Both the position numbers and the translations under genes were made by a program. Of a stretch of DNA of 64,000 bases, positions 1-64,000 are shown piece by piece. Under the pieces are notes generated by a model. It worked only from the letters and a program-made list of their open reading frames with translations. It had not been told where the DNA came from and ran no database searches. Positions within the stretch are counted from its first letter, which is position 1; each line of letters starts with the position of its first letter. Source of the stretch: an uncultured virus (IMG/VR IMGVR_UViG_3300025038_000006) (lineage: Duplodnaviria > Heunggongvirae > Uroviricota > Caudoviricetes); IMG/VR virus record IMGVR_UViG_3300025038_000006, one strand, 5' to 3'.

Positions 1-275
1 ACAGCCCGTTTAGCTGGGAGTCGCTTACTATAGCAGCTCTATCAAATGTTTTTATTTTAATTTATGCCGGAATATGTGTAGAAGTATACAAAAACATCGA
101 AGCTCACAAAGTTTCTAGTGCTGAATACTCTGGATTACTAGTCGCAGTAATTGTAGGCATTATATGGTTTAATGAAGTACCAAATTTAAGCTTACTGGTT
201 GGAGGAACTTTAATTGTTGCTCCTTTAATTTGGCTAGCAAACGCTGAAAGAGTAAAGTATAGAAATTTGAATTAG
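1..275 (+). CDS. 3' part of a DMT/EamA-family membrane transporter (partial)
   Basis: Frame 3 reads ...EAHKVSSAEYSGLLVAVIVGIIWFNEVPNLSLLVGGTLIV..., a typical EamA C-terminus; stop TAG at 273-275. Confidence 0.7.
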   Translation, partial: SPFSWESLTIAALSNVFILIYAGICVEVYKNIEAHKVSSAEYSGLLVAVIVGIIWFNEVPNLSLLVGGTLIVAPLIWLANAERVKYRNLN

Positions 276-364
276 CACTTCCCTACTTAGTTTTTACAAA
301 AGGAGGGAATTTCTTCACTAAAACTCACTCCCCGTAATATGAATATGCTGTTTCGTAGTTCAAG

Positions 365-2719
365 CTACCACCGAATCAAATGATCTAACGCTAAATTATT
401 ATTTGGCTGCCTGCCAAAAATAGAGTCCATCAAAGCTTCATCGGCTGATGCATTTTCGAATACCTTCTCATCTTTGATTACTTTGAATAGCTTATCAAAT
501 GCCGCATTAATACGGGCACGCTCGTCACCCTCAGGATAAGCCTTATGGGCGCTATCGTATAAATCATTGTTAGCACCATAACTCAAGTAGTCATTACGGC
601 GTCCTTGCGCCTCTAAACTATCCTCAAGATACGCCTGAAATGCCCTTGCCGCCATTTCAACTGTTGTAGACCAATACGGCTTGGCGCGTGTTCCATCAAG
701 AGATACCGAATTTGCTTTATATTTAGACGATATAGGACCGGTTTCAAGAACGACAGTTTCTCCTGCCTTATCTTGATTATAATATGCAGCCGCCACTTTT
801 CGCCATACTGTATGCCGTTTGCTACGGCGGCTTCTATTTGTTCTGCCATACATATCGTCAATCGCTCTTACAGCGCCGCTGGCATTGCCTGCATCTAAGA
901 TTGCTTTTGTCGTCCTATTAAGCTTATCGGGATTAATATTTAATTTTGCCAGCTCAATATCTTTTTCTGTAAGCTTAAACACTTCAGGTGTATAGGTATC
1001 ACCAATGAACATGGCATCTTGCAAATCTTTAAAGGCGTTTGAAATTTTAGGGTTACTAGCAAGGCTTGGATTTTCTGTTAAAAAATTATTGGCTCCAACA
1101 GCTTCTTCATTACCTAGTACTTCACCTAAAATGTTATCGATAGCATGAAACCATTCATGGCCAAGCGAGCCACCACCACGCATTTTGGTTAAGTTAATGA
1201 CGCGCTGAACTGGCTCATAATGAGCAAGCGCTCCTCCTCTACCACGCGCACCAAAAGCCATTGCTAATCTACCGTTAAATCCAAGGGCTTTATGGTCAAT
1301 ACCGATAATATCTGACAAATCAAACATGGCTGCTGCCGTATTCTTCACATGAAATTCAGCACTAGATTTTTCTTTTAAAATCCAATCTCCTGATTGAATA
1401 TCTCTGAAGCCAAATTCATCTTTAAGCTCTTTGGTAGAGTTGATGACAACTTCTTTCCCGCCCTTACGCTCAATTTGTTCAGCAACAATTAATTCAAAAG
1501 TTGTTTTTTTCTTACCTTTTTTGCCACCACTTCCAGTCTTGCTGCTATCTGTAATAGTCAGTCCCCAGTCGTCATATTTACCATCTATGGCTAGGTTTAG
1601 GTGTTTAACAAAGGCTGATGAAGTACGCTCAATAATTGCCCAAAATCTCTCACCAAGAGCAACCCATTGCTGAATGTTCCTATTTGTAGTTAATGTCTCA
1701 AATGCCCCTATTGCATTGATAGCTTTTAAAGCAACAGTATACTCTTTCCACTTTTCAAACTTATTTGTGTCAACAATGCCTTTACCAATGTAACTACCAC
1801 TAAACTGGCGTTCGGGGTATTTTTCTGTAGCCCAGCTCATTACCCACTTTTGTATATTATATTCAATTGGGTTTACACCCTCTTCCTTGGCCATTGCAGC
1901 AAGCCCAGCAATCGCTTCTTTGTATAACGCCTCACTCTCCTCTTCCATCTCAGTTCTTAATGCATCTTGCTCTGCGGACAACGTTTTATATTTATCTGCG
2001 ACATCCGAACTAAGCATTGAACCACCAAGTTCACCTGCGATAGCCACAAGTTCATTGTACAAATCACGAGGTGTGACACACTTACTAATGCGCGCTTTTA
2101 ACGTATCAATACCTGCCACATAAGCTTTACGCATCATCTGCTTTTGCTGAGCTGCGCCAAACTCATCTGTTAATCTTGCAAATGCGAGTAATTGATCTTG
2201 ATTGTAGCTTATGTTTCTACGACCAGCATAAGAGTTTTTAGCAAATTCAACTAAGTCCCAATGAGGCTCTGTTGCCACAGATGCCAATATTTTTTGAATT
2301 AAAAAAGCGGTACCAGGCTCAATACCATTATCTTTTAACTCATTGTAGTCAACCTGACCCATAATGTTTGATTTTTTAATTAGGGACTCAGCAAGCAGCG
2401 CATCAGTTTCAATTTCCGTCCAATCTATGTCTTTAACTTTTACAGCAACCCCATCTTTGGCCAACTGTTTTATGCGGTTACTTGCCAGCTCTTTTTTAGA
2501 GCCGGCAATATAACCCGTATCAGCATACCGATAGTTATTATCGTTTGGGTTATCACTAAAGCCATCCTTAACGTTATTTTCAGGCTGATAATTCATCCCA
2601 AGCGCTTTTAGGCCGCTTATAACCGCTTTCCGCTGTGTCTCATCGCTAGGATCGTTAAAGTTTTCCAGCGACAATCTCAAGGTCTCAAGATTGCTGATAA
2701 GCTGTACTGTCTCATTCAT
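365..2719 (-). CDS. LPD1 (large polyvalent protein-associated, zincin-like) domain protein, likely internal virion protein
   Basis: LAMAFGARGRGGALAHYEP, HEWFHAIDN (HExxH), YWSTTVEMAARAFQAY and YPEGDERARINAAFD motifs; own late-promoter cassette. Confidence 0.75.
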   Translation of the reverse strand: MNETVQLISNLETLRLSLENFNDPSDETQRKAVISGLKALGMNYQPENNVKDGFSDNPNDNNYRYADTGYIAGSKKELASNRIKQLAKDGVAVKVKDIDWTEIETDALLAESLIKKSNIMGQVDYNELKDNGIEPGTAFLIQKILASVATEPHWDLVEFAKNSYAGRRNISYNQDQLLAFARLTDEFGAAQQKQMMRKAYVAGIDTLKARISKCVTPRDLYNELVAIAGELGGSMLSSDVADKYKTLSAEQDALRTEMEEESEALYKEAIAGLAAMAKEEGVNPIEYNIQKWVMSWATEKYPERQFSGSYIGKGIVDTNKFEKWKEYTVALKAINAIGAFETLTTNRNIQQWVALGERFWAIIERTSSAFVKHLNLAIDGKYDDWGLTITDSSKTGSGGKKGKKKTTFELIVAEQIERKGGKEVVINSTKELKDEFGFRDIQSGDWILKEKSSAEFHVKNTAAAMFDLSDIIGIDHKALGFNGRLAMAFGARGRGGALAHYEPVQRVINLTKMRGGGSLGHEWFHAIDNILGEVLGNEEAVGANNFLTENPSLASNPKISNAFKDLQDAMFIGDTYTPEVFKLTEKDIELAKLNINPDKLNRTTKAILDAGNASGAVRAIDDMYGRTNRSRRSKRHTVWRKVAAAYYNQDKAGETVVLETGPISSKYKANSVSLDGTRAKPYWSTTVEMAARAFQAYLEDSLEAQGRRNDYLSYGANNDLYDSAHKAYPEGDERARINAAFDKLFKVIKDEKVFENASADEALMDSIFGRQPNNNLALDHLIRW

Positions 2720-2755
2720 TTATTAACCTCATTGTCGTTATACAGTGTTATACAC

Positions 2756-2795
2756 ATTATCGCAATGATTGTTCTACGCCCTGATTGCGTGTTCC
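2756..2795 (-). promoter_or_regulatory. Late promoter cassette 1: GGAACAC-N27-GATAAT
   Basis: GTGTTCC at 2789-2795 and ATTATC at 2756-2761 on the + strand; one of nine intergenic copies. Confidence 0.75.
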
Positions 2796-2802
2796 TAGAG
2801 GC

Positions 2803-2839
2803 AAAAAAAAAGAGCCACGCTAACTGGTAACGCAGCCCT
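2803..2839 (-). terminator. Intrinsic terminator after the endolysin
   Basis: AGGGCTGCGTTA/TAGCGTGGCTCT stem (with GU pairs) followed by a U run on the minus strand. Confidence 0.75.
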
Positions 2840-2851
2840 TACTCACAAAGA

Positions 2852-3535
2852 TTATTTGATCAGCGTCAGGCAGTCTAAAAATTTGATTGCGTACCCTGCT
2901 ATCAGTGTGTCTTTGTCAGTACCGTTAATGACTCGACGAGCGTTTTTAAACTGCTCAAACGAACCATATCTTATGTATCTTGATAGTGATTTGCCAGTGA
3001 AATGACCTTCCAGCATGCCAACGATCATAATATCTGCTGCATGTTTTGGGTCTAGTGCCAGCTCAGGCTTATTCACAAAATCTACACCTAGTAATTTACG
3101 CATCAAGACATAGTTTGTTAACCATGTTAGCTGCACATAACCACGGCCATAGTAAATTGGAAGTAAATCAGAATACCTGCCGCCATGGATATCAATACGA
3201 CTACCATAAGGCCTACCACGGCCTTTTCCGTATTCTTCGATGGGCCTCATGGTTCTTGCTGTTTCATGCCAGGTAGTAGCTAGCATATAAGCAAAATAAA
3301 GTGGATTAATAGCGTTGCCGCCGTATTGGTTGCAAGCATCTAAAATACTATCAAACCCATTAACCTGGGATTGTTTGAGTAGTCCAAAGTGTCTAGCAAG
3401 TTTGCCAGGCTCATAGCCAAGTCGCTTGCCAGAATCAGTCAAAGCTTTTTGCGAGTTCAGGCCCCATAACCCATCGGCTTTGGCACCAGCCTGCCCTTGC
3501 AATCTCTTGATGTTTTCTCTAATTTTTGCTGTCAT
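2852..3535 (-). CDS. Endolysin, glycoside hydrolase family 19-like
   Basis: AYMLATTWHET...PIEEYG, YYGRGYVQLTW.TNY and ARRVINGTD motifs; follows two membrane protein genes. Confidence 0.88.
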   Translation of the reverse strand: MTAKIRENIKRLQGQAGAKADGLWGLNSQKALTDSGKRLGYEPGKLARHFGLLKQSQVNGFDSILDACNQYGGNAINPLYFAYMLATTWHETARTMRPIEEYGKGRGRPYGSRIDIHGGRYSDLLPIYYGRGYVQLTWLTNYVLMRKLLGVDFVNKPELALDPKHAADIMIVGMLEGHFTGKSLSRYIRYGSFEQFKNARRVINGTDKDTLIAGYAIKFLDCLTLIK

Positions 3536-3857
3536 TTTCTCTAAATTCTCTTATCTTACTTTTAAGCTCACTAACCCTTTTGGTACTGCCCGCTATATCT
3601 AGCATCAACACAGCCATTGATAAGACAAGCAGTACCCTCGCTAAAATTGTATGTCTTGAAGGTACAAACACCGTACTACCAACATCAGCCCATAAAAGCC
3701 CCAGCCATATGAATGCATAAAGCACTATCAAAGTAGAAGTTGATTTACGGTTGGTGCAATATCTCCCACTAAACATAACGACTGCACACATAAAAAATCC
3801 AAGGTACGGTGTTATATTGTTAATGATTTGAAGGTTGATGATGATTAGATGCTGCAT
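3519..3857 (-). CDS. Putative holin (about 3 TM helices, charged C-terminal tail)
   Basis: Hydrophobic segments, basic C-terminus, overlaps the endolysin start. Confidence 0.6.
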   Translation of the reverse strand: MQHLIIINLQIINNITPYLGFFMCAVVMFSGRYCTNRKSTSTLIVLYAFIWLGLLWADVGSTVFVPSRHTILARVLLVLSMAVLMLDIAGSTKRVSELKSKIREFRENDSKN

Positions 3858-3859
3858 TT

Positions 3860-4378
3860 TTACCTATCCCCATTTCCCTTGGTGAAGATGTTGGCCAGCC
3901 ATGACACTCTACTAATTAAGAGCTTACGTACTGAGTCTTGGAGTTCTTTATCACGCTTTAAGTCACCTAGGTTGTTGATAAGCACCACACCTGAAAACGA
4001 CATAACCAATGCTGTCATTAGCATAACTTCAATCGGTGGGCTTGCAGCGTCGGTAAGCGCTGGTAATAAAACAAATGCTCCAATAATTCCACTAAAAAAC
4101 CCACCAGCCAGATGAAACATTTGTTGCAATGCAGAAGGTCGCTGCTCCATATCACTTGTATAAATATCAGTAAGCAAAGAGGCCACTGAACCGACCATGC
4201 TCAATAGCAATACAGCAAAAAAGAATACCCAAATTGGGATGTTTAGATACAAGAAAGTACGGGTTTGATTGAGCTGATCCGTAAATGCCACTGCACTAGC
4301 AGACGCACTAAATATACTTGCTACCGAGCTAGCAATTAGCCCGATAGTAAGCTTTGCAGTATCAATATTATGTTGCAC
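3860..4378 (-). CDS. Membrane protein of the lysis cassette (holin/antiholin-like)
   Basis: About 4 hydrophobic segments; directly upstream of the holin and endolysin. Confidence 0.55.
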   Translation of the reverse strand: MQHNIDTAKLTIGLIASSVASIFSASASAVAFTDQLNQTRTFLYLNIPIWVFFFAVLLLSMVGSVASLLTDIYTSDMEQRPSALQQMFHLAGGFFSGIIGAFVLLPALTDAASPPIEVMLMTALVMSFSGVVLINNLGDLKRDKELQDSVRKLLISRVSWLANIFTKGNGDR

Positions 4379-4412
4379 CCTTCACCCCTTTTCATACACC
4401 CGAGCACGTTTA

Positions 4413-4706
4413 TTACCGACGTGCTGTTAAAATCTTGATGATAGCGTCTAGCCTTTTGTACAGTCCTAATTGGGCTGTTGTGTCTCTCTCCATTATCTTT
4501 GAGCGATAATCAAATGCTTGCGACCTATCATAAAGATCAACAAAATTTAGACTCATTTTAAGCGCTTCAAACATGCTCATTTGGCCATGTTCCATCAGCA
4601 AAACAATGTCACTCAACAATATATCGTGCAAGCTGTCTTGCATGCCCTCGTAACTCAAAAAGGGCTTGAAATCGTGCTGGCACGTATTCGCCAGCAACCT
4701 CCCCAA
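4413..4706 (-). CDS. Small tail/baseplate assembly protein; start uncertain
   Basis: Fills the gap between the 245-aa gene and the lysis cassette; overlaps the upstream gene in the +1 frame. Confidence 0.5.
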   Translation of the reverse strand: MGRLLANTCQHDFKPFLSYEGMQDSLHDILLSDIVLLMEHGQMSMFEALKMSLNFVDLYDRSQAFDYRSKIMERDTTAQLGLYKRLDAIIKILTARR

Positions 4707-5346
4707 TCACCGTAATGCCCTTGTTATCAATACTGGTATCAACATAATGCGATAAGTTAGATATGAGGCTATCAAACAATTCAGCCAGGTTGTTAAAGTC
4801 AAATTCACTAAGATCGCTGATAGTTTTGGCCCGCGCTAGGACCTGTTTGCTCAGCTCATTTTGGGTTAAGCTATCGTCTAGCTTGTCCCAAACCATATCA
4901 CCACCCACAATGCTGCTGAGATTGCCGAAAAGCTGGCAAGCCATAAGGCCGCAAGTCCAATCAAACAAATTTTCACATATCGTTTCAAGTAAGCAGACAT
5001 GAGCACCTCTAATATGTTGTACGCCTATTTGCGTCTCCTCGTCTAAATACTCTTTTGGTACCAGTGATTCGACTGTATCAATCAAATATTCGCTTAAATT
5101 ACTCTCAGCGGCATATTTGTTTTGGGATAAAGCTTGTTGGTTTAATAAAAAATAATAACGTTCTTGTACTGTTAACTTATCAGCCAACTCCGGATAGCCT
5201 GTAACTAGCGTAATTAACGCGCTAATACGCTTTTCGTTAAAACGCTCTGGTATTTTGGCGACCTCCATGGCTTGACCAATAGTAAGATCTGGCATTGGTA
5301 CTGTGTGCTCAAGCAACTGTAACTGCATTACTGCAACGTCTGTCAT
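4609..5346 (-). CDS. Putative tail/baseplate assembly chaperone
   Basis: Late operon position; LTVQERYYFL and PARF motifs recalled from P1-like morphogenesis proteins. Confidence 0.4.
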   Translation of the reverse strand: MTDVAVMQLQLLEHTVPMPDLTIGQAMEVAKIPERFNEKRISALITLVTGYPELADKLTVQERYYFLLNQQALSQNKYAAESNLSEYLIDTVESLVPKEYLDEETQIGVQHIRGAHVCLLETICENLFDWTCGLMACQLFGNLSSIVGGDMVWDKLDDSLTQNELSKQVLARAKTISDLSEFDFNNLAELFDSLISNLSHYVDTSIDNKGITVIGEVAGEYVPARFQALFELRGHARQLARYIVE

Positions 5347-6197
5347 TTCTTGCCCCCGTTAGATGATGCTCTTAGGTTTGCTATGTCGTATTTATCCCAT
5401 GCGGTTAGGGATAGTAATGTTATTTGTACTTTAATCGCGATTCTGTCGCCGTTCTTATTCATCGGCGCCGTAATAGGTGCTGATAAGCTCTCAATAAACA
5501 TAGGCTTATATGTTTTCCCAGCGTATTGAAACTGCACAAGCGAGGGTATGGTCGATGGAAACATACCATCAGCACCCTCACTAAGCGTGCCCACTACTAA
5601 AGACGCATCTGATAACTTTCTAGGTGATGCATATTGCTGTAATACATTCAATGCGCGCTCAACTTCTGAGGCCGCATCAACCCACGCCTGAAAAACAAGC
5701 GTCCCACTAATGCGTACTGAGCTTGATGAGGTATAGACTTGACGGCTATTAATCTTAGTAAACGTAGACTTATCTTTTAACCCAAGTAGCTTGTCAGCAG
5801 CGTCGCCCGCAACACTCTTAACCGCGCTGTCATCCGCTGTTTCTGAGTCCAAGTTAAAAATGCTATACATTGATGCGGGCAGTTCGCCCGATTGAATCAT
5901 ACCCATCATATTGGGCATCCGACCTTCAGGATTGGATGTTTCAAAGGGTGTTGAGTACTGAGACTCAACTGTAAACTCACCATCTTCAAATAGCGCAGCA
6001 ATAATGGTATTACCTTCAATGGGGTTATAGGTCTGTTTGCCCTGGCCGCCTTCCACGTTATCTTCAGATACTGGCCGTATCTTAGCGATCAGTCGCTGAT
6101 TTAAACCTTTGTGCATCCAAGGCACGCCAGATCCTACTACTACGCTTGTCTTGGGCTTGCTTGCATTATCCGCCGGCTTGTTTGTATTTTTTTTCAT
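5343..6197 (-). CDS. Putative baseplate/tube-initiator protein
   Basis: C-terminal PSLVQFQYAGKTYKPMFIESLS...VQITL pattern typical of tube-fold baseplate proteins. Confidence 0.5.
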   Translation of the reverse strand: MKKNTNKPADNASKPKTSVVVGSGVPWMHKGLNQRLIAKIRPVSEDNVEGGQGKQTYNPIEGNTIIAALFEDGEFTVESQYSTPFETSNPEGRMPNMMGMIQSGELPASMYSIFNLDSETADDSAVKSVAGDAADKLLGLKDKSTFTKINSRQVYTSSSSVRISGTLVFQAWVDAASEVERALNVLQQYASPRKLSDASLVVGTLSEGADGMFPSTIPSLVQFQYAGKTYKPMFIESLSAPITAPMNKNGDRIAIKVQITLLSLTAWDKYDIANLRASSNGGKK

Positions 6198-6199
6198 CT

Positions 6200-8011
6200 T
6201 TACGCTACCGCTTTAGTTTTCTGTAAACTCTCAATAGCTAAAGACACAAGTAAGTCACGGTAATGTTCAAGTGTATCTTTGAAAATCTGTGCAAGATCAG
6301 GCCTATCTGCATCTTCAATCTTGCCAGCCAGCTCTTTTGCAAAGTCACTATCAAATCCCAGGGGGTCAAAGCTGCTTTCTGATACCTTGTCGCTAAGGCT
6401 TTTAACCTGTTCGCCAAGGTAATCAGTTTCGTTTTCTTTATTGCTTACTAGGCCTAAATCCTTACGCAACTGCATAATCTTTTTAAGCGCTTGTAGCTTT
6501 TGCAAATTACCTAGTTCTTTGGCGTCTGATACGGCTGATTTAAGTTCTTTAATCTTTTTAAGCTTTTCAAGCGGTGTTAGTGTCATTGAGTCGAACATAT
6601 CTAACCCTTTGTTGTTACCGTAAATACTTTGAATCTTATCAACTGCAAAATTAGCAGCATCTTTGGTGCTAACAGGTGGCGAACCAAATAAATCATCAGC
6701 GAGGCCGTGTTGAGACTCTTTTTCACAAAACTCGGCCATGGCTTTGAAAAATAACCCCATCTTCTTTGCACTACGGTTATTGGTAGCAATAAACACGGCT
6801 ATTTCGGCCACACCTTCTGCCAAATCACTAAACAAGCCCATTTGTTTAACATACTCTGCAACATCTTGGTTGTTGTCCTGAGCACTCATAACCACGTTAG
6901 CTGCATCAATGATTGCGTTTGTAACCTCGTCATCAAGGCCCTTTTCGATACTATCTACAATGCCACTAGATATATCTTGGACGTTGCCACGGCTTATGGC
7001 TTGTGCCTCAATGAACTTAGGCGCGGCCACGCTCAAGGCGTTTAGTACGTTTTGTAGATCTGGCTTTGCATCGTCGGCCATCATTTCTGTTAGTCGCTCA
7101 TCATTGTAGGCCTTGCTAAAAATAGCGGCTTTCATGCGTGCCACCAGCGCTTGTGTTGGCTTACCGTCTTTTGTTGTATATTGGGCCGCCTCTGTATCAC
7201 CTAATTGTTTTAAAAAGGCGACAACGAAGTTATGGTTACTTGATGCCGTTAAATCCCCGTTTTCACTTGGATTGAATAGCATGAGCATGTGGTCATCTAG
7301 CATTTTAGCGTCCGTCTTGGCTCGCTCTGTTGCACTGTATGACAGCTTGTCGTCCTGGTTGGCCTCAATAGCAAACTTAACTCGATCAACCTCGCTGGTC
7401 CTAATCCTAATCAGTATTGGCCGTTTAAATGCTTCTACGTCTTTGGGGCTGAATCCCAGGTAGTCGGCTTCATCAATGAGCCAATCCCTATAATCATCGG
7501 CTGTACCATTGTCATAAGCCATAGCTATTGCCATAGTTCGGCCGTTACCACTTTCCACGGCCATATCATCACCAACAATAGGCGCTCCACTATCAGCCCT
7601 GCCGGACCTGCCTAAACTTTCCGGATCAAGGTCACGTGATACTTTTTGCACCCATGCGACTGATGAATCACGGCCACGATCACGAGGCTGTAATTCTTGC
7701 GGATATATTGGGTTTTGGCTGCCGCTTGCCGTGTGACTAGCAATGACGTTATCAATTTCAGTTATAGCTAGAATCGTCGATACCCTAGTCCCCTTTGCTG
7801 TTTTAACATTATTGCTGCGGCCCGTGATAACCTTGTTTACCTGATTAGGCTGGCTGTTTGAATTATCTGATTTAACAGATAAGCCAAGATCAGCTCTAAG
7901 CTGCATAACTCTTTTTATTTCATCAAGGCGCTTTAACCCATCAAGGCTTTTAGCGTCTGATATAGCAGCCTTGAGCTGCTTCACCAGTTCTATCTTCTTT
8001 AAAGGTGTCAT
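6200..8011 (-). CDS. DdrB-like ParB-superfamily domain protein
   Basis: ASH...YPQELQPRDR, GAPIVGDDMAVESGNGRTMAI motifs; immediately downstream of the darA-like gene. Confidence 0.8.
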   Translation of the reverse strand: MTPLKKIELVKQLKAAISDAKSLDGLKRLDEIKRVMQLRADLGLSVKSDNSNSQPNQVNKVITGRSNNVKTAKGTRVSTILAITEIDNVIASHTASGSQNPIYPQELQPRDRGRDSSVAWVQKVSRDLDPESLGRSGRADSGAPIVGDDMAVESGNGRTMAIAMAYDNGTADDYRDWLIDEADYLGFSPKDVEAFKRPILIRIRTSEVDRVKFAIEANQDDKLSYSATERAKTDAKMLDDHMLMLFNPSENGDLTASSNHNFVVAFLKQLGDTEAAQYTTKDGKPTQALVARMKAAIFSKAYNDERLTEMMADDAKPDLQNVLNALSVAAPKFIEAQAISRGNVQDISSGIVDSIEKGLDDEVTNAIIDAANVVMSAQDNNQDVAEYVKQMGLFSDLAEGVAEIAVFIATNNRSAKKMGLFFKAMAEFCEKESQHGLADDLFGSPPVSTKDAANFAVDKIQSIYGNNKGLDMFDSMTLTPLEKLKKIKELKSAVSDAKELGNLQKLQALKKIMQLRKDLGLVSNKENETDYLGEQVKSLSDKVSESSFDPLGFDSDFAKELAGKIEDADRPDLAQIFKDTLEHYRDLLVSLAIESLQKTKAVA

Positions 8012-8020
8012 ACCCGCCCC

Positions 8021-10726
8021 TTATAAGTCTGATGATTCTTTATCAACTGCGCTTAATACAACATCTAACGCTTGAGTAAATAGCGGGTTGTGTTCGTCTT
8101 TTTCGCCAATAACTGTCAGCTTATCAAGGTCAATATCCTCGGTACTTAAAGAGCCATCGATGATTGACTTTAGATAATTTATATCATCTTGACTGTAGGC
8201 TGTTTCTGTTTGCTGCATCGCATGTCCTTGTTCAATATCACTGACTTCTTGTTCACCGCTTTCAATATCCTCAGGGGCATTTACTGTGGCTACATTTTGT
8301 TCATTTAAGCTCCCGACATCTTGATTCAACCAGTTATTCGCCTTTTCAATATATTCAGGTAAGTCATTGGTATACTGATAATCTATAACTTCACCATCTT
8401 GTGACCACTCAATGGTGAAGTCATTAGGTGATTCCTTTGCGGACTCGCCATCATAGTTTTTAAACTTGCCTTCAATTTCAACTCTGCGGTTAGATACTTC
8501 TTTAACCGCTTGGAATACGCCTAATCCAGCATGTCTTGATTCGATAAAAGTTGTAAAACCAAAAGATTCAGCAAGTTCATTGAGCTTTTCTAAACCTTTT
8601 TCCGTCAACACTTTTCTCGCTTCCCAGCGCTCAGCATTTGCCATAGCGTCCTCGTCATTATCGGCATAACGTGCATAAGGGTTTTCAGGGGAGAAAGTTT
8701 CAACATCAGATTTCGGCGCTTCTTTTGGATCAAGCTGACTAGTGATAGATTGCTCTTTTGCACTCTTGTCCGTGGTATCTACAAAGTTGTCCTCGGCCTG
8801 CTTAGAACTATTACCTTGTTCTATTACTTCTAGTATTTCGATGTTTATCTCATAATCATCTTCAATAGAATCAAACATATTGACTTCATCTGCATAGTTT
8901 GATTTAATATTATCAGTGCCTGAAGCAACCCCTGAATCGTGATCAGGGATCGCTGTTTCAGGCATTTTTTTATTGTCATTTTCTTGTAGTGAATCAAAAG
9001 ATTTGTTTTTGGGCACTAAAAGGTCATAATGCAGCAATCCATCTTTAACATCTTTCTCAACCACGACTCTTAGCTTAATTAGCTCTTCGCCAAGTTTGAT
9101 GGTATTCTCAAGATGATAATATCCAGACACCATTGGTTTGTTAGAAACTTTGATATTTTCCTGCCAGGTTGCGTTTGTAGCTGTGGCTATAATATCTTCG
9201 ATCTTTGCTACTAATTTAAGCTTTCTTGGGTCTGTGCTATGTGAGATAAACTTCTTGATACCTCGTTTGCGAATCTCGACTTTCGCATTTTCACCCTCAT
9301 CATCTTCCAATGCAGGGCAATTAATCCAATTGCCGGCAATGCTGTTAAAAACATCTTTCGCTTTACTTCTTAAGCCTGTTAGACCTTTTTTTGTTTCATC
9401 GAAACTACCAAGCTCATTGCCGGATAGTTCAACCTTGGCTTCCTCTTCAGCCACATTTGGAAAAGTTGAGGCCATCATTTCATCTGGTGCTGGTATGTAT
9501 GCTGGCTCGCCGTCCGCGTTTTCCGTAGTGTCAATATTGGCTTTTGATTTGTTTTGTTGCATAGCAGCATCAATCTGATCTTTTAAGCTGGCAATATCTT
9601 TATCTAGCTGCTCAATGGTTTGTTTTTTCTGTTCAATATTGCTTTGAGCTTCATTTATATCAGCATCACGCTTAGCTTTACGTTCTTGAGCACGTTTGAA
9701 GTTTTTACTGTTTTTGCTGGCAAGCAACATCATTTGACGCGCCAGGGTTGGAATCTTCACTGTTTGACCGTTTACTGGCGACAAAATAGCGGTTACGTCG
9801 CGTTTGTTTAATAACCATTTCCAGCTAACCATCATATCGCCTGCCAGCAATTTGCTAGGCGTGCTGTCTGGGTTGTGAAACCAAATAGATAGTTTTTGTC
9901 CGTCCGATAAATCAAACACAAAAGCAACGTTTACCACGCCACCACGTTTAAATGGCTTGGTTTGAGTGACATTGGTTACAGATAGGGTTTCGTTTGAGGC
10001 CTGGCTCATTGCTCTAAATAAGCGATCTTTGAGCATTGGCAAGCGGTTGACCGTTTCCATGATTGAGTCGAACTCGGCTTCTTCTGCCTCTAAGTCAATC
10101 AACGCTTGCTGTAAGTCAAAATTTTGTGTCAGCTCTTTAAACGTGTCAGCTCGGATTATATCTGTGTATAGATTGGTTAAGCTGCCACCATGGCTTGATA
10201 GGGTTAAGTTATCCCATTGAACATCATTAAAAGCGGCTCGTGTCGCCTCTTCGTATAGTTCTTTTGATGTGATGATTGGTAGGTAGTGCTTATCTTGTGA
10301 TGGGTTGTTTAGCAGCTTAGAAATAGCATCAATTGACCACGCCCCATCATCTGTCATGTGATCAAACTGCATGTTATCGGTATAACCAACAACAACACCA
10401 TAATCAGCGCCTAAATGGTCGAACTGAGTAACCGCTAGTGTGCGTGCATGCTCGTCATCTAAAGCACCGCCAATGGCCACTGAATCAATATAATGGCCCC
10501 TATTCTCAAATAAGTTAACCACATGCCATTTATCATCGTTGCTGCCAGCTGTTGAATCAAAGCCTAATCCATCAAAGCCTGTTTCATCAGCAATTAATGC
10601 CAACATATCCCGGTACTCACCTTCGATGAAACCGGTCTCATACCGGCTATAGCGTGTCTTTTCGTTACCGTATCGATCTTCTGTTAATTGGCTGGCATGT
10701 GCTGTGCCTGTTTTAATGTAAGACAT
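8021..10726 (-). CDS. darA: DarA-like defence-against-restriction internal head protein (DarA N domain, LPD3-like insert, DarA C-like end)
   Basis: PFKRGGVVNVAFVFDLSDGQKLSIWFHNPDSTP...SWKWLLNKRDVT signature, coiled coil, ELSGNELG...KRGIKK (LPD3-like), YLKSIIDG near the end. Confidence 0.82.
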   Translation of the reverse strand: MSYIKTGTAHASQLTEDRYGNEKTRYSRYETGFIEGEYRDMLALIADETGFDGLGFDSTAGSNDDKWHVVNLFENRGHYIDSVAIGGALDDEHARTLAVTQFDHLGADYGVVVGYTDNMQFDHMTDDGAWSIDAISKLLNNPSQDKHYLPIITSKELYEEATRAAFNDVQWDNLTLSSHGGSLTNLYTDIIRADTFKELTQNFDLQQALIDLEAEEAEFDSIMETVNRLPMLKDRLFRAMSQASNETLSVTNVTQTKPFKRGGVVNVAFVFDLSDGQKLSIWFHNPDSTPSKLLAGDMMVSWKWLLNKRDVTAILSPVNGQTVKIPTLARQMMLLASKNSKNFKRAQERKAKRDADINEAQSNIEQKKQTIEQLDKDIASLKDQIDAAMQQNKSKANIDTTENADGEPAYIPAPDEMMASTFPNVAEEEAKVELSGNELGSFDETKKGLTGLRSKAKDVFNSIAGNWINCPALEDDEGENAKVEIRKRGIKKFISHSTDPRKLKLVAKIEDIIATATNATWQENIKVSNKPMVSGYYHLENTIKLGEELIKLRVVVEKDVKDGLLHYDLLVPKNKSFDSLQENDNKKMPETAIPDHDSGVASGTDNIKSNYADEVNMFDSIEDDYEINIEILEVIEQGNSSKQAEDNFVDTTDKSAKEQSITSQLDPKEAPKSDVETFSPENPYARYADNDEDAMANAERWEARKVLTEKGLEKLNELAESFGFTTFIESRHAGLGVFQAVKEVSNRRVEIEGKFKNYDGESAKESPNDFTIEWSQDGEVIDYQYTNDLPEYIEKANNWLNQDVGSLNEQNVATVNAPEDIESGEQEVSDIEQGHAMQQTETAYSQDDINYLKSIIDGSLSTEDIDLDKLTVIGEKDEHNPLFTQALDVVLSAVDKESSDL

Positions 10727-10762
10727 GATAAAAAACCCTATTACAATAAATATAATAGGGTT

Positions 10763-10802
10763 ATTTTGGCATTGGAGATGTACTGTGGTTTTGGGGTGTT
10801 CC
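10763..10802 (-). promoter_or_regulatory. Late promoter cassette 2: GGAACAC-N27-CAAAAT
   Basis: GTGTTCC 10796-10802; ATTTTG 10763-10768; inverted repeat 10734-10743/10753-10762. Confidence 0.8.
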
Positions 10803-11019
10803 TAGTTTGAAATGACGGCTATATTTAGCGAATGTACTAGCGCCAACATACTAATATTGTTAAAGTATACGATTTTTATTCTATGCTTTTTTGTTTTATT
10901 TAAAGAATTGACACGGGGTAAAAATAGGTGACTAAATCGTTTCTTGATGAGGGGGTGTTAAGAGTGGCTGGTTTGCAAAAAAAAGTCTAAAGCTATGATT
11001 TAGAAAGTTTAAAAAAACT

Positions 11020-12951
11020 ATGAATCGATTCTCTACTTACTCGCCTAACAGGAATATTGAAATGTTTAACCAAGACAATCTTGAAATGCATAGCCCAAAT
11101 ATAGTTGATGACAATACCTTAAAAATTGCAGAAATTTTTCCGCACTGTGTGACTGAAGCCAGAGATGATAATGGTAATTTAAGATATGTCGTTGACTTCG
11201 ATTTATTGCGCCAAGAATTGTCTCAGTCACTGGTCGAAGGAGGGCAAGAGCGCTATCGCTTAGATTGGCCAGGTAAGCGTCAGGCTATTCTTGAGGCTAA
11301 TACACCTATCGCTAAGACGTTGCGCCCTGTCCGTGAAGAAAGTGTTAACTTTGATACTACTGAGAACTTGTTTATCGAAGGGGATAACTTAGAGGCACTT
11401 AAGCTCCTGCAAGAAAGTTATTTAGGTCAGGTTAAAATGATTTATATTGATCCACCTTATAATACGGGTAATGACTTTATCTATGAAGATGACTTCGCTG
11501 AAGATACCTCTGACTTTTTGCAACGCTCTGAACAAGTTGATGAAGAGGGTAATCGCTTAGTGACCAATACAGAAAGTAATGGTCGCTTTCACTCAGACTG
11601 GCTGACCATGATGTATAGTCGATTGAAACTAGCACGTAATCTACTAAAAGATGATGGCCTTATATTCATTAGTTGCGATGCAAATGAACAGGCAAACCTC
11701 AAAAAGATAGGTGACGAAATTTTCGGGTACCAAAATTTTGAGAGCGATATACATTGGAGACGAAGACACAATCAACCTAATGATAAATCAAAAATTATTG
11801 CGCGCGTTTCTGAAAACATTCTAGTTTACGCAAAAAATAGTATTATTTTGAAAGAAAGAGGCACTTATTATGGACTGCCATTATCAGAAAAAAGAGTTGC
11901 TGATTATAAAAACCCTGATAATGACCCAAAGGGTGATTGGACAACCAATCCTTGGAAAGCAGCTACTGGTAGAGGAGGTACAACCTATGAAATCATTACT
12001 CCAACAGGTCAGGTCCATAAGAATACATGGTATGGTAATAAAGTAACTTTTGAGCGACTAATTGATGAAGGTAGAGTTCATTGGACTGATAATGGAAATG
12101 GCTTACCTAGAATAAAAATTTACTTAAAGGATGCGAATGAACAAGGTCAGGCAGCTGTTAACTTTTTTAATCATACAGAATTTGGAAGCAATCAAGATGG
12201 ATCAAAAGAACTTGCAAGCCTATTTGGTGATGCAGGGTTATTTAGCAACCCTAAACCCACAAAGCTCATTTCATCCTTAATAAAGATAGCTACAAAAGAG
12301 GATGATCTTATTTTAGATTTCTTTGCTGGATCAGGTACTACTGCAGATTCTACCCTACAAATGAACATTGAAGACAGTATGAGACGCAAGTTCATTTTAA
12401 TTCAACTAGATGAAAGTACCGACGAAAAAAGTCAGGCCTTTAAAACAGGATACTCTACAATATCGGATTTATCCAAAGAACGTATACGTCGAGCAGGTCA
12501 AAAAATACTCGAAGATAACAAAGATAAGAAAGGTATCGAAGATTTGGATATCGGTTTCCGCGTGTTAAAAATCGACAGCACCAATATGAAAGAAGTGTAT
12601 TACACCCCTGATGAATACAGCCAAGATCAGCTTGAGAACTTTGAATCTCATATCAAAGAAGACCGCACTAGCGAGGACCTATTGTTCCAGGTTATGCTCG
12701 ACTGGGGCGTGCCTTTGTCTTTACCTATTGAAGTAAAAGAGATTAAAGATCATCTCGTCTATTACGTTGGCTTTAATAACCTTATTGCCTGCTTTGATAC
12801 CTTAACCCCTGAATTGGTTAATGAAATAGCAAAATATGAGCCGCTGAAGTTTGTCACCAGTGAGCGTGCTATCTCTCACGATCAAGACAAAACCAATATT
12901 AAGTCTCGCTTTGCGCAGCTATCACCGAATACTGATGTTAGGTTTATTTAA
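11020..12951 (+). CDS. mod: Type III restriction-modification methyltransferase (start may be ATG 11062)
   Basis: NLFIEGDNLEALKLL, IYIDPPYNTG, F.NPKP, LDFFAGSGTT, KFILIQL and DIGFRVLK motifs. Confidence 0.95.
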   Translation: MNRFSTYSPNRNIEMFNQDNLEMHSPNIVDDNTLKIAEIFPHCVTEARDDNGNLRYVVDFDLLRQELSQSLVEGGQERYRLDWPGKRQAILEANTPIAKTLRPVREESVNFDTTENLFIEGDNLEALKLLQESYLGQVKMIYIDPPYNTGNDFIYEDDFAEDTSDFLQRSEQVDEEGNRLVTNTESNGRFHSDWLTMMYSRLKLARNLLKDDGLIFISCDANEQANLKKIGDEIFGYQNFESDIHWRRRHNQPNDKSKIIARVSENILVYAKNSIILKERGTYYGLPLSEKRVADYKNPDNDPKGDWTTNPWKAATGRGGTTYEIITPTGQVHKNTWYGNKVTFERLIDEGRVHWTDNGNGLPRIKIYLKDANEQGQAAVNFFNHTEFGSNQDGSKELASLFGDAGLFSNPKPTKLISSLIKIATKEDDLILDFFAGSGTTADSTLQMNIEDSMRRKFILIQLDESTDEKSQAFKTGYSTISDLSKERIRRAGQKILEDNKDKKGIEDLDIGFRVLKIDSTNMKEVYYTPDEYSQDQLENFESHIKEDRTSEDLLFQVMLDWGVPLSLPIEVKEIKDHLVYYVGFNNLIACFDTLTPELVNEIAKYEPLKFVTSERAISHDQDKTNIKSRFAQLSPNTDVRFI

Positions 12952-12961
12952 GGAGAGCACA

Positions 12962-15900
12962 GTGAAAATTGAATTTAAAGCGCTCGACTATCAACTTAAT
13001 GCAGTAAAAGCAGTAGCCGACTGTTTTAAAGGACAACCAAAAGAGGTCGCTCAACGATATACAATTGATCAAGGAGCTAAAAGAGACAAAGTAGCAAAAC
13101 AACCAGTTCAGGCATCCCTTTTCCCTGAAGAAGACTTGTCAACTTCTCAACAATTAGATTTGATTGAGGAGTTAGAGATTGGGTATGCCAATGCTGAAAT
13201 CAGTGATCTAGATCATGTACTTAGTAATATTCAACAAGTACAGCGGAATCAGGGTCTGCCACCGTCAACTGAACTTGTCACCGATGATAATTCAGCTAAA
13301 AGTAAAGCCGGTATTAATCTCACTACCAGCCCTGTTAACTTAAATATTGAAATGGAGACCGGCACTGGAAAAACCTACTGTTACATTCGTAGCATGATGG
13401 AGCTCAATAAGCTATATGGCTGGTCTAAGTTTATCGTTGTTGTACCAAGCATTGCTATTCGTGAAGGCGTAGCTAAGACATTTGAAATGACGGCCAATTA
13501 CTTTCTAGAAACTTATGGCAAGAAGCCCAGATCCTTTGTGTATAACTCAGAACAACTACATGAGCTTGAAACCTTTAGTTCTGACTCGAATGTTAATGTA
13601 ATGATTATTAACATTCAAGCATTCAACTCGCGCAGTCAAAGTAATCGCCGTATATATGAACCATTAGATGATTTTGGTTCGAGAAGGCCTATTGATGTTA
13701 TCCGAAGGAATCGACCTATCGTGATTATTGATGAGCCACAAAAGCTAGGTTCAGATAATGCACTAAAATCACTATCAGAATTTGATCCCTTGTTTATCTT
13801 ACGTTATTCTGCAACCCATAAGCGTGACTACAATCTTGTATATCGACTAGATGCTCTAGACGCTTACAATCAAAAGTTGGTTAAAAAAATTAGTGTAAAA
13901 GGCATTGAGGTCCAAGGTCTTTCAGGTGCACATGGTTATCTATATCTCCAAGATATCCAAATATCACCTTCTGATCCCGTAGCTAGAATTGAGCTAGAGA
14001 TTAAGAATAACGCGGGTGTCAAACGTAAGATACGCCGTATTAAAAAAGGTGATAACTTGTATATTATCTCAGGCAATGGGCAGCAATATAAAGATCGTTA
14101 TGTTGTCTCTGAAATTGATGCTAGAGACCAGTCCCTCACTTTTGTGAACGGAATTAAAATCTCAGTGGGCCAAGCATTAGGACAGGTCGATGAAAAAATT
14201 ATGCGCACTATCCAAATTAGAGAAACCATTCGCGCCCATCTTCAAAAAGAGCGTGTGTTACACCAAAAAGGCTTAAAGGTACTTAGCCTGTTCTTCATTG
14301 ATGAGGTGTCAAAATATCGTAAATATGACTCAGAGGGCAATAAATTAGATGGCGAATATGCTCAGATATTTGTTGAGCAATATAAGCAAGTCGTTAATGA
14401 AATGATTGACTTAAACCTTGAGAACGATCCTTACATCGACTATCTCAAAAGTATTAATGTCGATATGACACATAATGGTTATTTCTCAGTGGATAAAAAC
14501 CAGCATATGGTTAACCCCAAAACCAAGAAGTTCGATGATGAAGAGCTGGGTAGAAAGGTAGACTTGGCTGATGATATAGATGCTTATGATCTCATTCTGA
14601 GAGATAAAGAGGCCCTACTGACTTTCCCGTCTGATTCTGATTCTGAAGAGGATAAAAATAAGAAAAATATTCGCTTTATCTTCTCTCATTCTGCATTGCG
14701 TGAAGGCTGGGACAACCCAAACGTATTTGTTATTTGTACACTTAAGCATTCGAATAATGAAATATCAAGGCGACAAGAGATTGGGCGTGGCTTACGTTTG
14801 GCAGTAAATAAAGATGGTATGCGTATGGATAGCAAAATCTTATCACCAGAAGATATTCATCGGATTAACAACTTAACCGTTGTCACCAATGAAAGCTATA
14901 CTGAGTTTGTCAACAGTTTTCAAAACGAGTTGAAGCAAGCTTTATCCAATCGACCGACCAAGGCTACTAGTAATTATTTCTATAATAAAATAATTACATT
15001 AAATGATGGTACTACTCGCAGTGTCAATGAAACTGAAGCTAAACTAATTGTCAGATACTTAACTAAATACGACTACACAGATGTAAATGACCACTTAACA
15101 CAGAACTACTATGATGCTTTAGCAGAAAACTCACTTGAACCATTGCCTGAAGAGCTTGATCCCATTGCTGACCAAGTAACCAAACTCATTAGTGGTATCT
15201 TTGATCCTAAATCACTGGAGGGCATGACTGAGAACGAAAATAAAACCACACATAATCCGATTAATAAAGATAACTTGCACAAAAAAGAGTTTATTGAGTT
15301 GTGGAATAAGATCAATCAAAAGGCTGTTTTTGAGATACGTATTGACAGCCAAAAGCTCATTAATCAAAGCATTCAAGCTATAGAAGGTGCTGCTCGTAAG
15401 AGGAATAATAATTTTGTTGAGACCCTTAGATATAAACTCGCCATGTCTACTCAGAAAGATGCTATATCTTATGATGCTTTAGTAAATAAAAAGCTTTTTG
15501 CTGACCCGAAAACGTCATCTGAATCGACAAATATTTCGGTTAGGTCTGAAGTGAAATATGACTTAGTAGGTTCCTTAAGTGAGCAGACTGATTTAACTAG
15601 AAAAAGTATTGTTGCTATATTACAAGGTATTAATAATGCGATCTTTGCGCAGTTTAAAAACAACCCAGAAGCCTTCATTAGAGAAGTGGCGCGATTGATT
15701 AATGAAGCTAGAGTGAGAATGGTTGTTCAAGGCTTGACCTATCATACAATCGATACAACCTACCCTCTCAATGAGGTCTTTGTTTCAAATCACAGAATAC
15801 CTAGTGACTCTCTGAAGTCAGAAAAGCATGTATTCGACTATGTTGTAACTGATTCAGCTACCGAAACAAAATTTGCTAAACAACTAGAGGGTGCAGATGA

Positions 15901-16198
15901 AGTAATTGTTTACGCCAAATTACCAGATAAGTTCAAAATACCCACACCCGTTGGTGATTACAACCCAGATTGGGCAATTGCATTTAATAAAAATAAGGTC
16001 CGTCATCTGTATTTTATTGCGGAAACTAAAGGTTCCATGCTTGAAACAAGCTTACGTGAAAGCGAAAAACAAAAAATAGATAGCGCTAGAAAGTTTTTTG
16101 AGAGTTTAAATTCAAATAACACTGAGATACTAGCTGGGCAACAGATTAAATATGACGTGATTGATAATTTCGACAACCTTCTAAGACTGGTTAACTAA
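12962..16198 (+). CDS. res: Type III restriction endonuclease subunit
   Basis: GTG start with AGGAG; METGTGKT, IIDEPQ, RYSATH, ALREGWDNPNVF, QEIGRGLR and C-terminal YNPDWA...AETKG nuclease motif. Confidence 0.95.
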   Translation: MKIEFKALDYQLNAVKAVADCFKGQPKEVAQRYTIDQGAKRDKVAKQPVQASLFPEEDLSTSQQLDLIEELEIGYANAEISDLDHVLSNIQQVQRNQGLPPSTELVTDDNSAKSKAGINLTTSPVNLNIEMETGTGKTYCYIRSMMELNKLYGWSKFIVVVPSIAIREGVAKTFEMTANYFLETYGKKPRSFVYNSEQLHELETFSSDSNVNVMIINIQAFNSRSQSNRRIYEPLDDFGSRRPIDVIRRNRPIVIIDEPQKLGSDNALKSLSEFDPLFILRYSATHKRDYNLVYRLDALDAYNQKLVKKISVKGIEVQGLSGAHGYLYLQDIQISPSDPVARIELEIKNNAGVKRKIRRIKKGDNLYIISGNGQQYKDRYVVSEIDARDQSLTFVNGIKISVGQALGQVDEKIMRTIQIRETIRAHLQKERVLHQKGLKVLSLFFIDEVSKYRKYDSEGNKLDGEYAQIFVEQYKQVVNEMIDLNLENDPYIDYLKSINVDMTHNGYFSVDKNQHMVNPKTKKFDDEELGRKVDLADDIDAYDLILRDKEALLTFPSDSDSEEDKNKKNIRFIFSHSALREGWDNPNVFVICTLKHSNNEISRRQEIGRGLRLAVNKDGMRMDSKILSPEDIHRINNLTVVTNESYTEFVNSFQNELKQALSNRPTKATSNYFYNKIITLNDGTTRSVNETEAKLIVRYLTKYDYTDVNDHLTQNYYDALAENSLEPLPEELDPIADQVTKLISGIFDPKSLEGMTENENKTTHNPINKDNLHKKEFIELWNKINQKAVFEIRIDSQKLINQSIQAIEGAARKRNNNFVETLRYKLAMSTQKDAISYDALVNKKLFADPKTSSESTNISVRSEVKYDLVGSLSEQTDLTRKSIVAILQGINNAIFAQFKNNPEAFIREVARLINEARVRMVVQGLTYHTIDTTYPLNEVFVSNHRIPSDSLKSEKHVFDYVVTDSATETKFAKQLEGADEVIVYAKLPDKFKIPTPVGDYNPDWAIAFNKNKVRHLYFIAETKGSMLETSLRESEKQKIDSARKFFESLNSNNTEILAGQQIKYDVIDNFDNLLRLVN

Positions 16199-16202
16199 AT
16201 AC

Positions 16203-16231
16203 AAAAGCCACTACTCAAAGTAGTGGCTTTT
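16203..16231. terminator. Bidirectional intrinsic terminator
   Basis: AAAAGCCACTACT-CAA-AGTAGTGGCTTTT perfect inverted repeat between convergent genes. Confidence 0.88.
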
Positions 16232-16251
16232 CTTTCAACACTCCCTGAAAA

Positions 16252-16533
16252 TCAAGTTTCTTTACTTTTACCTATGCGGCGAATCCAAAGCTCGCTAACA
16301 CCTTTGTTGAAAGCATCTTCAACGGTTAAGTAATCGGGATTGTTGATATCGCGTCCCAACATGCCAGGGTAGCTCAAATTATTGACTTTAAATGGTTTGT
16401 CAGTACGGCCGCGTTTAAAACGACCAATAACCAGCCCGTTTTGAGCTGATGGCACAATAGTTGATTCTGTCTTGTCGTTTACGTCACCACGCTGTACACC
16501 CACAGCGGTTGATATAATTTTGGTTTCAATCAT
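16252..16533 (-). CDS. Stand-alone tail-sheath N-terminal-like module (paralog 1)
   Basis: AVGVQ...NGLVIGRFKRGRTDKPFKV...LG...GVSELWIRRIG; clearly similar to 33317-33706 and to the N-terminus of 35273-36526. Confidence 0.6.
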   Translation of the reverse strand: MIETKIISTAVGVQRGDVNDKTESTIVPSAQNGLVIGRFKRGRTDKPFKVNNLSYPGMLGRDINNPDYLTVEDAFNKGVSELWIRRIGKSKET

Positions 16534-16542
16534 GGTTAGTCC

Positions 16543-17211
16543 TTAGCTTGAGAATGATAAAGGTCTTAGTTTTTCAAAAGTTACTGGTATTTCTACTAGC
16601 TCGCTTCTACTGCTGGCTGATAGCTCAATGTTTGCTGACTTAACACTAACAATCCAAGCCCCTTGTACTGCGACCTTTTGTGGATTTCTGGGATTTAGTA
16701 ATGCCACTGATAGTTTAAACGCATATTTTTTTGTTTCGTTAACCGTTCCATCGTTGTTAAAGGCAAGCCTGCGGCACGCTAGATACGACTTGGAGATATC
16801 GCCTTTGGCTGTCTCGATAAAGGTAATATCCATTTCACTGCTTATTTGCTGCGTCAGATAGTTTGCCTGAATCGACCCTGCGTAAAAGCTATCAGATTCA
16901 CTCGACCCCAAAGACAATTCCGCATCGGTAGCGAGGTAACAAAGTGTCTGATCTTTAAACCAGGGTATATCCCCTTTATGGCCAAATATATTTTCTATTT
17001 TTACTTTGTAAATGGCTTTAATTAACGCATGATGAGCCTTAACCCGCCCATAAATACGCGCGTATTCTTCTAATAATTTACTACTGACAGCAAGATCGGT
17101 GTTTGAGTTGGTCTTTTTAGTTGCATTGCTTGCTATATTAAGCGCTATGCCGCCAAAGTCATCACCAGCTGAAAAATCAAAGTCAATTAACTCGTTAACC
17201 AAATCCAGCAT
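16543..17211 (-). CDS. Putative tube-like baseplate/tail protein
   Basis: MDITFIET...ELSASSRSELVEIPVTF pattern resembles the tube fold; late operon. Confidence 0.45.
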   Translation of the reverse strand: MLDLVNELIDFDFSAGDDFGGIALNIASNATKKTNSNTDLAVSSKLLEEYARIYGRVKAHHALIKAIYKVKIENIFGHKGDIPWFKDQTLCYLATDAELSLGSSESDSFYAGSIQANYLTQQISSEMDITFIETAKGDISKSYLACRRLAFNNDGTVNETKKYAFKLSVALLNPRNPQKVAVQGAWIVSVKSANIELSASSRSELVEIPVTFEKLRPLSFSS

Positions 17212-18833
17212 TACTCATCATCCCAAAACATATCATCATCCACATCGTCTACTGGCGTCTCATCTTCATCTGACATTGACTGATCACCTGGCATGCCAGC
17301 TTCTTGACCCGTCATCCCGCCTTGCTCGTCTGCTCTTGCGGCTAATCCCACTGCTATACGCTCTGCTAGATTAATATCCGCCCCAAATACGTCCTCTAGC
17401 ATTAATTGGTTAGTTTCCTTATCAAAGCCTAGTTCACGAAGGCCTGCAAGCGATTGGGCCACAATGGCGAGCGTATTAGCTCTATTTTGCTTGTTATTAA
17501 GCATTTCAGTAGCGGCGGCTGATTGATCTGAGTAAAAGTCAAACTGCCAGGGGTAGTCTTGAGGCTCGAACCACTCATTATATTTAATGCCCCAGTGTAT
17601 GCTCATTAAGTGGTTAAATGCGTCAATACAAGCCTGTCTGATTAGCATTGAGCGACGCATAACTTGAGCTGACGTATGGAAGGCTGCACCGTCACCCAGG
17701 CCACCTGCCAGCATGTCGGCCCAGCCAATTAGTGATAAGTCCATACCCAGGCCGCCAGCTAAGCGACGCAAGTTGATCATTAATATGCCTTCATTCAATG
17801 GGGCTACACGTTGCGCTAGATCACCCACTGACTGAATGACTTGCTTTTCACCATACTGCGGTAGTACGTGGTATTTTGTACCGTACAAAGCCTCGCCGCC
17901 GTCAAAGGCATCTTGTATCTGATCTCGATATGACTTCAACATTTTGGTTAAGGAGCTAATATAGCCCTGCCTCTGTTTGGCTGGCATGCCTTCCATGTTA
18001 AGCGTTAAAAAAGCCTGTTTTACGCTGTCTGCAATCTGTTGATTGTTAAGGCCAGCACGACTAATGGTTACGTCTCTCCATGCGTCCTCAATAGGATATA
18101 AGAATGAGCCGCCCACCTCGGAAGGTAGGATTGGGTTGTCGGATCTTAGGTCGTAAACTAGGGTTGTTCTATCCTGCCATACGTCTAAGGCCATTTGCGG
18201 TATGTTCTCAATACGTGGCATTTTAATTCTAAGCATTTGCTCTAATGACAACTTGGCAATAGTCCTCTGCTTATCTTCATCTTCTAACGCATGAAAGCCA
18301 ATAGTACGCCCTGCCTGCTCAAATGGCATGATTAGTGAAGGCTGCGTAAAGCGGTTGTTCATCAAATCAAGCACGCCACGACGCTCATCTGTATAAATAC
18401 GAGCGTAGCTATCACCATAAGCAATAGCTTGGCGTGCCAATGAAAATACGTGTCGATTAATGATAGGTGCGATATGTTTAGCTTCACGCTCAACCTTTTT
18501 TCTAAGCTCTGAGGCTCTGCGGCCCCCTTCTCTGATGTGATCGCTTGGTGTAATAAAAATCATGTCACCGGTTGATTCATGACCACCTAAAGCCGCTGTA
18601 ACATGCAAGCTTAGTGCCTCTGAAATTTGAGGGTCGGCCTGCATGATTTCCCACATCGTATAAATCTGTCTGCGAGTACGTGGCTGTTTTGCCTTGTGAT
18701 GAAAGGTGCCAAGCTCAAATGGATTGGTAGCTTCATAACTACGATCTACATCGTCAATAGTAGGCATTTGCTCTGATATTCGCGCCTGTCTATCATCAAT
18801 TAAAAAGCTTGCTAGACGTTTTCTAAAATTCAT
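17211..18833 (-). CDS. Portal protein (P1 Prt-like)
   Basis: 540 aa; MQADPQISEALSLHV, RQAIAYGDSY, acidic C-terminal tail. Confidence 0.75.
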   Translation of the reverse strand: MNFRKRLASFLIDDRQARISEQMPTIDDVDRSYEATNPFELGTFHHKAKQPRTRRQIYTMWEIMQADPQISEALSLHVTAALGGHESTGDMIFITPSDHIREGGRRASELRKKVEREAKHIAPIINRHVFSLARQAIAYGDSYARIYTDERRGVLDLMNNRFTQPSLIMPFEQAGRTIGFHALEDEDKQRTIAKLSLEQMLRIKMPRIENIPQMALDVWQDRTTLVYDLRSDNPILPSEVGGSFLYPIEDAWRDVTISRAGLNNQQIADSVKQAFLTLNMEGMPAKQRQGYISSLTKMLKSYRDQIQDAFDGGEALYGTKYHVLPQYGEKQVIQSVGDLAQRVAPLNEGILMINLRRLAGGLGMDLSLIGWADMLAGGLGDGAAFHTSAQVMRRSMLIRQACIDAFNHLMSIHWGIKYNEWFEPQDYPWQFDFYSDQSAAATEMLNNKQNRANTLAIVAQSLAGLRELGFDKETNQLMLEDVFGADINLAERIAVGLAARADEQGGMTGQEAGMPGDQSMSDEDETPVDDVDDDMFWDDE

Positions 18834-18844
18834 TGTTCAAGCCC

Positions 18845-19516
18845 TTATGTTGGTCCAGAAGTTGAGCTGCCACCACTTCTAACACCGCCGTGAACGTGGC
18901 CTTTTAGTGATATACCGCCACCAACTACGTCATTACTTGCTGACATAGTGCCTTGAGTTGAGATATTACCCCTAGCCACCATGGTTCCGTCGGCTGTAAC
19001 ACCACCACTGGCTGATATATTGCTGCTAGTTGAGACATTACCCTTAACAGACATGGTGCCCGATGTGCTTTGGTTGCCAGTATGGTTAATTTGAGCCTTA
19101 ACATTCATGTTATCGGCCGTTATAGATACTGTACTTGCGTCAATGGTCACGCTTTGGGCCTGCATTTGTATTAGATCTTTTGCTGTCAAAGTAATACGAG
19201 CTTTTGCCAGCAATTCAATGTTTTGCTGCCTTATGCGGCGAACATCAACAACCGCCTGGCCACCGCCATGACGACGGTAAAAAGCAATTACTGGCATTGA
19301 GGTGTCGCCTTGTTCAAAGAAAACCCATACATCGGCACCTGGTAGTAATTCACGCTCGGTATCAAGATCATCATCACCGATTGGATAAGCCACCATAGCT
19401 GTAATGCCTTCGGGTACCCCATCGGTCAAGCCAGCTATTGTCACATTAGCCGTCCGATTCGCCTTGTCATAAGAAACAAGCTTGGCTGGGTGAAAATATG
19501 GTGATATTACGCTCAT
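18845..19516 (-). CDS. Baseplate spike protein (gpV-like)
   Basis: OB-fold-type GADVWVFFEQGD...PVI, beta-helix repeats and ISLKGHVHGGV apex motif; ATG overlaps the upstream stop. Confidence 0.88.
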   Translation of the reverse strand: MSVISPYFHPAKLVSYDKANRTANVTIAGLTDGVPEGITAMVAYPIGDDDLDTERELLPGADVWVFFEQGDTSMPVIAFYRRHGGGQAVVDVRRIRQQNIELLAKARITLTAKDLIQMQAQSVTIDASTVSITADNMNVKAQINHTGNQSTSGTMSVKGNVSTSSNISASGGVTADGTMVARGNISTQGTMSASNDVVGGGISLKGHVHGGVRSGGSSTSGPT

Positions 19517-20424
19517 TTTTCGCCCTCCAATTGTGCAAGCCAAGCTTGAGTGGCCATTATCGGCCTGCCACCTAAAGCCCCGGTGTCATAGCGATGGGCT
19601 GCTGTTAGAACCACCAAATTGTCTTGGCTAAGCCCATCATCAATAGTGATTAACCTGCCAGCTGTTATTTGATCATCAAGCTGTCTCACCATTTTGGCCC
19701 TAGTTACTAAAATGCGACGTAAGTTTTGTAATTCTCTGGCATCCGCCCGAGGGTAATAACCGATTTGCTTGTTGCTAAATGGTGCCCCTAAAATATCCGA
19801 TCCGTTGTCATCAATTGATAAGAAGTTGGTATTGCCATGTGATAACACATGAGGACTATCTATCCACTGTAAAGCGCTACGATCGTAAACTGCTGCCTCA
19901 CCTTTGAATAAGTCATTAATCCTCACAACAGACATGCCGCCGTCTCTATATAACGATACGGCCGCCTCTTTTTGTAAGGCGATTGCTATTCTTTTTGTCG
20001 GTAGCTGGCCTTTTAAGCATATAAATTGATTTAACTTGATATCGTTTTCAAGCCTAATCTTTGCACCCAAGCCACGATAAACCTCGTTAAAGCTTGTATT
20101 GTTTAATGAGGTAGCCCTACTAGCTACGCTTAGCAGCGGCTCGCAACCAGACAATACAGCAATAATAATTAATCCGCCCACACGCTTGCCTGCTTTAACC
20201 GCTTGCATGTTTATATGCTGCGATTTAACGATCGTTAAGCTGGTACCCTCTCCAGCAATCAGCTTATCGCCTATCTTTAACAGCTCTCTTAGCTCGTCAG
20301 TAGCCTTAACTACCAGCTCAAGAGACACGGGGACTGGTACCAAGTCAGTACGATAAATCGCACTGATTAAATCTCCCCCGCCGATAGTTGAGCCGTCTGA
20401 TAAAACTATTTTCACTTCCACCAA
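19513..20424 (-). CDS. Putative baseplate hub protein
   Basis: Directly upstream of the spike gene; RTDLVPVPVSLEL N-terminus; size fits a hub protein. Confidence 0.55.
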   Translation of the reverse strand: MVEVKIVLSDGSTIGGGDLISAIYRTDLVPVPVSLELVVKATDELRELLKIGDKLIAGEGTSLTIVKSQHINMQAVKAGKRVGGLIIIAVLSGCEPLLSVASRATSLNNTSFNEVYRGLGAKIRLENDIKLNQFICLKGQLPTKRIAIALQKEAAVSLYRDGGMSVVRINDLFKGEAAVYDRSALQWIDSPHVLSHGNTNFLSIDDNGSDILGAPFSNKQIGYYPRADARELQNLRRILVTRAKMVRQLDDQITAGRLITIDDGLSQDNLVVLTAAHRYDTGALGGRPIMATQAWLAQLEGEK

Positions 20425-20930
20425 CCGTTATAGTTAATTTCAATACTTTGCAAGCTATTAAACGTGCTATTGCCTTGCTTAGCCTCAAGATCGGCCGTGC
20501 TATCAACGCTAAAAGGGTGTGTATTAAACGCCTCCCTTTTCATTTCCATCATAGCTTCCCTATGATTTTGGTAGGCCTCGCTTGAGCTCATGCCAACTGG
20601 CTGAACCCCTAAGTTTTGTGCACCTTCCATACGCTTAGCCTGCATAAGGTCGCACCTAGCCACAACAACAGGCCTAATAATGCTCCATTCGTCGTTGTAG
20701 ATGTTGAGCGTATTATCAATAAGCAATGAGTAAGTATCATCGCTATCATCAAGCTCATAAGCACGAAACGCACCGCCCCACGCCAAGTAGTCACGGCAAA
20801 TATCAATAACAATGCGTTCTACATCACTTTCAAGAAGTGAGTAGCCTGTGGTATACAACTCTTCATAAAATCGAGTGGCGATACTTTTGATATCGCCCTC
20901 GATATAGCTATCTTGTCTGCTAGTAAACAT
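20412..20930 (-). CDS. Virion morphogenesis protein (possible head-tail adaptor)
   Basis: Helical 172-aa protein between the tube and hub genes; tightly coupled. Confidence 0.35.
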   Translation of the reverse strand: MFTSRQDSYIEGDIKSIATRFYEELYTTGYSLLESDVERIVIDICRDYLAWGGAFRAYELDDSDDTYSLLIDNTLNIYNDEWSIIRPVVVARCDLMQAKRMEGAQNLGVQPVGMSSSEAYQNHREAMMEMKREAFNTHPFSVDSTADLEAKQGNSTFNSLQSIEINYNGWWK

Positions 20931-20941
20931 AGCCGCTTACC

Positions 20942-21562
20942 TTAACCAAAGATAGTTGTACCACCAATGGTAGAAACTGGTTTATAGCCACCAAAAGCGT
21001 TTAGTGCGTTGGTTAACAAGCCAGCCAGTTTGTTAGCAGTGCCAGCACCGATATCACCAGTTTGGCCAAAGTAGTTATAACGACAAGTTACCTGAACTTG
21101 CAGGATTTGGCTGCGGCTTGCTGAATCAATCTCACCACCACCGTCTGGGAAAGTGATCGCACAGTCTTTAAGCAAGTATTCAGTCTTACCTTTAATCTCA
21201 TTACCATCGGTAGCGAACCCATCATAAACACGTACTAACGGGATTTCGCCATTGTGTTTAATAACGATATCTTCTGCAAACTTGGCAATGGTGCCTGATT
21301 CGGTTTCAATCATGGTCCACTGGCCTTCAAAGTTTGTTTTAGGCGGCGCTGTAACGTGGGCCTGGAAACCATAGGCATAATCTGCGTCGGCTGGCTCGTG
21401 GTTGGTGATCATTGGACGCTGGAAGTTTTGAATAAGGATATAAAGGTTTTCGTAACCTTCTGGCTTACAAATTGCGTTACAAGCAAGCATGGCTGAACCC
21501 AAAGACTTGGCCAGCTCATGCATTTGTGAGTATGCTTGCAAGGTAGGTGAAGAACTTTTCAT
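20942..21562 (-). CDS. Putative tail tube protein
   Basis: First gene of a late unit; ILIQNFQRP...WTMIETESG...EIDSASRSQILQV...YNYFG resembles P1-like tube proteins; start reassigned to ATG 21562. Confidence 0.6.
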   Translation of the reverse strand: MKSSSPTLQAYSQMHELAKSLGSAMLACNAICKPEGYENLYILIQNFQRPMITNHEPADADYAYGFQAHVTAPPKTNFEGQWTMIETESGTIAKFAEDIVIKHNGEIPLVRVYDGFATDGNEIKGKTEYLLKDCAITFPDGGGEIDSASRSQILQVQVTCRYNYFGQTGDIGAGTANKLAGLLTNALNAFGGYKPVSTIGGTTIFG

Positions 21563-21597
21563 GGAAATAACCCTAATCAATAATAAGTGATAGGATT

Positions 21598-21637
21598 ATT
21601 TTGAGGTATAAAGGCATTTGGCTTTTAGGGGTGTTCC
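21598..21637 (-). promoter_or_regulatory. Late promoter cassette 3: GGAACAC-N27-CAAAAT
   Basis: GTGTTCC 21631-21637; ATTTTG 21598-21603; imperfect inverted repeat AATAACCCTAATCA/TGATAGGATTATT. Confidence 0.8.
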
Positions 21638-21639
21638 AC

Positions 21640-22275
21640 CTAAAAAGGCGATAGATAAGCCACATGATAGCGATAACCGCCAACTGCGACAGCTACATCC
21701 ACTTGGCCAAATTCGTTAGAAACAGCAATTTCTGGCACGATATGCCACGGAACCAGCTTTTCTAAAACAGGGGCAATGTCTGAAATATCGCTATTATTAT
21801 CATCAAGGGTTAACGCGATACGTACACGGCTAGTCAAAAATGAGCCTGGCATCTCTTTTTCACTTACTGCTACTGGGTAAGAGTTTGCCAGCTCTTTTGA
21901 GTGCCAAAGTCTTAGAACCCTGTTATTACCTGGGAATAACATATCTAGGACGAACTGCAAAAAAGCCAAGCCACGGCCACTGGCCATAGCCTGCCAGCTA
22001 GACAAAATCATGGCCATAATATCAGTTGATAGCCCGTCTGCATCCTGCCTCAGGATAACCAAGCCATTAAGCTTGCTGAATCGTTCGATAACAACAGGAC
22101 TACTTTCAAGCCATGGGGTACCATAACTATTCATATCTACCAAGTTTTCAAGCTCATATTCTTTGATTAGCTTGGTAAAGATGCCAGAAATCGCCTCATC
22201 GAGCTCATTTGCCTTATGGCTTTCTTGTACTGTTCTAGTAAAGTCGGTAGCTTGTAAGTTGCTTGTTTTACCCAT
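21640..22275 (-). CDS. Baseplate wedge protein (gpI-like position)
   Basis: Follows the J-like gene; RGLAFLQFVL...LTSRVRI...LEKLVPWH. Confidence 0.6.
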   Translation of the reverse strand: MGKTSNLQATDFTRTVQESHKANELDEAISGIFTKLIKEYELENLVDMNSYGTPWLESSPVVIERFSKLNGLVILRQDADGLSTDIMAMILSSWQAMASGRGLAFLQFVLDMLFPGNNRVLRLWHSKELANSYPVAVSEKEMPGSFLTSRVRIALTLDDNNSDISDIAPVLEKLVPWHIVPEIAVSNEFGQVDVAVAVGGYRYHVAYLSPF

Positions 22276-22276
22276 T

Positions 22277-23749
22277 TTACAAAGTCCAAATGGCTGTGCC
22301 AGTATCGGCCGTTCTTGTCATATTGATAGTGATGCTATCTTCTGTAATATAGGCCCATTCATGCGGTTTAATAGGATTTTCAGCGGTATCTTCTGTTAAT
22401 ACAGAAAAATCACTAATACGGTCCTGGAAGGCTGTAATATCACTTCTGATCTTAATGGCAATCTCTTGTTTGTTAAAGCCGTCTGGGTTGTGATAGCTGG
22501 AAGACAGCGAGCCCTTACCAAAGTTTTCAAGCAGCAACTCTTTAATTTGAGTCTTCACTGAGTCCATATCATGCACCGAAGCCAAACGGCCAGCAATGGT
22601 GATTTTATAAGGTCTTTCTTTAACCTCTTTAATGTAAACCTTGCCATCTAACAGCGTATCAGCATTGGCCACCAGCTTTTTAATATCTTCTACCAGCGCC
22701 TTTTGCTCAATCTTGTTTTTAGCTACCACGGTTAAAAACAGATGGTTAATTGCGTCTAACGAAGCTCCATAGTGCTTCTCATTGATCGTTTCATTCCAAA
22801 TGGCCATGTAATCAAACCGCTGCATAAAGTGCTTTCTAACCAGAAAGTCAAAGTTACCCATGAAAACGGCGTTATGGTCATACATTGACGGGTAGCTGGC
22901 AAGTAGTCGCATTTGAGCCACACTTAACGGATCTGCACCAGCTCGCACAAGCTCGCCAGCCTTAAAGTACATATTGAGCTTACTTTCTTCTGTGGCATAT
23001 ATCTCGCTCAAGGCTGCACTGCTTAGGCTTGTTTGATCAACATATCCATAGCTTTGGGTGATTGCGATCTCGAAAGTATCGCCAGCTTGAACCGTTGCCC
23101 CTGCACGTTCAGAATCACCAAAAACAATGGTTATATCCTCAAGGTTATGGCTCTGCAAGGTATAAACAGACTGACCAACTCCAGCGTTCATAAATTTTGG
23201 TGTGTATTGATAGGTAACGCCTAGGGTGGCGTTAACAACCGATAAGCCTGAAAAGTAAGCCCCATCGGTCGTTGATATATCCAAGCGATAAAACGACTCG
23301 CTAACAGGTATAGTCGTTTCAATGTAGTTTATGGTGCTTTGCTCTGCCAAAACCTTTTTAGTCTCACCTTCTGCTAATGTGATTGAGGACATAAGCCGCC
23401 ATTGTCTGCCGGTACCATCTTCAATTAAGCGGCCCTGGCTTAAACTCACCTTTTCAGAACCATTGTTTTCAATGGTCAGCATGTGCTGGCAAGGTGTGGC
23501 AACTGGCAATATACCCTTGTTAATTGCGTCTGCAATGATGGTACTTTGCTTAGACTTGATAAATGGCTCTGTGATGTTAACTGCGTTGTCACGTGATAGC
23601 CACAATACAGTTTCCACGATAGAGGTCATCATAGCTCTTACCGTGGGGTCGCCAGCTCGCCAGCGTTCTGCAACTTCTGGGTAGTCGTTTAAATGACTGT
23701 CTATGCTTGATAGTATCTTTCTTCTTAACTGGTTACTTGGCACTGACAT
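22277..23749 (-). CDS. Baseplate wedge protein (gpJ/BplA-like)
   Basis: 490 aa; STIIADAINKG, IVFGDSERAG and GADPLSVAQMR motifs. Confidence 0.75.
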   Translation of the reverse strand: MSVPSNQLRRKILSSIDSHLNDYPEVAERWRAGDPTVRAMMTSIVETVLWLSRDNAVNITEPFIKSKQSTIIADAINKGILPVATPCQHMLTIENNGSEKVSLSQGRLIEDGTGRQWRLMSSITLAEGETKKVLAEQSTINYIETTIPVSESFYRLDISTTDGAYFSGLSVVNATLGVTYQYTPKFMNAGVGQSVYTLQSHNLEDITIVFGDSERAGATVQAGDTFEIAITQSYGYVDQTSLSSAALSEIYATEESKLNMYFKAGELVRAGADPLSVAQMRLLASYPSMYDHNAVFMGNFDFLVRKHFMQRFDYMAIWNETINEKHYGASLDAINHLFLTVVAKNKIEQKALVEDIKKLVANADTLLDGKVYIKEVKERPYKITIAGRLASVHDMDSVKTQIKELLLENFGKGSLSSSYHNPDGFNKQEIAIKIRSDITAFQDRISDFSVLTEDTAENPIKPHEWAYITEDSITINMTRTADTGTAIWTL

Positions 23750-24062
23750 TGTAGTAATCCTGGTCGATATCGGTTATTGGGTTATCATTCAATTGAATAT
23801 CGATATTGCCAATAGATAAGACAACGTTAATCTTGTCAAATCCTACTGTTTCAACAGATATACTCAACTGCTCTTCATCTAATGTACCTATTATCGGTAT
23901 ATCGGCCCTAAGCTTTCTCAAAAAATCATCCGCCGTATCAGCTGATAATTCTTTTAATAACATGGCCTTGGCATCGGCACCGTAGCCTTGAGCAAAATAA
24001 CCATTAGGCGGCGTGTCCAACCAATGAATAATCATTTGTCTAATGTGTTCAGCGGTAATCAC
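23733..24062 (-). CDS. Baseplate gpW/gp25-like protein
   Basis: HWLDTPPNGYFAQGYG N-terminus; upstream of the J-like gene. Confidence 0.65.
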   Translation of the reverse strand: MITAEHIRQMIIHWLDTPPNGYFAQGYGADAKAMLLKELSADTADDFLRKLRADIPIIGTLDEEQLSISVETVGFDKINVVLSIGNIDIQLNDNPITDIDQDYYNVSAK

Positions 24063-24499
24063 TTAATACGCACCTCTGATAGCGGGGTGTTAGGGCCTGG
24101 CAGTTTGAATTTAGCCCTAGTCTTTTTGGCGGTGCTGATAAGCTTTGAGGCATCAACAAATCTTGAGTTTTTAACGCAAATTAATAACATATCAAGCCAT
24201 ACAAAAGACGATCCTAGAATGGCCATAATAACCAGCAAGCCAGCACCGCCAACGCCCCATGACTGCGATATAACCATGACAGCATAAAAACGCCACAATA
24301 AGAACATAAGCAATATTAAAAGCGGCACGCTCAACAATACAGATTGACGCAAGGTTTGACCGATAGCCACGGCCAATGTATTGCTATCAATAACCTTATT
24401 GAGTAGCTTTAATCTGCTAAGGATATCCACATACAAGTAAAACATCATAATCATTAACATGCCGCTTAAAAAAAAGTCTACTATATAGGCGTTTTGCAT
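24059..24499 (-). CDS. Hypothetical membrane protein
   Basis: Three hydrophobic segments and a basic C-terminus. Confidence 0.55.
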   Translation of the reverse strand: MQNAYIVDFFLSGMLMIMMFYLYVDILSRLKLLNKVIDSNTLAVAIGQTLRQSVLLSVPLLILLMFLLWRFYAVMVISQSWGVGGAGLLVIMAILGSSFVWLDMLLICVKNSRFVDASKLISTAKKTRAKFKLPGPNTPLSEVRIK

Positions 24500-24508
24500 A
24501 TCACTACC

Positions 24509-25048
24509 TTACGCTGCGTTCTGCTCTTTTACTTTCTCTAATTGGATCTCAAGGTCTTGTTTTTCTTTACCCTTAACTTCAATCACCTTGTCTAATTCTG
24601 CGGCCTCTTCTAACAGTAATTTTAACGTTTGGGCTTTGTTGGCTGGCGCTCTATTACGCTTGGTTCTAGTTACCTGGGCGCGAGCTCGTCGGGCACTAAA
24701 TCCCTTTTGGCCCTGGCTAACAAGTTTAGCGATCTCGTCAACTGATGCGTTGAATGACGGCTTATAAGAGTTATCAAAGTCACCCATAGTCGGCTGTGTC
24801 TTGCTGTTGATATCAATACGGAAGATATCTAGGCCGTCTGGCTGATCTGATTCAGGGGCTTCTCGAATATAAAGCTTTACAACCTGGCCACCGTCTAAAG
24901 CGATATGAACAGGCCTCGCACTGGCACCAGACACCCTTGATACTCTTAAAACATCAACAACAACAACTTGCTGCCTGGTTGTTTTGGCTAAACGCTTAAC
25001 GAAGTCGCTGACAAGCGATGTTTTTTGTGTAATCTCTGATAGTTTCAT
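24509..25048 (-). CDS. Hdf-like (DarA-fragment homolog) protein
   Basis: RVSGASARPVHIALDGGQVVKL...DIFRIDINSK parallels the DarA N-domain pattern, followed by a coiled coil. Confidence 0.6.
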   Translation of the reverse strand: MKLSEITQKTSLVSDFVKRLAKTTRQQVVVVDVLRVSRVSGASARPVHIALDGGQVVKLYIREAPESDQPDGLDIFRIDINSKTQPTMGDFDNSYKPSFNASVDEIAKLVSQGQKGFSARRARAQVTRTKRNRAPANKAQTLKLLLEEAAELDKVIEVKGKEKQDLEIQLEKVKEQNAA

Positions 25049-25085
25049 GAAAAAATAACCCCAAACAAATTAAATGATTGGGGTT

Positions 25086-25125
25086 ATTATCGCTTGCTGT
25101 TAGCTGTGATTAGTTGGGGTGTTCC
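25086..25125 (-). promoter_or_regulatory. Late promoter cassette 4: GGAACAC-N27-GATAAT
   Basis: GTGTTCC 25119-25125; ATTATC 25086-25091; inverted repeat 25054-25064/25078-25088. Confidence 0.8.
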
Positions 25126-25131
25126 AACAAA

Positions 25132-26031
25132 TTACATGCCAACACTACGGCGGTAGTGGCTTGCTTTTAGGCCGCGACGCATATTGCGTGCTTTTTGTGG
25201 ATCAATGTTATAGATATTACGTTGCAATCCTTTAGCAAATGACCTCATACGTTTTTTAACTGCGGTACCCGTTACAGACTTTTTGCGAGCTTTTTTAAGG
25301 GCCGCTTTTTGGGCTGCACTCAAGCGGACGTTGCCACCAATACGCTTGTTAACAACCTTGATTTTACCGTCACGAACCGCTTTAACTGCCTTGTAAGTAA
25401 CAGTCTTATTACCTACTTTGCGGCGTGTCTTGCGGCCAACTGTTAATGGCTTTTTGGCTGCGTCGTACATATCTTCATCGTCTTCTTCTTTCATCATTGC
25501 GTCATAGGTGTCTTCGTCACCGTATGCAAAGATTGAAATAAAGTCGTCTAGCTCGTCGTCTGCTGGCATGTTCTCTAAGATGATTTCTGACGCTGTTTCA
25601 ATAGCTGCATCTGCAATATCAACATCGCCATCAAACACATCATTAATCAAATCTTCATCAACACCCAAAGTACTCATAGCGTCTGCAATATGCGCTGATA
25701 GGATAGTCTTAACAGTTGAGTCGATTTCATCATCATCATCGTCTGGGTCCTCAACAAACGCCTCAAGAATTAGGCTATCAAGAAGCTCGCTTGGTAGTAA
25801 TTCTTGGTCCTCAAAGTCAACCTCTGACATGATGCCTGCCAGCATAAATGCTACTTGCAGTGCTGCTAAACGCATTTGAGTTGTGGCATGCGTGGCAATG
25901 CGCTCATCAATTGGGTCAAACTCAATAGATTCTGCGGCTTGCTTGGCACTATTAGTAGCGTCAAATTGTGACTCTTGACGCTCTAACATGCGATCCTGGT
26001 TACGCTCGATAATATGGCTTGATACTAACAT
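25132..26031 (-). CDS. Putative prohead core/internal head protein (acidic N-terminal part, very basic C-terminal part)
   Basis: D/E-rich first two thirds, K/R-rich last third (LSAAQKAALKKARKK). Confidence 0.5.
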   Translation of the reverse strand: MLVSSHIIERNQDRMLERQESQFDATNSAKQAAESIEFDPIDERIATHATTQMRLAALQVAFMLAGIMSEVDFEDQELLPSELLDSLILEAFVEDPDDDDDEIDSTVKTILSAHIADAMSTLGVDEDLINDVFDGDVDIADAAIETASEIILENMPADDELDDFISIFAYGDEDTYDAMMKEEDDEDMYDAAKKPLTVGRKTRRKVGNKTVTYKAVKAVRDGKIKVVNKRIGGNVRLSAAQKAALKKARKKSVTGTAVKKRMRSFAKGLQRNIYNIDPQKARNMRRGLKASHYRRSVGM

Positions 26032-26070
26032 TAGTTGGTTTTCCTTTTTTACGCTAACAAAGTGACGTTA

Positions 26071-27444
26071 TTACTTGGTGATTGTGGTTTCAAAGTAAAC
26101 TTGTCGAGCACAACCCTCTGGGCGTTTAACAAGTCTGATATCAACCTTCTCAAATGGATTGTCTGATCTTGGCGCAACTTCTAGACCGTAAAGCTTGCCT
26201 GATAGCTCTGCAACTGGTTGCAATAAGCCCGCTGAACTACAAGCGTTCAAGAAGCGACGGATTTCTGCGTCTGCATCGTTCACATAGCTGGCCATACCTT
26301 TGAGAAGGTGCTTTTTAGCAATGCTAACTACTGCGTTATCAACGTAAGTTGTGATTTCAGATGCGTTGATTAAGCGTAAAGCGCTTGTTTTGCTATCGTA
26401 CTGAGTTAAAGCATCACCATAAATCCAGCGATCGCCTGCATCGAAACGCTCGTTTAAGACCACGTTCACGCCAGCAGCCGCTAGGGCGTTTTGAGCCTCT
26501 TCATCAAGGCTGACGTTTGGTAACACTTCCATATCACGGAAGCTAACGGGAAAGTCGTAACCAGCAACAGGACGGTTAACAGGCGGGATACCAGACGCAT
26601 TGGTAAGGGCGTTACGAACAAGCAATTGGCCTAGGTAATCACCGACACAAGGGCGCCATTTTTTACGTGATAGTACGCTTGCGCTGTTTGAAGGGCGTGA
26701 TACGTTCGGGTTCCAGAATATCCAAAAACGATGGTCTTTAATGTTAATTGAGTCAGCAAGTGCCGCGGCTGCCACCCAGTCATTAATATTGCCTAAATCT
26801 AGCAGTACGTGACAGTTAAGCTTATCCATAACTTTGGTTGTAGCTTCAATAGTTGGCATATCGTCAGTTGAGCAAACAACGATATAGCGTGGGCGTTCAC
26901 GCATATCAAGTAGGCTACGTGTAATCTGTTCTGGTGTTGACTCAACAACCTTGCTGGCTGGCACGTCAACCACAATTTCAGCTTTACGGTAAGTGCCATG
27001 ATCTTTTAAGGCTTTAACGGCTTTTAGGGCTGAAACGACTTGAGTAGCATTGGTCTTAGAATACGTGGTTTCTACTTGCTCAAAGAAGTCATTGCTGCTA
27101 TCTAGCGCACCATGGAAGTCAAGCTTTTGACTGATATATGAGAAGTCATTAGGATAGTTGTTTTCAAGCTCGTCTGCGCCACCGCCGGTATATAGACGGC
27201 CTTGCAGTGATGTGATCTTGCTATCATCAACCTTATCTGCAAATGTAATGTCAAATAACAGGTTGTTTAACGGATCAGCTGCGTTAGTTGGTGTCTTATC
27301 ATCAACTACTTGTATCTTGGCTACGACGTTGTTATCAAAGCCGTATTCAGTAACAAGCTCGATAGTTGCTAATGCCTTACTTTCCTTGCTATTGGTGATA
27401 GTAACGGAAGTAGGCAGGATATTAATAAACAGTTGAGTTGCCAT
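26071..27444 (-). CDS. Contractile tail sheath protein (appears to lack the usual N-terminal module)
   Basis: NRPVAGYDF, LAAAGVNVV, IYGDALT...SALRLIN and RPEGCARQVYF sheath C-terminal pattern. Confidence 0.8.
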   Translation of the reverse strand: MATQLFINILPTSVTITNSKESKALATIELVTEYGFDNNVVAKIQVVDDKTPTNAADPLNNLLFDITFADKVDDSKITSLQGRLYTGGGADELENNYPNDFSYISQKLDFHGALDSSNDFFEQVETTYSKTNATQVVSALKAVKALKDHGTYRKAEIVVDVPASKVVESTPEQITRSLLDMRERPRYIVVCSTDDMPTIEATTKVMDKLNCHVLLDLGNINDWVAAAALADSINIKDHRFWIFWNPNVSRPSNSASVLSRKKWRPCVGDYLGQLLVRNALTNASGIPPVNRPVAGYDFPVSFRDMEVLPNVSLDEEAQNALAAAGVNVVLNERFDAGDRWIYGDALTQYDSKTSALRLINASEITTYVDNAVVSIAKKHLLKGMASYVNDADAEIRRFLNACSSAGLLQPVAELSGKLYGLEVAPRSDNPFEKVDIRLVKRPEGCARQVYFETTITK

Positions 27445-27475
27445 AAAAAATGCCTATATTGGTGAATATAGGCAT

Positions 27476-27515
27476 AGTATAGAGTTGGGCTAACAGTATT
27501 GTTTAGGGGTGTTCC
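27476..27515 (-). promoter_or_regulatory. Late promoter cassette 5: GGAACAC-N27-TATACT
   Basis: GTGTTCC 27509-27515; AGTATA 27476-27481; inverted repeat 27450-27460/27465-27475. Confidence 0.8.
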
Positions 27516-29365
27516 TATGCAAACACAGCTTGATCCTCACCGCGCGGGCAGGTGCCCCAAACTGGACGAGGTTTAATCCAGGCGCTTGCATCTTCATCAA
27601 ATAACGGCGGCGTACTTGGGATTTTAGATACGCACCATTGCGACAAATCTTGGTTAAACGATTCTGCCTTAGAGAACGCGCCGTTCATAAGAGTGGCGCT
27701 ACTGGTGTCAAAGTTTAACGGCTGATTAAATGCTGTCGCCTCGCTAAGCATATACCTCATATCAACAACACTACTGGTATCAAAGTCTAACGGCTGGTTG
27801 AATGATGTAGCTTCTTGAAACATACAGCTCATGTTAGTAACTTTACTGGTATTAAGGCTTAGCGGCTTGTTAAAAGATGCCGCCCTAGCGAACATATTGT
27901 TCATATCAGTAACATTACTGGTGTCAAGTTTTATTGGTTGGTTGTATGCTGTCGCACCGCTAAACATATAGCTCGTATTGGTAACTTTACTGGTATCAAA
28001 ACTTAACGGCTGGTTGAACGATGTAGCACCATAAAACATACTATTTATAATAGTAACTTTACTGGTGTCAAAGCTTAACGGCTGATTGAATGATTCAGCC
28101 CCTTGAAACATACCGCTCATGTTAGTAACACTGCTGGTATCAAAGTTTAACGGCTGATCAAATGCTGTCGCACCGGCAAACATATTGCTCATATTGGTAA
28201 CGTTTGAGGTGTCCCAATGCGAGATATCGCCATTAAAGCTACTTTCTCCGCGAAACAACATTGACATATCAGTTAGGTTTGAAGTAGCAGCATATTCAGC
28301 ATGTTTAAAAGCATCTTCTTTGGTATAAACTGAAATATATTCTTTAGGATCGCCTTCGAAGGTGTGAACCTCACCTTTTGGTACATCTTTGTTGTAAACA
28401 ACGCCAGTGTCAGTAGCTTTATACCAGCCAGTGCCAGGGTAGTCTTTAGCTAAACCTTGATCGTCTGGCTCAGCCTTTGGGTTAGAACCATCCTCCCCTC
28501 GTGGGCACGTACCCCAAACTGGAGGTACGATGTTTTCATAGCCTTCCCAACCTTCTGGTTGAGTTGGGATTTTAGCCACACACCATTGAGATAGATCTTG
28601 GTTGAACTTATCGGTAAAGTTGAACATAGCCCCCATATCCTCAACGTTTGACACATCCCATCCGCTGATATCCTGGTTAAATGCTCTCGCCTGAGAGAAC
28701 ATACTTCTCATACTAGTCACGTTTGATACGTCCCATTTTGAAATATCACTATTAAAAAGGTTAGCCATAGTAAACATGCGAGCCATGTTGGTTGCTGAAC
28801 TTGTTTTCCAGTTTCTAATACCTACAATGTCAGGGACTTGGGCATAGAAAAACATCTTCTCAAAGTTAGTTACGTTTGACACGTCCCAGTGAGATAGGTT
28901 TTGACCGTTATAAAACGATTTGTATTCTTCTTCATTGAAAAAAGCGGAGCTTAAATCAGTTATATTTGACGTGGCCGCAACATAAATATTATCTACTGCG
29001 TCCTCTTTAGTGTAGACACTTAAATACTGTGTCGGATCACCGTCTGAGAATACATGGGTTTCACCTTCTGGCACACCCTTGTTATAAATAATGCCAGTAT
29101 CAGTCGCTTTATACCAACCGTGGCCTGAATAGTCTTTATCTAGGCCTACATCGTTAAAAACGACATCAGGGGCGTGGAAGTTATCAACCTTTAAATTTAG
29201 CTCTTCAATCTTTCGTTCAATCTCAAAGATCTGATTTGAGTGGCGGCCCGTTTGCTGATAAAGACCTTCAATACCTTGAATAATCGTGGTTAAATTTTGG
29301 CCAATCGAACCTGCTAAAGCTTGAACCAGCTTTAGCATTTCTTCATGTGATACTAATTTTTTCAT
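27515..29365 (-). CDS. DUF285/BspA-type repeat protein with N-terminal coiled coil; likely fibre tip/adhesin
   Basis: WDVSNVTxMxxMF..A..FNQD repeats; two duplicated halves each ending PVWGTCPRGED. Confidence 0.85.
   Translation of the reverse strand: MKKLVSHEEMLKLVQALAGSIGQNLTTIIQGIEGLYQQTGRHSNQIFEIERKIEELNLKVDNFHAPDVVFNDVGLDKDYSGHGWYKATDTGIIYNKGVPEGETHVFSDGDPTQYLSVYTKEDAVDNIYVAATSNITDLSSAFFNEEEYKSFYNGQNLSHWDVSNVTNFEKMFFYAQVPDIVGIRNWKTSSATNMARMFTMANLFNSDISKWDVSNVTSMRSMFSQARAFNQDISGWDVSNVEDMGAMFNFTDKFNQDLSQWCVAKIPTQPEGWEGYENIVPPVWGTCPRGEDGSNPKAEPDDQGLAKDYPGTGWYKATDTGVVYNKDVPKGEVHTFEGDPKEYISVYTKEDAFKHAEYAATSNLTDMSMLFRGESSFNGDISHWDTSNVTNMSNMFAGATAFDQPLNFDTSSVTNMSGMFQGAESFNQPLSFDTSKVTIINSMFYGATSFNQPLSFDTSKVTNTSYMFSGATAYNQPIKLDTSNVTDMNNMFARAASFNKPLSLNTSKVTNMSCMFQEATSFNQPLDFDTSSVVDMRYMLSEATAFNQPLNFDTSSATLMNGAFSKAESFNQDLSQWCVSKIPSTPPLFDEDASAWIKPRPVWGTCPRGEDQAVFA
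27655..28215 (-). repeat. 72-bp (24-aa) tandem repeats in the DUF285 gene
   Basis: (A/G)CTGGT(G/A)T core recurs at 27701, 27773, 27845, 27917, 27989, 28061 and 28133. Confidence 0.9.
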
Positions 29366-29374
29366 GTCGTCCTC

Positions 29375-32300
29375 TTAAATATTTCCTGCGTTATCGCCAG
29401 GTAGTTGGATTGCTTTTTGCAAGGCTGCTACAAACAACTGTGCATAACCCTCACCAAACTCTAAATCTTCTTCTGCTAAAGCGGCAATATTGGTGCGTGC
29501 CTGCTTTTGCTGTTCTGCACTGAAAGATTGAGCTTTTGCTGCACTAACGATACCGTTATCAGCCTGAGCTAACGCTGTAATCTTATCCGCCAATTCTTTC
29601 AAAGTATCTGAATCAGCATCGGCACCGTTGATTAAGTCGGTAACAGCTTGCGTTAATTCGTCCTTGGTAGCATAAGGTGCTACTAACCCAGGTAACGATG
29701 AAACAAGGGCGTATTCTTCGCCTTCTGGCGCCTTGTCAGCCTTAGCTTTCAACTCTTCTTTAGTTGCCAGCGGCTCAATAGCAGTTGCGATCCCACCCAA
29801 TAGGCCTTCTTTTTGTGCCTCAAGATCATCAATTGAGGCTGCGCCAATATTGCTGCGTCCTTGTGCTTTTTGCTCTACTGTAAATTCCTGTTCAACTGTT
29901 ACGTTAACCAGACCCTTATCGGTTTGAGCTAAAGCGGTAATCTTGTCGGCTAATTCTTTTAATGTATCTGAATCAGCATCAGCACCATTGATAAGGTCCG
30001 TTACAGCTTTTGTTAACTCAACCTTAGTAGCAAATGGGGTTAAGTCGATCTCTGGGATAGCGTCGATAGCTTCTTGGATTTTCTCGCCAGTCTTAGCAAG
30101 TTCACCACGGATCGCTTCATCTTCTGCTTTACGGGTTTCCTCTTCTGCACCAATAGCTTCTAACAGCTGGCTTGCATTAGCTTCAATAGAATCAGTCAAT
30201 TCAGTTTTAGCTTGCGCAAGTTCGCTGCGTGTAGAATGAGTGTTGCTAAGTTTTTCTACTGCGCTGCTAAGCTCTGCCGTTGACACTGCATCAATGTTTT
30301 TACGGGCCGTTTCTTTTTCAGCTACTTTAAAGCTTTGTTTGTTAGCTGCACTTACTAAGCCTTTATCAGCCTGGGCTAAAGCTGTGATCTTGTCCGCGAG
30401 CTCTTTTAGCGTATCAGAATCGGCATCAGCGCCATTAATCAGGTCCACAATGGCCTGTGTTAGCTCGTCCTTAGTGGCGTATGGGGCCAAATCAGGAAGC
30501 GCTGAAACTAAAGCGTATTCCTCGCCTTCTGGGGCTTTATTAGCTTTAGTAGCAATCTGCTTATTGATAGCAGTATCAGCGTCTTGACGTGCTTTTTGTT
30601 CTGCATTGATAGCTGCTTGTAGTTGCTGGTCAGCCTTAGCAAACGCACTACGGATCGCTGCATCTTCTGCATCAACGGCTTCTTTTAGCTTTTGGTCAGC
30701 TTGGGCAAACTCGCTACGAATAACAGCACCTTCTGCTAGTCTTGCGCCCTCTTCTGCACTAATCGCTTCTTGAAGTTGCTGGCTAGACTGGGCAAGCTCG
30801 CTACGGATAGCCGCATCAACTGCATCAACTGCTTCTTTTAGGCTCTTATCGGCTTGTGCAAATTCGCTACGAATAAGTACGTCTTGTGCCTTGCGTTCAG
30901 ACTTTTCTGCATTGATAGCGTTTTGAAGTTCAACACCTTTTGCACTAATAGCACCCGCTAGCGTGTTTTGGGCTTGTTCAAGCTCTTCACGATCGGCCTT
31001 GTCGCTCTTGACTGTTGTTACCGCTTCATTGAAGTCAGCCTTAGATACTGCGTCGATATTCTTACGTGCAATTTCTTTATTGGCTTCTTTAAATGCTTGA
31101 GCACTGGTAGCACTAACTAGGCCTTTATCGGCTTGTGCCAGGGCGGTAATTTTATCGGCCAACTCTTTCAACGTATCTGAATCAACATCAGCACCGTTAA
31201 TCAAGTCATTAATAGCTTGGGTAAGCTCGTTTTTAGTAGCGAACTCGTTACGAATAGCTGTATCTGCTGCCTTACGTGCTTCACCTTCTGCATTGATAGC
31301 TTGTTGAAGTAGTTGGTCAGCTTGTGCAAACTCGTTTCGGATAATCGCATCTGTTGCTTTACGATCTCTTACTTCTGCATCAACTATCGCTTGAACTTGT
31401 TGATCGCCTCTAGCCAGCTCGCTACGAATGGCCGCATCTTCTGACTTACGGGCCCACTCTTCTGTTCTAACGGCTGTTTGTAGCTGTCGATCAGCGTCGG
31501 TGAAGTCATTGCGAATAGTGGCTTCACGAACGTTGATGGTTTCTCTAACATTTTCTTTAAGCTTTTGGTCTGCCAGGGCAAACTCACTACGGATAGAAGC
31601 ATCTTCTACCTTACGCACCACTTCTTCTGCATCAATAGTTTTCTGCAATAGCTCGTCGTACTTGGTAAACTCGCTACGCATGGCCGTTTCTTTAGTATTA
31701 ACAAACGCTGTAAGGGCCTCTTTAGCCATAGTATCTGAATGAGCAAATGCGGCACGAATAGCGGTATCTTGCTCTTTACGGCTAGTCTCTTCTGCATCGA
31801 TAACTTTTTGTAGTTCAACGCCCTTAGCCTTAATAGATTCAGATAACTCTGTCTTGGTATCTGCAAGCTCACTGCGAGTTGCTTTAGCGTCGTTAATTGA
31901 AGTTACCGCTGCATCAAAAACTGCTTTAGATACTGCATCAATATTCTTGCGAGCAACTTCTTTGTTGGCTTCTTTGAAAGACTGTACTTCTGTTGCACTC
32001 ACCAAACCCTTGTCAGCTTGAGCAAGGGCCGTGATCTTATCGGCAAGCTCTTTTAAAGAGTCAGAATCAACATCAGCACCGTTAATTAAGTCGGTGATAG
32101 CCTGGGTAAGCTCAACTTTAGTTGCGTACTTATTACGAATATCAGTGTCTTGTGCTTTACGGGTTGCTGCCTCTGAATCAATCGCTTTTTGTAGCTCTTG
32201 GTCAGCCAAGGCAAACTCATTACGAATAGCTGCGTCTGCTGCTTTGCGATCAGCTGTTTCTTTTTCGATAGCTTGCTCAGTCTGTCTGTTAGATTCAGCA

Positions 32301-33163
32301 AGCTCGTTACGAATAGCTGTATCTTCTTCTCTACGCTCTGCTGTCTCTTTATCTGCTGTGGCTTTTAACACTTTATCAGCCTGTGCAAATTCGCTACGAA
32401 TGGCCGCATCTGCTGTATCAACGGCCTGCTTTAAAGTCTGGTCAGCTTGGGTAAAATCGCTGCGAATAGCTGCATCTGCTGCTTCAACTGCGCTTTTAAG
32501 CGACTTATCAGCCGCTGCAAACTCAACGCGAATGGCTGCATCTGCTGCGTCAACGGCTTTCTTTAAATCCTGATCGGCCTTAGTAAATTCGCCTCGAATG
32601 GCTGTGCCTTCCGCTTTGCGAGCATTTTCTTCTGCCTTGATAGAGCCTTGCAATTCAGCCTTGTTTGTTTCGATAGAACTGTTTAATTCAGCCTTAGCCT
32701 GGTTAAGCTCTACACGGGTGGCCTTATCTTTTGTAAGTGTGTCAATCGCCTTATTAAAGTTGATCGTTGAAACTGCATCGATGTTATTACGAGCAATCTC
32801 TTTGTTAGCCTCTTTAAACGATTGGACCTCTGTAGCACTTACTAGGGTCTTATCAGTCTCTACCAAAGCATCAATTTGATCAGAAAGCTCTTTTAGCGTA
32901 TCGCTGTCATCGTCAGCATTGTTGACAAGATCATCAATAGCTTTTTTCAGCTCAACCTTGCTGGCAAGCTTACTAGCTTCTTCTTTGGTAGCATAGATTT
33001 CTTCTGCTTTAACGGTTGCTCCTTTAACCTCATTAATAGCATCAACAATGCTCTTTTTATTGGTAGTCGCAAGCTTATCAACACCGCCAACATCTTTACC
33101 GATGCGGGCTGCGAGCTCTTTTACGTCTGCATCCTTCGCAATAACGACGCCTTTAATACTCAT
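29375..33163 (-). CDS. Long repetitive coiled-coil fibre protein
   Basis: Six DLINGADxDSDTLKELADKI...ARKNIDAVS modules separated by 22/29-aa AIRxEFAQAD repeats. Confidence 0.75.
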   Translation of the reverse strand: MSIKGVVIAKDADVKELAARIGKDVGGVDKLATTNKKSIVDAINEVKGATVKAEEIYATKEEASKLASKVELKKAIDDLVNNADDDSDTLKELSDQIDALVETDKTLVSATEVQSFKEANKEIARNNIDAVSTINFNKAIDTLTKDKATRVELNQAKAELNSSIETNKAELQGSIKAEENARKAEGTAIRGEFTKADQDLKKAVDAADAAIRVEFAAADKSLKSAVEAADAAIRSDFTQADQTLKQAVDTADAAIRSEFAQADKVLKATADKETAERREEDTAIRNELAESNRQTEQAIEKETADRKAADAAIRNEFALADQELQKAIDSEAATRKAQDTDIRNKYATKVELTQAITDLINGADVDSDSLKELADKITALAQADKGLVSATEVQSFKEANKEVARKNIDAVSKAVFDAAVTSINDAKATRSELADTKTELSESIKAKGVELQKVIDAEETSRKEQDTAIRAAFAHSDTMAKEALTAFVNTKETAMRSEFTKYDELLQKTIDAEEVVRKVEDASIRSEFALADQKLKENVRETINVREATIRNDFTDADRQLQTAVRTEEWARKSEDAAIRSELARGDQQVQAIVDAEVRDRKATDAIIRNEFAQADQLLQQAINAEGEARKAADTAIRNEFATKNELTQAINDLINGADVDSDTLKELADKITALAQADKGLVSATSAQAFKEANKEIARKNIDAVSKADFNEAVTTVKSDKADREELEQAQNTLAGAISAKGVELQNAINAEKSERKAQDVLIRSEFAQADKSLKEAVDAVDAAIRSELAQSSQQLQEAISAEEGARLAEGAVIRSEFAQADQKLKEAVDAEDAAIRSAFAKADQQLQAAINAEQKARQDADTAINKQIATKANKAPEGEEYALVSALPDLAPYATKDELTQAIVDLINGADADSDTLKELADKITALAQADKGLVSAANKQSFKVAEKETARKNIDAVSTAELSSAVEKLSNTHSTRSELAQAKTELTDSIEANASQLLEAIGAEEETRKAEDEAIRGELAKTGEKIQEAIDAIPEIDLTPFATKVELTKAVTDLINGADADSDTLKELADKITALAQTDKGLVNVTVEQEFTVEQKAQGRSNIGAASIDDLEAQKEGLLGGIATAIEPLATKEELKAKADKAPEGEEYALVSSLPGLVAPYATKDELTQAVTDLINGADADSDTLKELADKITALAQADNGIVSAAKAQSFSAEQQKQARTNIAALAEEDLEFGEGYAQLFVAALQKAIQLPGDNAGNI

Positions 33164-33165
33164 AC

Positions 33166-33306
33166 TTAACCTTCCTCTTCTTCGCCTGATTGTTCATAAT
33201 CTGAAATATAACTACTACCCAACTTAATGTCGTCAGCCTTTAAGGCCTGCTTGCAGGCTTCTTCAAACTCTTGCAACTTGCTTTCTTCTACTAGAACATA
33301 CGCCAT
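33166..33306 (-). CDS. Small hypothetical protein (46 aa)
   Basis: ATG at 33306 with AGGAG upstream; ends DDIKLGSSYISDYE, similar to DDMSVGEDGYIPDYE in the upstream gene. Confidence 0.6.
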   Translation of the reverse strand: MAYVLVEESKLQEFEEACKQALKADDIKLGSSYISDYEQSGEEEEG

Positions 33307-33316
33307 AAATAAACTC

Positions 33317-33706
33317 CTATTGCTGTCTCTGGCCTTCATAATCAGGGATATAACCGTCCTCACCTACGCTCATATCGTCGTCTCTAGCAACTTTGCTAAG
33401 GCATTCATCTAAGCCGCTTACATCTGCACGCTTATAGCTACTACCCACTCGCATAACCCAAACTTCACTCAATCCACTGTTTAAAGCGTCCTCAATAGCT
33501 AGGAAACTAGGGTTTGCCACATCACGGCCCAGAATGGCTGAAAAATTGCCTTCATTGACCTTAAATGGGATACCCATAACGCCACGTTTGAACCGACCAA
33601 TGATGATACCGTTCGTGACGTTTTGAAGTTTCGTGGATTCTGTCTTATCAATAACATCACCACGCTGTACGCCAACAGCGGTTTTTAAAATCTTAGTGTT
33701 GATCAT
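33317..33706 (-). CDS. Tail-sheath N-terminal-like module (paralog 2) with short extension
   Basis: TAVGVQRGDVIDKTES...NGIIIGRFKRG...GLSEVWVMRVG, very similar to 16252-16533. Confidence 0.6.
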   Translation of the reverse strand: MINTKILKTAVGVQRGDVIDKTESTKLQNVTNGIIIGRFKRGVMGIPFKVNEGNFSAILGRDVANPSFLAIEDALNSGLSEVWVMRVGSSYKRADVSGLDECLSKVARDDDMSVGEDGYIPDYEGQRQQ

Positions 33707-33715
33707 AGATCCGCC

Positions 33716-34309
33716 TTAGTTTTTAACCTCTTTTTGAAGTAAGAATAAAAATCGTTCATCCCTGCCCATACCTATGCGATACAAGCTTGTATTGCTATCT
33801 AACACCTGCAATTCGCGCTCAACCTCATACCGGTCACGCTGGTATCGACAACAAAGCTTTGAATCTCTGATGTATGCAAATATCACATCTGATGTGATAT
33901 CAGTTGCATATCTATTGTCATCAAGTGCCACCATAGGGGTTATACCACCTCTAATTGATGCAGCAATGCCGCCAACAAGCGAGCCATTGCGACCTACCCA
34001 CAGTTTGGAGTCAATTCCAGCCTGGTAAGCTATTACCAGATTCATATTGCGATCAAAAGCAACTGAAACTGATGTTATATTCTTGTCGGTTAGCACTCTA
34101 TCAGGCCTAGAAACGTCGGTACGCTGCAAGTAGATAGCTGCACCGTCCGTCCAAGCCTGCCAGACATAATCTTTTATACCTTGGGTGATATCGCCTATAT
34201 CAGCACCACCCAAACAAAACGAGCGTGTATCAGGGTGTTTTCTATCCCTTGGCTCATTTAGATCTTCAAGCCATTTTCTGACACGCTTTATTTTGTTATT
34301 CGGTAACAT
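33716..34309 (-). CDS. Putative tail/fibre-associated virion protein
   Basis: GGADIGDITQG, SVAFDRNM, LDDNR...SDVIFAYIR...RYQRDRY pattern recalled from phage tail modules. Confidence 0.5.
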   Translation of the reverse strand: MLPNNKIKRVRKWLEDLNEPRDRKHPDTRSFCLGGADIGDITQGIKDYVWQAWTDGAAIYLQRTDVSRPDRVLTDKNITSVSVAFDRNMNLVIAYQAGIDSKLWVGRNGSLVGGIAASIRGGITPMVALDDNRYATDITSDVIFAYIRDSKLCCRYQRDRYEVERELQVLDSNTSLYRIGMGRDERFLFLLQKEVKN

Positions 34310-35273
34310 TAAGCTCACCCTCGTAACGAGCCCATGTAAAGCGAATTGGTACTGTCAAGGTATCGTTTTTGGATTTAGGAATTGGGTCGTCACCGTCTTT
34401 TGAGCCATACTGAATCTGATAGTTACCCATAGTGGTAGGCACCAGTACGCTTCTAACTGGGAAACGTGCATCATCAAGGCCAAAGAAAATACTCATATCA
34501 CGTGTATATGAGCCTTCCTCGTAGTCACTAAGAGTTACACTCGCGGCTGCCCCCATATTAATATTAGGCACGCCTGTAACTTCACCAATATCGCCAGCGT
34601 ATGAGTAAAACTCACTGTACGTCTCTGATGCGTACTCAGTATCTTTTGCAAACACCATACCTACTTTAGATTCATAGTAAGCCCCTTCATCACCAATACC
34701 AGACAAGCGGCATTTAGCCTTATACAGCTTCTCGCCTCCGATATCGTCAGTGATTTTGATAGAAAAGTCTTTATCCGACAGTTCGAAAACCTGCCAGATA
34801 CGGTAGGTTATCTCTAACACTTCATCATCTTTCAAAGTGATAGAAATTGGCGCGCCTTCGGCACTCTTAATTAAGGCTCTCGTGCAAAGGTGATACTCAT
34901 CTTTGCTTGTAAACTCGCTAGCCAGCCCTACCTCTGAAATAGTCTTGCCGCTGATACCCTCAAAACGATATGTACTAGAACGCCAGGCTTTAAAATCCTG
35001 ATCACCGCTTAGATATGGCTCTGATCCGCTGTCAGTGGCCTCGATTGAGTTATGCTTAGCTACAAAACTGATCAGCTTAGCCTGAGTGGCTTCTGGTGCC
35101 GTGTTACCGCTACCAACTAAGCAGTTAGCAAAAATATCATCACCATGGCCACCACCAAAAAAATCTAAGCCTGTGTTAAGAAACATGTTCTTTTGGTAGC
35201 CAGTATCTTGGACGGTTGAGCCGTCTTTCTTTTTGACAACGCAACGCAGCTCGCCTGCAAAACCTGTTTTCAT
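34296..35273 (-). CDS. Putative tail/fibre-associated virion protein
   Basis: NMFLNTGLD...VGSGNTAP...ISEVGL...TRALI...ITLKDDEVLEITY, a fibre N-terminal-type pattern. Confidence 0.5.
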   Translation of the reverse strand: MKTGFAGELRCVVKKKDGSTVQDTGYQKNMFLNTGLDFFGGGHGDDIFANCLVGSGNTAPEATQAKLISFVAKHNSIEATDSGSEPYLSGDQDFKAWRSSTYRFEGISGKTISEVGLASEFTSKDEYHLCTRALIKSAEGAPISITLKDDEVLEITYRIWQVFELSDKDFSIKITDDIGGEKLYKAKCRLSGIGDEGAYYESKVGMVFAKDTEYASETYSEFYSYAGDIGEVTGVPNINMGAAASVTLSDYEEGSYTRDMSIFFGLDDARFPVRSVLVPTTMGNYQIQYGSKDGDDPIPKSKNDTLTVPIRFTWARYEGELNVTE

Positions 35274-36526
35274 TACTTAATCCTCTGTGTTGTAAAGATA
35301 TCTAGTGGTTTAATAATTGGGGTGTAGCCGTCCTGGGAAACATCTATATCCACTTGCTCAAAATTAACCTTGGCTGCATCCAAGGCTTCAACTCCAACTA
35401 AATAGCCGCTATTTGCATCATAATTGCCAGCAAGGTAGCTGACATATTCGATATTTAACTGCTCTAAATTAGCGAGATAACCATCATTTAATGTTGCGTA
35501 TTGGCCTTTGTCTGTTAAGTGAACACTCAACGCCTCAATGGCTGGCAAGTAACCGCTATTAACCTTGATATCAACAACGCTTAATGCTTGTTGTAATACC
35601 AGTGATAACTGCTCAATCTGTACCTGGTAGCCTTCAGTATTAATGGCTGTCTCAACTAGCCCGCTCGATATGGTTAAGTCTAGCAAGGTGTAAGTTTGCG
35701 TATAGAAGCCTGTTCCTATGTTTAAGCTATGAGTCTGTAATGCTTGTGATAATCGAACATCTAGTATTTCAGCTTGATGCGTATATCTTGAACCCACCTC
35801 TTTTTCTTTAATTTTCGATATACGCTCAATGTTTAACTGCTTGGCTGATGCACGGTAACCGTATTCATATTCAAATGATTTAAAGCCATAACGCAGTGAT
35901 AGTGAAAGAGCCTCAAATCCCGCCTGATAACCGTCTACGATCGGCACTGGTTGTTTAACTACTGACCCTAGGTGAATATGAAGCGGGTCAATTTTTGTCT
36001 GATAGCCTTCTGTGATATCAAACGCCTTCCCAAATGTCGTTTTTTCAATATCAAAGTGATTAATACTAGGAAAGTATGCATCTACAACATCGGCTGCTTT
36101 TTTGATTAGCGATCTCAATTCAACGTCAAGCAGCTTAACCAATGGCTTGTAAATATCATCTTTGATGACTGGTATTGGGTATAAATTACTTTCAAATGCT
36201 ATTTGCTCAAATTTCTTCCCGTCGGTAATCTCAGTCTCATTGCTAAGCTTTAGGGTGGGATTACCGATACGCAAAATCCATAATTCAGAGGCACCAGCAA
36301 TAAAAGCATCTTGAACGATTGTGTAGCTTGGATTGGTTCTATCTTCGCCTAATAAGGCCTTGTAGTTTTGGGAATTGACCTTGAACGCCTTATCTGAACG
36401 GCCGCGTTTAAATCGGCCTACAATCACGCCATTTTGATTGATTGACGGTACGTTTGGGCCGGAATTTCCAGATACTTCGTCCTGGCTTATGCCTACTGCA
36501 CGTCCTAAAGTATTGCTGTTTAACAT
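35273..36526 (-). CDS. Sheath N-terminal-like module (paralog 3) fused to about 320 aa of degenerate beta-rich repeats
   Basis: LGRAVGISQ...NGVIVGRFKRGRSDKAFKV...GASELWILRIG, then recurring GYxxxxExL units. Confidence 0.6.
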   Translation of the reverse strand: MLNSNTLGRAVGISQDEVSGNSGPNVPSINQNGVIVGRFKRGRSDKAFKVNSQNYKALLGEDRTNPSYTIVQDAFIAGASELWILRIGNPTLKLSNETEITDGKKFEQIAFESNLYPIPVIKDDIYKPLVKLLDVELRSLIKKAADVVDAYFPSINHFDIEKTTFGKAFDITEGYQTKIDPLHIHLGSVVKQPVPIVDGYQAGFEALSLSLRYGFKSFEYEYGYRASAKQLNIERISKIKEKEVGSRYTHQAEILDVRLSQALQTHSLNIGTGFYTQTYTLLDLTISSGLVETAINTEGYQVQIEQLSLVLQQALSVVDIKVNSGYLPAIEALSVHLTDKGQYATLNDGYLANLEQLNIEYVSYLAGNYDANSGYLVGVEALDAAKVNFEQVDIDVSQDGYTPIIKPLDIFTTQRIK

Positions 36527-36543
36527 TTAAGCCGCCCTTAGCC

Positions 36544-36575
36544 AAAAGACGGCTGCGATGCAATGCACCACAGCC
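36544..36575 (-). terminator. Probable intrinsic terminator/attenuator
   Basis: GGCTGTGGTGCA/TGCATCGCAGCC stem then GTCTTTT. Confidence 0.5.
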
Positions 36576-36580
36576 CAAAA

Positions 36581-37033
36581 TTAACGAATTACTAAAACTT
36601 TGCCGCGTGTCGCGTTGATCTGTTCGATATTGCGCAACACTCGCTCTTTAGTAATGCTTGGCTTTAATTCGATAACCGCTTCTTTACGAGCGTAAAATAA
36701 AGTGCGGCTATGTGGATCATATAGATTGTATGAGCCACTGTTATAAACAGTGATTTTTTCAAACTCTTCTTTTTTCGCTTCTGGTTTTGGTTCAAGCTCA
36801 GCTTCTTGCTCTACTTCTGGTCCAAGCTCTACCTCTGGCTTAACGCCTTCTTGTTGAGCGTCAAGAAATCGCCATACTAAAGCGTCTTTACTATCGCTTG
36901 AGCGATAAGCAACGCCCAGGCCTTTAAGCTCTGCTTGCAGCTCTTTAACCGTATAGGTTTCATCAACTTCTGCATATCCAGGGGTGATAACAAGCTCTGC
37001 TAAATTGCCTGGTACTTGTTTTGGTTCTGTCAT
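36581..37033 (-). CDS. HeH/LEM-like domain protein downstream of the capsid gene
   Basis: YTVKELQAELKGLGVAYRSSDSKDALV motif. Confidence 0.65.
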   Translation of the reverse strand: MTEPKQVPGNLAELVITPGYAEVDETYTVKELQAELKGLGVAYRSSDSKDALVWRFLDAQQEGVKPEVELGPEVEQEAELEPKPEAKKEEFEKITVYNSGSYNLYDPHSRTLFYARKEAVIELKPSITKERVLRNIEQINATRGKVLVIR

Positions 37034-37054
37034 AATCAGCCTCGTATTTTTGTC

Positions 37055-37089
37055 AAAAGAAAGGCCCTGTTGCCACAGACAACAAGGCC
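37055..37089 (-). terminator. Intrinsic terminator after the major capsid gene
   Basis: GGCCTTGTTG/CAACAGGGCC stem followed by TTTCTTTT. Confidence 0.7.
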
Positions 37090-37133
37090 AATTCAGCCAT
37101 ACAACGTGGCGGTTACATGGCTAAGTTATCGAA

Positions 37134-38942
37134 TTAAAGTGTTGGTAAATTGCGTAATTCAATTAACATGCACTGATTGCGATAACGTGGAATTGGGTTA
37201 GCTTCTGCTGCCATACGGTTATAAACCGCTACGTCTTTTTCAAACGCATTGGCTGATGATGCTAGAACCATAGTTGGGACTGCCACAGTACCTACGAATG
37301 GTGCTTTAGCTGGTGTTGTTGCACGTGGTACTAACAACGCATAGCCGCCCTGGGTTAATTCATCTTCGTTGAACACGCCCATTGAGGCTGGCACGTAGTA
37401 AATGTTTGCACCAGTGTTTAACTGGCCAATGCGGTAGATTGAGTATTGATCACCGTACTGCTCGCCAGTTGGGGTATATTCGTCGCGGCTCATAGCTTCA
37501 AAGAACGCTGCACCACGGTCTGACACGTATAAATCGTACTGACCAATAGCTGTGTTGGTGATTGTTGATAGTGCGGTACGAGCTTTACCTAGGACAACAC
37601 GAATGTTTGAGTAAAGATCAGTTAATGTGGTATGAGTCACGCCAGCGATATCAGCATCAAACACTTTGACATGCTTCTCTTGGTTAGCTAAACACTGGTT
37701 AACTGCACCACGTAGCAAGCGGCCGTTTTGCTCAAAGTTGTACTTGTTGATAAAGATCATTTGAGCGGCTGCATACCAGTTAATGCCAAGCTCATTTTGT
37801 AGCTGGGTGATAGCGTCGATGGTAGCACTTGAACGTGCGCGGCTTGGATAAGCGTAAACGCCATAGTAGTTAAACGCCATGTCGTGACTTGGGGCGCGTA
37901 AAATATACTCACCTTTCTCGTCTTTACGTTCATAGTCAAAGATTAATTCAACTTCTACTTCATCTGCACCTGGGGTAGCACCATCGGTAGTGTCAAAAGC
38001 AACTTCAACTGTGTGATTGTCAAGGTCTGCAACTGCTGACTTAACGATAAAGGTATCAGCGCCTAAAGTAACCGGCTCAAGCGGCTGTAACGTGCTCTTA
38101 CCGCCAAAAGTTGGGTGGTTTCGATGATTATCATTAGCAACTTCCACGCCGCGAACTTTAATGCTAACTCGACCGCCCAAGAATGGAGCTTTGATAGAGT
38201 CTTTATCTACAACAAACTTGGTAGTTTTGTTGTCACGAATTTCTTTAGTGTAAGCAACATGTGATTCAAGGGTGAACTTACCCTCACCAGCATCTTCCAT
38301 TACCAATAGGTGACGGTTATCGAAGTATGGTAAACCAGCTTTTTCACCGTCGATTAATTCACCACGACGCATAACGCCCATATCCATGCCAGCGGTACCT
38401 TCGCCGGCAACGATTGGCACTTCGTTTGAGCCAGTAGGGTTAGGTAGCATTGAGATTAATGGGAGGCTGTTTGCGATACCCATAGTAATAACAACTTGTA
38501 CGGCAGCTGGTACTACTGATAAGGCTTCATGGTGGCTAAATGATAGGCTGTCGAACGATGGATCATTGTCATCACCGCGATGCGCGTTTTCAGTAAATGC
38601 GGTAGCAGCTGATAAAGCTGATTGCACAACTTCTACTGGTGGCATATCACCGCCGTTACGACGTTGATACTCTGCAATACCATCACGTAAGCCGTCAAAT
38701 ACCGCTTGCTTGCCAGCTGTTGTAGCTGCGATGTTTTGAGCCTCTAACAGTTTTTGCAATGACTCAGGAATTGCCTGTAATCCCATTTCACGGTCATGCG
38801 AGTTGGCTGCGATCATTGAGTCAAATTGTGCAACGTCAGATTGTTTGGTGTCGAACTTCGCAAATTCACGCATAAATTGGCGTGTTTTGGTTAATTCACT
38901 AGAAACAACGGATAAATGTTGTTTGGCTTGTTCTTTATTCAT
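37134..38942 (-). CDS. Major capsid protein (P1 gp23-like)
   Basis: 602 aa, first gene of a late unit with a terminator behind it; EYQRRNGGDMP and TIDAITQLQNELG motifs; propeptide-like N-terminus. Confidence 0.8.
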   Translation of the reverse strand: MNKEQAKQHLSVVSSELTKTRQFMREFAKFDTKQSDVAQFDSMIAANSHDREMGLQAIPESLQKLLEAQNIAATTAGKQAVFDGLRDGIAEYQRRNGGDMPPVEVVQSALSAATAFTENAHRGDDNDPSFDSLSFSHHEALSVVPAAVQVVITMGIANSLPLISMLPNPTGSNEVPIVAGEGTAGMDMGVMRRGELIDGEKAGLPYFDNRHLLVMEDAGEGKFTLESHVAYTKEIRDNKTTKFVVDKDSIKAPFLGGRVSIKVRGVEVANDNHRNHPTFGGKSTLQPLEPVTLGADTFIVKSAVADLDNHTVEVAFDTTDGATPGADEVEVELIFDYERKDEKGEYILRAPSHDMAFNYYGVYAYPSRARSSATIDAITQLQNELGINWYAAAQMIFINKYNFEQNGRLLRGAVNQCLANQEKHVKVFDADIAGVTHTTLTDLYSNIRVVLGKARTALSTITNTAIGQYDLYVSDRGAAFFEAMSRDEYTPTGEQYGDQYSIYRIGQLNTGANIYYVPASMGVFNEDELTQGGYALLVPRATTPAKAPFVGTVAVPTMVLASSANAFEKDVAVYNRMAAEANPIPRYRNQCMLIELRNLPTL

Positions 38943-38992
38943 AAGGCACTTCCTATCGTCATTGAAAAAAATTAAACATATCCGATAGGGTT

Positions 38993-39032
38993 ATATTAAG
39001 ACTCGCCTACATCGCCTATTTAGGGGTGTTCC
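38993..39032 (-). promoter_or_regulatory. Late promoter cassette 6: GGAACAC-N27-TAATAT
   Basis: GTGTTCC 39026-39032; ATATTA 38993-38998; inverted repeat CCTATCG/CGATAGG at 38952-38958/38983-38989. Confidence 0.8.
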
Positions 39033-39038
39033 AACAGC

Positions 39039-39062
39039 AAAAAACCGCCATTTAAGGCGGTT
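39039..39062 (-). terminator. Intrinsic terminator
   Basis: AACCGCC/GGCGGTT stem with a U run on the minus strand. Confidence 0.75.
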
Positions 39063-39137
39063 GATTGGCATTACTGACAGGCTTACATCAAGAAAGTCAA
39101 AATAAATACCAGGGCAAGGTTGATTACATCCAAAACC

Positions 39138-39704
39138 TTACTTATATGGCGTCTCAACATCCTCAATTTTGCTTTCATCGAACGCATCTAAATATTCCAG
39201 GTCAAATCTTTGGTTTAATAGGTACCTATGGCCATGACTCACCAATAATGAATTACCAACCACGCCCACGCACTCATGGTATTCTTTATGGTTGTTTAGC
39301 AAGAAACAAAACAAGTCGCCTTTTTTGGGGTTCCAGTCTGGTCTCATTCTTATGCGATCATCGCCTTCCAAATCAATATCGTAAGGCTCAATCAATACCA
39401 TTGAACTAAATTGCTCTGGTGTGATAAACATGCCGCTATCGTGCATAGGACCACCTAAGCTATCTAGTAGCACGACCATTGCGTGTCCTAAAGGCTCATA
39501 GTCTATTGAATGCTCATCACTGTCACTTACTGTACCCAGGCCTGCCCATGACAAGTCTGAACGCTCATAATCATCATCACTCACTGTTAGCACTTTACGC
39601 CTAAATACAAACGTCGGAATCGTTGATTGATTGCGTAGTGTGATAATGCGCGTACTTAGTGCCTGGCCGTCTGTGACTAGCTTATTTTCAATTTTAAGCG
39701 TCAT
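39138..39704 (-). CDS. Putative neck/head-closure protein
   Basis: PKKGDLF motif, beta-rich; late operon. Confidence 0.4.
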   Translation of the reverse strand: MTLKIENKLVTDGQALSTRIITLRNQSTIPTFVFRRKVLTVSDDDYERSDLSWAGLGTVSDSDEHSIDYEPLGHAMVVLLDSLGGPMHDSGMFITPEQFSSMVLIEPYDIDLEGDDRIRMRPDWNPKKGDLFCFLLNNHKEYHECVGVVGNSLLVSHGHRYLLNQRFDLEYLDAFDESKIEDVETPYK

Positions 39705-40903
39705 CGTTTACCCCATTTCTTCTCAAAGTCTTGAATATCTGCTTTGTATAGCTGCTTATATCTATCAGGTATGCCTTTTTGCTTTAACTGGCTTTGAGCG
39801 TACTTATAACTGCTTAATTCAGCCTTTGTTGGCTCGTGCGGGCGTGCTTTGGCTTGTCGTTTTTGTTCAGTGCGTACTTTTTGCTCAGCCTGTTTAACAG
39901 CTTGCTTAATAACCTTCGACCAATGTAAACGGCCATTCCAGTTGTTTAGGGCCTCTGTCTGCTTGCCAGCCTCTCGCTTGACTTGCTGGCTAGTGCGTCT
40001 ATGCGGCTTAACCTGGTTCTCTGCCTTGGCTATATCGGCCTTGGCATAGTCTCTGATCTGATTGAGCATGATACCGCTTGTTAAGTGTTTCATTACTCGC
40101 AATGTATGCTTACAAGCCACGCCCGTTAGATTGGGGTTACGTGTCGATGGATAGCGATTTTCATCTATTCCATAGTTGTATTTACCAACGGTGGCTATAT
40201 AGCGATACCAGAATTGATGACGGCCACAATCGCAATCAAACCTTACCTTGCCGTGTAAGATACTGTTCCTTATCTCTGTCATGCTAGGCGGCTTGGTTCT
40301 TAGCAGCAATCCAGGATAATCTAGCAGCTGCACTGTTACTTTGTGATTAGCAACCTTACTTTCTGGCCCTGAGTTGGTTAAGAAAAATAAGGTATTGCCT
40401 TGCCGCTTGTAAACCATGGCCATGTATATTTGCTTGTTAGCACGCTGGATATCTACTGGCCTTGAATTATTAATCACATCTTGAGGTGTGATACCGCCAG
40501 CAAACTTTTTAGCCGCTTTCTTAACGTTTGCTAAGTATGCGTCTAATACACTTGCGTCTAGCACCTGCATTAAGCTTTGGTTACGCTTAGTGTTGCCTAG
40601 CGTAAATTCCAATAGCTCGCTTGCTGATATGCCAGCTAAGCTTTTAGCACTGGCTACCAGGCCCTCCAATTGCTGGTTAGTTAGCCTCTCACCGCCTTTA
40701 ATATCTCTGATCGTATCTTTTAGATACTGATTATGACGGCTGGCAAACTTGCCCTGCTCGCTGGCTTGCCTAGCTGTATCAATACGCCAGCGTCTAAGCT
40801 CCTCAAGGCTCATTTTATTAACGAGCCTGTCTTGCCTGCTTACTGGGTCGTCGTGATTCTGTGGACTGTTATTGTTAAACCAATCAGTATCTAGGCTATC
40901 CAT
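39701..40903 (-). CDS. SWIM-type zinc-finger protein
   Basis: FDCDCGRHQFWY...RNPNLTGVACKH (CxC...CxH). Confidence 0.65.
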   Translation of the reverse strand: MDSLDTDWFNNNSPQNHDDPVSRQDRLVNKMSLEELRRWRIDTARQASEQGKFASRHNQYLKDTIRDIKGGERLTNQQLEGLVASAKSLAGISASELLEFTLGNTKRNQSLMQVLDASVLDAYLANVKKAAKKFAGGITPQDVINNSRPVDIQRANKQIYMAMVYKRQGNTLFFLTNSGPESKVANHKVTVQLLDYPGLLLRTKPPSMTEIRNSILHGKVRFDCDCGRHQFWYRYIATVGKYNYGIDENRYPSTRNPNLTGVACKHTLRVMKHLTSGIMLNQIRDYAKADIAKAENQVKPHRRTSQQVKREAGKQTEALNNWNGRLHWSKVIKQAVKQAEQKVRTEQKRQAKARPHEPTKAELSSYKYAQSQLKQKGIPDRYKQLYKADIQDFEKKWGKR

Positions 40904-41209
40904 TTACATCTCTTTCAAATACTTGCGTTTAATTGCAATCAAATCCACGGCCACTGGCAAAAAGATAATTTCCTTGGGTAGTGGTTCGCCAATTCTATTC
41001 GTGCCAGCACATACCATCACTACATCTGCATAGCTGCGATTTTTATATGCTCTAAAAGCAATTAGCGTAGGATCGTGAACTTCATCATTACCCACTTGCC
41101 AAGCGATTAATCTATCGGTACGGCCACGTCGATAGAGTAAATCAACGTGGTCACGTATCGCATTATGATAAATATTCAATACATCCATAATTAGGCCGTT
41201 CTTAGCCAA
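40904..41209 (-). CDS. Tail X/LysM-like baseplate protein
   Basis: DPTLIAFRAY...VVMVCAG...LP..IIFLP pattern. Confidence 0.55.
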   Translation of the reverse strand: MAKNGLIMDVLNIYHNAIRDHVDLLYRRGRTDRLIAWQVGNDEVHDPTLIAFRAYKNRSYADVVMVCAGTNRIGEPLPKEIIFLPVAVDLIAIKRKYLKEM

Positions 41210-42576
41210 TAAGCGACAACAGTTGATGGCTGTACGTTATTATGGGGTTTATCACCCCCAACATTTGAGGCTACTAAGTTTGAAGGCGACGCACTTGTAC
41301 TTTGCGTTGCAGGCCTTGTGTTACCTCTAATATTACTCACTACAAAGTTTAAGTCGTGAGTGTGGCTAGGTATTTCAGCAACGGTAAGCTTGTGGTCATA
41401 TTCACCAAACTCTGTTTTTAGTTTTTTAGTCCACTCAGGGTCGGCCGCTTTGGTTGATATGCCAACAAGCGTTTGACCTTCTGCGAATCTAGCCCACGTG
41501 CCATAACCTAAAGCCGCTTTAACTTCTGCACCGCTCTTATAGTCATTGGTCGTCACATACAATGAGCCAATTGGTAATTCAGTGACCTTGTTTTGGGCAA
41601 CTGTTAACTGCTTTTGTAACTCGTCAATCTGTTGTTTCATTCCAGCCAGATCAGACTCTCTTAGATATTGGGTATGAGGGTGTTCTGCACTAGTATGGGC
41701 AGATAAATCAGTCTTTTTAGCGTATTGCGTATGCGGATCAGCCGCACTTGTATGGGCTGATAAGTCTGTTTTCTTGGCATACTGCGAATGAGGGTCAGCC
41801 GCCTTGATATGATTAGCAAGACCGTCCTCTAAGTTGGCTATATCTTTACCTTGCTGCGTTAAATTGCCACCCTGCTGAGATAACGTACCTTTTTGAGCGT
41901 CAAGCTCTTTTTGTAGTGCCTGGTTTGCCGCCTCAAGCTGGCTAGTTTTCTGATCGCTATCTTTTTTGAGTGTGTATTGAGGGTGTGGGTTTGCGTGGGC
42001 CAGGTGTCCTGCTAAGTCGCCAGCTGCACCGTTGATGTTTTGGCCAAGCTTATCCACCTTCTTATCGAGCTGTGTAAGCCTATCAAGCTTAATATATTGA
42101 GGGTGAGGATCTGCTGCCGCTAAATGGTCTTCCATCATCTTAACAGCGATAGGGCTGTTGGGATCGGCTTCAATTGTTATATTCTCAACGTCAATTTCGC
42201 CTAACGACAAGCCAAAGCTGCCAACAAATGTGACGTTTGCATAAACGGTAAACAATGGTCCGGTACTGGCTGCAATTGCAAAAAGCTTGTTGTCGCTGGT
42301 TAGTAATCCAACTTCGTAGATATCTTTTGAAGTGACACTATTTAAGGTCACGCTAAACCGTAAAGACTTACTTTCGTTCTCGATGCCGCTTGTCACGATA
42401 TCGGACCGCATAGTCTCCGTTTTAATGCGTGTTTCTCTGCCATTTGGCACGTATTTTGACGTGCCAGCGACAAATGTCTTTAAAGATAAGCTTATGCCTT
42501 GCTTTTGAGCGTCTAACACTGCTAAACGCCCTGCTTCGGTTATTTTAAATATAATTGGGTTTGGTTTATTAGCCAT
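41191..42576 (-). CDS. Tail fibre protein
   Basis: ITEAGR...IYEVGLLT..NKLFA baseplate-anchor domain, five xPHxQY repeats, PIGSLY...GTW...LTVAEIPSHTH...HNNVQP tip. Confidence 0.88.
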   Translation of the reverse strand: MANKPNPIIFKITEAGRLAVLDAQKQGISLSLKTFVAGTSKYVPNGRETRIKTETMRSDIVTSGIENESKSLRFSVTLNSVTSKDIYEVGLLTSDNKLFAIAASTGPLFTVYANVTFVGSFGLSLGEIDVENITIEADPNSPIAVKMMEDHLAAADPHPQYIKLDRLTQLDKKVDKLGQNINGAAGDLAGHLAHANPHPQYTLKKDSDQKTSQLEAANQALQKELDAQKGTLSQQGGNLTQQGKDIANLEDGLANHIKAADPHSQYAKKTDLSAHTSAADPHTQYAKKTDLSAHTSAEHPHTQYLRESDLAGMKQQIDELQKQLTVAQNKVTELPIGSLYVTTNDYKSGAEVKAALGYGTWARFAEGQTLVGISTKAADPEWTKKLKTEFGEYDHKLTVAEIPSHTHDLNFVVSNIRGNTRPATQSTSASPSNLVASNVGGDKPHNNVQPSTVVAYWLRTA

Positions 42577-42611
42577 GACTTACGCAATCCTTAAAATTTC
42601 AGTACTGCATA

Positions 42612-42650
42612 AGTTTAACCACTTAGGCTGGCAAGTCTGCCGTGTGTTCC
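42612..42650 (-). promoter_or_regulatory. Late promoter cassette 7: GGAACAC-N26-TAAACT
   Basis: GTGTTCC 42644-42650; AGTTTA 42612-42617; weak inverted repeat CTTACGCA/TGCATAAG. Confidence 0.72.
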
Positions 42651-42660
42651 ACTTTCCCAC

Positions 42661-44226
42661 CTAGTCACCAAGTAATTCATCCGCTGCTTGCTTCAATAGG
42701 TCCAATTCGTCGCTTTCATTGCTACCTATGTTTAGATCTTCGTAACTTTCAGCCGGCGCATAGCTTATATTTTCCATAAAGCCAAACGCTATGGTATCTG
42801 CAATATCCGGTGACTTAATACCCTTTTTGAGCATGTCTTTTTTGCTCATCATGCACCAGCGCGCCTTTTCGTCAAAGTAATACGGTAAGCGCGTCATCTG
42901 TTCTTCTAAGTTGGTGATTACCTGGTACATTTTTTTGACTTTATCGCTTACACTGAAATAGCCTTTTTCGACCGCCTTAGCCATTGATACATAAGCGTGG
43001 CTGCGCTTGTTCATGTAGTAGCGTTTGAGCGTGTTGTTAAAGCAAGGTGAACCCCAATTCACTTCATCAAAATACACCCCGTCAGCTTTTACCGACTGCG
43101 TTAAGCCCATACCAGCGCCTAATGGATCAATCACCAATGTTGCCCCCGGGTAATCACTCATTACATCATTAATTTTGGCTTTAAGCGTATTGATATTGGC
43201 TCTATTACTAAACAGCGGTATATCCAGTAAATGTACGTGTCTCTCAATACGGCCCTTAACCATCTTATCAACGACTTGCAGCACCGATATCACGCTACTA
43301 TCGCGGCCAACATCGCCGCCCACGTCCACGGTTACGATGATACCCCACTTGTCACCCTCTTTAATCACGCAAGGGTGAGCCTTCATATTCTCGTAGTCAG
43401 TGCGCGTTAATAGGTACTCGCCTTTAAGCTCTGGAAACTTACCGCGAATACGAATTAGATACCCTGGACTGTTTCGACTGCCATACTGATATAACGCCTC
43501 AATCAATTTTTCTTTACTAACAATCGGTGACATTTCACCGTTGAACTCAAGGGCAATCCATTTACCGCCATTATGGTGGCTTAACTTATGGTGTGTGTCG
43601 TAGAAGAAACCAGTATTTTTAGCTGGCTGGCTGGTCAGTACGGCCCGGTTGTTTTCATGGGTCAATGCACCAATAGCAACTTCCATAACCGCGTCATCAA
43701 TACCACAAGCTTCATCAGCCCATACCATGTAGTGATCGCCGTGTTGACCGGCAATGTTAGTTGGCTGGTGCTTCGGTGCGGTCTTAGCAAAAACGAACCA
43801 GGTATCTTTAAAACCCTTGATATAGATCTTTTCTGCCAGCACGACAACATAATCAGCAAGCCAGCCTAGCGCCTTGTTGTTGCGTAGGCGCTGCAAACAG
43901 ATATTAATCTCTTTCCAAACAACCGTTCTAAGCTGTCCGATTTGAGGCGCGGTAAATAGCATTACCGACTCGGGGTAAAACAAAAGGTGCCATAAGGCGA
44001 TAATGCCAGCCGATCTACTCTTACCAGTACCGTGGCCAGACGCAACGCTTGTACGACTGCCAGGCACAACAATAGACTTAAATAATAGCTCTTGCTGCCA
44101 GGTTACCGCTTGTCCGGCTTGTATTGTCATATCTAAAGCTTCAACGGCAAAGCGTGTAATGTCATAGCGATACCTTTGGCATACTTCCTGCCATTCAGGT
44201 AACAGCATTAAATCATCTAGCATCAA
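42661..44226 (-). CDS. Terminase large subunit (PacB-like)
   Basis: SGHGTGKS Walker A, WADEA Walker B, VDVGG nuclease aspartate, KSPDIAD. Confidence 0.93.
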   Translation of the reverse strand: MMLDDLMLLPEWQEVCQRYRYDITRFAVEALDMTIQAGQAVTWQQELLFKSIVVPGSRTSVASGHGTGKSRSAGIIALWHLLFYPESVMLFTAPQIGQLRTVVWKEINICLQRLRNNKALGWLADYVVVLAEKIYIKGFKDTWFVFAKTAPKHQPTNIAGQHGDHYMVWADEACGIDDAVMEVAIGALTHENNRAVLTSQPAKNTGFFYDTHHKLSHHNGGKWIALEFNGEMSPIVSKEKLIEALYQYGSRNSPGYLIRIRGKFPELKGEYLLTRTDYENMKAHPCVIKEGDKWGIIVTVDVGGDVGRDSSVISVLQVVDKMVKGRIERHVHLLDIPLFSNRANINTLKAKINDVMSDYPGATLVIDPLGAGMGLTQSVKADGVYFDEVNWGSPCFNNTLKRYYMNKRSHAYVSMAKAVEKGYFSVSDKVKKMYQVITNLEEQMTRLPYYFDEKARWCMMSKKDMLKKGIKSPDIADTIAFGFMENISYAPAESYEDLNIGSNESDELDLLKQAADELLGD

Positions 44227-44234
44227 CTACCCCA

Positions 44235-44765
44235 TTAAATACTAAAAGGCATTAAACCATAGTCGCTATCCTTGTCGTTTGAGCTATCATCAAGCGTTAT
44301 TGGAGCGGTTGACATAAGGTAGCCGCCGTGTATCTTTCTAGCCGCCCAAATAGCCAATAAAACGGCCATGTGGCCATTGGTAATACCCATTGAATCAAAG
44401 TCTAATACTTTTCCTCGTTCGTCCATTTTGCGCATCTGAATAACGTCTTTTGGCTCATATCGTCTTAACGCATCCTCAATCACAATTAAGCCTGATCGCT
44501 GGGCTTCGTTATAGACAGCCATAACCTCAGCCATTTGCTCGGACTCGTTAAAACTCATATCCCAGTAATCAAAAATCATTGGCGTATCAGTGACCACCAC
44601 AGCATTATCTTTTGGTACTGGCTGCTCTTTCCACGTGGCTTGTTTTTTAAGCATTACCCTGCCTGATGCTGGCAAGACAACGCCCAATACGCGTATAGCC
44701 TCGCCAGCGTAAGCGGCCGCCCTTGCATCAATAATTACTGGTGTGTCTTGTGCTGCGTTATTCAT
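44235..44765 (-). CDS. Hypothetical phage protein
   Basis: Coupled ORF in the protease-terminase operon. Confidence 0.6.
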   Translation of the reverse strand: MNNAAQDTPVIIDARAAAYAGEAIRVLGVVLPASGRVMLKKQATWKEQPVPKDNAVVVTDTPMIFDYWDMSFNESEQMAEVMAVYNEAQRSGLIVIEDALRRYEPKDVIQMRKMDERGKVLDFDSMGITNGHMAVLLAIWAARKIHGGYLMSTAPITLDDSSNDKDSDYGLMPFSI

Positions 44766-45765
44766 TGCTAGGTGGCTCTATCTTAGTTTCGGTGATTACA
44801 CCTGTTTTAAGATCAATAGCGACCTTAACTCCCAACTCTGTATAGTCATCGGTAACGTCTGCCTCAGTAACAAAGCTATTAAGCTTCTCATAACTATCAC
44901 GGCTTCCCCCAATTGGCTTGCCGCCCTCGCCTGGTATTGGCTCTCTTGGGCTGTTAATCGCGGGCCCGTTAGGATTATTAGGGTCAAGCGGTATCGTTGG
45001 CTTCTCTGGATCATAATTAGGATTAGGCCGCGTCGGTAAGCTCTCGTATGGCTCTCCAGTATCGGTCACCTCGTCCCAAGCACCGCCCAAGCCTACAAAC
45101 TCAGGAATAGCACCGACAATGGTGCAATCAACAGTGGCGATAAACAGGTTTTTAAGATCGGTTGTTGCACTATCAGGATAAAGACTGTTTTCTAACACCC
45201 TAAAATTCCAGTCATCTTTAATTGGCTTACCCTCAAAAACCCCAACGTCATAAGGTACTGGGAATGTTCTTTTCTCTTCGTGTTTCCAAAAATTCGCAAA
45301 CTGCCTGGCAATATCTGATGCACTGTGGGGATCGGGGCTAAAAAAGGCAATTTGACAGCGATAAGCCACGGGAACCGATCGCATTTGCACTACTCGCTTT
45401 AATGGGTCTTGAGGTAGTACCACGTTTACCCAATACGGTAAGCCGCCTACCTGGTCATATTCAGGCGGCGTTTCAATCGGACTAATGGCCGTCATAAGCA
45501 CTGGCAAGTAAACAGACGAACCGGACTCATTTTTATAACCAGCGTTTTTTGCGTTATCATTCTCTTGTATTGCTTTTAGCATGCCCTCTACGTCATCAAC
45601 CATTGATGTTTTAGCCACAACAATAGCTGCTTCCAACCTGCGTCGTTTCCAGTCATAAACGCCCTGAGTGGTTGGCATGCACCATTGTCTAAAGTCTCTT
45701 AGTTTCATGGCCCAAGCTATCTGTAAGCATTCAAGCGGTGATAGCAGTCGTTTTGTCTTGCTCAT
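44758..45765 (-). CDS. Hypothetical virion protein (possible tail completion protein)
   Basis: Coupled ORF in a late operon; function not recognised with confidence. Confidence 0.45.
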   Translation of the reverse strand: MSKTKRLLSPLECLQIAWAMKLRDFRQWCMPTTQGVYDWKRRRLEAAIVVAKTSMVDDVEGMLKAIQENDNAKNAGYKNESGSSVYLPVLMTAISPIETPPEYDQVGGLPYWVNVVLPQDPLKRVVQMRSVPVAYRCQIAFFSPDPHSASDIARQFANFWKHEEKRTFPVPYDVGVFEGKPIKDDWNFRVLENSLYPDSATTDLKNLFIATVDCTIVGAIPEFVGLGGAWDEVTDTGEPYESLPTRPNPNYDPEKPTIPLDPNNPNGPAINSPREPIPGEGGKPIGGSRDSYEKLNSFVTEADVTDDYTELGVKVAIDLKTGVITETKIEPPSNE

Positions 45766-45779
45766 TGCTCAATCCTTAA

Positions 45780-46712
45780 TTAAAGGCCACGGAATCTATC
45801 AACGATGCTGATGCGCTCTTCTTGTCTATCTGACTTGCCAGCCGCTTTATCTAGCTCGCTTATGCGTAAATCTGCGTCTGACGTATTGCCAATATGAAAG
45901 CTATCCCATTGAGCCTTAATTTCATCAAACGGCTTAGATGGGCAAATTAGGCTGTCAAAAAGCTCTAATTCTCGCTGCTTCTTGCGTTCCAATACTTTTT
46001 GCCGGCGCATTTCTGCATTGATCAAAGCGTCCTGGGCCGCTAGTGCTTCACGCTGATAATGGCTTACCAGTGACTCTGAATGTAGGGCCGTTTGCATTGA
46101 ATCGTATTGAGCAACGATGATACGCTCTAAGGCCTCTTTTAAGACAATCTGATCCTGCGGTAAATCAATGAGGCTATCAAAGCATGCCTCACCTTCCGTA
46201 TAAGCACCGTTTAAAATACTGTCAAAGATGCCATCGCCTTTGTTTGTCGCGTAATTAGGTGTTCGCACATAGTCAAAGCCATGGAAGCCAGTAACCTCAT
46301 AATATCCGTCTGGCTTGCGTCTGCGGTTAATAGCACTGCTAAACCCGCCAGCTTTATTCGCGTATAAGCGTGCTGCAAATTGGCCGTCGTCTGTATCTAA
46401 GAACTCATGCTGGGTAACAACGTTGCCGTCATCGTCAGCTTCAAGCCTGATCGTGCGTAAGGCTGGCTGGATTTTAATAATACGGCCCGTCTTTTCATCC
46501 ACCCATTGGTCTGGTGGGTACATGCCAAAACGTGCTCGTATCTCATGGCCATTAAAGCCAAACAAATCACCACTGCTAACAAGCTCTTGAACCTCTGGTG
46601 AGTTAATCTTGTTAACCATTGAGCGAATATCTAAATCTGAACGGTCCTGGCCGTTGTATTTGCGGCCACGATCCGCCAGGTTGTATGTAATAACTTTCGT
46701 TTTCTTAGCCAT
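45780..46712 (-). CDS. Prohead (head-processing) protease, P1 Pro-like
   Basis: FGFNGH..R, HEFLDTDDG, GGFSSA and GFDYV..PNY motifs; start reassigned to ATG 46712. Confidence 0.78.
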   Translation of the reverse strand: MAKKTKVITYNLADRGRKYNGQDRSDLDIRSMVNKINSPEVQELVSSGDLFGFNGHEIRARFGMYPPDQWVDEKTGRIIKIQPALRTIRLEADDDGNVVTQHEFLDTDDGQFAARLYANKAGGFSSAINRRRKPDGYYEVTGFHGFDYVRTPNYATNKGDGIFDSILNGAYTEGEACFDSLIDLPQDQIVLKEALERIIVAQYDSMQTALHSESLVSHYQREALAAQDALINAEMRRQKVLERKKQRELELFDSLICPSKPFDEIKAQWDSFHIGNTSDADLRISELDKAAGKSDRQEERISIVDRFRGL

Positions 46713-46757
46713 GAAAAAACCCCTTAAACAAGGCATAAATATTAATAATATGGCCTT

Positions 46758-46796
46758 AGTTTAAGGGGTCAAGCTGTTTTGCCTTTGGGGTGTTCC
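46758..46796 (-). promoter_or_regulatory. Late promoter cassette 8: GGAACAC-N26-TAAACT
   Basis: GTGTTCC 46790-46796; AGTTTA 46758-46763; inverted repeat 46719-46734/46753-46769. Confidence 0.8.
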
Positions 46797-46805
46797 TTTG
46801 GAGTC

Positions 46806-49658
46806 TTAGTCCCAAGCTCTACTCATACCAATACCGCCTGTAATTGCATGTGCCAAATCTCTATCAGACACGTTTTGGCCTATGCTCTCATTATTTGACT
46901 GAACAATGATGGGCTTGTCTAGACCGCCACCTGCCAGCGGCAATCTAAATGAAGGCATATCTGGTATATTAAATACGTTTTTAAGAATAGAAGAACCTAA
47001 ATCAAGGCTTAATGATTGCTTGGCTGACTCGTATTTAGGTAGGCTGGCCGGTTGATAGGCTGGCGTTTTACCTGCAATAAAATTGTTAGCTAAGCCACCA
47101 ACGTTAACACCTAACACACTGTTAGTTGTTTTGGTTTTCTGCTGAACCGATTGAACCGCTGTATTATTGTAGATACCCTCTGCAATTTTCGCACGCTCTC
47201 TCTTTTCAGCCTCAACTGCACCTGGTCGCTCGTAGTGCTCTGACATAATAGCCCCGGACTGGCCTGCTGTTTTGGCTTGTTTTAGCTTATTACCAGCCGC
47301 CTTCTCTTTACCCTTCGTTAGCTCATACTGAATAAAAGCTAACTGCTCTTCGAACGACGCTTGCTGTACTGACTTACCCATAGTGCTACGGAAGTCTGCA
47401 AGCCTGCTATCTCGCCATTGAGCTAAGCCATGTGCCCTATATACACCGTTTTTATCTTTATCCCCTTGAGCTCTAGGGTCGAACATACTTTCTTTTTGAA
47501 TGTTGCCTACAATGCCGGCGGCTTGTTCTTTGGTCCACCCTTGAGACATAAAGTATTGCATAGCCTCGTCACGCTTGGCTTTTTGCTCCTGTGTTGTTAG
47601 TCTGCTTGAGCTAATATCAGTAATGCTACCTGTTGGTAGTGTCCCATCTGGTATCATACGTGCAATAGTGGGCTTAATCTTGCCTGACTTAATTTCTTCG
47701 TAGTAGTCTTTGTTAGGCGCTGCGGTATTGCCGTATTTTTCGCCTTGCTTGTAGTCTGAAACCCACCCTTCTTTTGTATATACCGCAACGTGACCGTAAT
47801 TATGCTTAGACTTACTGTTTGAAGGCATGCTCATAACATCGCCAACTTGAGGGGTATAACCCTCACTGTATGCCACCTCTTGAAACTTGCCTTTGTTAAG
47901 GTTGATTAGGTTTTTCGCCGCGTCAACCCCGTTACCCGATGCCTGTAAACCTTGAGCACGAAAAGCATCATTCACGTACTTAGCGCAAGCGCCAAGCGAT
48001 ACATATGCCGCATTTTTAATCGCATAATCACTGGCATTTGCTGCCGCTTGAGTTGGTGCGCCACTGCCACTATCGCCACTGAAAAAGCTACTAACGCCAT
48101 CACCCATTCTTGATAGCCACGACTTCATGCCGCCGGCCGCTTCACTTAGTTTAGAAAGGACCGGTGCTAATCCGGTCTCCCACTTAGTTTGCATTTTTTG
48201 AGGTAAGTTGTAAGCCTTAATACTATCGGTCCATGACTTAATATGTGGTGAAGCTGTACGGCCTAAAACCTCGCCGCCCTCGCTACCTATCCAGCCACCC
48301 ACGGCCGCCCCAATAGCGGTACCCACCACTGGGACTGGTATTAGTACTGAGCCGATTGCACCACCGGCCATAGCCCCAGCGCCTCCACCAGCTATGCTAC
48401 CAATACCCGCTGTTCTTTCTTCATTGTCGAGCTCGTCCCATCGACTTGCCAGGCTGCCTGCTCCAATAGCTGTGGCCAGAGGGGTTAGCACCCTAGTTTT
48501 ACCAAGTGCTTTAGCGGCATTACCAATATGTTTACCGCCAGACTTGCCAGCACCTAAGATAGCGGCCCCAGCTCCAGACAAGATGGCCTTAACGCCTTTA
48601 CCTTTACCCTTGCTCTTATCCTTGCCCCTGCCTTTGCCTTTTCCGCCGCCTCCCAAAAGACCTAAGCCACGCCCTAATTTACCTAATAGTGAGCCCTCAC
48701 CACTCGGCATCCTCTTTAGGATCTCACCTAGCGTTTCCTCGTTCTGCTTATTGTGTCTTGCCTGTTCTTTTGGCAATGGCTCTTTACGCTTCAAGCTTTT
48801 GTATTTAGAGAATGAGAACCTGCCGGCCCTTAAAGCTGCCTTGCCAGCCATTCCACCCATTTTTCCAGCTTGTGTAGCCATATTAAATAGCGGGCTTGCT
48901 ACGTCTTTAACCTCATTCATTGACGCAATTAGCGGATCAATATCTTGAGTACTGCCATAACTACCATAACTTGTGCGGCCACTCTTGGCTATCTTAGACA
49001 ATGAGTCAAACAGCGACTTCTCTTTGGCTGTAAAACGGCCTAGCTCGTCACGTTCACTGTCATTTTTCTTTTTCTCACGTCCGTTTTTGCCAATAGGATT
49101 GTTTGCCTTACGTATTGCACCAGTTGCAATAGGTACGATGCCAGCTACGTCATTAGTAGTATCTAAACCTTCCCTGCCTCTATCAGCCGTTGATCTATTA
49201 ACATCATTTGAGCCGCTATCGCGTTGGATATCAGCCCTATTTGTAGCTGATCCTGACTTGACGGTAGCATTTGAGGTGACATTGCTAAGAGCACCACCGT
49301 CCTTGCTACCCGCTGCCTTTTTCTCGCTTTTTACTGTCTGACTTGCACTCCTTAATTCCTGCTTATGTTGCTGCTTTGACTGTTCCTGGCCTTGCATACC
49401 TGGCTGGCTCGCATTATTTCTATCTACGTTATTAGGGTCATAAGTTGGCACAACGCCCTGAATACGCATAGACTTTTTGTTGGCTATACGCTCATTAGAC
49501 TTGGCTATACGGTTTAATACCGTTTGGTTAATCTGATTTTGTGATTTGAGTATCTCAATGATTTCTTGAGTATCTTCACCAATGGATTTAATGCCGCTTT
49601 CTAACCGCTTGGTACCAACGATGAAGCCTTGGTCGTCATAATTAAGATAAGTTGCCAT
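46806..49658 (-). CDS. Tape-measure-like protein with CHAP/NlpC-type and phage tail lysozyme domains
   Basis: Gly/Ala-rich hydrophobic segment; CAKYV...GNG...GDV...YGHVAVY...WVSD; QAAGIVGNIQKES...GLAQW. Confidence 0.8.
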   Translation of the reverse strand: MATYLNYDDQGFIVGTKRLESGIKSIGEDTQEIIEILKSQNQINQTVLNRIAKSNERIANKKSMRIQGVVPTYDPNNVDRNNASQPGMQGQEQSKQQHKQELRSASQTVKSEKKAAGSKDGGALSNVTSNATVKSGSATNRADIQRDSGSNDVNRSTADRGREGLDTTNDVAGIVPIATGAIRKANNPIGKNGREKKKNDSERDELGRFTAKEKSLFDSLSKIAKSGRTSYGSYGSTQDIDPLIASMNEVKDVASPLFNMATQAGKMGGMAGKAALRAGRFSFSKYKSLKRKEPLPKEQARHNKQNEETLGEILKRMPSGEGSLLGKLGRGLGLLGGGGKGKGRGKDKSKGKGKGVKAILSGAGAAILGAGKSGGKHIGNAAKALGKTRVLTPLATAIGAGSLASRWDELDNEERTAGIGSIAGGGAGAMAGGAIGSVLIPVPVVGTAIGAAVGGWIGSEGGEVLGRTASPHIKSWTDSIKAYNLPQKMQTKWETGLAPVLSKLSEAAGGMKSWLSRMGDGVSSFFSGDSGSGAPTQAAANASDYAIKNAAYVSLGACAKYVNDAFRAQGLQASGNGVDAAKNLINLNKGKFQEVAYSEGYTPQVGDVMSMPSNSKSKHNYGHVAVYTKEGWVSDYKQGEKYGNTAAPNKDYYEEIKSGKIKPTIARMIPDGTLPTGSITDISSSRLTTQEQKAKRDEAMQYFMSQGWTKEQAAGIVGNIQKESMFDPRAQGDKDKNGVYRAHGLAQWRDSRLADFRSTMGKSVQQASFEEQLAFIQYELTKGKEKAAGNKLKQAKTAGQSGAIMSEHYERPGAVEAEKRERAKIAEGIYNNTAVQSVQQKTKTTNSVLGVNVGGLANNFIAGKTPAYQPASLPKYESAKQSLSLDLGSSILKNVFNIPDMPSFRLPLAGGGLDKPIIVQSNNESIGQNVSDRDLAHAITGGIGMSRAWD

Positions 49659-49690
49659 GATAAAGCCTTAATACTGTACGTGTGGCTTGA

Positions 49691-49729
49691 ATTATGGCAT
49701 TACTAGCGGGTTGTGACTTTGAGTGTTCC
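49691..49729 (-). promoter_or_regulatory. Late promoter cassette 9: GGAACAC-N26-CATAAT
   Basis: GTGTTCC 49723-49729; ATTATG 49691-49696; short AAGCC/GGCTT repeat. Confidence 0.75.
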
Positions 49730-49739
49730 TAGGGGCATG

Positions 49740-49769
49740 AAAAAGCCCAACCGAAAGATTGAGGCTTTT
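49740..49769. terminator. Possible bidirectional terminator at the island boundary
   Basis: AAAAGCC(C)AA/TTGAGGCTTTT imperfect stem. Confidence 0.45.
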
Positions 49770-49884
49770 GAATTTGACAGGCATAATTAAGCTAAAGATA
49801 GCGGCCTATACCATGTCAAGGTAACGCTCTAATTAATCAATGCTCAAATCTTAAATTCGACCACACTCCAAAGGAGGATATACT

Positions 49885-50763
49885 ATGCAAAAATCTGTCT
49901 TATCTGAGACTGTAAAAAATAAGAATATCGTTATTACTGGAGGTTCTAGTGGTATTGGTGAGAGTACTGCCTATTTACTCGCTCAAGCAGGCGCACATGT
50001 AATTTTAATTGCTCGAACCCTCAATGACCTAGAAAAAGTGCAGTCCAAGATTAATACATTTTCTGGTAAGGCGAGTATTTATAGCTGTGATTTAACCAAC
50101 ATAGAGGCTATTAACAAAACCACAAAACAAATATTGAAAGAACACGGATTTGTGGATATTTTAATAAATAATGCAGGCCGTTCCATTCGGCGCTCAGTTA
50201 GCGAATCTCTAGGGCGTTTTCATGATTTTGAACGCACCATGGATATTAATTATTTTGGTCCAGTAAAGCTCGTATTGGCTTTTCTTCCTAGTATGTTAAA
50301 GAGAAAAAGAGGTCATATCATCAATATATCTTCTATTGGAGTTTTAGCGAATACGCCTCGCTTTTCAGCATACGTAGCTTCAAAAGCAGCCTTGGACGCA
50401 TTTAGTAGGTGTCTAGCAGCTGAAGTTAAGGGTAAAAAAGTTCATTTAACTTCTATCTATATGCCTCTAGTACGGACCCCTATGATCGAACCTACTAAGA
50501 TTTACAAATATATGCCCGCTTTAAGTCCTGAAGAAGCCGCAGATTTAGTTGCTAAGGCGATTATTGAGCAGCCTGTAAGTATCTCCAGTAATATGGGCCG
50601 TTTTGCATCCGCTACTTACGCTTTAGTGCCTAAATTTAACTTAGGCATTCAGTCTTTAGGGTATCGTATTTTTCCAGATTTTAAGGCAGCTAAAAAGAAA
50701 AACGCTAAACCTAACATTTTACAAAGAAGCTTCGCCCGTATATTGCCTGGCGAGCCTCACTAA
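49885..50763 (+). CDS. SDR oxidoreductase, fatty acyl-CoA reductase (Acr1-like)
   Basis: TGGSSGIG, NNAGRSIRR, RFHDFERTM, YVASK and IYMPLVRTPMI motifs; strong AAGGAGG RBS. Confidence 0.88.
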   Translation: MQKSVLSETVKNKNIVITGGSSGIGESTAYLLAQAGAHVILIARTLNDLEKVQSKINTFSGKASIYSCDLTNIEAINKTTKQILKEHGFVDILINNAGRSIRRSVSESLGRFHDFERTMDINYFGPVKLVLAFLPSMLKRKRGHIINISSIGVLANTPRFSAYVASKAALDAFSRCLAAEVKGKKVHLTSIYMPLVRTPMIEPTKIYKYMPALSPEEAADLVAKAIIEQPVSISSNMGRFASATYALVPKFNLGIQSLGYRIFPDFKAAKKKNAKPNILQRSFARILPGEPH

Positions 50764-50772
50764 TTATATGGG

Positions 50773-50814
50773 CATACTCCCAACCCCACAATAGTTAGGC
50801 TGGGTGGGAGTATG
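50773..50814. terminator. Hairpin between convergent genes
   Basis: CATACTCCCA/TGGGAGTATG inverted repeat; no strong U tract. Confidence 0.45.
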
Positions 50815-50875
50815 TCAACATGCTAAACCAAATAAGAGTTATTGATATCTTTTCTCTTATACTCTGAACTTGAGC

Positions 50876-51574
50876 TTAAGCTTGCCCAAATAACATTACG
50901 CCATGTATTAGTGAAGGTCCTAAGAGTACCATAAACAATCCGGCTAAAATCATTGTTAAACTTGCTATAACGCCTTCATCTTCATTGCGCTGACTTGCCC
51001 GGGCGGTACCAAAACCGTGTGATGCATTGCCAAATGCGATCCCATTTGCAAAATGGGAGCGAATACGAAAAAAAGCCAAGATCATATCCCCTAAAATCAT
51101 TCCCACCATCCCTGTAATTAAAGTAAACAATGAAACCAAAGAGGAAGATCCGTGGATTTTTTCAGATAAGTCTAACGCAAATGGTGTCGATATTGAACGG
51201 GCCATCAAGCTATACGTCAAGGTTTCATCAAAGTTGAATAAGCCGGCAAATATATATATGCTTAAGACTCCTACCACCATCCCAACAGTTACAGAAGCGG
51301 CCAAAGCCAAAGCATTCTGACGTATTAAACGACGATACTCATAAATAGGTATAGCAAAAGCAACCGTTGCAGGGACAAGTAACTGCACAATCCAAGCTGT
51401 ATCTTCCCAATATGTATCATAAGAGATATTAAAAAAAATCATTAATGAAAGTGTTACTACTGGAACTGTGATAGCAGGGTTTAGACAAGATTTTCGATGG
51501 CGCACATAAATTACTTTAGCTATATAATAAGCAGCTAATGTCCAAATGAGGCAAAGAATGGACCAGATATTCAT
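50876..51574 (-). CDS. lrgB: LrgB/CidB family membrane protein
   Basis: PATVAFAIPIY, RSISTPFA, HGFGTARA motifs. Confidence 0.92.
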   Translation of the reverse strand: MNIWSILCLIWTLAAYYIAKVIYVRHRKSCLNPAITVPVVTLSLMIFFNISYDTYWEDTAWIVQLLVPATVAFAIPIYEYRRLIRQNALALAASVTVGMVVGVLSIYIFAGLFNFDETLTYSLMARSISTPFALDLSEKIHGSSSLVSLFTLITGMVGMILGDMILAFFRIRSHFANGIAFGNASHGFGTARASQRNEDEGVIASLTMILAGLFMVLLGPSLIHGVMLFGQA

Positions 51575-51583
51575 CGCAAATCC

Positions 51584-52075
51584 TCACACATTATCATCAT
51601 TTTTTAAGTTTAATTGGGCTTTATGAATCTGATGACGATAAAATCTCCGCTGCAAACGGTGCGCCATGATAAAAGTTAATGCTGAGCTTAACATCACCAT
51701 CGCGGTACTCAAGATAATGGTCAGCATTAATTGCCAGCCCTTACTGACAAACAGCGCCTTATATTGAATTATTGACATCATAAGCGGGATAAACATTAAT
51801 ACTAATTCGCCCAAAACAAATTTTGCTCCCAGTCTGACCCAGCTAACCTTAATAGCACCGCTCATTAATAATATCAGCATTAAAAACATTCCCAATACGC
51901 CTGAGGATAAAGGTAGATGCAATAATTCAACTAATATCTCGGCACAATACCAGACAGCTGCGATAATAACGCATTGTATAAGCACATAAAGCCAGGATTG
52001 ACCATAGAACCTTTGAAGTGCCAGTTTTGTTTTAGCTAAAAGACAGGGGGATAGACGAAGATTAAGATTACGCAT
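51584..52075 (-). CDS. lrgA: CidA/LrgA family holin-like protein
   Basis: LPLSSGVLGM...GA..VLGELVLMFIP pattern; upstream of lrgB. Confidence 0.88.
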   Translation of the reverse strand: MRNLNLRLSPCLLAKTKLALQRFYGQSWLYVLIQCVIIAAVWYCAEILVELLHLPLSSGVLGMFLMLILLMSGAIKVSWVRLGAKFVLGELVLMFIPLMMSIIQYKALFVSKGWQLMLTIILSTAMVMLSSALTFIMAHRLQRRFYRHQIHKAQLNLKNDDNV

Positions 52076-52210
52076 AATAGTTGTTGTTTGTTAACTCGAC
52101 ACCCCTTATTATAAAAATACTATAGCCATAAATTATGAATTATATTTTTATTTTTATTCCTAATTTATATAATAAACTTCGTTCTTTCTCCTAAATGTGG
52201 TCTATTATTT

Positions 52211-53098
52211 ATGATAACTTTGAAGCAATTACTCTGCTTTGTGACAGTTGTAAAAACAGGTGGATTTCTTCAAGCGAGTATTCAACTCAATCTAACCCAA
52301 CCCACCGTTACCAAATCTATCAGTAGTCTTGAAGAATATTTAGGTGTAGCTCTATTTGATAAGCCGTTAACTCATAGAAAGCGGCTGGTTAATTTAACGG
52401 AAATTGGCGAGCACCTTTATATTCAAGCAGTTGATATATTACAAAAGGCAGATAATCTTGAACAAACAGTATTAGATTACCAACAATTAAAAGGCGGTAA
52501 GTTGCGTTTGGGGATCTCACCGTTAGGCAGTGAAATATTAAGCGAAGCCATTTTTAACTTCTACCAAATGCATCCTAGTATAGAAATTTCACTTATCGAA
52601 GATGGGGCTGAAGCACTTAAGGATGCCCTCTTACAAGGGCAGCTGGATGTGGCAACATTGATGAAGCCGATTGATGATGATTTTGACTACTTGTCGATAT
52701 GTAGCTATCCAGTAGTGGTCGTTGCAAATAAAAAACGTATGGGGAAACAAAAAACCAAGGTAACACTTAAATCGCTATCAAATGCACCTTTAATCTTATT
52801 TACCTCTAATTCATCATTTACCCCAATGATTATACAAAACTGTCAAGTATTAGGTTTTGAACCTAATATTATTTGCCAAACTAATCAGTGGCACTTACTT
52901 ATTGACATGGTAAAACAAGATATGGGCGTAACTCTTTTACCTCAATATTATACTCAAAAACTGGATTTAACAGAATTAGTCTGCTTACCCCTCACCCAGC
53001 CTCAGTTAAAATGGGAGCTTGTCATGGCTTGGCGTCGTCATCGCTTGCTTACACCGAGTATGCGGGCATGGTTCGATAACATAAGAAAAAATATATAA
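52211..53098 (+). CDS. LysR-family regulator (CidR-like), divergent from lrgAB
   Basis: N-terminal LTQPTVTKSISSLEEYLGVALF helix-turn-helix; LysR substrate-binding domain. Confidence 0.92.
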   Translation: MITLKQLLCFVTVVKTGGFLQASIQLNLTQPTVTKSISSLEEYLGVALFDKPLTHRKRLVNLTEIGEHLYIQAVDILQKADNLEQTVLDYQQLKGGKLRLGISPLGSEILSEAIFNFYQMHPSIEISLIEDGAEALKDALLQGQLDVATLMKPIDDDFDYLSICSYPVVVVANKKRMGKQKTKVTLKSLSNAPLILFTSNSSFTPMIIQNCQVLGFEPNIICQTNQWHLLIDMVKQDMGVTLLPQYYTQKLDLTELVCLPLTQPQLKWELVMAWRRHRLLTPSMRAWFDNIRKNI

Positions 53099-53340
53099 CC
53101 AGGCCATGAAACTAACTTCCTCACCTTCCTTAGATTTACGAGCATATAGCTTGTATAATTTTGATTATCTAAATAATGAGCTTTATATTGATCTGGGACT
53201 GCTAGTTCGAGATCAATTCCCTTTCTGCCAAAGTTGCTAGAAAATTACTTCAATTTTTATAGCGTTTTTTGTTTGCTGCTACCTTTTCATCAATCATATG
53301 AATTTTTGGTTATTGTTTGTAACCCTTTTTTAGGAGTATG

Positions 53341-54231
53341 TCAGTCTTCATCAAATTCTGCATCTTCAATATTCTCAGCATCACCATTACCAAAAAAATC
53401 AGGGTCATGCTCAAGCTGGGTCAGCGACTGCATCCGCTCTTGCAACTGCCTATGCAGTTTTTCACGAGCCGCACGCTCTTCTTCGTCAATACCTGCCAGC
53501 GCTTCAAGCGCCCCTAAACGGCGCTCTTGTTCTGATTGCTTAAAGTCTTCAGCACTAATACCGCACATGGGCATTTCTTGTTCAGCAATCACCTTTTGTG
53601 CCTGGGTTAAATTACCCAATACAAAACTTAGACTTTTTATCACCCCTAACTTCTTAGCAATAGGGTCCTCTTCATCATCATAGAACCTATAATCATCATC
53701 GTCACCAGTACTAACGTGGTCCAACTCAATAGGTGTTGGATTTAATACGTTTTCTGCTACGTCAAGTGATAGCATAGTGATTGCATCTTCTAATGCACCC
53801 AGATTATGCAGCCTATTTCTGTGTTTAATAATGACGCTGGCACGCTGTTCAGTTGAGAGAACGATTTTCTGTTTTGTTTTCTGCGTTTCGTTAATTATCG
53901 TTCTGTAAACCTGATTTTTAGGTTCGTTTTTGACTTTATTGTTTTTATCGTTCTCTTGTTTTTTTAGCGTTCCGTTTCGTTCACTACTTTTTTTGTTCGT
54001 TCTGTGTTTTTGGCTATCTTTTTTAGGCTCTGGTGTAGAGTCTAAGACAGGTAATTTCTTCCAATCATACTTTTTCGCCCTATTGTACACGGCGGATTTA
54101 GAAGCTGGCGCCTTATCCCCGTAAACTTCTTGCAAATGCTCAACGACGTCTTGATAAGAAATATTTGGCTCACTTTCCCATAATGCTTGAGCCGCCTCCC
54201 AAACTTCTTCAGGCACTTTAACTCTTGCCAT
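53341..54231 (-). CDS. Putative terminase small subunit (PacA-like)
   Basis: N-terminal HTH (WEAAQALWE...AVYNRAKKYDW), low-complexity linker, helical C-terminal region. Confidence 0.6.
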   Translation of the reverse strand: MARVKVPEEVWEAAQALWESEPNISYQDVVEHLQEVYGDKAPASKSAVYNRAKKYDWKKLPVLDSTPEPKKDSQKHRTNKKSSERNGTLKKQENDKNNKVKNEPKNQVYRTIINETQKTKQKIVLSTEQRASVIIKHRNRLHNLGALEDAITMLSLDVAENVLNPTPIELDHVSTGDDDDYRFYDDEEDPIAKKLGVIKSLSFVLGNLTQAQKVIAEQEMPMCGISAEDFKQSEQERRLGALEALAGIDEEERAAREKLHRQLQERMQSLTQLEHDPDFFGNGDAENIEDAEFDED

Positions 54232-54920
54232 CAGTTAACCCCTTTAACCATTTCTTCATCGCTATATACAGGTTCCGGCAAAGGTAGACTGTACTGATAG
54301 TCGCAATCAAGATCAGATAGCATGATATGCTTATCTTCTTTGTCTAGTCGCTGCTTTATCTGCATCATTTGCGTCTCAACGGCCATAATTTGCCTCGCTT
54401 GCTTAGATTCAATCTTACGTATTGTTGATATAAGACTTTTAGCGCTTTGAGCGATTTGAGAGTCTTTTTGAACCTCTTGCTCTTTTAGCAGTCTGCATAA
54501 CTGTTTCGCCTCAGCCAATAGCGCTTCTTGATCATTGACGCAAATCGATTTCATATGCTCAGTGATTGTTTCGGCAAACTGTTCTGTTAAATGCTCTACC
54601 ATTGCACGCGATTGAGTCACCACATGATTAACAGTGCTTGCCAGCATATCCATCTCTGGCTCTACCGATAAGCCGCAAATATAATCAAGCGACTGGTTAT
54701 AAAGATTTTGAAATATCAGCAAGTCTGTAAGCGTTAAATCCTTATTGCCGTTCTCAATTTCACTAATACGGTTTCTATTGTTATCCACATTCCACACAAT
54801 GCGCATGACCTCAGCTTGCGTCATGCCAGCATTCTTTCTTGCAGCCGCTAAATTACGACCTACTGTTACTCTAATTTGCCTTAACTGTTTATCCGTAAAC
54901 CCAAGCCGTTTTTTTGCCAC
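54231..54920 (-). CDS. XRE-type HTH protein with helical C-terminus; candidate late-gene regulator
   Basis: NLAAARKNAGMTQAEV...RISEIENG...SLDYICG; GTG start. Confidence 0.75.
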   Translation of the reverse strand: MAKKRLGFTDKQLRQIRVTVGRNLAAARKNAGMTQAEVMRIVWNVDNNRNRISEIENGNKDLTLTDLLIFQNLYNQSLDYICGLSVEPEMDMLASTVNHVVTQSRAMVEHLTEQFAETITEHMKSICVNDQEALLAEAKQLCRLLKEQEVQKDSQIAQSAKSLISTIRKIESKQARQIMAVETQMMQIKQRLDKEDKHIMLSDLDCDYQYSLPLPEPVYSDEEMVKGVN

Positions 54921-55003
54921 ACGCGCGCCCTCATTGCAGTTTTTTCTGTCATTGATATAATCATGTTGCCTAATGGAATAAGGGCTGGAATTGTCATCCT
55001 TTG

Positions 55004-55034
55004 GCGCTCATGTAACCGCATGAGCGCTTTTTTT
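55004..55034 (+). terminator. Intrinsic terminator, antisense to the early operon
   Basis: GCGCTCATG/CATGAGCGC stem followed by T7 on the + strand. Confidence 0.75.
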
Positions 55035-55041
55035 GGCCTGT

Positions 55042-55488
55042 TTATTTGTCGGCCGTTAACTGGCTTATGCCATCAAAGTCACCTAACTTAATGTACTGCT
55101 GAATAACTGATATAACGTTATCAATCCCTTTAGCGACAACCGCGCAATACCCCTCTTTGGCCAACATTTCGATTCGCTCTTTTTGGGCGGGCGTGGCATA
55201 GCTGTTACCATCTTTTTTAATCTCAATGCGTAGACCGTGATAAGCGCCTCTAGCAATATCAATAATCAAATCTGGGTAGCCCGCTTTAACACCCATACGC
55301 TTGAATTTAGCCGCCTCTGGTGAATAGCGCTTACCGCTAGACCCAATTTTAGCGGCTCTCTTGCCGCCGTTTGGCGAATGATGAATATAATCAAACAATG
55401 GCCGGCCTTTAAATTTCTGGCGCTTTGACCAATTCATTACTACCGTTTGTACTTCATCTTCTGATAATCCTATTCGTTTACCCTTCAT
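55042..55488 (-). CDS. VRR-NUC domain nuclease (putative junction resolvase)
   Basis: HSPNGGKR...GVKAGYPDL...LRIEIK...Q motif. Confidence 0.88.
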   Translation of the reverse strand: MKGKRIGLSEDEVQTVVMNWSKRQKFKGRPLFDYIHHSPNGGKRAAKIGSSGKRYSPEAAKFKRMGVKAGYPDLIIDIARGAYHGLRIEIKKDGNSYATPAQKERIEMLAKEGYCAVVAKGIDNVISVIQQYIKLGDFDGISQLTADK

Positions 55489-55501
55489 ACCCTTTTAACC
55501 C

Positions 55502-55714
55502 TTACTTACCCCATAACAAACTGATAAACCATGCTGTAAAAAAAATAACTGGAACGGCTATCAGATACCCTAAAACGCACTTGTGGTACCACTGCACCTG
55601 AAACCTATACACCCGCCTGCCATCACCAAAAACAACACGAGCAATTAAATACGTGCTAAATAGGGAAAGAAAAAGATAGCACCACAACATCATCAAAAAT
55701 AATTTGCTTAACAT
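55502..55714 (-). CDS. Small membrane protein
   Basis: Two hydrophobic helices; in operon. Confidence 0.55.
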   Translation of the reverse strand: MLSKLFLMMLWCYLFLSLFSTYLIARVVFGDGRRVYRFQVQWYHKCVLGYLIAVPVIFFTAWFISLLWGK

Positions 55715-55726
55715 AAAAATCCCTTA

Positions 55727-55990
55727 CTAAAATCTAAAAATATTTTCGCCTTGTCTTAGTTGATAATCCCCAACACCATCTACACCCCAAACAATATCGC
55801 CTAACTCATGATTAATCGCATTGCCGTTTAAGTCCCATCGAACGATTTGGTCAAAAAAAGGATTACCCTCAACTACTCTTACCCGGGCGCTATATTGACT
55901 CCAATAATTGACAACCGGGTCATATGCTCTGCTTAAACGTGCTAAGGTATACCCTCTACTTGTTTTAAGCTTACCTACTCTTACACCCAC
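55727..55990 (-). CDS. Hypothetical protein
   Basis: Coupled ORF in the early operon. Confidence 0.55.
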   Translation of the reverse strand: MGVRVGKLKTSRGYTLARLSRAYDPVVNYWSQYSARVRVVEGNPFFDQIVRWDLNGNAINHELGDIVWGVDGVGDYQLRQGENIFRF

Positions 55991-56439
55991 CGATAACCGC
56001 CTGGTGCCTTAATCTTTGTTTTAAGCGCCCGTATGACTACATGACATTCACGATAATCAAGCTCAACCTCTGGCGCGTGCTCCATGAGCTCATCGCAAAA
56101 GTCCCTAAACGCTTGACCGATAGCAGCAACTAGTGCGGCTTGGTCATGCTCCCCTTCTATTTCAGCCTTAGCGTGTGCACGTTGACCATCTTTGCTAACT
56201 GCATTCATGGTGAAAGTGTAAGTCCGGTCGTGGCTGAAAATATCATGGGGCCAGGTTAAGAAGTCTTCAGTGCGTACTAGCCGCTTGATCAGGTCCTCCA
56301 CCTTGTCACCGTCCAAAAACATTTTCATGTACCCTTGATACTGGCGCGGCTTAGACTGCGTTTGTTGTATCTTCGTGGCTTTTTTTGCTCTTAACGCCTT
56401 AGCACGGCGCTGGTTTCTATTCAATTTATTCTTAGCCAT
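55981..56439 (-). CDS. Hypothetical protein
   Basis: ORF with RBS; basic N-terminus. Confidence 0.6.
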   Translation of the reverse strand: MAKNKLNRNQRRAKALRAKKATKIQQTQSKPRQYQGYMKMFLDGDKVEDLIKRLVRTEDFLTWPHDIFSHDRTYTFTMNAVSKDGQRAHAKAEIEGEHDQAALVAAIGQAFRDFCDELMEHAPEVELDYRECHVVIRALKTKIKAPGGYRWV

Positions 56440-56453
56440 GGATTCCCTTTATT

Positions 56454-57185
56454 TTAAATTTCAGCTGTTTCTTGTTCGCAAGGCTCTGACTGCTTGTCTT
56501 TTATACCCTTCTTGAACCCATATGTACGCAATAGCTCATCCACAAATTCAGCCGAAGCCGGTATATTTTTATGCTCAATTCTTCTTGCTGGCTGGATAAC
56601 AAAATTAGCACCGGCTTGATGCTCGCTGACAACCCGCTCATAGACCGTGGCAAAATATTTAATAAATCCGTTACCAGCACTCGCTAATTTGCCCCACCCG
56701 ATGCGATTTGCCGTTTCTAGTACAGTTGGGTGTCTCCAGTCTCTTTCGACGTCTCCGCGCATTCCTGAGCATCTACAGGCTGTTTCAAATGCGGTTTGTG
56801 TGTCTAGGTATTCACTTTGCTTGCCAGACCTCGCTAACTCTAAAAAATCAGCTGGGGCTGTTGGTGGCCATTTCAGGGTTAATGACTTGGCTAAAGCTGT
56901 GCTGAATTCCGCTGGAGTAATTCTTAATCCCTGTAGTGCAATTGCCCATAGTTCAGTAGTTCTTACGTCTAACACCTGGCGTTCTTGTAGCTTGGCTCCA
57001 AATACTCGCTTCCAGTCTTCAAACAGGTCAGTGATCAACTCAAGTAAGCGTACTGACGGTTCGGATATCGTTTGACTGCTGGCTTGAGCCATACTTGGCT
57101 CTGATTTCAGCTCGGAGTTGGTCAAAGTGGCTGATGGCTTGGCTGTTGCCTGAAGCTTGGTTGTTAGCTGGTTGATTGTTTGCAT
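56454..57185 (-). CDS. Replication protein P-like helicase loader
   Basis: W..AL...WPPTAPADFLEL and AFETAC...W.HPTV motifs; overlaps the initiator gene. Confidence 0.7.
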   Translation of the reverse strand: MQTINQLTTKLQATAKPSATLTNSELKSEPSMAQASSQTISEPSVRLLELITDLFEDWKRVFGAKLQERQVLDVRTTELWAIALQGLRITPAEFSTALAKSLTLKWPPTAPADFLELARSGKQSEYLDTQTAFETACRCSGMRGDVERDWRHPTVLETANRIGWGKLASAGNGFIKYFATVYERVVSEHQAGANFVIQPARRIEHKNIPASAEFVDELLRTYGFKKGIKDKQSEPCEQETAEI

Positions 57186-57996
57186 GATTGTTCCCCGTGC
57201 TCTGAGTCTTGTTCTGAATGTTGATGTACCAGTCTGATTTAAAACCTTTCCAATCCCGTGTTATCCACTCAGTGATTATCTGATCCAGTGAATGACCGGT
57301 TGCTTGTTTCGCTTTTTCCAGTTGACTGAAAATCACATTCCAAGCTGTTTGGGTGTTCGACGTTTTTTTAATTTTTCTGTGACTGAGTAAATCACTCCAA
57401 ACTTGATCTGAAACTTCATCTGGTTTTTGTGGTTTGTAAGTCTCCACCGCTGGCTGAGTTTTCGATTTTGTTTTTTTGGTATTTTTTTTATTAATATGAT
57501 TATTAGTATTCTTATAATTAGTATTCTTATTTGTCGGATTCAAATCCGAGTTTTTAGGGGTTTTTTCGGATTCATTTCCGAATTTGCTCGGATTTGAATC
57601 CGAATTTTGGGTGTTTTTCGGATTTATTTCCGAGTTTTGATTATTTTTCGGATTTAAATCCGAATTAGAATCAGGTGTAAAAGTGGTTTTAGAGTTCCAT
57701 TCCTTGCCCTTTTCAGTTAACTTAACTAAGTCTTTTTTTCCTTCCTTGATGTAATCAACCAAGCCTTTTTCCTCAAACAGTTTTAGGGCTCGATAAACAG
57801 TATCTGGCTTACTGTATGCTAGGGGAATTTCATCAATCACCATGTTGCGAGATACCCAATAATAAAACTCGCCATTAATTACATGGGGTTTGGCCCATGA
57901 GCTTGCTTGGTTAAGTAAATCAAATAAGGCACCTTGGTTTAAGTTAAGGCCCCATTCATGGCATTTGACTGCATTTATGCTCAATGTGTATCTCAT
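57040..57996 (-). CDS. Phage replication initiator (O-like)
   Basis: N-terminal winged-helix, internal iteron-coded repeats (NSxxNP), C-terminal WKGFKSDW. Confidence 0.85.
   Translation of the reverse strand: MRYTLSINAVKCHEWGLNLNQGALFDLLNQASSWAKPHVINGEFYYWVSRNMVIDEIPLAYSKPDTVYRALKLFEEKGLVDYIKEGKKDLVKLTEKGKEWNSKTTFTPDSNSDLNPKNNQNSEINPKNTQNSDSNPSKFGNESEKTPKNSDLNPTNKNTNYKNTNNHINKKNTKKTKSKTQPAVETYKPQKPDEVSDQVWSDLLSHRKIKKTSNTQTAWNVIFSQLEKAKQATGHSLDQIITEWITRDWKGFKSDWYINIQNKTQSTGNNHANNQPANNQASGNSQAISHFDQLRAEIRAKYGSSQQSNDIRTVSTLT
57534..57663. repeat. Replication origin iterons: five 16-bp quasi-palindromes TCGGATTYNWWTCCGA
   Basis: Copies at 57534, 57566, 57588, 57618 and 57648; adjacent AT-rich tract at about 57465-57533. 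Confidence 0.88.
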
Positions 57997-58775
57997 TACG
58001 CTACCTCATGTACTATTGCGAATATCTGTGCCAATCTTGCCAGACCTTTTGGTGTGAACATCGGCTGTGTTGTCGCCCTGGTAGTCCCGTCACGGCCATT
58101 AAATGTGACCGGACGCTGTTCCATATACCCTTGTTGAATGCGACCGCTATACGGCTGTAATTTGTCTTTAGAGTCTCTATACATCCAGCCGTTATTTACG
58201 CACCAAGTAGTAAATTTATTCTGTGCAATATCTAATGTTTTTGCAGTCTCACGCACACCAAGACTGCCCTCTGCTGCGCCAATCAGATCAAGCGCCGCCG
58301 CTTTAGGAGTCGCTATAGCTAATTGTGCTTGCTGCTGTTCTAATTTTTCTGCCAGGTCAGCTGCTAGGCGTAGCGCTTCTGGTAGAGATTGAGGAACGGC
58401 TGGCGCTCTAACCTGAGCTTCAAGCTCAGACCATCTTTCAATTATTCTTTTTCGCAAAAGAACGTTGTAACCCGATATGATTGTTAAAGTGGTATTTTTA
58501 TCAAGATAGCAAACAGGGTAATACTGTTTGTTTTGATGATTGATCTCATGCTTTAGAGTTACGCCTTTAATAGGGGTCTCCCCAAAAAAGCGCACACCCT
58601 CTTCATTGCCCCAATCCATGCTTTTAACATCAATGCCGCGCTCCATTTTGATGACGGCACCGACATACGCACGTATATCTCTTAGAACATGGTCGTGGCG
58701 CTTCTCACACAGCTGAGCAATTTCTCGGCTGCTCATAGTAGTTTTATTACTATTTGAAATATTTTCTAAAAACAT
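57996..58775 (-). CDS. Rha/antirepressor (KilAC/ANT) protein
   Basis: MSSREIAQLCEKRHDHVLRDI; PQSLPEALRLAADL; TPKGL. Confidence 0.88.
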   Translation of the reverse strand: MFLENISNSNKTTMSSREIAQLCEKRHDHVLRDIRAYVGAVIKMERGIDVKSMDWGNEEGVRFFGETPIKGVTLKHEINHQNKQYYPVCYLDKNTTLTIISGYNVLLRKRIIERWSELEAQVRAPAVPQSLPEALRLAADLAEKLEQQQAQLAIATPKAAALDLIGAAEGSLGVRETAKTLDIAQNKFTTWCVNNGWMYRDSKDKLQPYSGRIQQGYMEQRPVTFNGRDGTTRATTQPMFTPKGLARLAQIFAIVHEVA

Positions 58776-58877
58776 GTTATGATCCTCTTCGTTAACTGCT
58801 TAGCGCTGTTGATACAGTCTTTTAGATTGTTGGATGCAGTTCTTGAAAGTACCCGCAAGTTAATTTCCAGGAAAGTC

Positions 58878-58911
58878 AAACCCCAGTGGCCCTCCAGCGC
58901 TGGGGTTTTTT
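58878..58911 (+). terminator. Intrinsic terminator, stronger on the + (antisense) strand
   Basis: AAACCCCAG/CTGGGGTTT stem with a T run on the + strand. Confidence 0.75.
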
Positions 58912-58955
58912 ATTGTCCGTTTTAATCGTCTACTGATTTTTACTAAACCTGGCAT

Positions 58956-59315
58956 TTAAACCCCCAAACTTGCCCGCGGCCTATAAGTCCCTTCCGCTAT
59001 CTGAATTCGCGCATCATCATGAAAAAAATCATCCACTTCTTCTGACTTCATCAAGTTATCCCTCGCAAGAGCGTAAAGCATCTTGACCATTTCGGGGTTG
59101 TAGCATTTAAGCTCCATAGGAACGATCTTTAGTCCAAGCGCTGCCAATAGGTTGCATAGCTTGACTAGATGCACGTCTTTTAAGCGCGTGATAGTCCCGC
59201 TATCTATACCCATTGTTTCTGCTATATCTTGCTGGCAAGTGCCTGCAAGCGCATTCAAAACTTGCGTTTGCATATTGCGTGACCATGCAGCTTGTTCTTG
59301 TGATAATTGAGTCAT
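58956..59315 (-). CDS. CII-like transcriptional activator
   Basis: VLNALA...QQDIAETMGIDSGTITRLK...LAALGLKIVP; follows cro. Confidence 0.8.
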   Translation of the reverse strand: MTQLSQEQAAWSRNMQTQVLNALAGTCQQDIAETMGIDSGTITRLKDVHLVKLCNLLAALGLKIVPMELKCYNPEMVKMLYALARDNLMKSEEVDDFFHDDARIQIAEGTYRPRASLGV

Positions 59316-59317
59316 GG

Positions 59318-59533
59318 TTAAGTCTCCTCTGGAACATTAGTTTTTTGAATAAGTTCATCGTGAGCATCTTTAAGGGCTTTACCATATGCATAGCTCAGAT
59401 GAGGCTTTGGTATCCCTCTGAATAAGTCGCTAATGACACCCTGATGAACACCTGTTTTTCTTGATAGCTCTACCTGTGTTTGATTTTCAAGTAGATCTCG
59501 AACGATTAACGTCCAATCGACACTTTTATTCAT
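59318..59533 (-). CDS. Cro-like HTH regulator
   Basis: TQVELSRKTGVHQGVISDL; divergent from cI. Confidence 0.85.
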   Translation of the reverse strand: MNKSVDWTLIVRDLLENQTQVELSRKTGVHQGVISDLFRGIPKPHLSYAYGKALKDAHDELIQKTNVPEET

Positions 59534-59561
59534 GAAATACTCCTTATGGTGTGCAATCAGT

Positions 59562-59629
59562 ATAATATCGTAATTACGTTATTTAATCAAACGTCAAACC
59601 GATATTGTTTTGTATCATAATCACGATAT
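59562..59629. promoter_or_regulatory. OR region: PR (minus strand TTGATT-N17-TATTAT) and three 18-bp operators
   Basis: Matches to ATATCGTAATTACGATAT at 59565-59582 (17/18), 59588-59605 (11/18) and 59612-59629 (15/18). Confidence 0.8.
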
Positions 59630-59648
59630 ATAAATGCGAGGTAATGTT

Positions 59649-60332
59649 ATGACGTTAGATGTTGGAAATAGAGTTAGAAAGGCACGCAAATCAGCAGGCT
59701 TGACTCAGAACGAATTAGCTAAAAAAGCTGGCTCAAAACAAGCTGTAATCTCTGACATTGAGAATGGAAGGAATAAAACTTCGTCAGCACTATATGACAT
59801 CGCCATAGCTACTGGCGTAAATCCTAACTGGTTGCTGCGTGGTGAAGGCGAAATGTTTGAACCTCAAAGCAATACAACTTCATCCGTCTATCCAGATGGA
59901 GACAATTTCAAAATTGTACCGATGGATAATGTACGGCGCGTGCCCGTCCTAAATTATGTCCAGGCCGGTGAGTTTTGCGAATATTTTGATGATGCCATTG
60001 CTGATATGTTTGAAGTCATCATAGGTGATTACCCACCCCATGTTCACTGGGTAATCATTGAAGGCTTAAGTATGACGCCTGACTTCAATCCAGGTGATCT
60101 AATCTTGGTCGATCCAGATACTCAGCCTTCACCTGGAGATTATGTTGTTGCTAAAAAGGCAGGTGAGAATGCTGTAACGTTTAAAAAATGGCGGCCACGT
60201 GGATTTGATGATGACGGCGTTGAGTACTGTGAGCTGGTACCTCTAAACCCTGACTTCCCTATCATTGATAGTAGGCATACTCCGTTCACAATTTGCGGCG
60301 TCGCTGTTGAACATAAGAAGAAGTTGAGATAG
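59649..60332 (+). CDS. cI: CI-like repressor (HTH plus S24 autopeptidase)
   Basis: XRE HTH; VQAG cleavage site; GLSM serine and TFKK lysine; start could be 59634. Confidence 0.93.
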   Translation: MTLDVGNRVRKARKSAGLTQNELAKKAGSKQAVISDIENGRNKTSSALYDIAIATGVNPNWLLRGEGEMFEPQSNTTSSVYPDGDNFKIVPMDNVRRVPVLNYVQAGEFCEYFDDAIADMFEVIIGDYPPHVHWVIIEGLSMTPDFNPGDLILVDPDTQPSPGDYVVAKKAGENAVTFKKWRPRGFDDDGVEYCELVPLNPDFPIIDSRHTPFTICGVAVEHKKKLR

Positions 60333-60399
60333 TAGATACCTATGCAAACGACTGCATGTTTATGCAATTTATACAAATAAACATTGAAATGGAATCAAT

Positions 60400-61443
60400 A
60401 TGAAAGATAGTGAGTTTAGAGCATTAGGCCAAGATATACTCGATGCAATTGAATTTTTGAAAGCTAGAGGCTGGTCGGTAAGCAGTGTTTGTGAATTATT
60501 AAAAGACATTGAAAAGCTACCAAGACGATGGAAAAGTATAGATAATAGATTTCAGAACTCTGAAAACACTAATATCAATATAGACTTGTTTAATGATATT
60601 AAAACTAAACTAAAAGACGCTATTGTTTCCAGTTTATTATACGACAATAAAATGGTACAAATTTTGAAGCCTATTGATGATACATTTGATCGACTTTTAA
60701 AACATTTTGACTCAAATATTAAAAGTGATATTAGTGAGATTGAGTTATCTGATTTAGTTAGCACTGAAGATGGCTTAAGTGTAAAGTTTAAAATAGATGA
60801 TAGATACCAAGCCTATGGCCTAAAAACTATTATTGAAGATAAGATTAAAGAGCACTTAGAGGAAGAGGTAAACCAAGACATCCAGAGGGAGTACTCTGTG
60901 ATTTATGGCATTAAAGATATAAAAATTCCCGCAATGATGTTAGTGGTTTTTGACACAGTCGACAAGACAATCATTGCCTGTATGGACTTAGCAAGGATTG
61001 TACATATTAATAAAGTAGATGCTAAACTATCGGAGTTTAAAGTTAGTATTAAGAGTAGCTTAAAAGGTGTTAGGTTTAATAGTACTCCAGTCAATCTATT
61101 TCCTAAAATTAAAGAATTCCATGATAACTTTAGTACAGGAACAGCTTTTAATATGTCATTTAAAACTATTAACGATGGTATGATTCATCATATTCAATCA
61201 AATAATCAACATCCTGATGCTAGATCAAATAAATATCATAAGGATGGCGCTAAAGGTGTTAATCATACATTGGCTTATTTTAGAATACACATGGGTTATA
61301 AAACGTCAAAAAAAACCACCTATGCTATTGACCTAAAATCTATTGCTAGTATGACTACTCAGAAAGACCCTGTATTATACTCTGCTATTATTAATGCATT
61401 AAATGCTGAAGATTTTTCAGAAGCCTTATCGAGATTAAAATGA
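60400..61443 (+). CDS. Unknown protein, gene 1 of an AT-rich three-gene operon
   Basis: 347-aa ORF; ATGA overlap with the next gene. Confidence 0.75.
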   Translation: MKDSEFRALGQDILDAIEFLKARGWSVSSVCELLKDIEKLPRRWKSIDNRFQNSENTNINIDLFNDIKTKLKDAIVSSLLYDNKMVQILKPIDDTFDRLLKHFDSNIKSDISEIELSDLVSTEDGLSVKFKIDDRYQAYGLKTIIEDKIKEHLEEEVNQDIQREYSVIYGIKDIKIPAMMLVVFDTVDKTIIACMDLARIVHINKVDAKLSEFKVSIKSSLKGVRFNSTPVNLFPKIKEFHDNFSTGTAFNMSFKTINDGMIHHIQSNNQHPDARSNKYHKDGAKGVNHTLAYFRIHMGYKTSKKTTYAIDLKSIASMTTQKDPVLYSAIINALNAEDFSEALSRLK

Positions 61444-61925
61444 ATGCAAATGATATAAAATCTTATTATTTAGAGTTCGTTCGCGATCAGACGAATGAGT
61501 TTGATGATGGTATTAAGAACTTTATCTATGAAATTAGCGATAAATTTTTGTCGTATATCATTAATTACTCTATCGAATACTCAATCACACTTGATGAAAT
61601 AGAATATCGTAAGGTATTCGAAATTACAGATACAACTGAGTCTGAATCAAAAGATGTCGACTTTATGTTGTATGTTCTTTCATTAAAGCCCTATGATGCT
61701 ATTAAATGGGTTCACTATTTTGAAAGTAACGCTTTTTTTGAGCCAAACAGAGAGTATTTAACTGGAGAAGAATTGTTAGAGATAAAAGAAAGTGGATGTT
61801 ATTACAATCCTTTAACTGGCAATGATATCTCTAAGAATGTCTTTTACGATGAGCTTTGCACCGTATTTGGTACCACAGATGATTTTAAAAAACAAATTAT
61901 TAAGTTAAAAGTGAGGGGTGTTTAA
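61440..61925 (+). CDS. Unknown acidic protein, gene 2 of the operon
   Basis: 161-aa ORF; coupled on both sides. Confidence 0.75.
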   Translation: MNANDIKSYYLEFVRDQTNEFDDGIKNFIYEISDKFLSYIINYSIEYSITLDEIEYRKVFEITDTTESESKDVDFMLYVLSLKPYDAIKWVHYFESNAFFEPNREYLTGEELLEIKESGCYYNPLTGNDISKNVFYDELCTVFGTTDDFKKQIIKLKVRGV

Positions 61926-62527
61926 TGCCTCATTTCAATTTAGAAAACGCTTATCGAAGTAGACTGCTGAGCACTCAAGTTGCTAACAATAATGATAATT
62001 ATCAAGCCTTTTTAAATATGGTGCATGGCGAAATTGATAGAGCAATTGAGTTTATGGAAGAGAACTCTAATAGGCTGCAGGGAGATAATGAAGACAAATT
62101 ATCATTTGTTATTATTTCTCAATTAAAAGGAGCTAGGATTAACTGTAGCTCAGAAACTAATTCAAATGGTCATGTAGATATTACAATACAAGGTGGAAAA
62201 TTCAAGTGGCTAGCAGAGGCTAAAGTCCAAAAAGGTATAGATTGGACGAATCATGGCTTTAAGCAATTAACCCAAAACTACTCTACGGGAAGGAAAAATG
62301 CTTGCCATGGCGGTATCATTGTCTACAACAAACTTAAAGATAAAAGTTCTAAAAAGTGTGCTCAAGAGTGGCGAAATTTTTTGGAAAACTCTGAGATTGA
62401 TGTCGAGTGTCAGGAATACAAATATGGCTATTTTGACTTCACTATAGAGCACCCAAGATCTGGCGAACCCTACCACATTAGAAGTTATTTTGTGAACTTA
62501 AAATACACTGAATCTAAAAATATATAA
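61925..62527 (+). CDS. Putative PD-(D/E)xK nuclease, gene 3 of the operon
   Basis: ED.LS...E..SNGHVDITI...WLAEAK...QL...Y motif order. Confidence 0.7.
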   Translation: MPHFNLENAYRSRLLSTQVANNNDNYQAFLNMVHGEIDRAIEFMEENSNRLQGDNEDKLSFVIISQLKGARINCSSETNSNGHVDITIQGGKFKWLAEAKVQKGIDWTNHGFKQLTQNYSTGRKNACHGGIIVYNKLKDKSSKKCAQEWRNFLENSEIDVECQEYKYGYFDFTIEHPRSGEPYHIRSYFVNLKYTESKNI

Positions 62528-62531
62528 TAAG

Positions 62532-62553
62532 ACCGCCCCAGTGGCGGTTTTTT
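62532..62553 (+). terminator. Intrinsic terminator of the cI-linked operon
   Basis: ACCGCC/GGCGGT stem with a T run. Confidence 0.8.
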
Positions 62554-62621
62554 ATTGCCCAAAAAAATACCTATCAACTCAAATAAGCCGATAGGTATCA
62601 AAGTACTCTTAAACCACTGTT

Positions 62622-62798
62622 TTACATCTTACACACTTTCTTAGACTTACTAATTTTGCCATTTTTACAAACAAATTTACCGTCTTTACAATGCGAGACC
62701 CCGCCCATACTTTGAGAGCAAGGATAGTTACGAGCATTCGCTTCCATTACTGGCGCCATCATAAGCATAGAGATAAGTAGTGCTGACCAAGATTTCAT
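62622..62798 (-). CDS. YdcA-like small secreted cysteine-rich protein (58 aa, not in the ORF track)
   Basis: MKSWSALLISMLMMAPVMEANARNYPCSQSMGGVSHCKDGKFVCKNGKISKSKKVCKM; AAGGTGG RBS; hairpin ATACCTATC/GATAGGTAT with U run downstream. Confidence 0.8.
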   Translation of the reverse strand: MKSWSALLISMLMMAPVMEANARNYPCSQSMGGVSHCKDGKFVCKNGKISKSKKVCKM

Positions 62799-62993
62799 AA
62801 ACCACCACCTTAATAATGAAATAAAGTAGTCTTAAACCATAGCATTAAGCCCTTCTTTTATCCACAATTATTTGAAGGGTTTTATCCGCTCCCAGTGGCG
62901 GTTTTTCATCCTCTTAAAGTTAATGACTTGCCAGCAGTACATTTGCTAAAATTAAAAAACCCATCGAATCATGAATCAAAAAAGAGGACACAT

Positions 62994-63518
62994 ATGCCTA
63001 AGAGGGCTGAGCAAAGTCTAGAGAAAACTATATTTAACAGTCGCTGGCTGTTAGCTCCATTTTATTTAGGGCTTATAATAGGAATTATTCTTCTTTTCAT
63101 AAAATTTTTTCAAAAAATCTGGTATATCACTACGCATGTATTCACTGCTAGCGAAGCCGATGTGATTGTTGGCACATTAGTTTTAATAGATATAGCACTA
63201 GTGGCCAGCTTATTACTTATTATTGTATTTAGTGGGTACGAAATATTTGTTTCAAAAATTGATACAGGAGATCATGAAGATCGTCCGGGCTGGATGGGAA
63301 CCATTGATTTCTCTGGTCTAAAACTAAAGGTCATTAGTGCCATTGTTGCTATTTCTGCAATTGACCTTCTCAAATCGTTTATGAATATACCTGACCAGAT
63401 AAGTGATGGGGATGCTAATAGACTAATGTGGAAGGTTGTCATACATATGACATTCGTTTTATCTGGACTATTGTTTGCTTTAATGGATAAGATTGCTGGT
63501 GATACTAAAAAGCACTAA
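62994..63518 (+). CDS. yqhA: YqhA/UPF0114 (TIGR00645-type) membrane protein
   Basis: SRWLLAPFYLGL, SGYEIFVSKID, LKLKV..AIVAISAIDLL; start reassigned to ATG 62994 after GAGG. Confidence 0.88.
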   Translation: MPKRAEQSLEKTIFNSRWLLAPFYLGLIIGIILLFIKFFQKIWYITTHVFTASEADVIVGTLVLIDIALVASLLLIIVFSGYEIFVSKIDTGDHEDRPGWMGTIDFSGLKLKVISAIVAISAIDLLKSFMNIPDQISDGDANRLMWKVVIHMTFVLSGLLFALMDKIAGDTKKH

Positions 63519-63552
63519 AGAAAGCTTTTAACTTAAGTTTTATAAGTTAACC

Positions 63553-63656
63553 AAACCGCCATACCAGGGCGGTTTTTTTGTTTCTGCCATTCAAGAAAAA
63601 AGAGTAAATGAGCAGAAAAATGATGTGAACTAAGCCGCCTTGAGGGCGGTTTTTTT
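63553..63656 (+). terminator. Two tandem intrinsic terminators
   Basis: CCGCC/GGCGG stems with T runs at 63553-63579 and 63633-63656. Confidence 0.8.
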
Positions 63657-63695
63657 GTGTCTAGAATGATTAAAATTACAATCCGTTACATTATA

Positions 63696-63759
63696 TTATC
63701 GTATTTACGTTATTTATTAATGTTATTACGTTGACTGTATATCGTAATTACGATATTAT
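63696..63759 (+). promoter_or_regulatory. OL region and PL-like promoter TTGACT-N17-TATTAT
   Basis: Perfect palindrome ATATCGTAATTACGATAT at 63739-63756; 15/18 copy at 63696-63713; weak copy at 63717-63734. Confidence 0.85.
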
Positions 63760-63883
63760 AAATCTCATAAAGACAAGCAATCAGACGATGATGCTAGTGA
63801 CTATATAAAAACATGATTAAAGGCTAACAAATTACAGCCGATTCAAGTAGTCGGCTGTTGTGTGTTAACCAGAGGAGATAGAT

Positions 63884-64000
63884 ATGACTGAAGAAGAGCA
63901 AATAACTTCTGAAAGCCCTTTTTACAAAGTCTTAGAGTATTGGGCTGAAGAAGTGATAAGAACCGAAGAAAGTTTGCCTGAAGGGTTATGTAACCCAGTT
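63884..64000 (+). CDS. First gene of the PL operon (partial)
   Basis: AGAGGAG RBS, ATG at 63884, open to the window edge. Confidence 0.6.
   Translation, partial: MTEEEQITSESPFYKVLEYWAEEVIRTEESLPEGLCNPV

Follow-up and report, generated by a model that had tools for sequence, protein, structure and literature searches.

The window, by which we mean the whole stretch of 64,000 nucleotides that was analysed (uncultured virus record IMGVR_UViG_3300025038_000006), is an integrated Psychrobacter prophage, not a plasmid, with P1-like structural genes and a lambdoid early region. Matches to P1 at 24-45% identity were found in the structural module for Prt, Pro, DarA, DdrB, BplA, gp25 and PacB, that to Pro extending over 163 amino acids at 36% identity. 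Megablast gave no near-identical phage record for the window, and among deposited phages only two sheath matches were found, both distant. A literature search on this Psychrobacter phage group returned nothing, which does not imply absence from print.

The motif GGAACAC occurs ten times in the window. One copy is intragenic (688-694), and the other nine, all on the minus (coding) strand, are intergenic (2795, 10802, 21637, 25125, 27515, 39032, 42650, 46796 and 49729) and precede structural or DarA/Hdf-type genes. The genes that follow include those for the sheath, the tube, Pro, DarA, an Hdf-like protein and a tape-measure-like protein; the darA gene gave a DarA_N Pfam match and the Hdf-like gene a PHROG match. 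The features at these sites, with the GGAACAC(CCC) motif given as the box, are as follows.

2717..2840, minus strand: P2795 cassette, beyond the range of the original prediction; ordinary terminator 2840-2810 upstream of the box, box 2795-2786, -10 GATAAT 2761-2756, ATG 2719
10724..10802, minus strand: darA-operon cassette; box 10802-10793, -10 CAAAAT 10768-10763, predicted +1 10756, ATG 10726
10762-10753 and 10743-10734, minus strand: arms of the darA hairpin, with six consecutive T spanning the arm end
21560..21637, minus strand: tube-operon cassette; box 21637-21628, -10 CAAAAT 21603-21598, predicted +1 21591, ATG 21562
21597-21588 and 21579-21569, minus strand: arms of the tube hairpin, with a single bulge and a single U.G pair; TTATTTCC follows
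25046..25125, minus strand: hdf-like cassette; box 25125-25116, -10 GATAAT 25091-25086, predicted +1 25079, ATG 25048
25088-25078 and 25064-25054, minus strand: arms of the hdf hairpin, followed by a T6 run
27442..27515, minus strand: sheath cassette; box 27515-27506, -10 TATACT 27481-27476, predicted +1 27469, ATG 27444
27475-27450, minus strand: sheath hairpin, followed by a T6 run
38940..39062, minus strand: P39032 cassette; ordinary terminator 39062-39043 just upstream of the box, box 39032-39023, -10 TAATAT 38998-38993, ATG 38942
38989-38983 (CCTATCG) and 38958-38952 (CGATAGG), minus strand: arms of the P39032 hairpin, the 3' arm running into the Shine-Dalgarno AGGAAG, without a T-run
42574..42650, minus strand: P42650 cassette; box 42650-42641, -10 TAAACT 42617-42612, ATG 42576
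42614-42604 and 42588-42578, minus strand: arms of the P42650 hairpin, with the Shine-Dalgarno AAGGA in the loop and not in an arm, without a T-run
46710..46796, minus strand: Pro (head-processing) cassette; box 46796-46787, -10 TAAACT 46763-46758, probable start ATG 46712
46769-46753 and 46734-46719, minus strand: 5' and 3' arms of the pro hairpin, the -10 lying inside the 5' arm and a T-run following the 3' arm
49656..49763, minus strand: tape-measure/Sit-like operon cassette (P49729); ordinary terminator 49763-49746 upstream of the box, box 49729-49720, -10 CATAAT 49696-49691, ATG 49658

Intergenic space is minimal around these cassettes, and at the sheath the upstream stop codon TAG and the box share a G, the final base of the codon and the first of the box. 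Two of the start codons differ from those of the longest open reading frames: ATG 46712, past the hairpin and T-run, is the most likely start of the Pro homologue, and ATG 21562 that of the first tube-operon gene.

The original prediction had proposed nine late promoters, and this motif class proved to be real. Each of the nine intergenic minus-strand boxes is followed, across a fixed spacer of 26-27 nt, by a sigma70-type -10 of the form nAnnnT, which begins at position 34 or 35 counted from the first G of the box and in the window reads CAAAAT, GATAAT, TATACT, TAATAT, TAAACT or CATAAT. The same pattern was present on one strand in 8, 9 and 9 copies in the relatives G003, G004 and G007, as against 0-1 copies of a reversed control pattern. 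Candidates from the window and nine relatives, down to 39% sheath identity, were pooled to give 74 promoters. Across these there is no -35 and next to no information content between box and hexamer, and the best-conserved position downstream of the hexamer is an A at hexamer+7 (54/74), with a pyrimidine before it in 55/74. The A lying 7 nt after the hexamer was taken as the predicted +1, a choice based on geometry and conservation only. The possibility that GGAAC is the -35 of an ECF sigma factor was rejected, as nothing is conserved 16-17 nt downstream of it and the conserved hexamer lies 26-27 nt away. A candidate tenth promoter at window position 4593, which is within coding sequence and would have a 55-nt leader, was not counted, and some of the 74 candidates, of which this is one example, may be false.

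Inverted repeats had been named at the darA, hdf-like, sheath and pro promoters. All four exist exactly (10734-10762, 25054-25088, 27450-27475 and 46719-46769), with one occurrence each and no match in 100 shuffles; on the minus (coding) strand they come after a -10-like hexamer and before the start codon. When a perfect inverted repeat was defined by arms of at least 9 bp and a loop of 3-35, the window was found to hold 26, four of them in the nine -10-to-ATG intervals that make up 0.67% of its length (binomial p = 2.7e-5). The hairpin observation is confirmed as real. Weaker hairpins had been supposed at the other five promoters; these were found at four (tube, P42650, P39032 and P2795) but not at P49729, where the value is only -3.7 kcal/mol and the pairing is a weak one of 5 bp, AAGCC/GGCTT. 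At eight of the nine promoters there is a hairpin of -10 to -25 kcal/mol whose 5' arm lies in the -10/+1 DNA and whose 3' arm covers or adjoins the Shine-Dalgarno. At P2795 the pairing is moderate and is formed by CAATGA, next to the Shine-Dalgarno GAGG, with sequence immediately upstream of the -10. The arms had also been said to differ in sequence between copies; they are unrelated at some promoters, but those of darA, tube, hdf and P39032 share AACCC(T/C)A right after the -10.

At all nine promoters the 5' arm begins 19 to 4 nt upstream of the predicted +1, so that locally started RNA should lack most of this arm. Long and +1-initiated leaders were folded, and RNA from the predicted +1 was almost unstructured (-0.5 to -3.9 kcal/mol), as against -5.9 to -26.2 kcal/mol for read-through RNA. 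The read-through and local values in kcal/mol were -16.0 and -1.4 for darA, -11.4 and -1.6 for tube, -17.5 and -0.5 for hdf, -12.2 and -0.5 for the sheath, -16.1 and -1.6 for P42650, -26.2 and -3.9 for pro, and -11.5 and -0.7 for P2795, while the read-through fold of P49729 reached -5.9. The weaker hairpins by themselves gave -10.7 (tube), -12.3 (P42650), -11.5 (P39032) and -10.4 kcal/mol (P2795). With one fixed geometry, promoter-proximal starts had a median of -11.4 kcal/mol, against -5.95 kcal/mol for 30 other gene starts (p = 0.005). Sense and antisense folding energies did not differ significantly (-14.95 versus -14.33 kcal/mol, p = 0.15), and energy alone is thus no proof that the sense-strand RNA is the active form.

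At six of the nine promoters, among them tube (0.27 to 0.58) and P42650 (0.20 to 0.48), the predicted openness of the start region was 0.18-0.32 for read-through RNA and rose to 0.46-0.59 for local RNA, and the rise at the same six was robust to placing the +1 from 5 to 9 nt after the hexamer. Openness changed little at P2795 (0.53 to 0.65) and P39032 (0.45 in read-through and 0.46 in local RNA, no gain), and P49729 likewise showed no gain. Across the 74 candidates openness was 0.34 in read-through versus 0.52 in local RNA, going up by at least 0.1 in 55 and down by at least 0.1 in one. The statement that the right arm contains or abuts the Shine-Dalgarno stood for nearly all of the 74, in which the 3' arm covers or abuts an SD-like G-run, but not for P42650 with its Shine-Dalgarno in the loop. 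In the original prediction, transcripts from the local promoter would be translated and read-through RNA would be blocked or terminated. This is supported in part: the geometry inferred for it holds, and the stems are conserved and covary, but the gain in RBS openness is confined to six of the nine promoters.

That structure is conserved was borne out by the design recurring in nine relatives down to 39% sheath identity. An embedded hairpin, defined as one of -9 kcal/mol or stronger with its 5' end upstream of the +1 and its 3' end in the leader, was found in 56 of the 74 candidates. In an alignment of 18 pooled cassettes in which the stem lies after the -10, 92.6% of cells were paired, compared with 74.4 +/- 2.4% in shuffles (none of 500 reaching the observed value) and 22-53% with slid partners, and six of nine pairs changed on both sides. 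Sequence-based family alignments for RNAalifold were only partly useful, the 5' arm shifting between positions after and on the -10 among relatives; in the pro hairpin, 3 of 11 pairs were compensatory across six relatives. The sheath cassette is conserved in relatives. In the G003 orthologues of P42650, darA and the tape-measure cassette the design is kept and the arms are unrelated: that of P42650 has the arms CCTACACTAAGT/ACTTAGTGTAGG, with 12 perfect pairs ending in the Shine-Dalgarno, and that of P49729 has a strong hairpin, GAGTGCC/GGCACTC, of -19.2 kcal/mol. Among relatives the stem-loop may lie after the -10, on it, or between box and -10, and in G157 and G216 the box itself is the 5' arm of a terminator between box and -10. 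Contigs of a relative's RNA library span the hdf cassette; the contigs do not show transcript ends, and they may be of DNA origin.

The reading that we favour, and regard as probable, is that the late-operon junctions are compact promoter/terminator/RBS cassettes that would insulate each late operon. Each cassette spans about 70-95 nt and runs from a stop codon through the GGAACAC(CCC) box of a putative activator (about -46 to -37) and a sigma70-type -10 to a hairpin, in many cases with a U-run after it, and the AUG. Since the DNA of the -10, the discriminator and the +1 specifies the 5' arm, only RNA coming from upstream would be able to form the hairpin. In such read-through RNA, hairpin and U-run would act as an intrinsic terminator that closes the upstream operon, and the hairpin would bury the Shine-Dalgarno and start region, so that residual read-through would be poorly translated. 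RNA made from the cassette's own activator-dependent promoter would begin 7 nt past the -10, at the conserved A, and lack 4-19 nt of the 5' arm; its leader would be open and translated, with a length of about 25-31 nt at seven promoters, 39 nt at pro and 44 nt at P39032. Motif, geometry, predicted structures, covariation and conservation are what the analysis shows of this scheme; the transcription start, termination, translational block and activator dependence are what we infer. Counting against it, an embedded hairpin and an upstream terminator are both missing from 8 of the 74 candidates.

It is unlikely, if conceivable, that these are plain operon terminators packed onto the next promoter, with the overlap of -10 and Shine-Dalgarno a by-product of compaction and of no translational role. 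The U-runs that the original prediction had seen after several stems are there: T6 comes after four of the window hairpins and TTATTT after a fifth, and 36 of the 74 candidates have a T-run of at least four directly before the ATG. Hairpins and ordinary terminators also tend to substitute for each other. Nine candidates have both an embedded hairpin and an ordinary terminator upstream or in the spacer, 47 the hairpin only, 10 the terminator only and eight neither, a tendency to mutual exclusion (odds ratio 0.15, p = 0.0018) whose p-value, like the others, overstates the case because the 74 promoters are related by descent. Some relatives have a hairpin and T-run wholly upstream of the -10 with the RBS untouched (G157 30234, G157 34941 and G216 8352), and the minimal intergenic space, with one stop codon overlapping a box, would suit compaction equally. 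However, strong hairpins of the same conserved geometry occur without a T-run (P42650 and its G003 orthologue, the CCACCT/AGGTGG hairpin of the hdf cassette in G332, and P39032), and termination alone is thus no full explanation; nor would it account for a 3' arm that in nearly all cases lies on or against an SD-like G-run. The hairpins are AT-rich, with 3-5 G-C pairs and some long loops (13 nt at hdf and 29 nt at pro, counting perfect arms only), so that terminator efficiency is uncertain. From the T-runs and the replacement of hairpins by terminators, we argue that closing the upstream operon may be at least as important as hiding the RBS.

The main reading of the original prediction, gating at the level of translation alone as in T4 gene e, in which the T-runs would be no more than U-rich spacers between Shine-Dalgarno and AUG, appears improbable. 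It is consistent with the Shine-Dalgarno being carried by the 3' arm, with the predicted difference in openness between read-through and local RNA, and with the precedent described in the T4 passages of PMC3014915. A hairpin with an immediate T6 is, however, the canonical form of an intrinsic terminator, and two of the hairpins (darA and sheath) were flagged as terminator-like by the scan; the negative association with ordinary terminators would be unexpected if nothing terminated, and three of the nine window promoters have no RBS effect.

A start upstream of the hairpin, which would then be a 5' stabiliser or an attenuator needing Q-like antitermination, with the hexamer as a pause signal, seems very improbable. 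The model for such an arrangement is lambda PR'-qut-tR', which the order of box, -10-like hexamer, hairpin and U-run superficially resembles. Yet the stop codon of the preceding gene adjoins the box, leaving no room for a further promoter, the 5' arm abuts or overlaps the hexamer and so leaves no place for an earlier start, there are nine separate units per genome and not one, and an A is conserved at hexamer+7. That the inverted repeats are DNA palindromes for a dimeric protein, an operator over the promoter, and not RNA structures is hardly credible: several arms do share a AACCCTAT/ATAGGGTT core and sense and antisense energies are alike, but the spacing of the arms in the window ranges from 4 to 29 nt, arm sequences bear no relation to one another at some promoters or from one orthologue to the next, 49 of 808 pairs in the sense orientation are U.G, and T-runs are found only on the coding-strand side beside the ATG.

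The insulating cassette that we favour has relatives in design among known systems. According to the passages of PMC3014915 drawn on here, the T4 genes e, soc, 49 and I-TevI each carry a hairpin that sequesters the RBS and whose 5' strand holds a late promoter; in long transcripts the Shine-Dalgarno and/or AUG lies in the helix, and late transcripts, without the 5' strand, are translated. Likewise, the Shine-Dalgarno/start region is paired in the predicted read-through RNA at six of the nine window promoters (at three it is not). The +1 here is a predicted one, which geometry and the conserved A would place inside or after the 5' arm at all nine. As those passages describe it, the T4 promoter is of the gp55 type, TATAAATA (gp55/gp33), and only a few individual T4 genes are concerned, which are kept silent in early and middle RNA. 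In the window there is instead a sigma70-type -10 with a GGAACAC box, and nearly every late-operon junction is involved, with a U-run at many of them that should bring about termination as well; neither the host nor the phage lineage is related to that of T4. The window element would work like the T4 design, yet it is not a member of the T4 family.

A second comparison is offered by the promoter-early stem-loop (PeSL) cassettes of phages RB49 and phi1, in which, in the passages of PMC2839356, an intergenic stop codon, promoter, stem-loop, Shine-Dalgarno and ATG follow one another. The stem-loop there overlaps the -10, lies between the promoter elements or just downstream, and is a terminator or attenuator of upstream transcription. 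The layout in the window is the same, and the variety of stem-loop positions matches that among our relatives. As described in those passages, PeSLs have strong early sigma70 promoters with -35 and -10, and the lytic T4-type phages that carry them have them next to ORFans, in hyperplastic regions, whereas here putative activator-type late promoters without a -35 precede structural operons of temperate P1-like prophages; masking of the RBS by PeSL stems is not stated in the same passages of PMC2839356.

In P1 itself, whose late promoters were taken from the annotation of AF234172, there are likewise several late promoters with a -10 and no -35 ahead of a homologous structural module. At four of the 11 late promoters annotated in P1 (LPsit, LPdar, LPpac and LP23) the Shine-Dalgarno is covered by the 3' arm of a hairpin, and the 5' arm of that hairpin lies over or against the -10, with read-through folds of -10.9 to -21.2 kcal/mol against local folds of -0.9 to -6.3 kcal/mol. 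P1 differs in that its promoters are Lpa-dependent, with a 9-bp '-22 region', AAGTGACTT-like, 4 nt from the -10, whereas the positions just upstream of the hexamer are unconserved here and the GGAACAC box is 26-27 nt away; P1 is also a plasmid, and the window phage an integrated prophage with a lambdoid early region. A tblastn search with P1 Lpa found no homologue in the window (best E 4.2 with this query), and the one query gave no match at E <= 1 in any of the three genomes G001, G002 and G007. A literature search found reviews on T4 and nothing on P1-type late promoters inside hairpins, which does not imply absence from print.

In our reading, the cassettes take up two known designs, that of T4 gene e and that of the RB49 PeSLs, in a new and systematic variant. 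More tentatively, and as a possibility on which we would not insist, temperate P1-like phages of Moraxellaceae (Psychrobacter, Moraxella and allies) may use one modular cassette at essentially every late operon, with a putative activator reading GGAACAC at about -41 and the late genes insulated twice, in transcription and in translation, from RNA of foreign start; the same logic may be partly present in P1 (LPsit, LPdar, LPpac and LP23), where it has perhaps gone unnoticed. The definition of a new late-promoter motif gives a new activator to seek, P1 offers testable examples in a model phage, and very short (70-95 nt) self-insulating promoter/terminator/RBS parts may be of use in engineering. 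Silencing of read-through would spare local RNA because the promoter itself destroys the silencing hairpin. If true, lysis and structural genes would be kept silent against read-through from the host, cargo genes and neighbouring operons, and, should transcript mapping agree, this would be a general design rule that extends beyond single T4 genes.

Searches against PHROG and Pfam, together with direct comparison with phage P1, placed a P1-type structural and lysis module at about 365-49658 of the minus strand. Its members include portal, Pro, a PacB-like terminase, sheath, tube, baseplate, DarA, DdrB and an Hdf-like protein, with 24-45% identity between the window proteins and their P1 matches. 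Beyond this late module lies a lambdoid early region encoding a CI-like repressor, a CII-like protein, Ant, an O-like replication protein and a VRR-NUC nuclease. Among named records, the one closest to the window was a contig of Psychrobacter sanguinis. The closest virus record is listed as a provirus, and no close match was found among deposited phages. Host-like cargo (a FabG-like reductase, LrgA/LrgB and a LysR regulator) occupies 49885-53098, separating the late module from the early region. Within the O-like replication gene (57040-57996), at 57534-57673, TCGGATTT/AAATCCGA inverted repeats form a cluster that looks like the iterons of a lambda-type origin.

Nine intergenic sites on the coding strand of the late module each open with GGAACAC, usually as GGAACACCCC.

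Upstream boxes, GGAACAC(CCC), each 26-27 nt from the -10
2786-2795, minus strand, upstream box (P2795)
10793-10802, minus strand, upstream box
21628-21637, minus strand, upstream box
25116-25125, minus strand, upstream box
27506-27515, minus strand, upstream box
39023-39032, minus strand, upstream box (P39032)
42641-42650, minus strand, upstream box (P42650)
46787-46796, minus strand, upstream box
49720-49729, minus strand, upstream box (P49729, tape-measure promoter)

The window holds ten copies of GGAACAC, these nine and one within a gene, and none was found in its early or cargo region. As an nAnnnT hexamer (CAAAAT, GATAAT, TATACT, TAATAT, TAAACT or CATAAT) begins at position 34 or 35 counted from the first G, the box falls at roughly -46 to -37. 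This is the position of a putative activator site and not of a -35 element. The early operon ends with two genes (53341-54920, minus strand), whose products are a 229-aa HTH protein and a 296-aa unknown protein; that they sit where a late activator would be expected is pure speculation.

Relatives were gathered through the sheath protein (95% to 39% identity) and their late regions were compared. The box-spacer-hexamer pattern occurred 8-9 times on one strand in the relatives G003, G004 and G007, against 0-1 in the reversed control. Candidate promoters were then scanned for in the window and nine relatives, near-identical relatives being excluded, with G332, G260, G112, G157, G070 and G216 covered as stretches of 26.5-80 kb and G003, G004 and G005 as individual loci. 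To qualify, a site needed GGAACA and, at an offset of 33-36, a hexamer carrying A2 and T6 with no fewer than 3/6 matches, followed by an open ATG or GTG. The scan yielded 74 candidates with strikingly uniform leaders, mostly 23-31 nt, and almost no information content between box and hexamer. P1-like prophages from several genera of Moraxellaceae share the box, in the forms GGAACAC, GGAACAT or GGAACAA.

The best-conserved downstream position among the candidates was an A exactly at hexamer+7 (54/74), preceded by a pyrimidine in 55. A pyrimidine followed by A is the usual start-site rule of bacterial RNA polymerase, and we infer that transcription starts at this A. In the window, two translation starts differ from those of the longest ORFs: the Pro homologue probably begins at ATG 46712 and the first tube-operon gene at ATG 21562, both placed after the hairpin and both shared with relatives.

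The original prediction was that these late promoters are fused to hairpins which hide the RBS only in read-through RNA. The four inverted repeats it named were each present exactly, and once, with none of 100 shuffles matching. Leaders were folded as read-through RNA, from 20 nt before the hexamer to the AUG, and as local RNA, from 7 nt past the hexamer, giving -5.9 to -26.2 and -0.5 to -3.9 kcal/mol, respectively. The presence of hairpins was confirmed at eight of the nine promoters, where the dominant helix was -10 kcal/mol or stronger, beginning upstream of the predicted +1 and ending within a few nt of the AUG; the sole exception was the tape-measure promoter 49729 (-3.7 kcal/mol). RNA begun at the predicted +1 would lack 4-19 nt of the 5' arm. 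The exact start base does not matter to this conclusion: for starts placed 5 to 9 nt past the hexamer, the start region was predicted to be equally open.

Under one fixed geometry for the 39 minus-strand gene starts, the leaders next to the nine promoters folded more tightly than the other 30 (medians -11.4 versus -5.95 kcal/mol, p = 0.005). Likewise, 4 of the 26 perfect inverted repeats in the window with arms of at least 9 bp fell inside the nine hexamer-to-AUG intervals, which make up 0.67% of the sequence (p = 2.7e-5). Against the proposed roles, the hairpins are AT-rich and certain loops are long, and folding energy did not differ between the sense and antisense strands.

An embedded hairpin of -9 kcal/mol or stronger, with its 5' end upstream of +1 and its 3' end near the start, was found in 56/74 candidates, and orthologous promoters often retained the design though their arms differ. 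In the G003 orthologue of P42650, CCTACACTAAGT, which holds the -10, pairs with ACTTAGTGTAGG, which holds the SD, and the G003 darA and tape-measure orthologues have strong hairpins built from other sequence. The sheath family retains a GCCTAT/ATAGGC core, its 5' arm following the -10 in some phages and covering it in others. The expectation of covariation in homologous phages held when 18 cassettes with the arm after the -10 (7 phages, 5 gene families) were pooled and aligned: both sides changed in 6/9 pairs. Pairing was possible in 92.6% of cells, compared with 74.4 +/- 2.4% in shuffles (0/500 as high) and 22-53% for slid partners; kinship inflates these figures, and the slid-partner controls preserve it.

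Several features point to termination. T6 and then ATG directly follow the darA, hdf, sheath and pro hairpins, and the tube hairpin is followed by TTATTT. The darA and sheath hairpins scored as terminator-like in a consensus scan, while hdf and pro were not flagged because its loop limit of 3-8 nt excludes both. At promoters 2795, 39032 and 49729, where the embedded hairpin is weak or lacks a T-run, an ordinary terminator directly precedes the box. Among the 74 candidates, 47 had the embedded hairpin only, 10 an upstream or in-spacer terminator only, 9 both and 8 neither (embedded hairpin against ordinary terminator, odds ratio 0.15, p = 0.0018); the 8 with neither count against the interpretation. 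In the relatives G157 (stretches L091/L092) and G216 (L096), the box itself forms the 5' arm of a hairpin with a T-run between box and -10, as in GGAACACGGC-A6-GCCGTGTT-T8. The common denominator is a predicted terminator-like hairpin that the local transcript could not form.

On the opposite strand, the darA hairpin (plus strand 10734-10766) is followed by TTATTTT, the complement of the -10 CAAAAT, and could therefore terminate both ways, against the divergent methyltransferase region. Two strong ordinary terminators, at 36551-36575 and 37063-37089 on the minus strand, lie within the tail-fibre operon, and neither is followed by a GGAACAC promoter. Expression of the fibre genes beyond them must therefore rely on read-through, which may amount to attenuation that sets their dose.

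As to masking, the 3' arm carries the sole SD-like G-run (TAGGGTT, TGGGGTT, TAGGCA or AAGGGGT). The proposed hiding of the RBS was supported in part: predicted openness of -14 to +3 rose from 0.18-0.32 in read-through RNA to 0.46-0.59 in local RNA at 6/9 window promoters; the three promoters that have upstream terminators showed little change (0.01 to 0.12). Mean openness across the 74 candidates was 0.34 and 0.52, respectively, with a rise of at least 0.1 in 55 and a fall of at least 0.1 in one. Strong hairpins that lack T-runs (P42650 and its orthologues, hdf of the relative G332, and P39032) speak for selection on masking itself.

In T4, genes e, soc, 49 and I-TevI are described as having an RBS-hiding helix with a late promoter in its 5' strand (PMC3014915). 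The mechanism proposed here, predicted from sequence, is the same, but promoter type, host, the added terminator form and systematic use differ from what is described there. The closest architectural match is the PeSL cassettes of RB49 and phi1, reported to combine promoter and terminator stem-loop in one intergenic cassette, with a stem position that varies relative to -35 and -10 (PMC2839356); unlike the late promoters of the window, those described are early promoters located next to ORFans. Of the 11 annotated late promoters of P1 itself (AF234172; stretches L057/L058), 4 showed a helix joining the -10 region to the SD, namely LPsit (arms CTCGTAGAAT...ATTCTACGAG(G)), LPdar, LPpac and LP23. 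Read-through RNA folded at -10.9 to -21.2 kcal/mol and local RNA at -0.9 to -6.3; these hairpins should form in the former only. The window box is unlike the -22 element of P1 in both sequence and position, and no Lpa homologue was detected with P1 Lpa as single query in the window or in G001, G002 and the relative G007.

Both readings fit, and we think that the hairpins would serve termination as well as RBS masking. The original observation is confirmed, and its interpretation, supported in part, can be extended to a predicted dual cassette, terminator and RBS mask in one.
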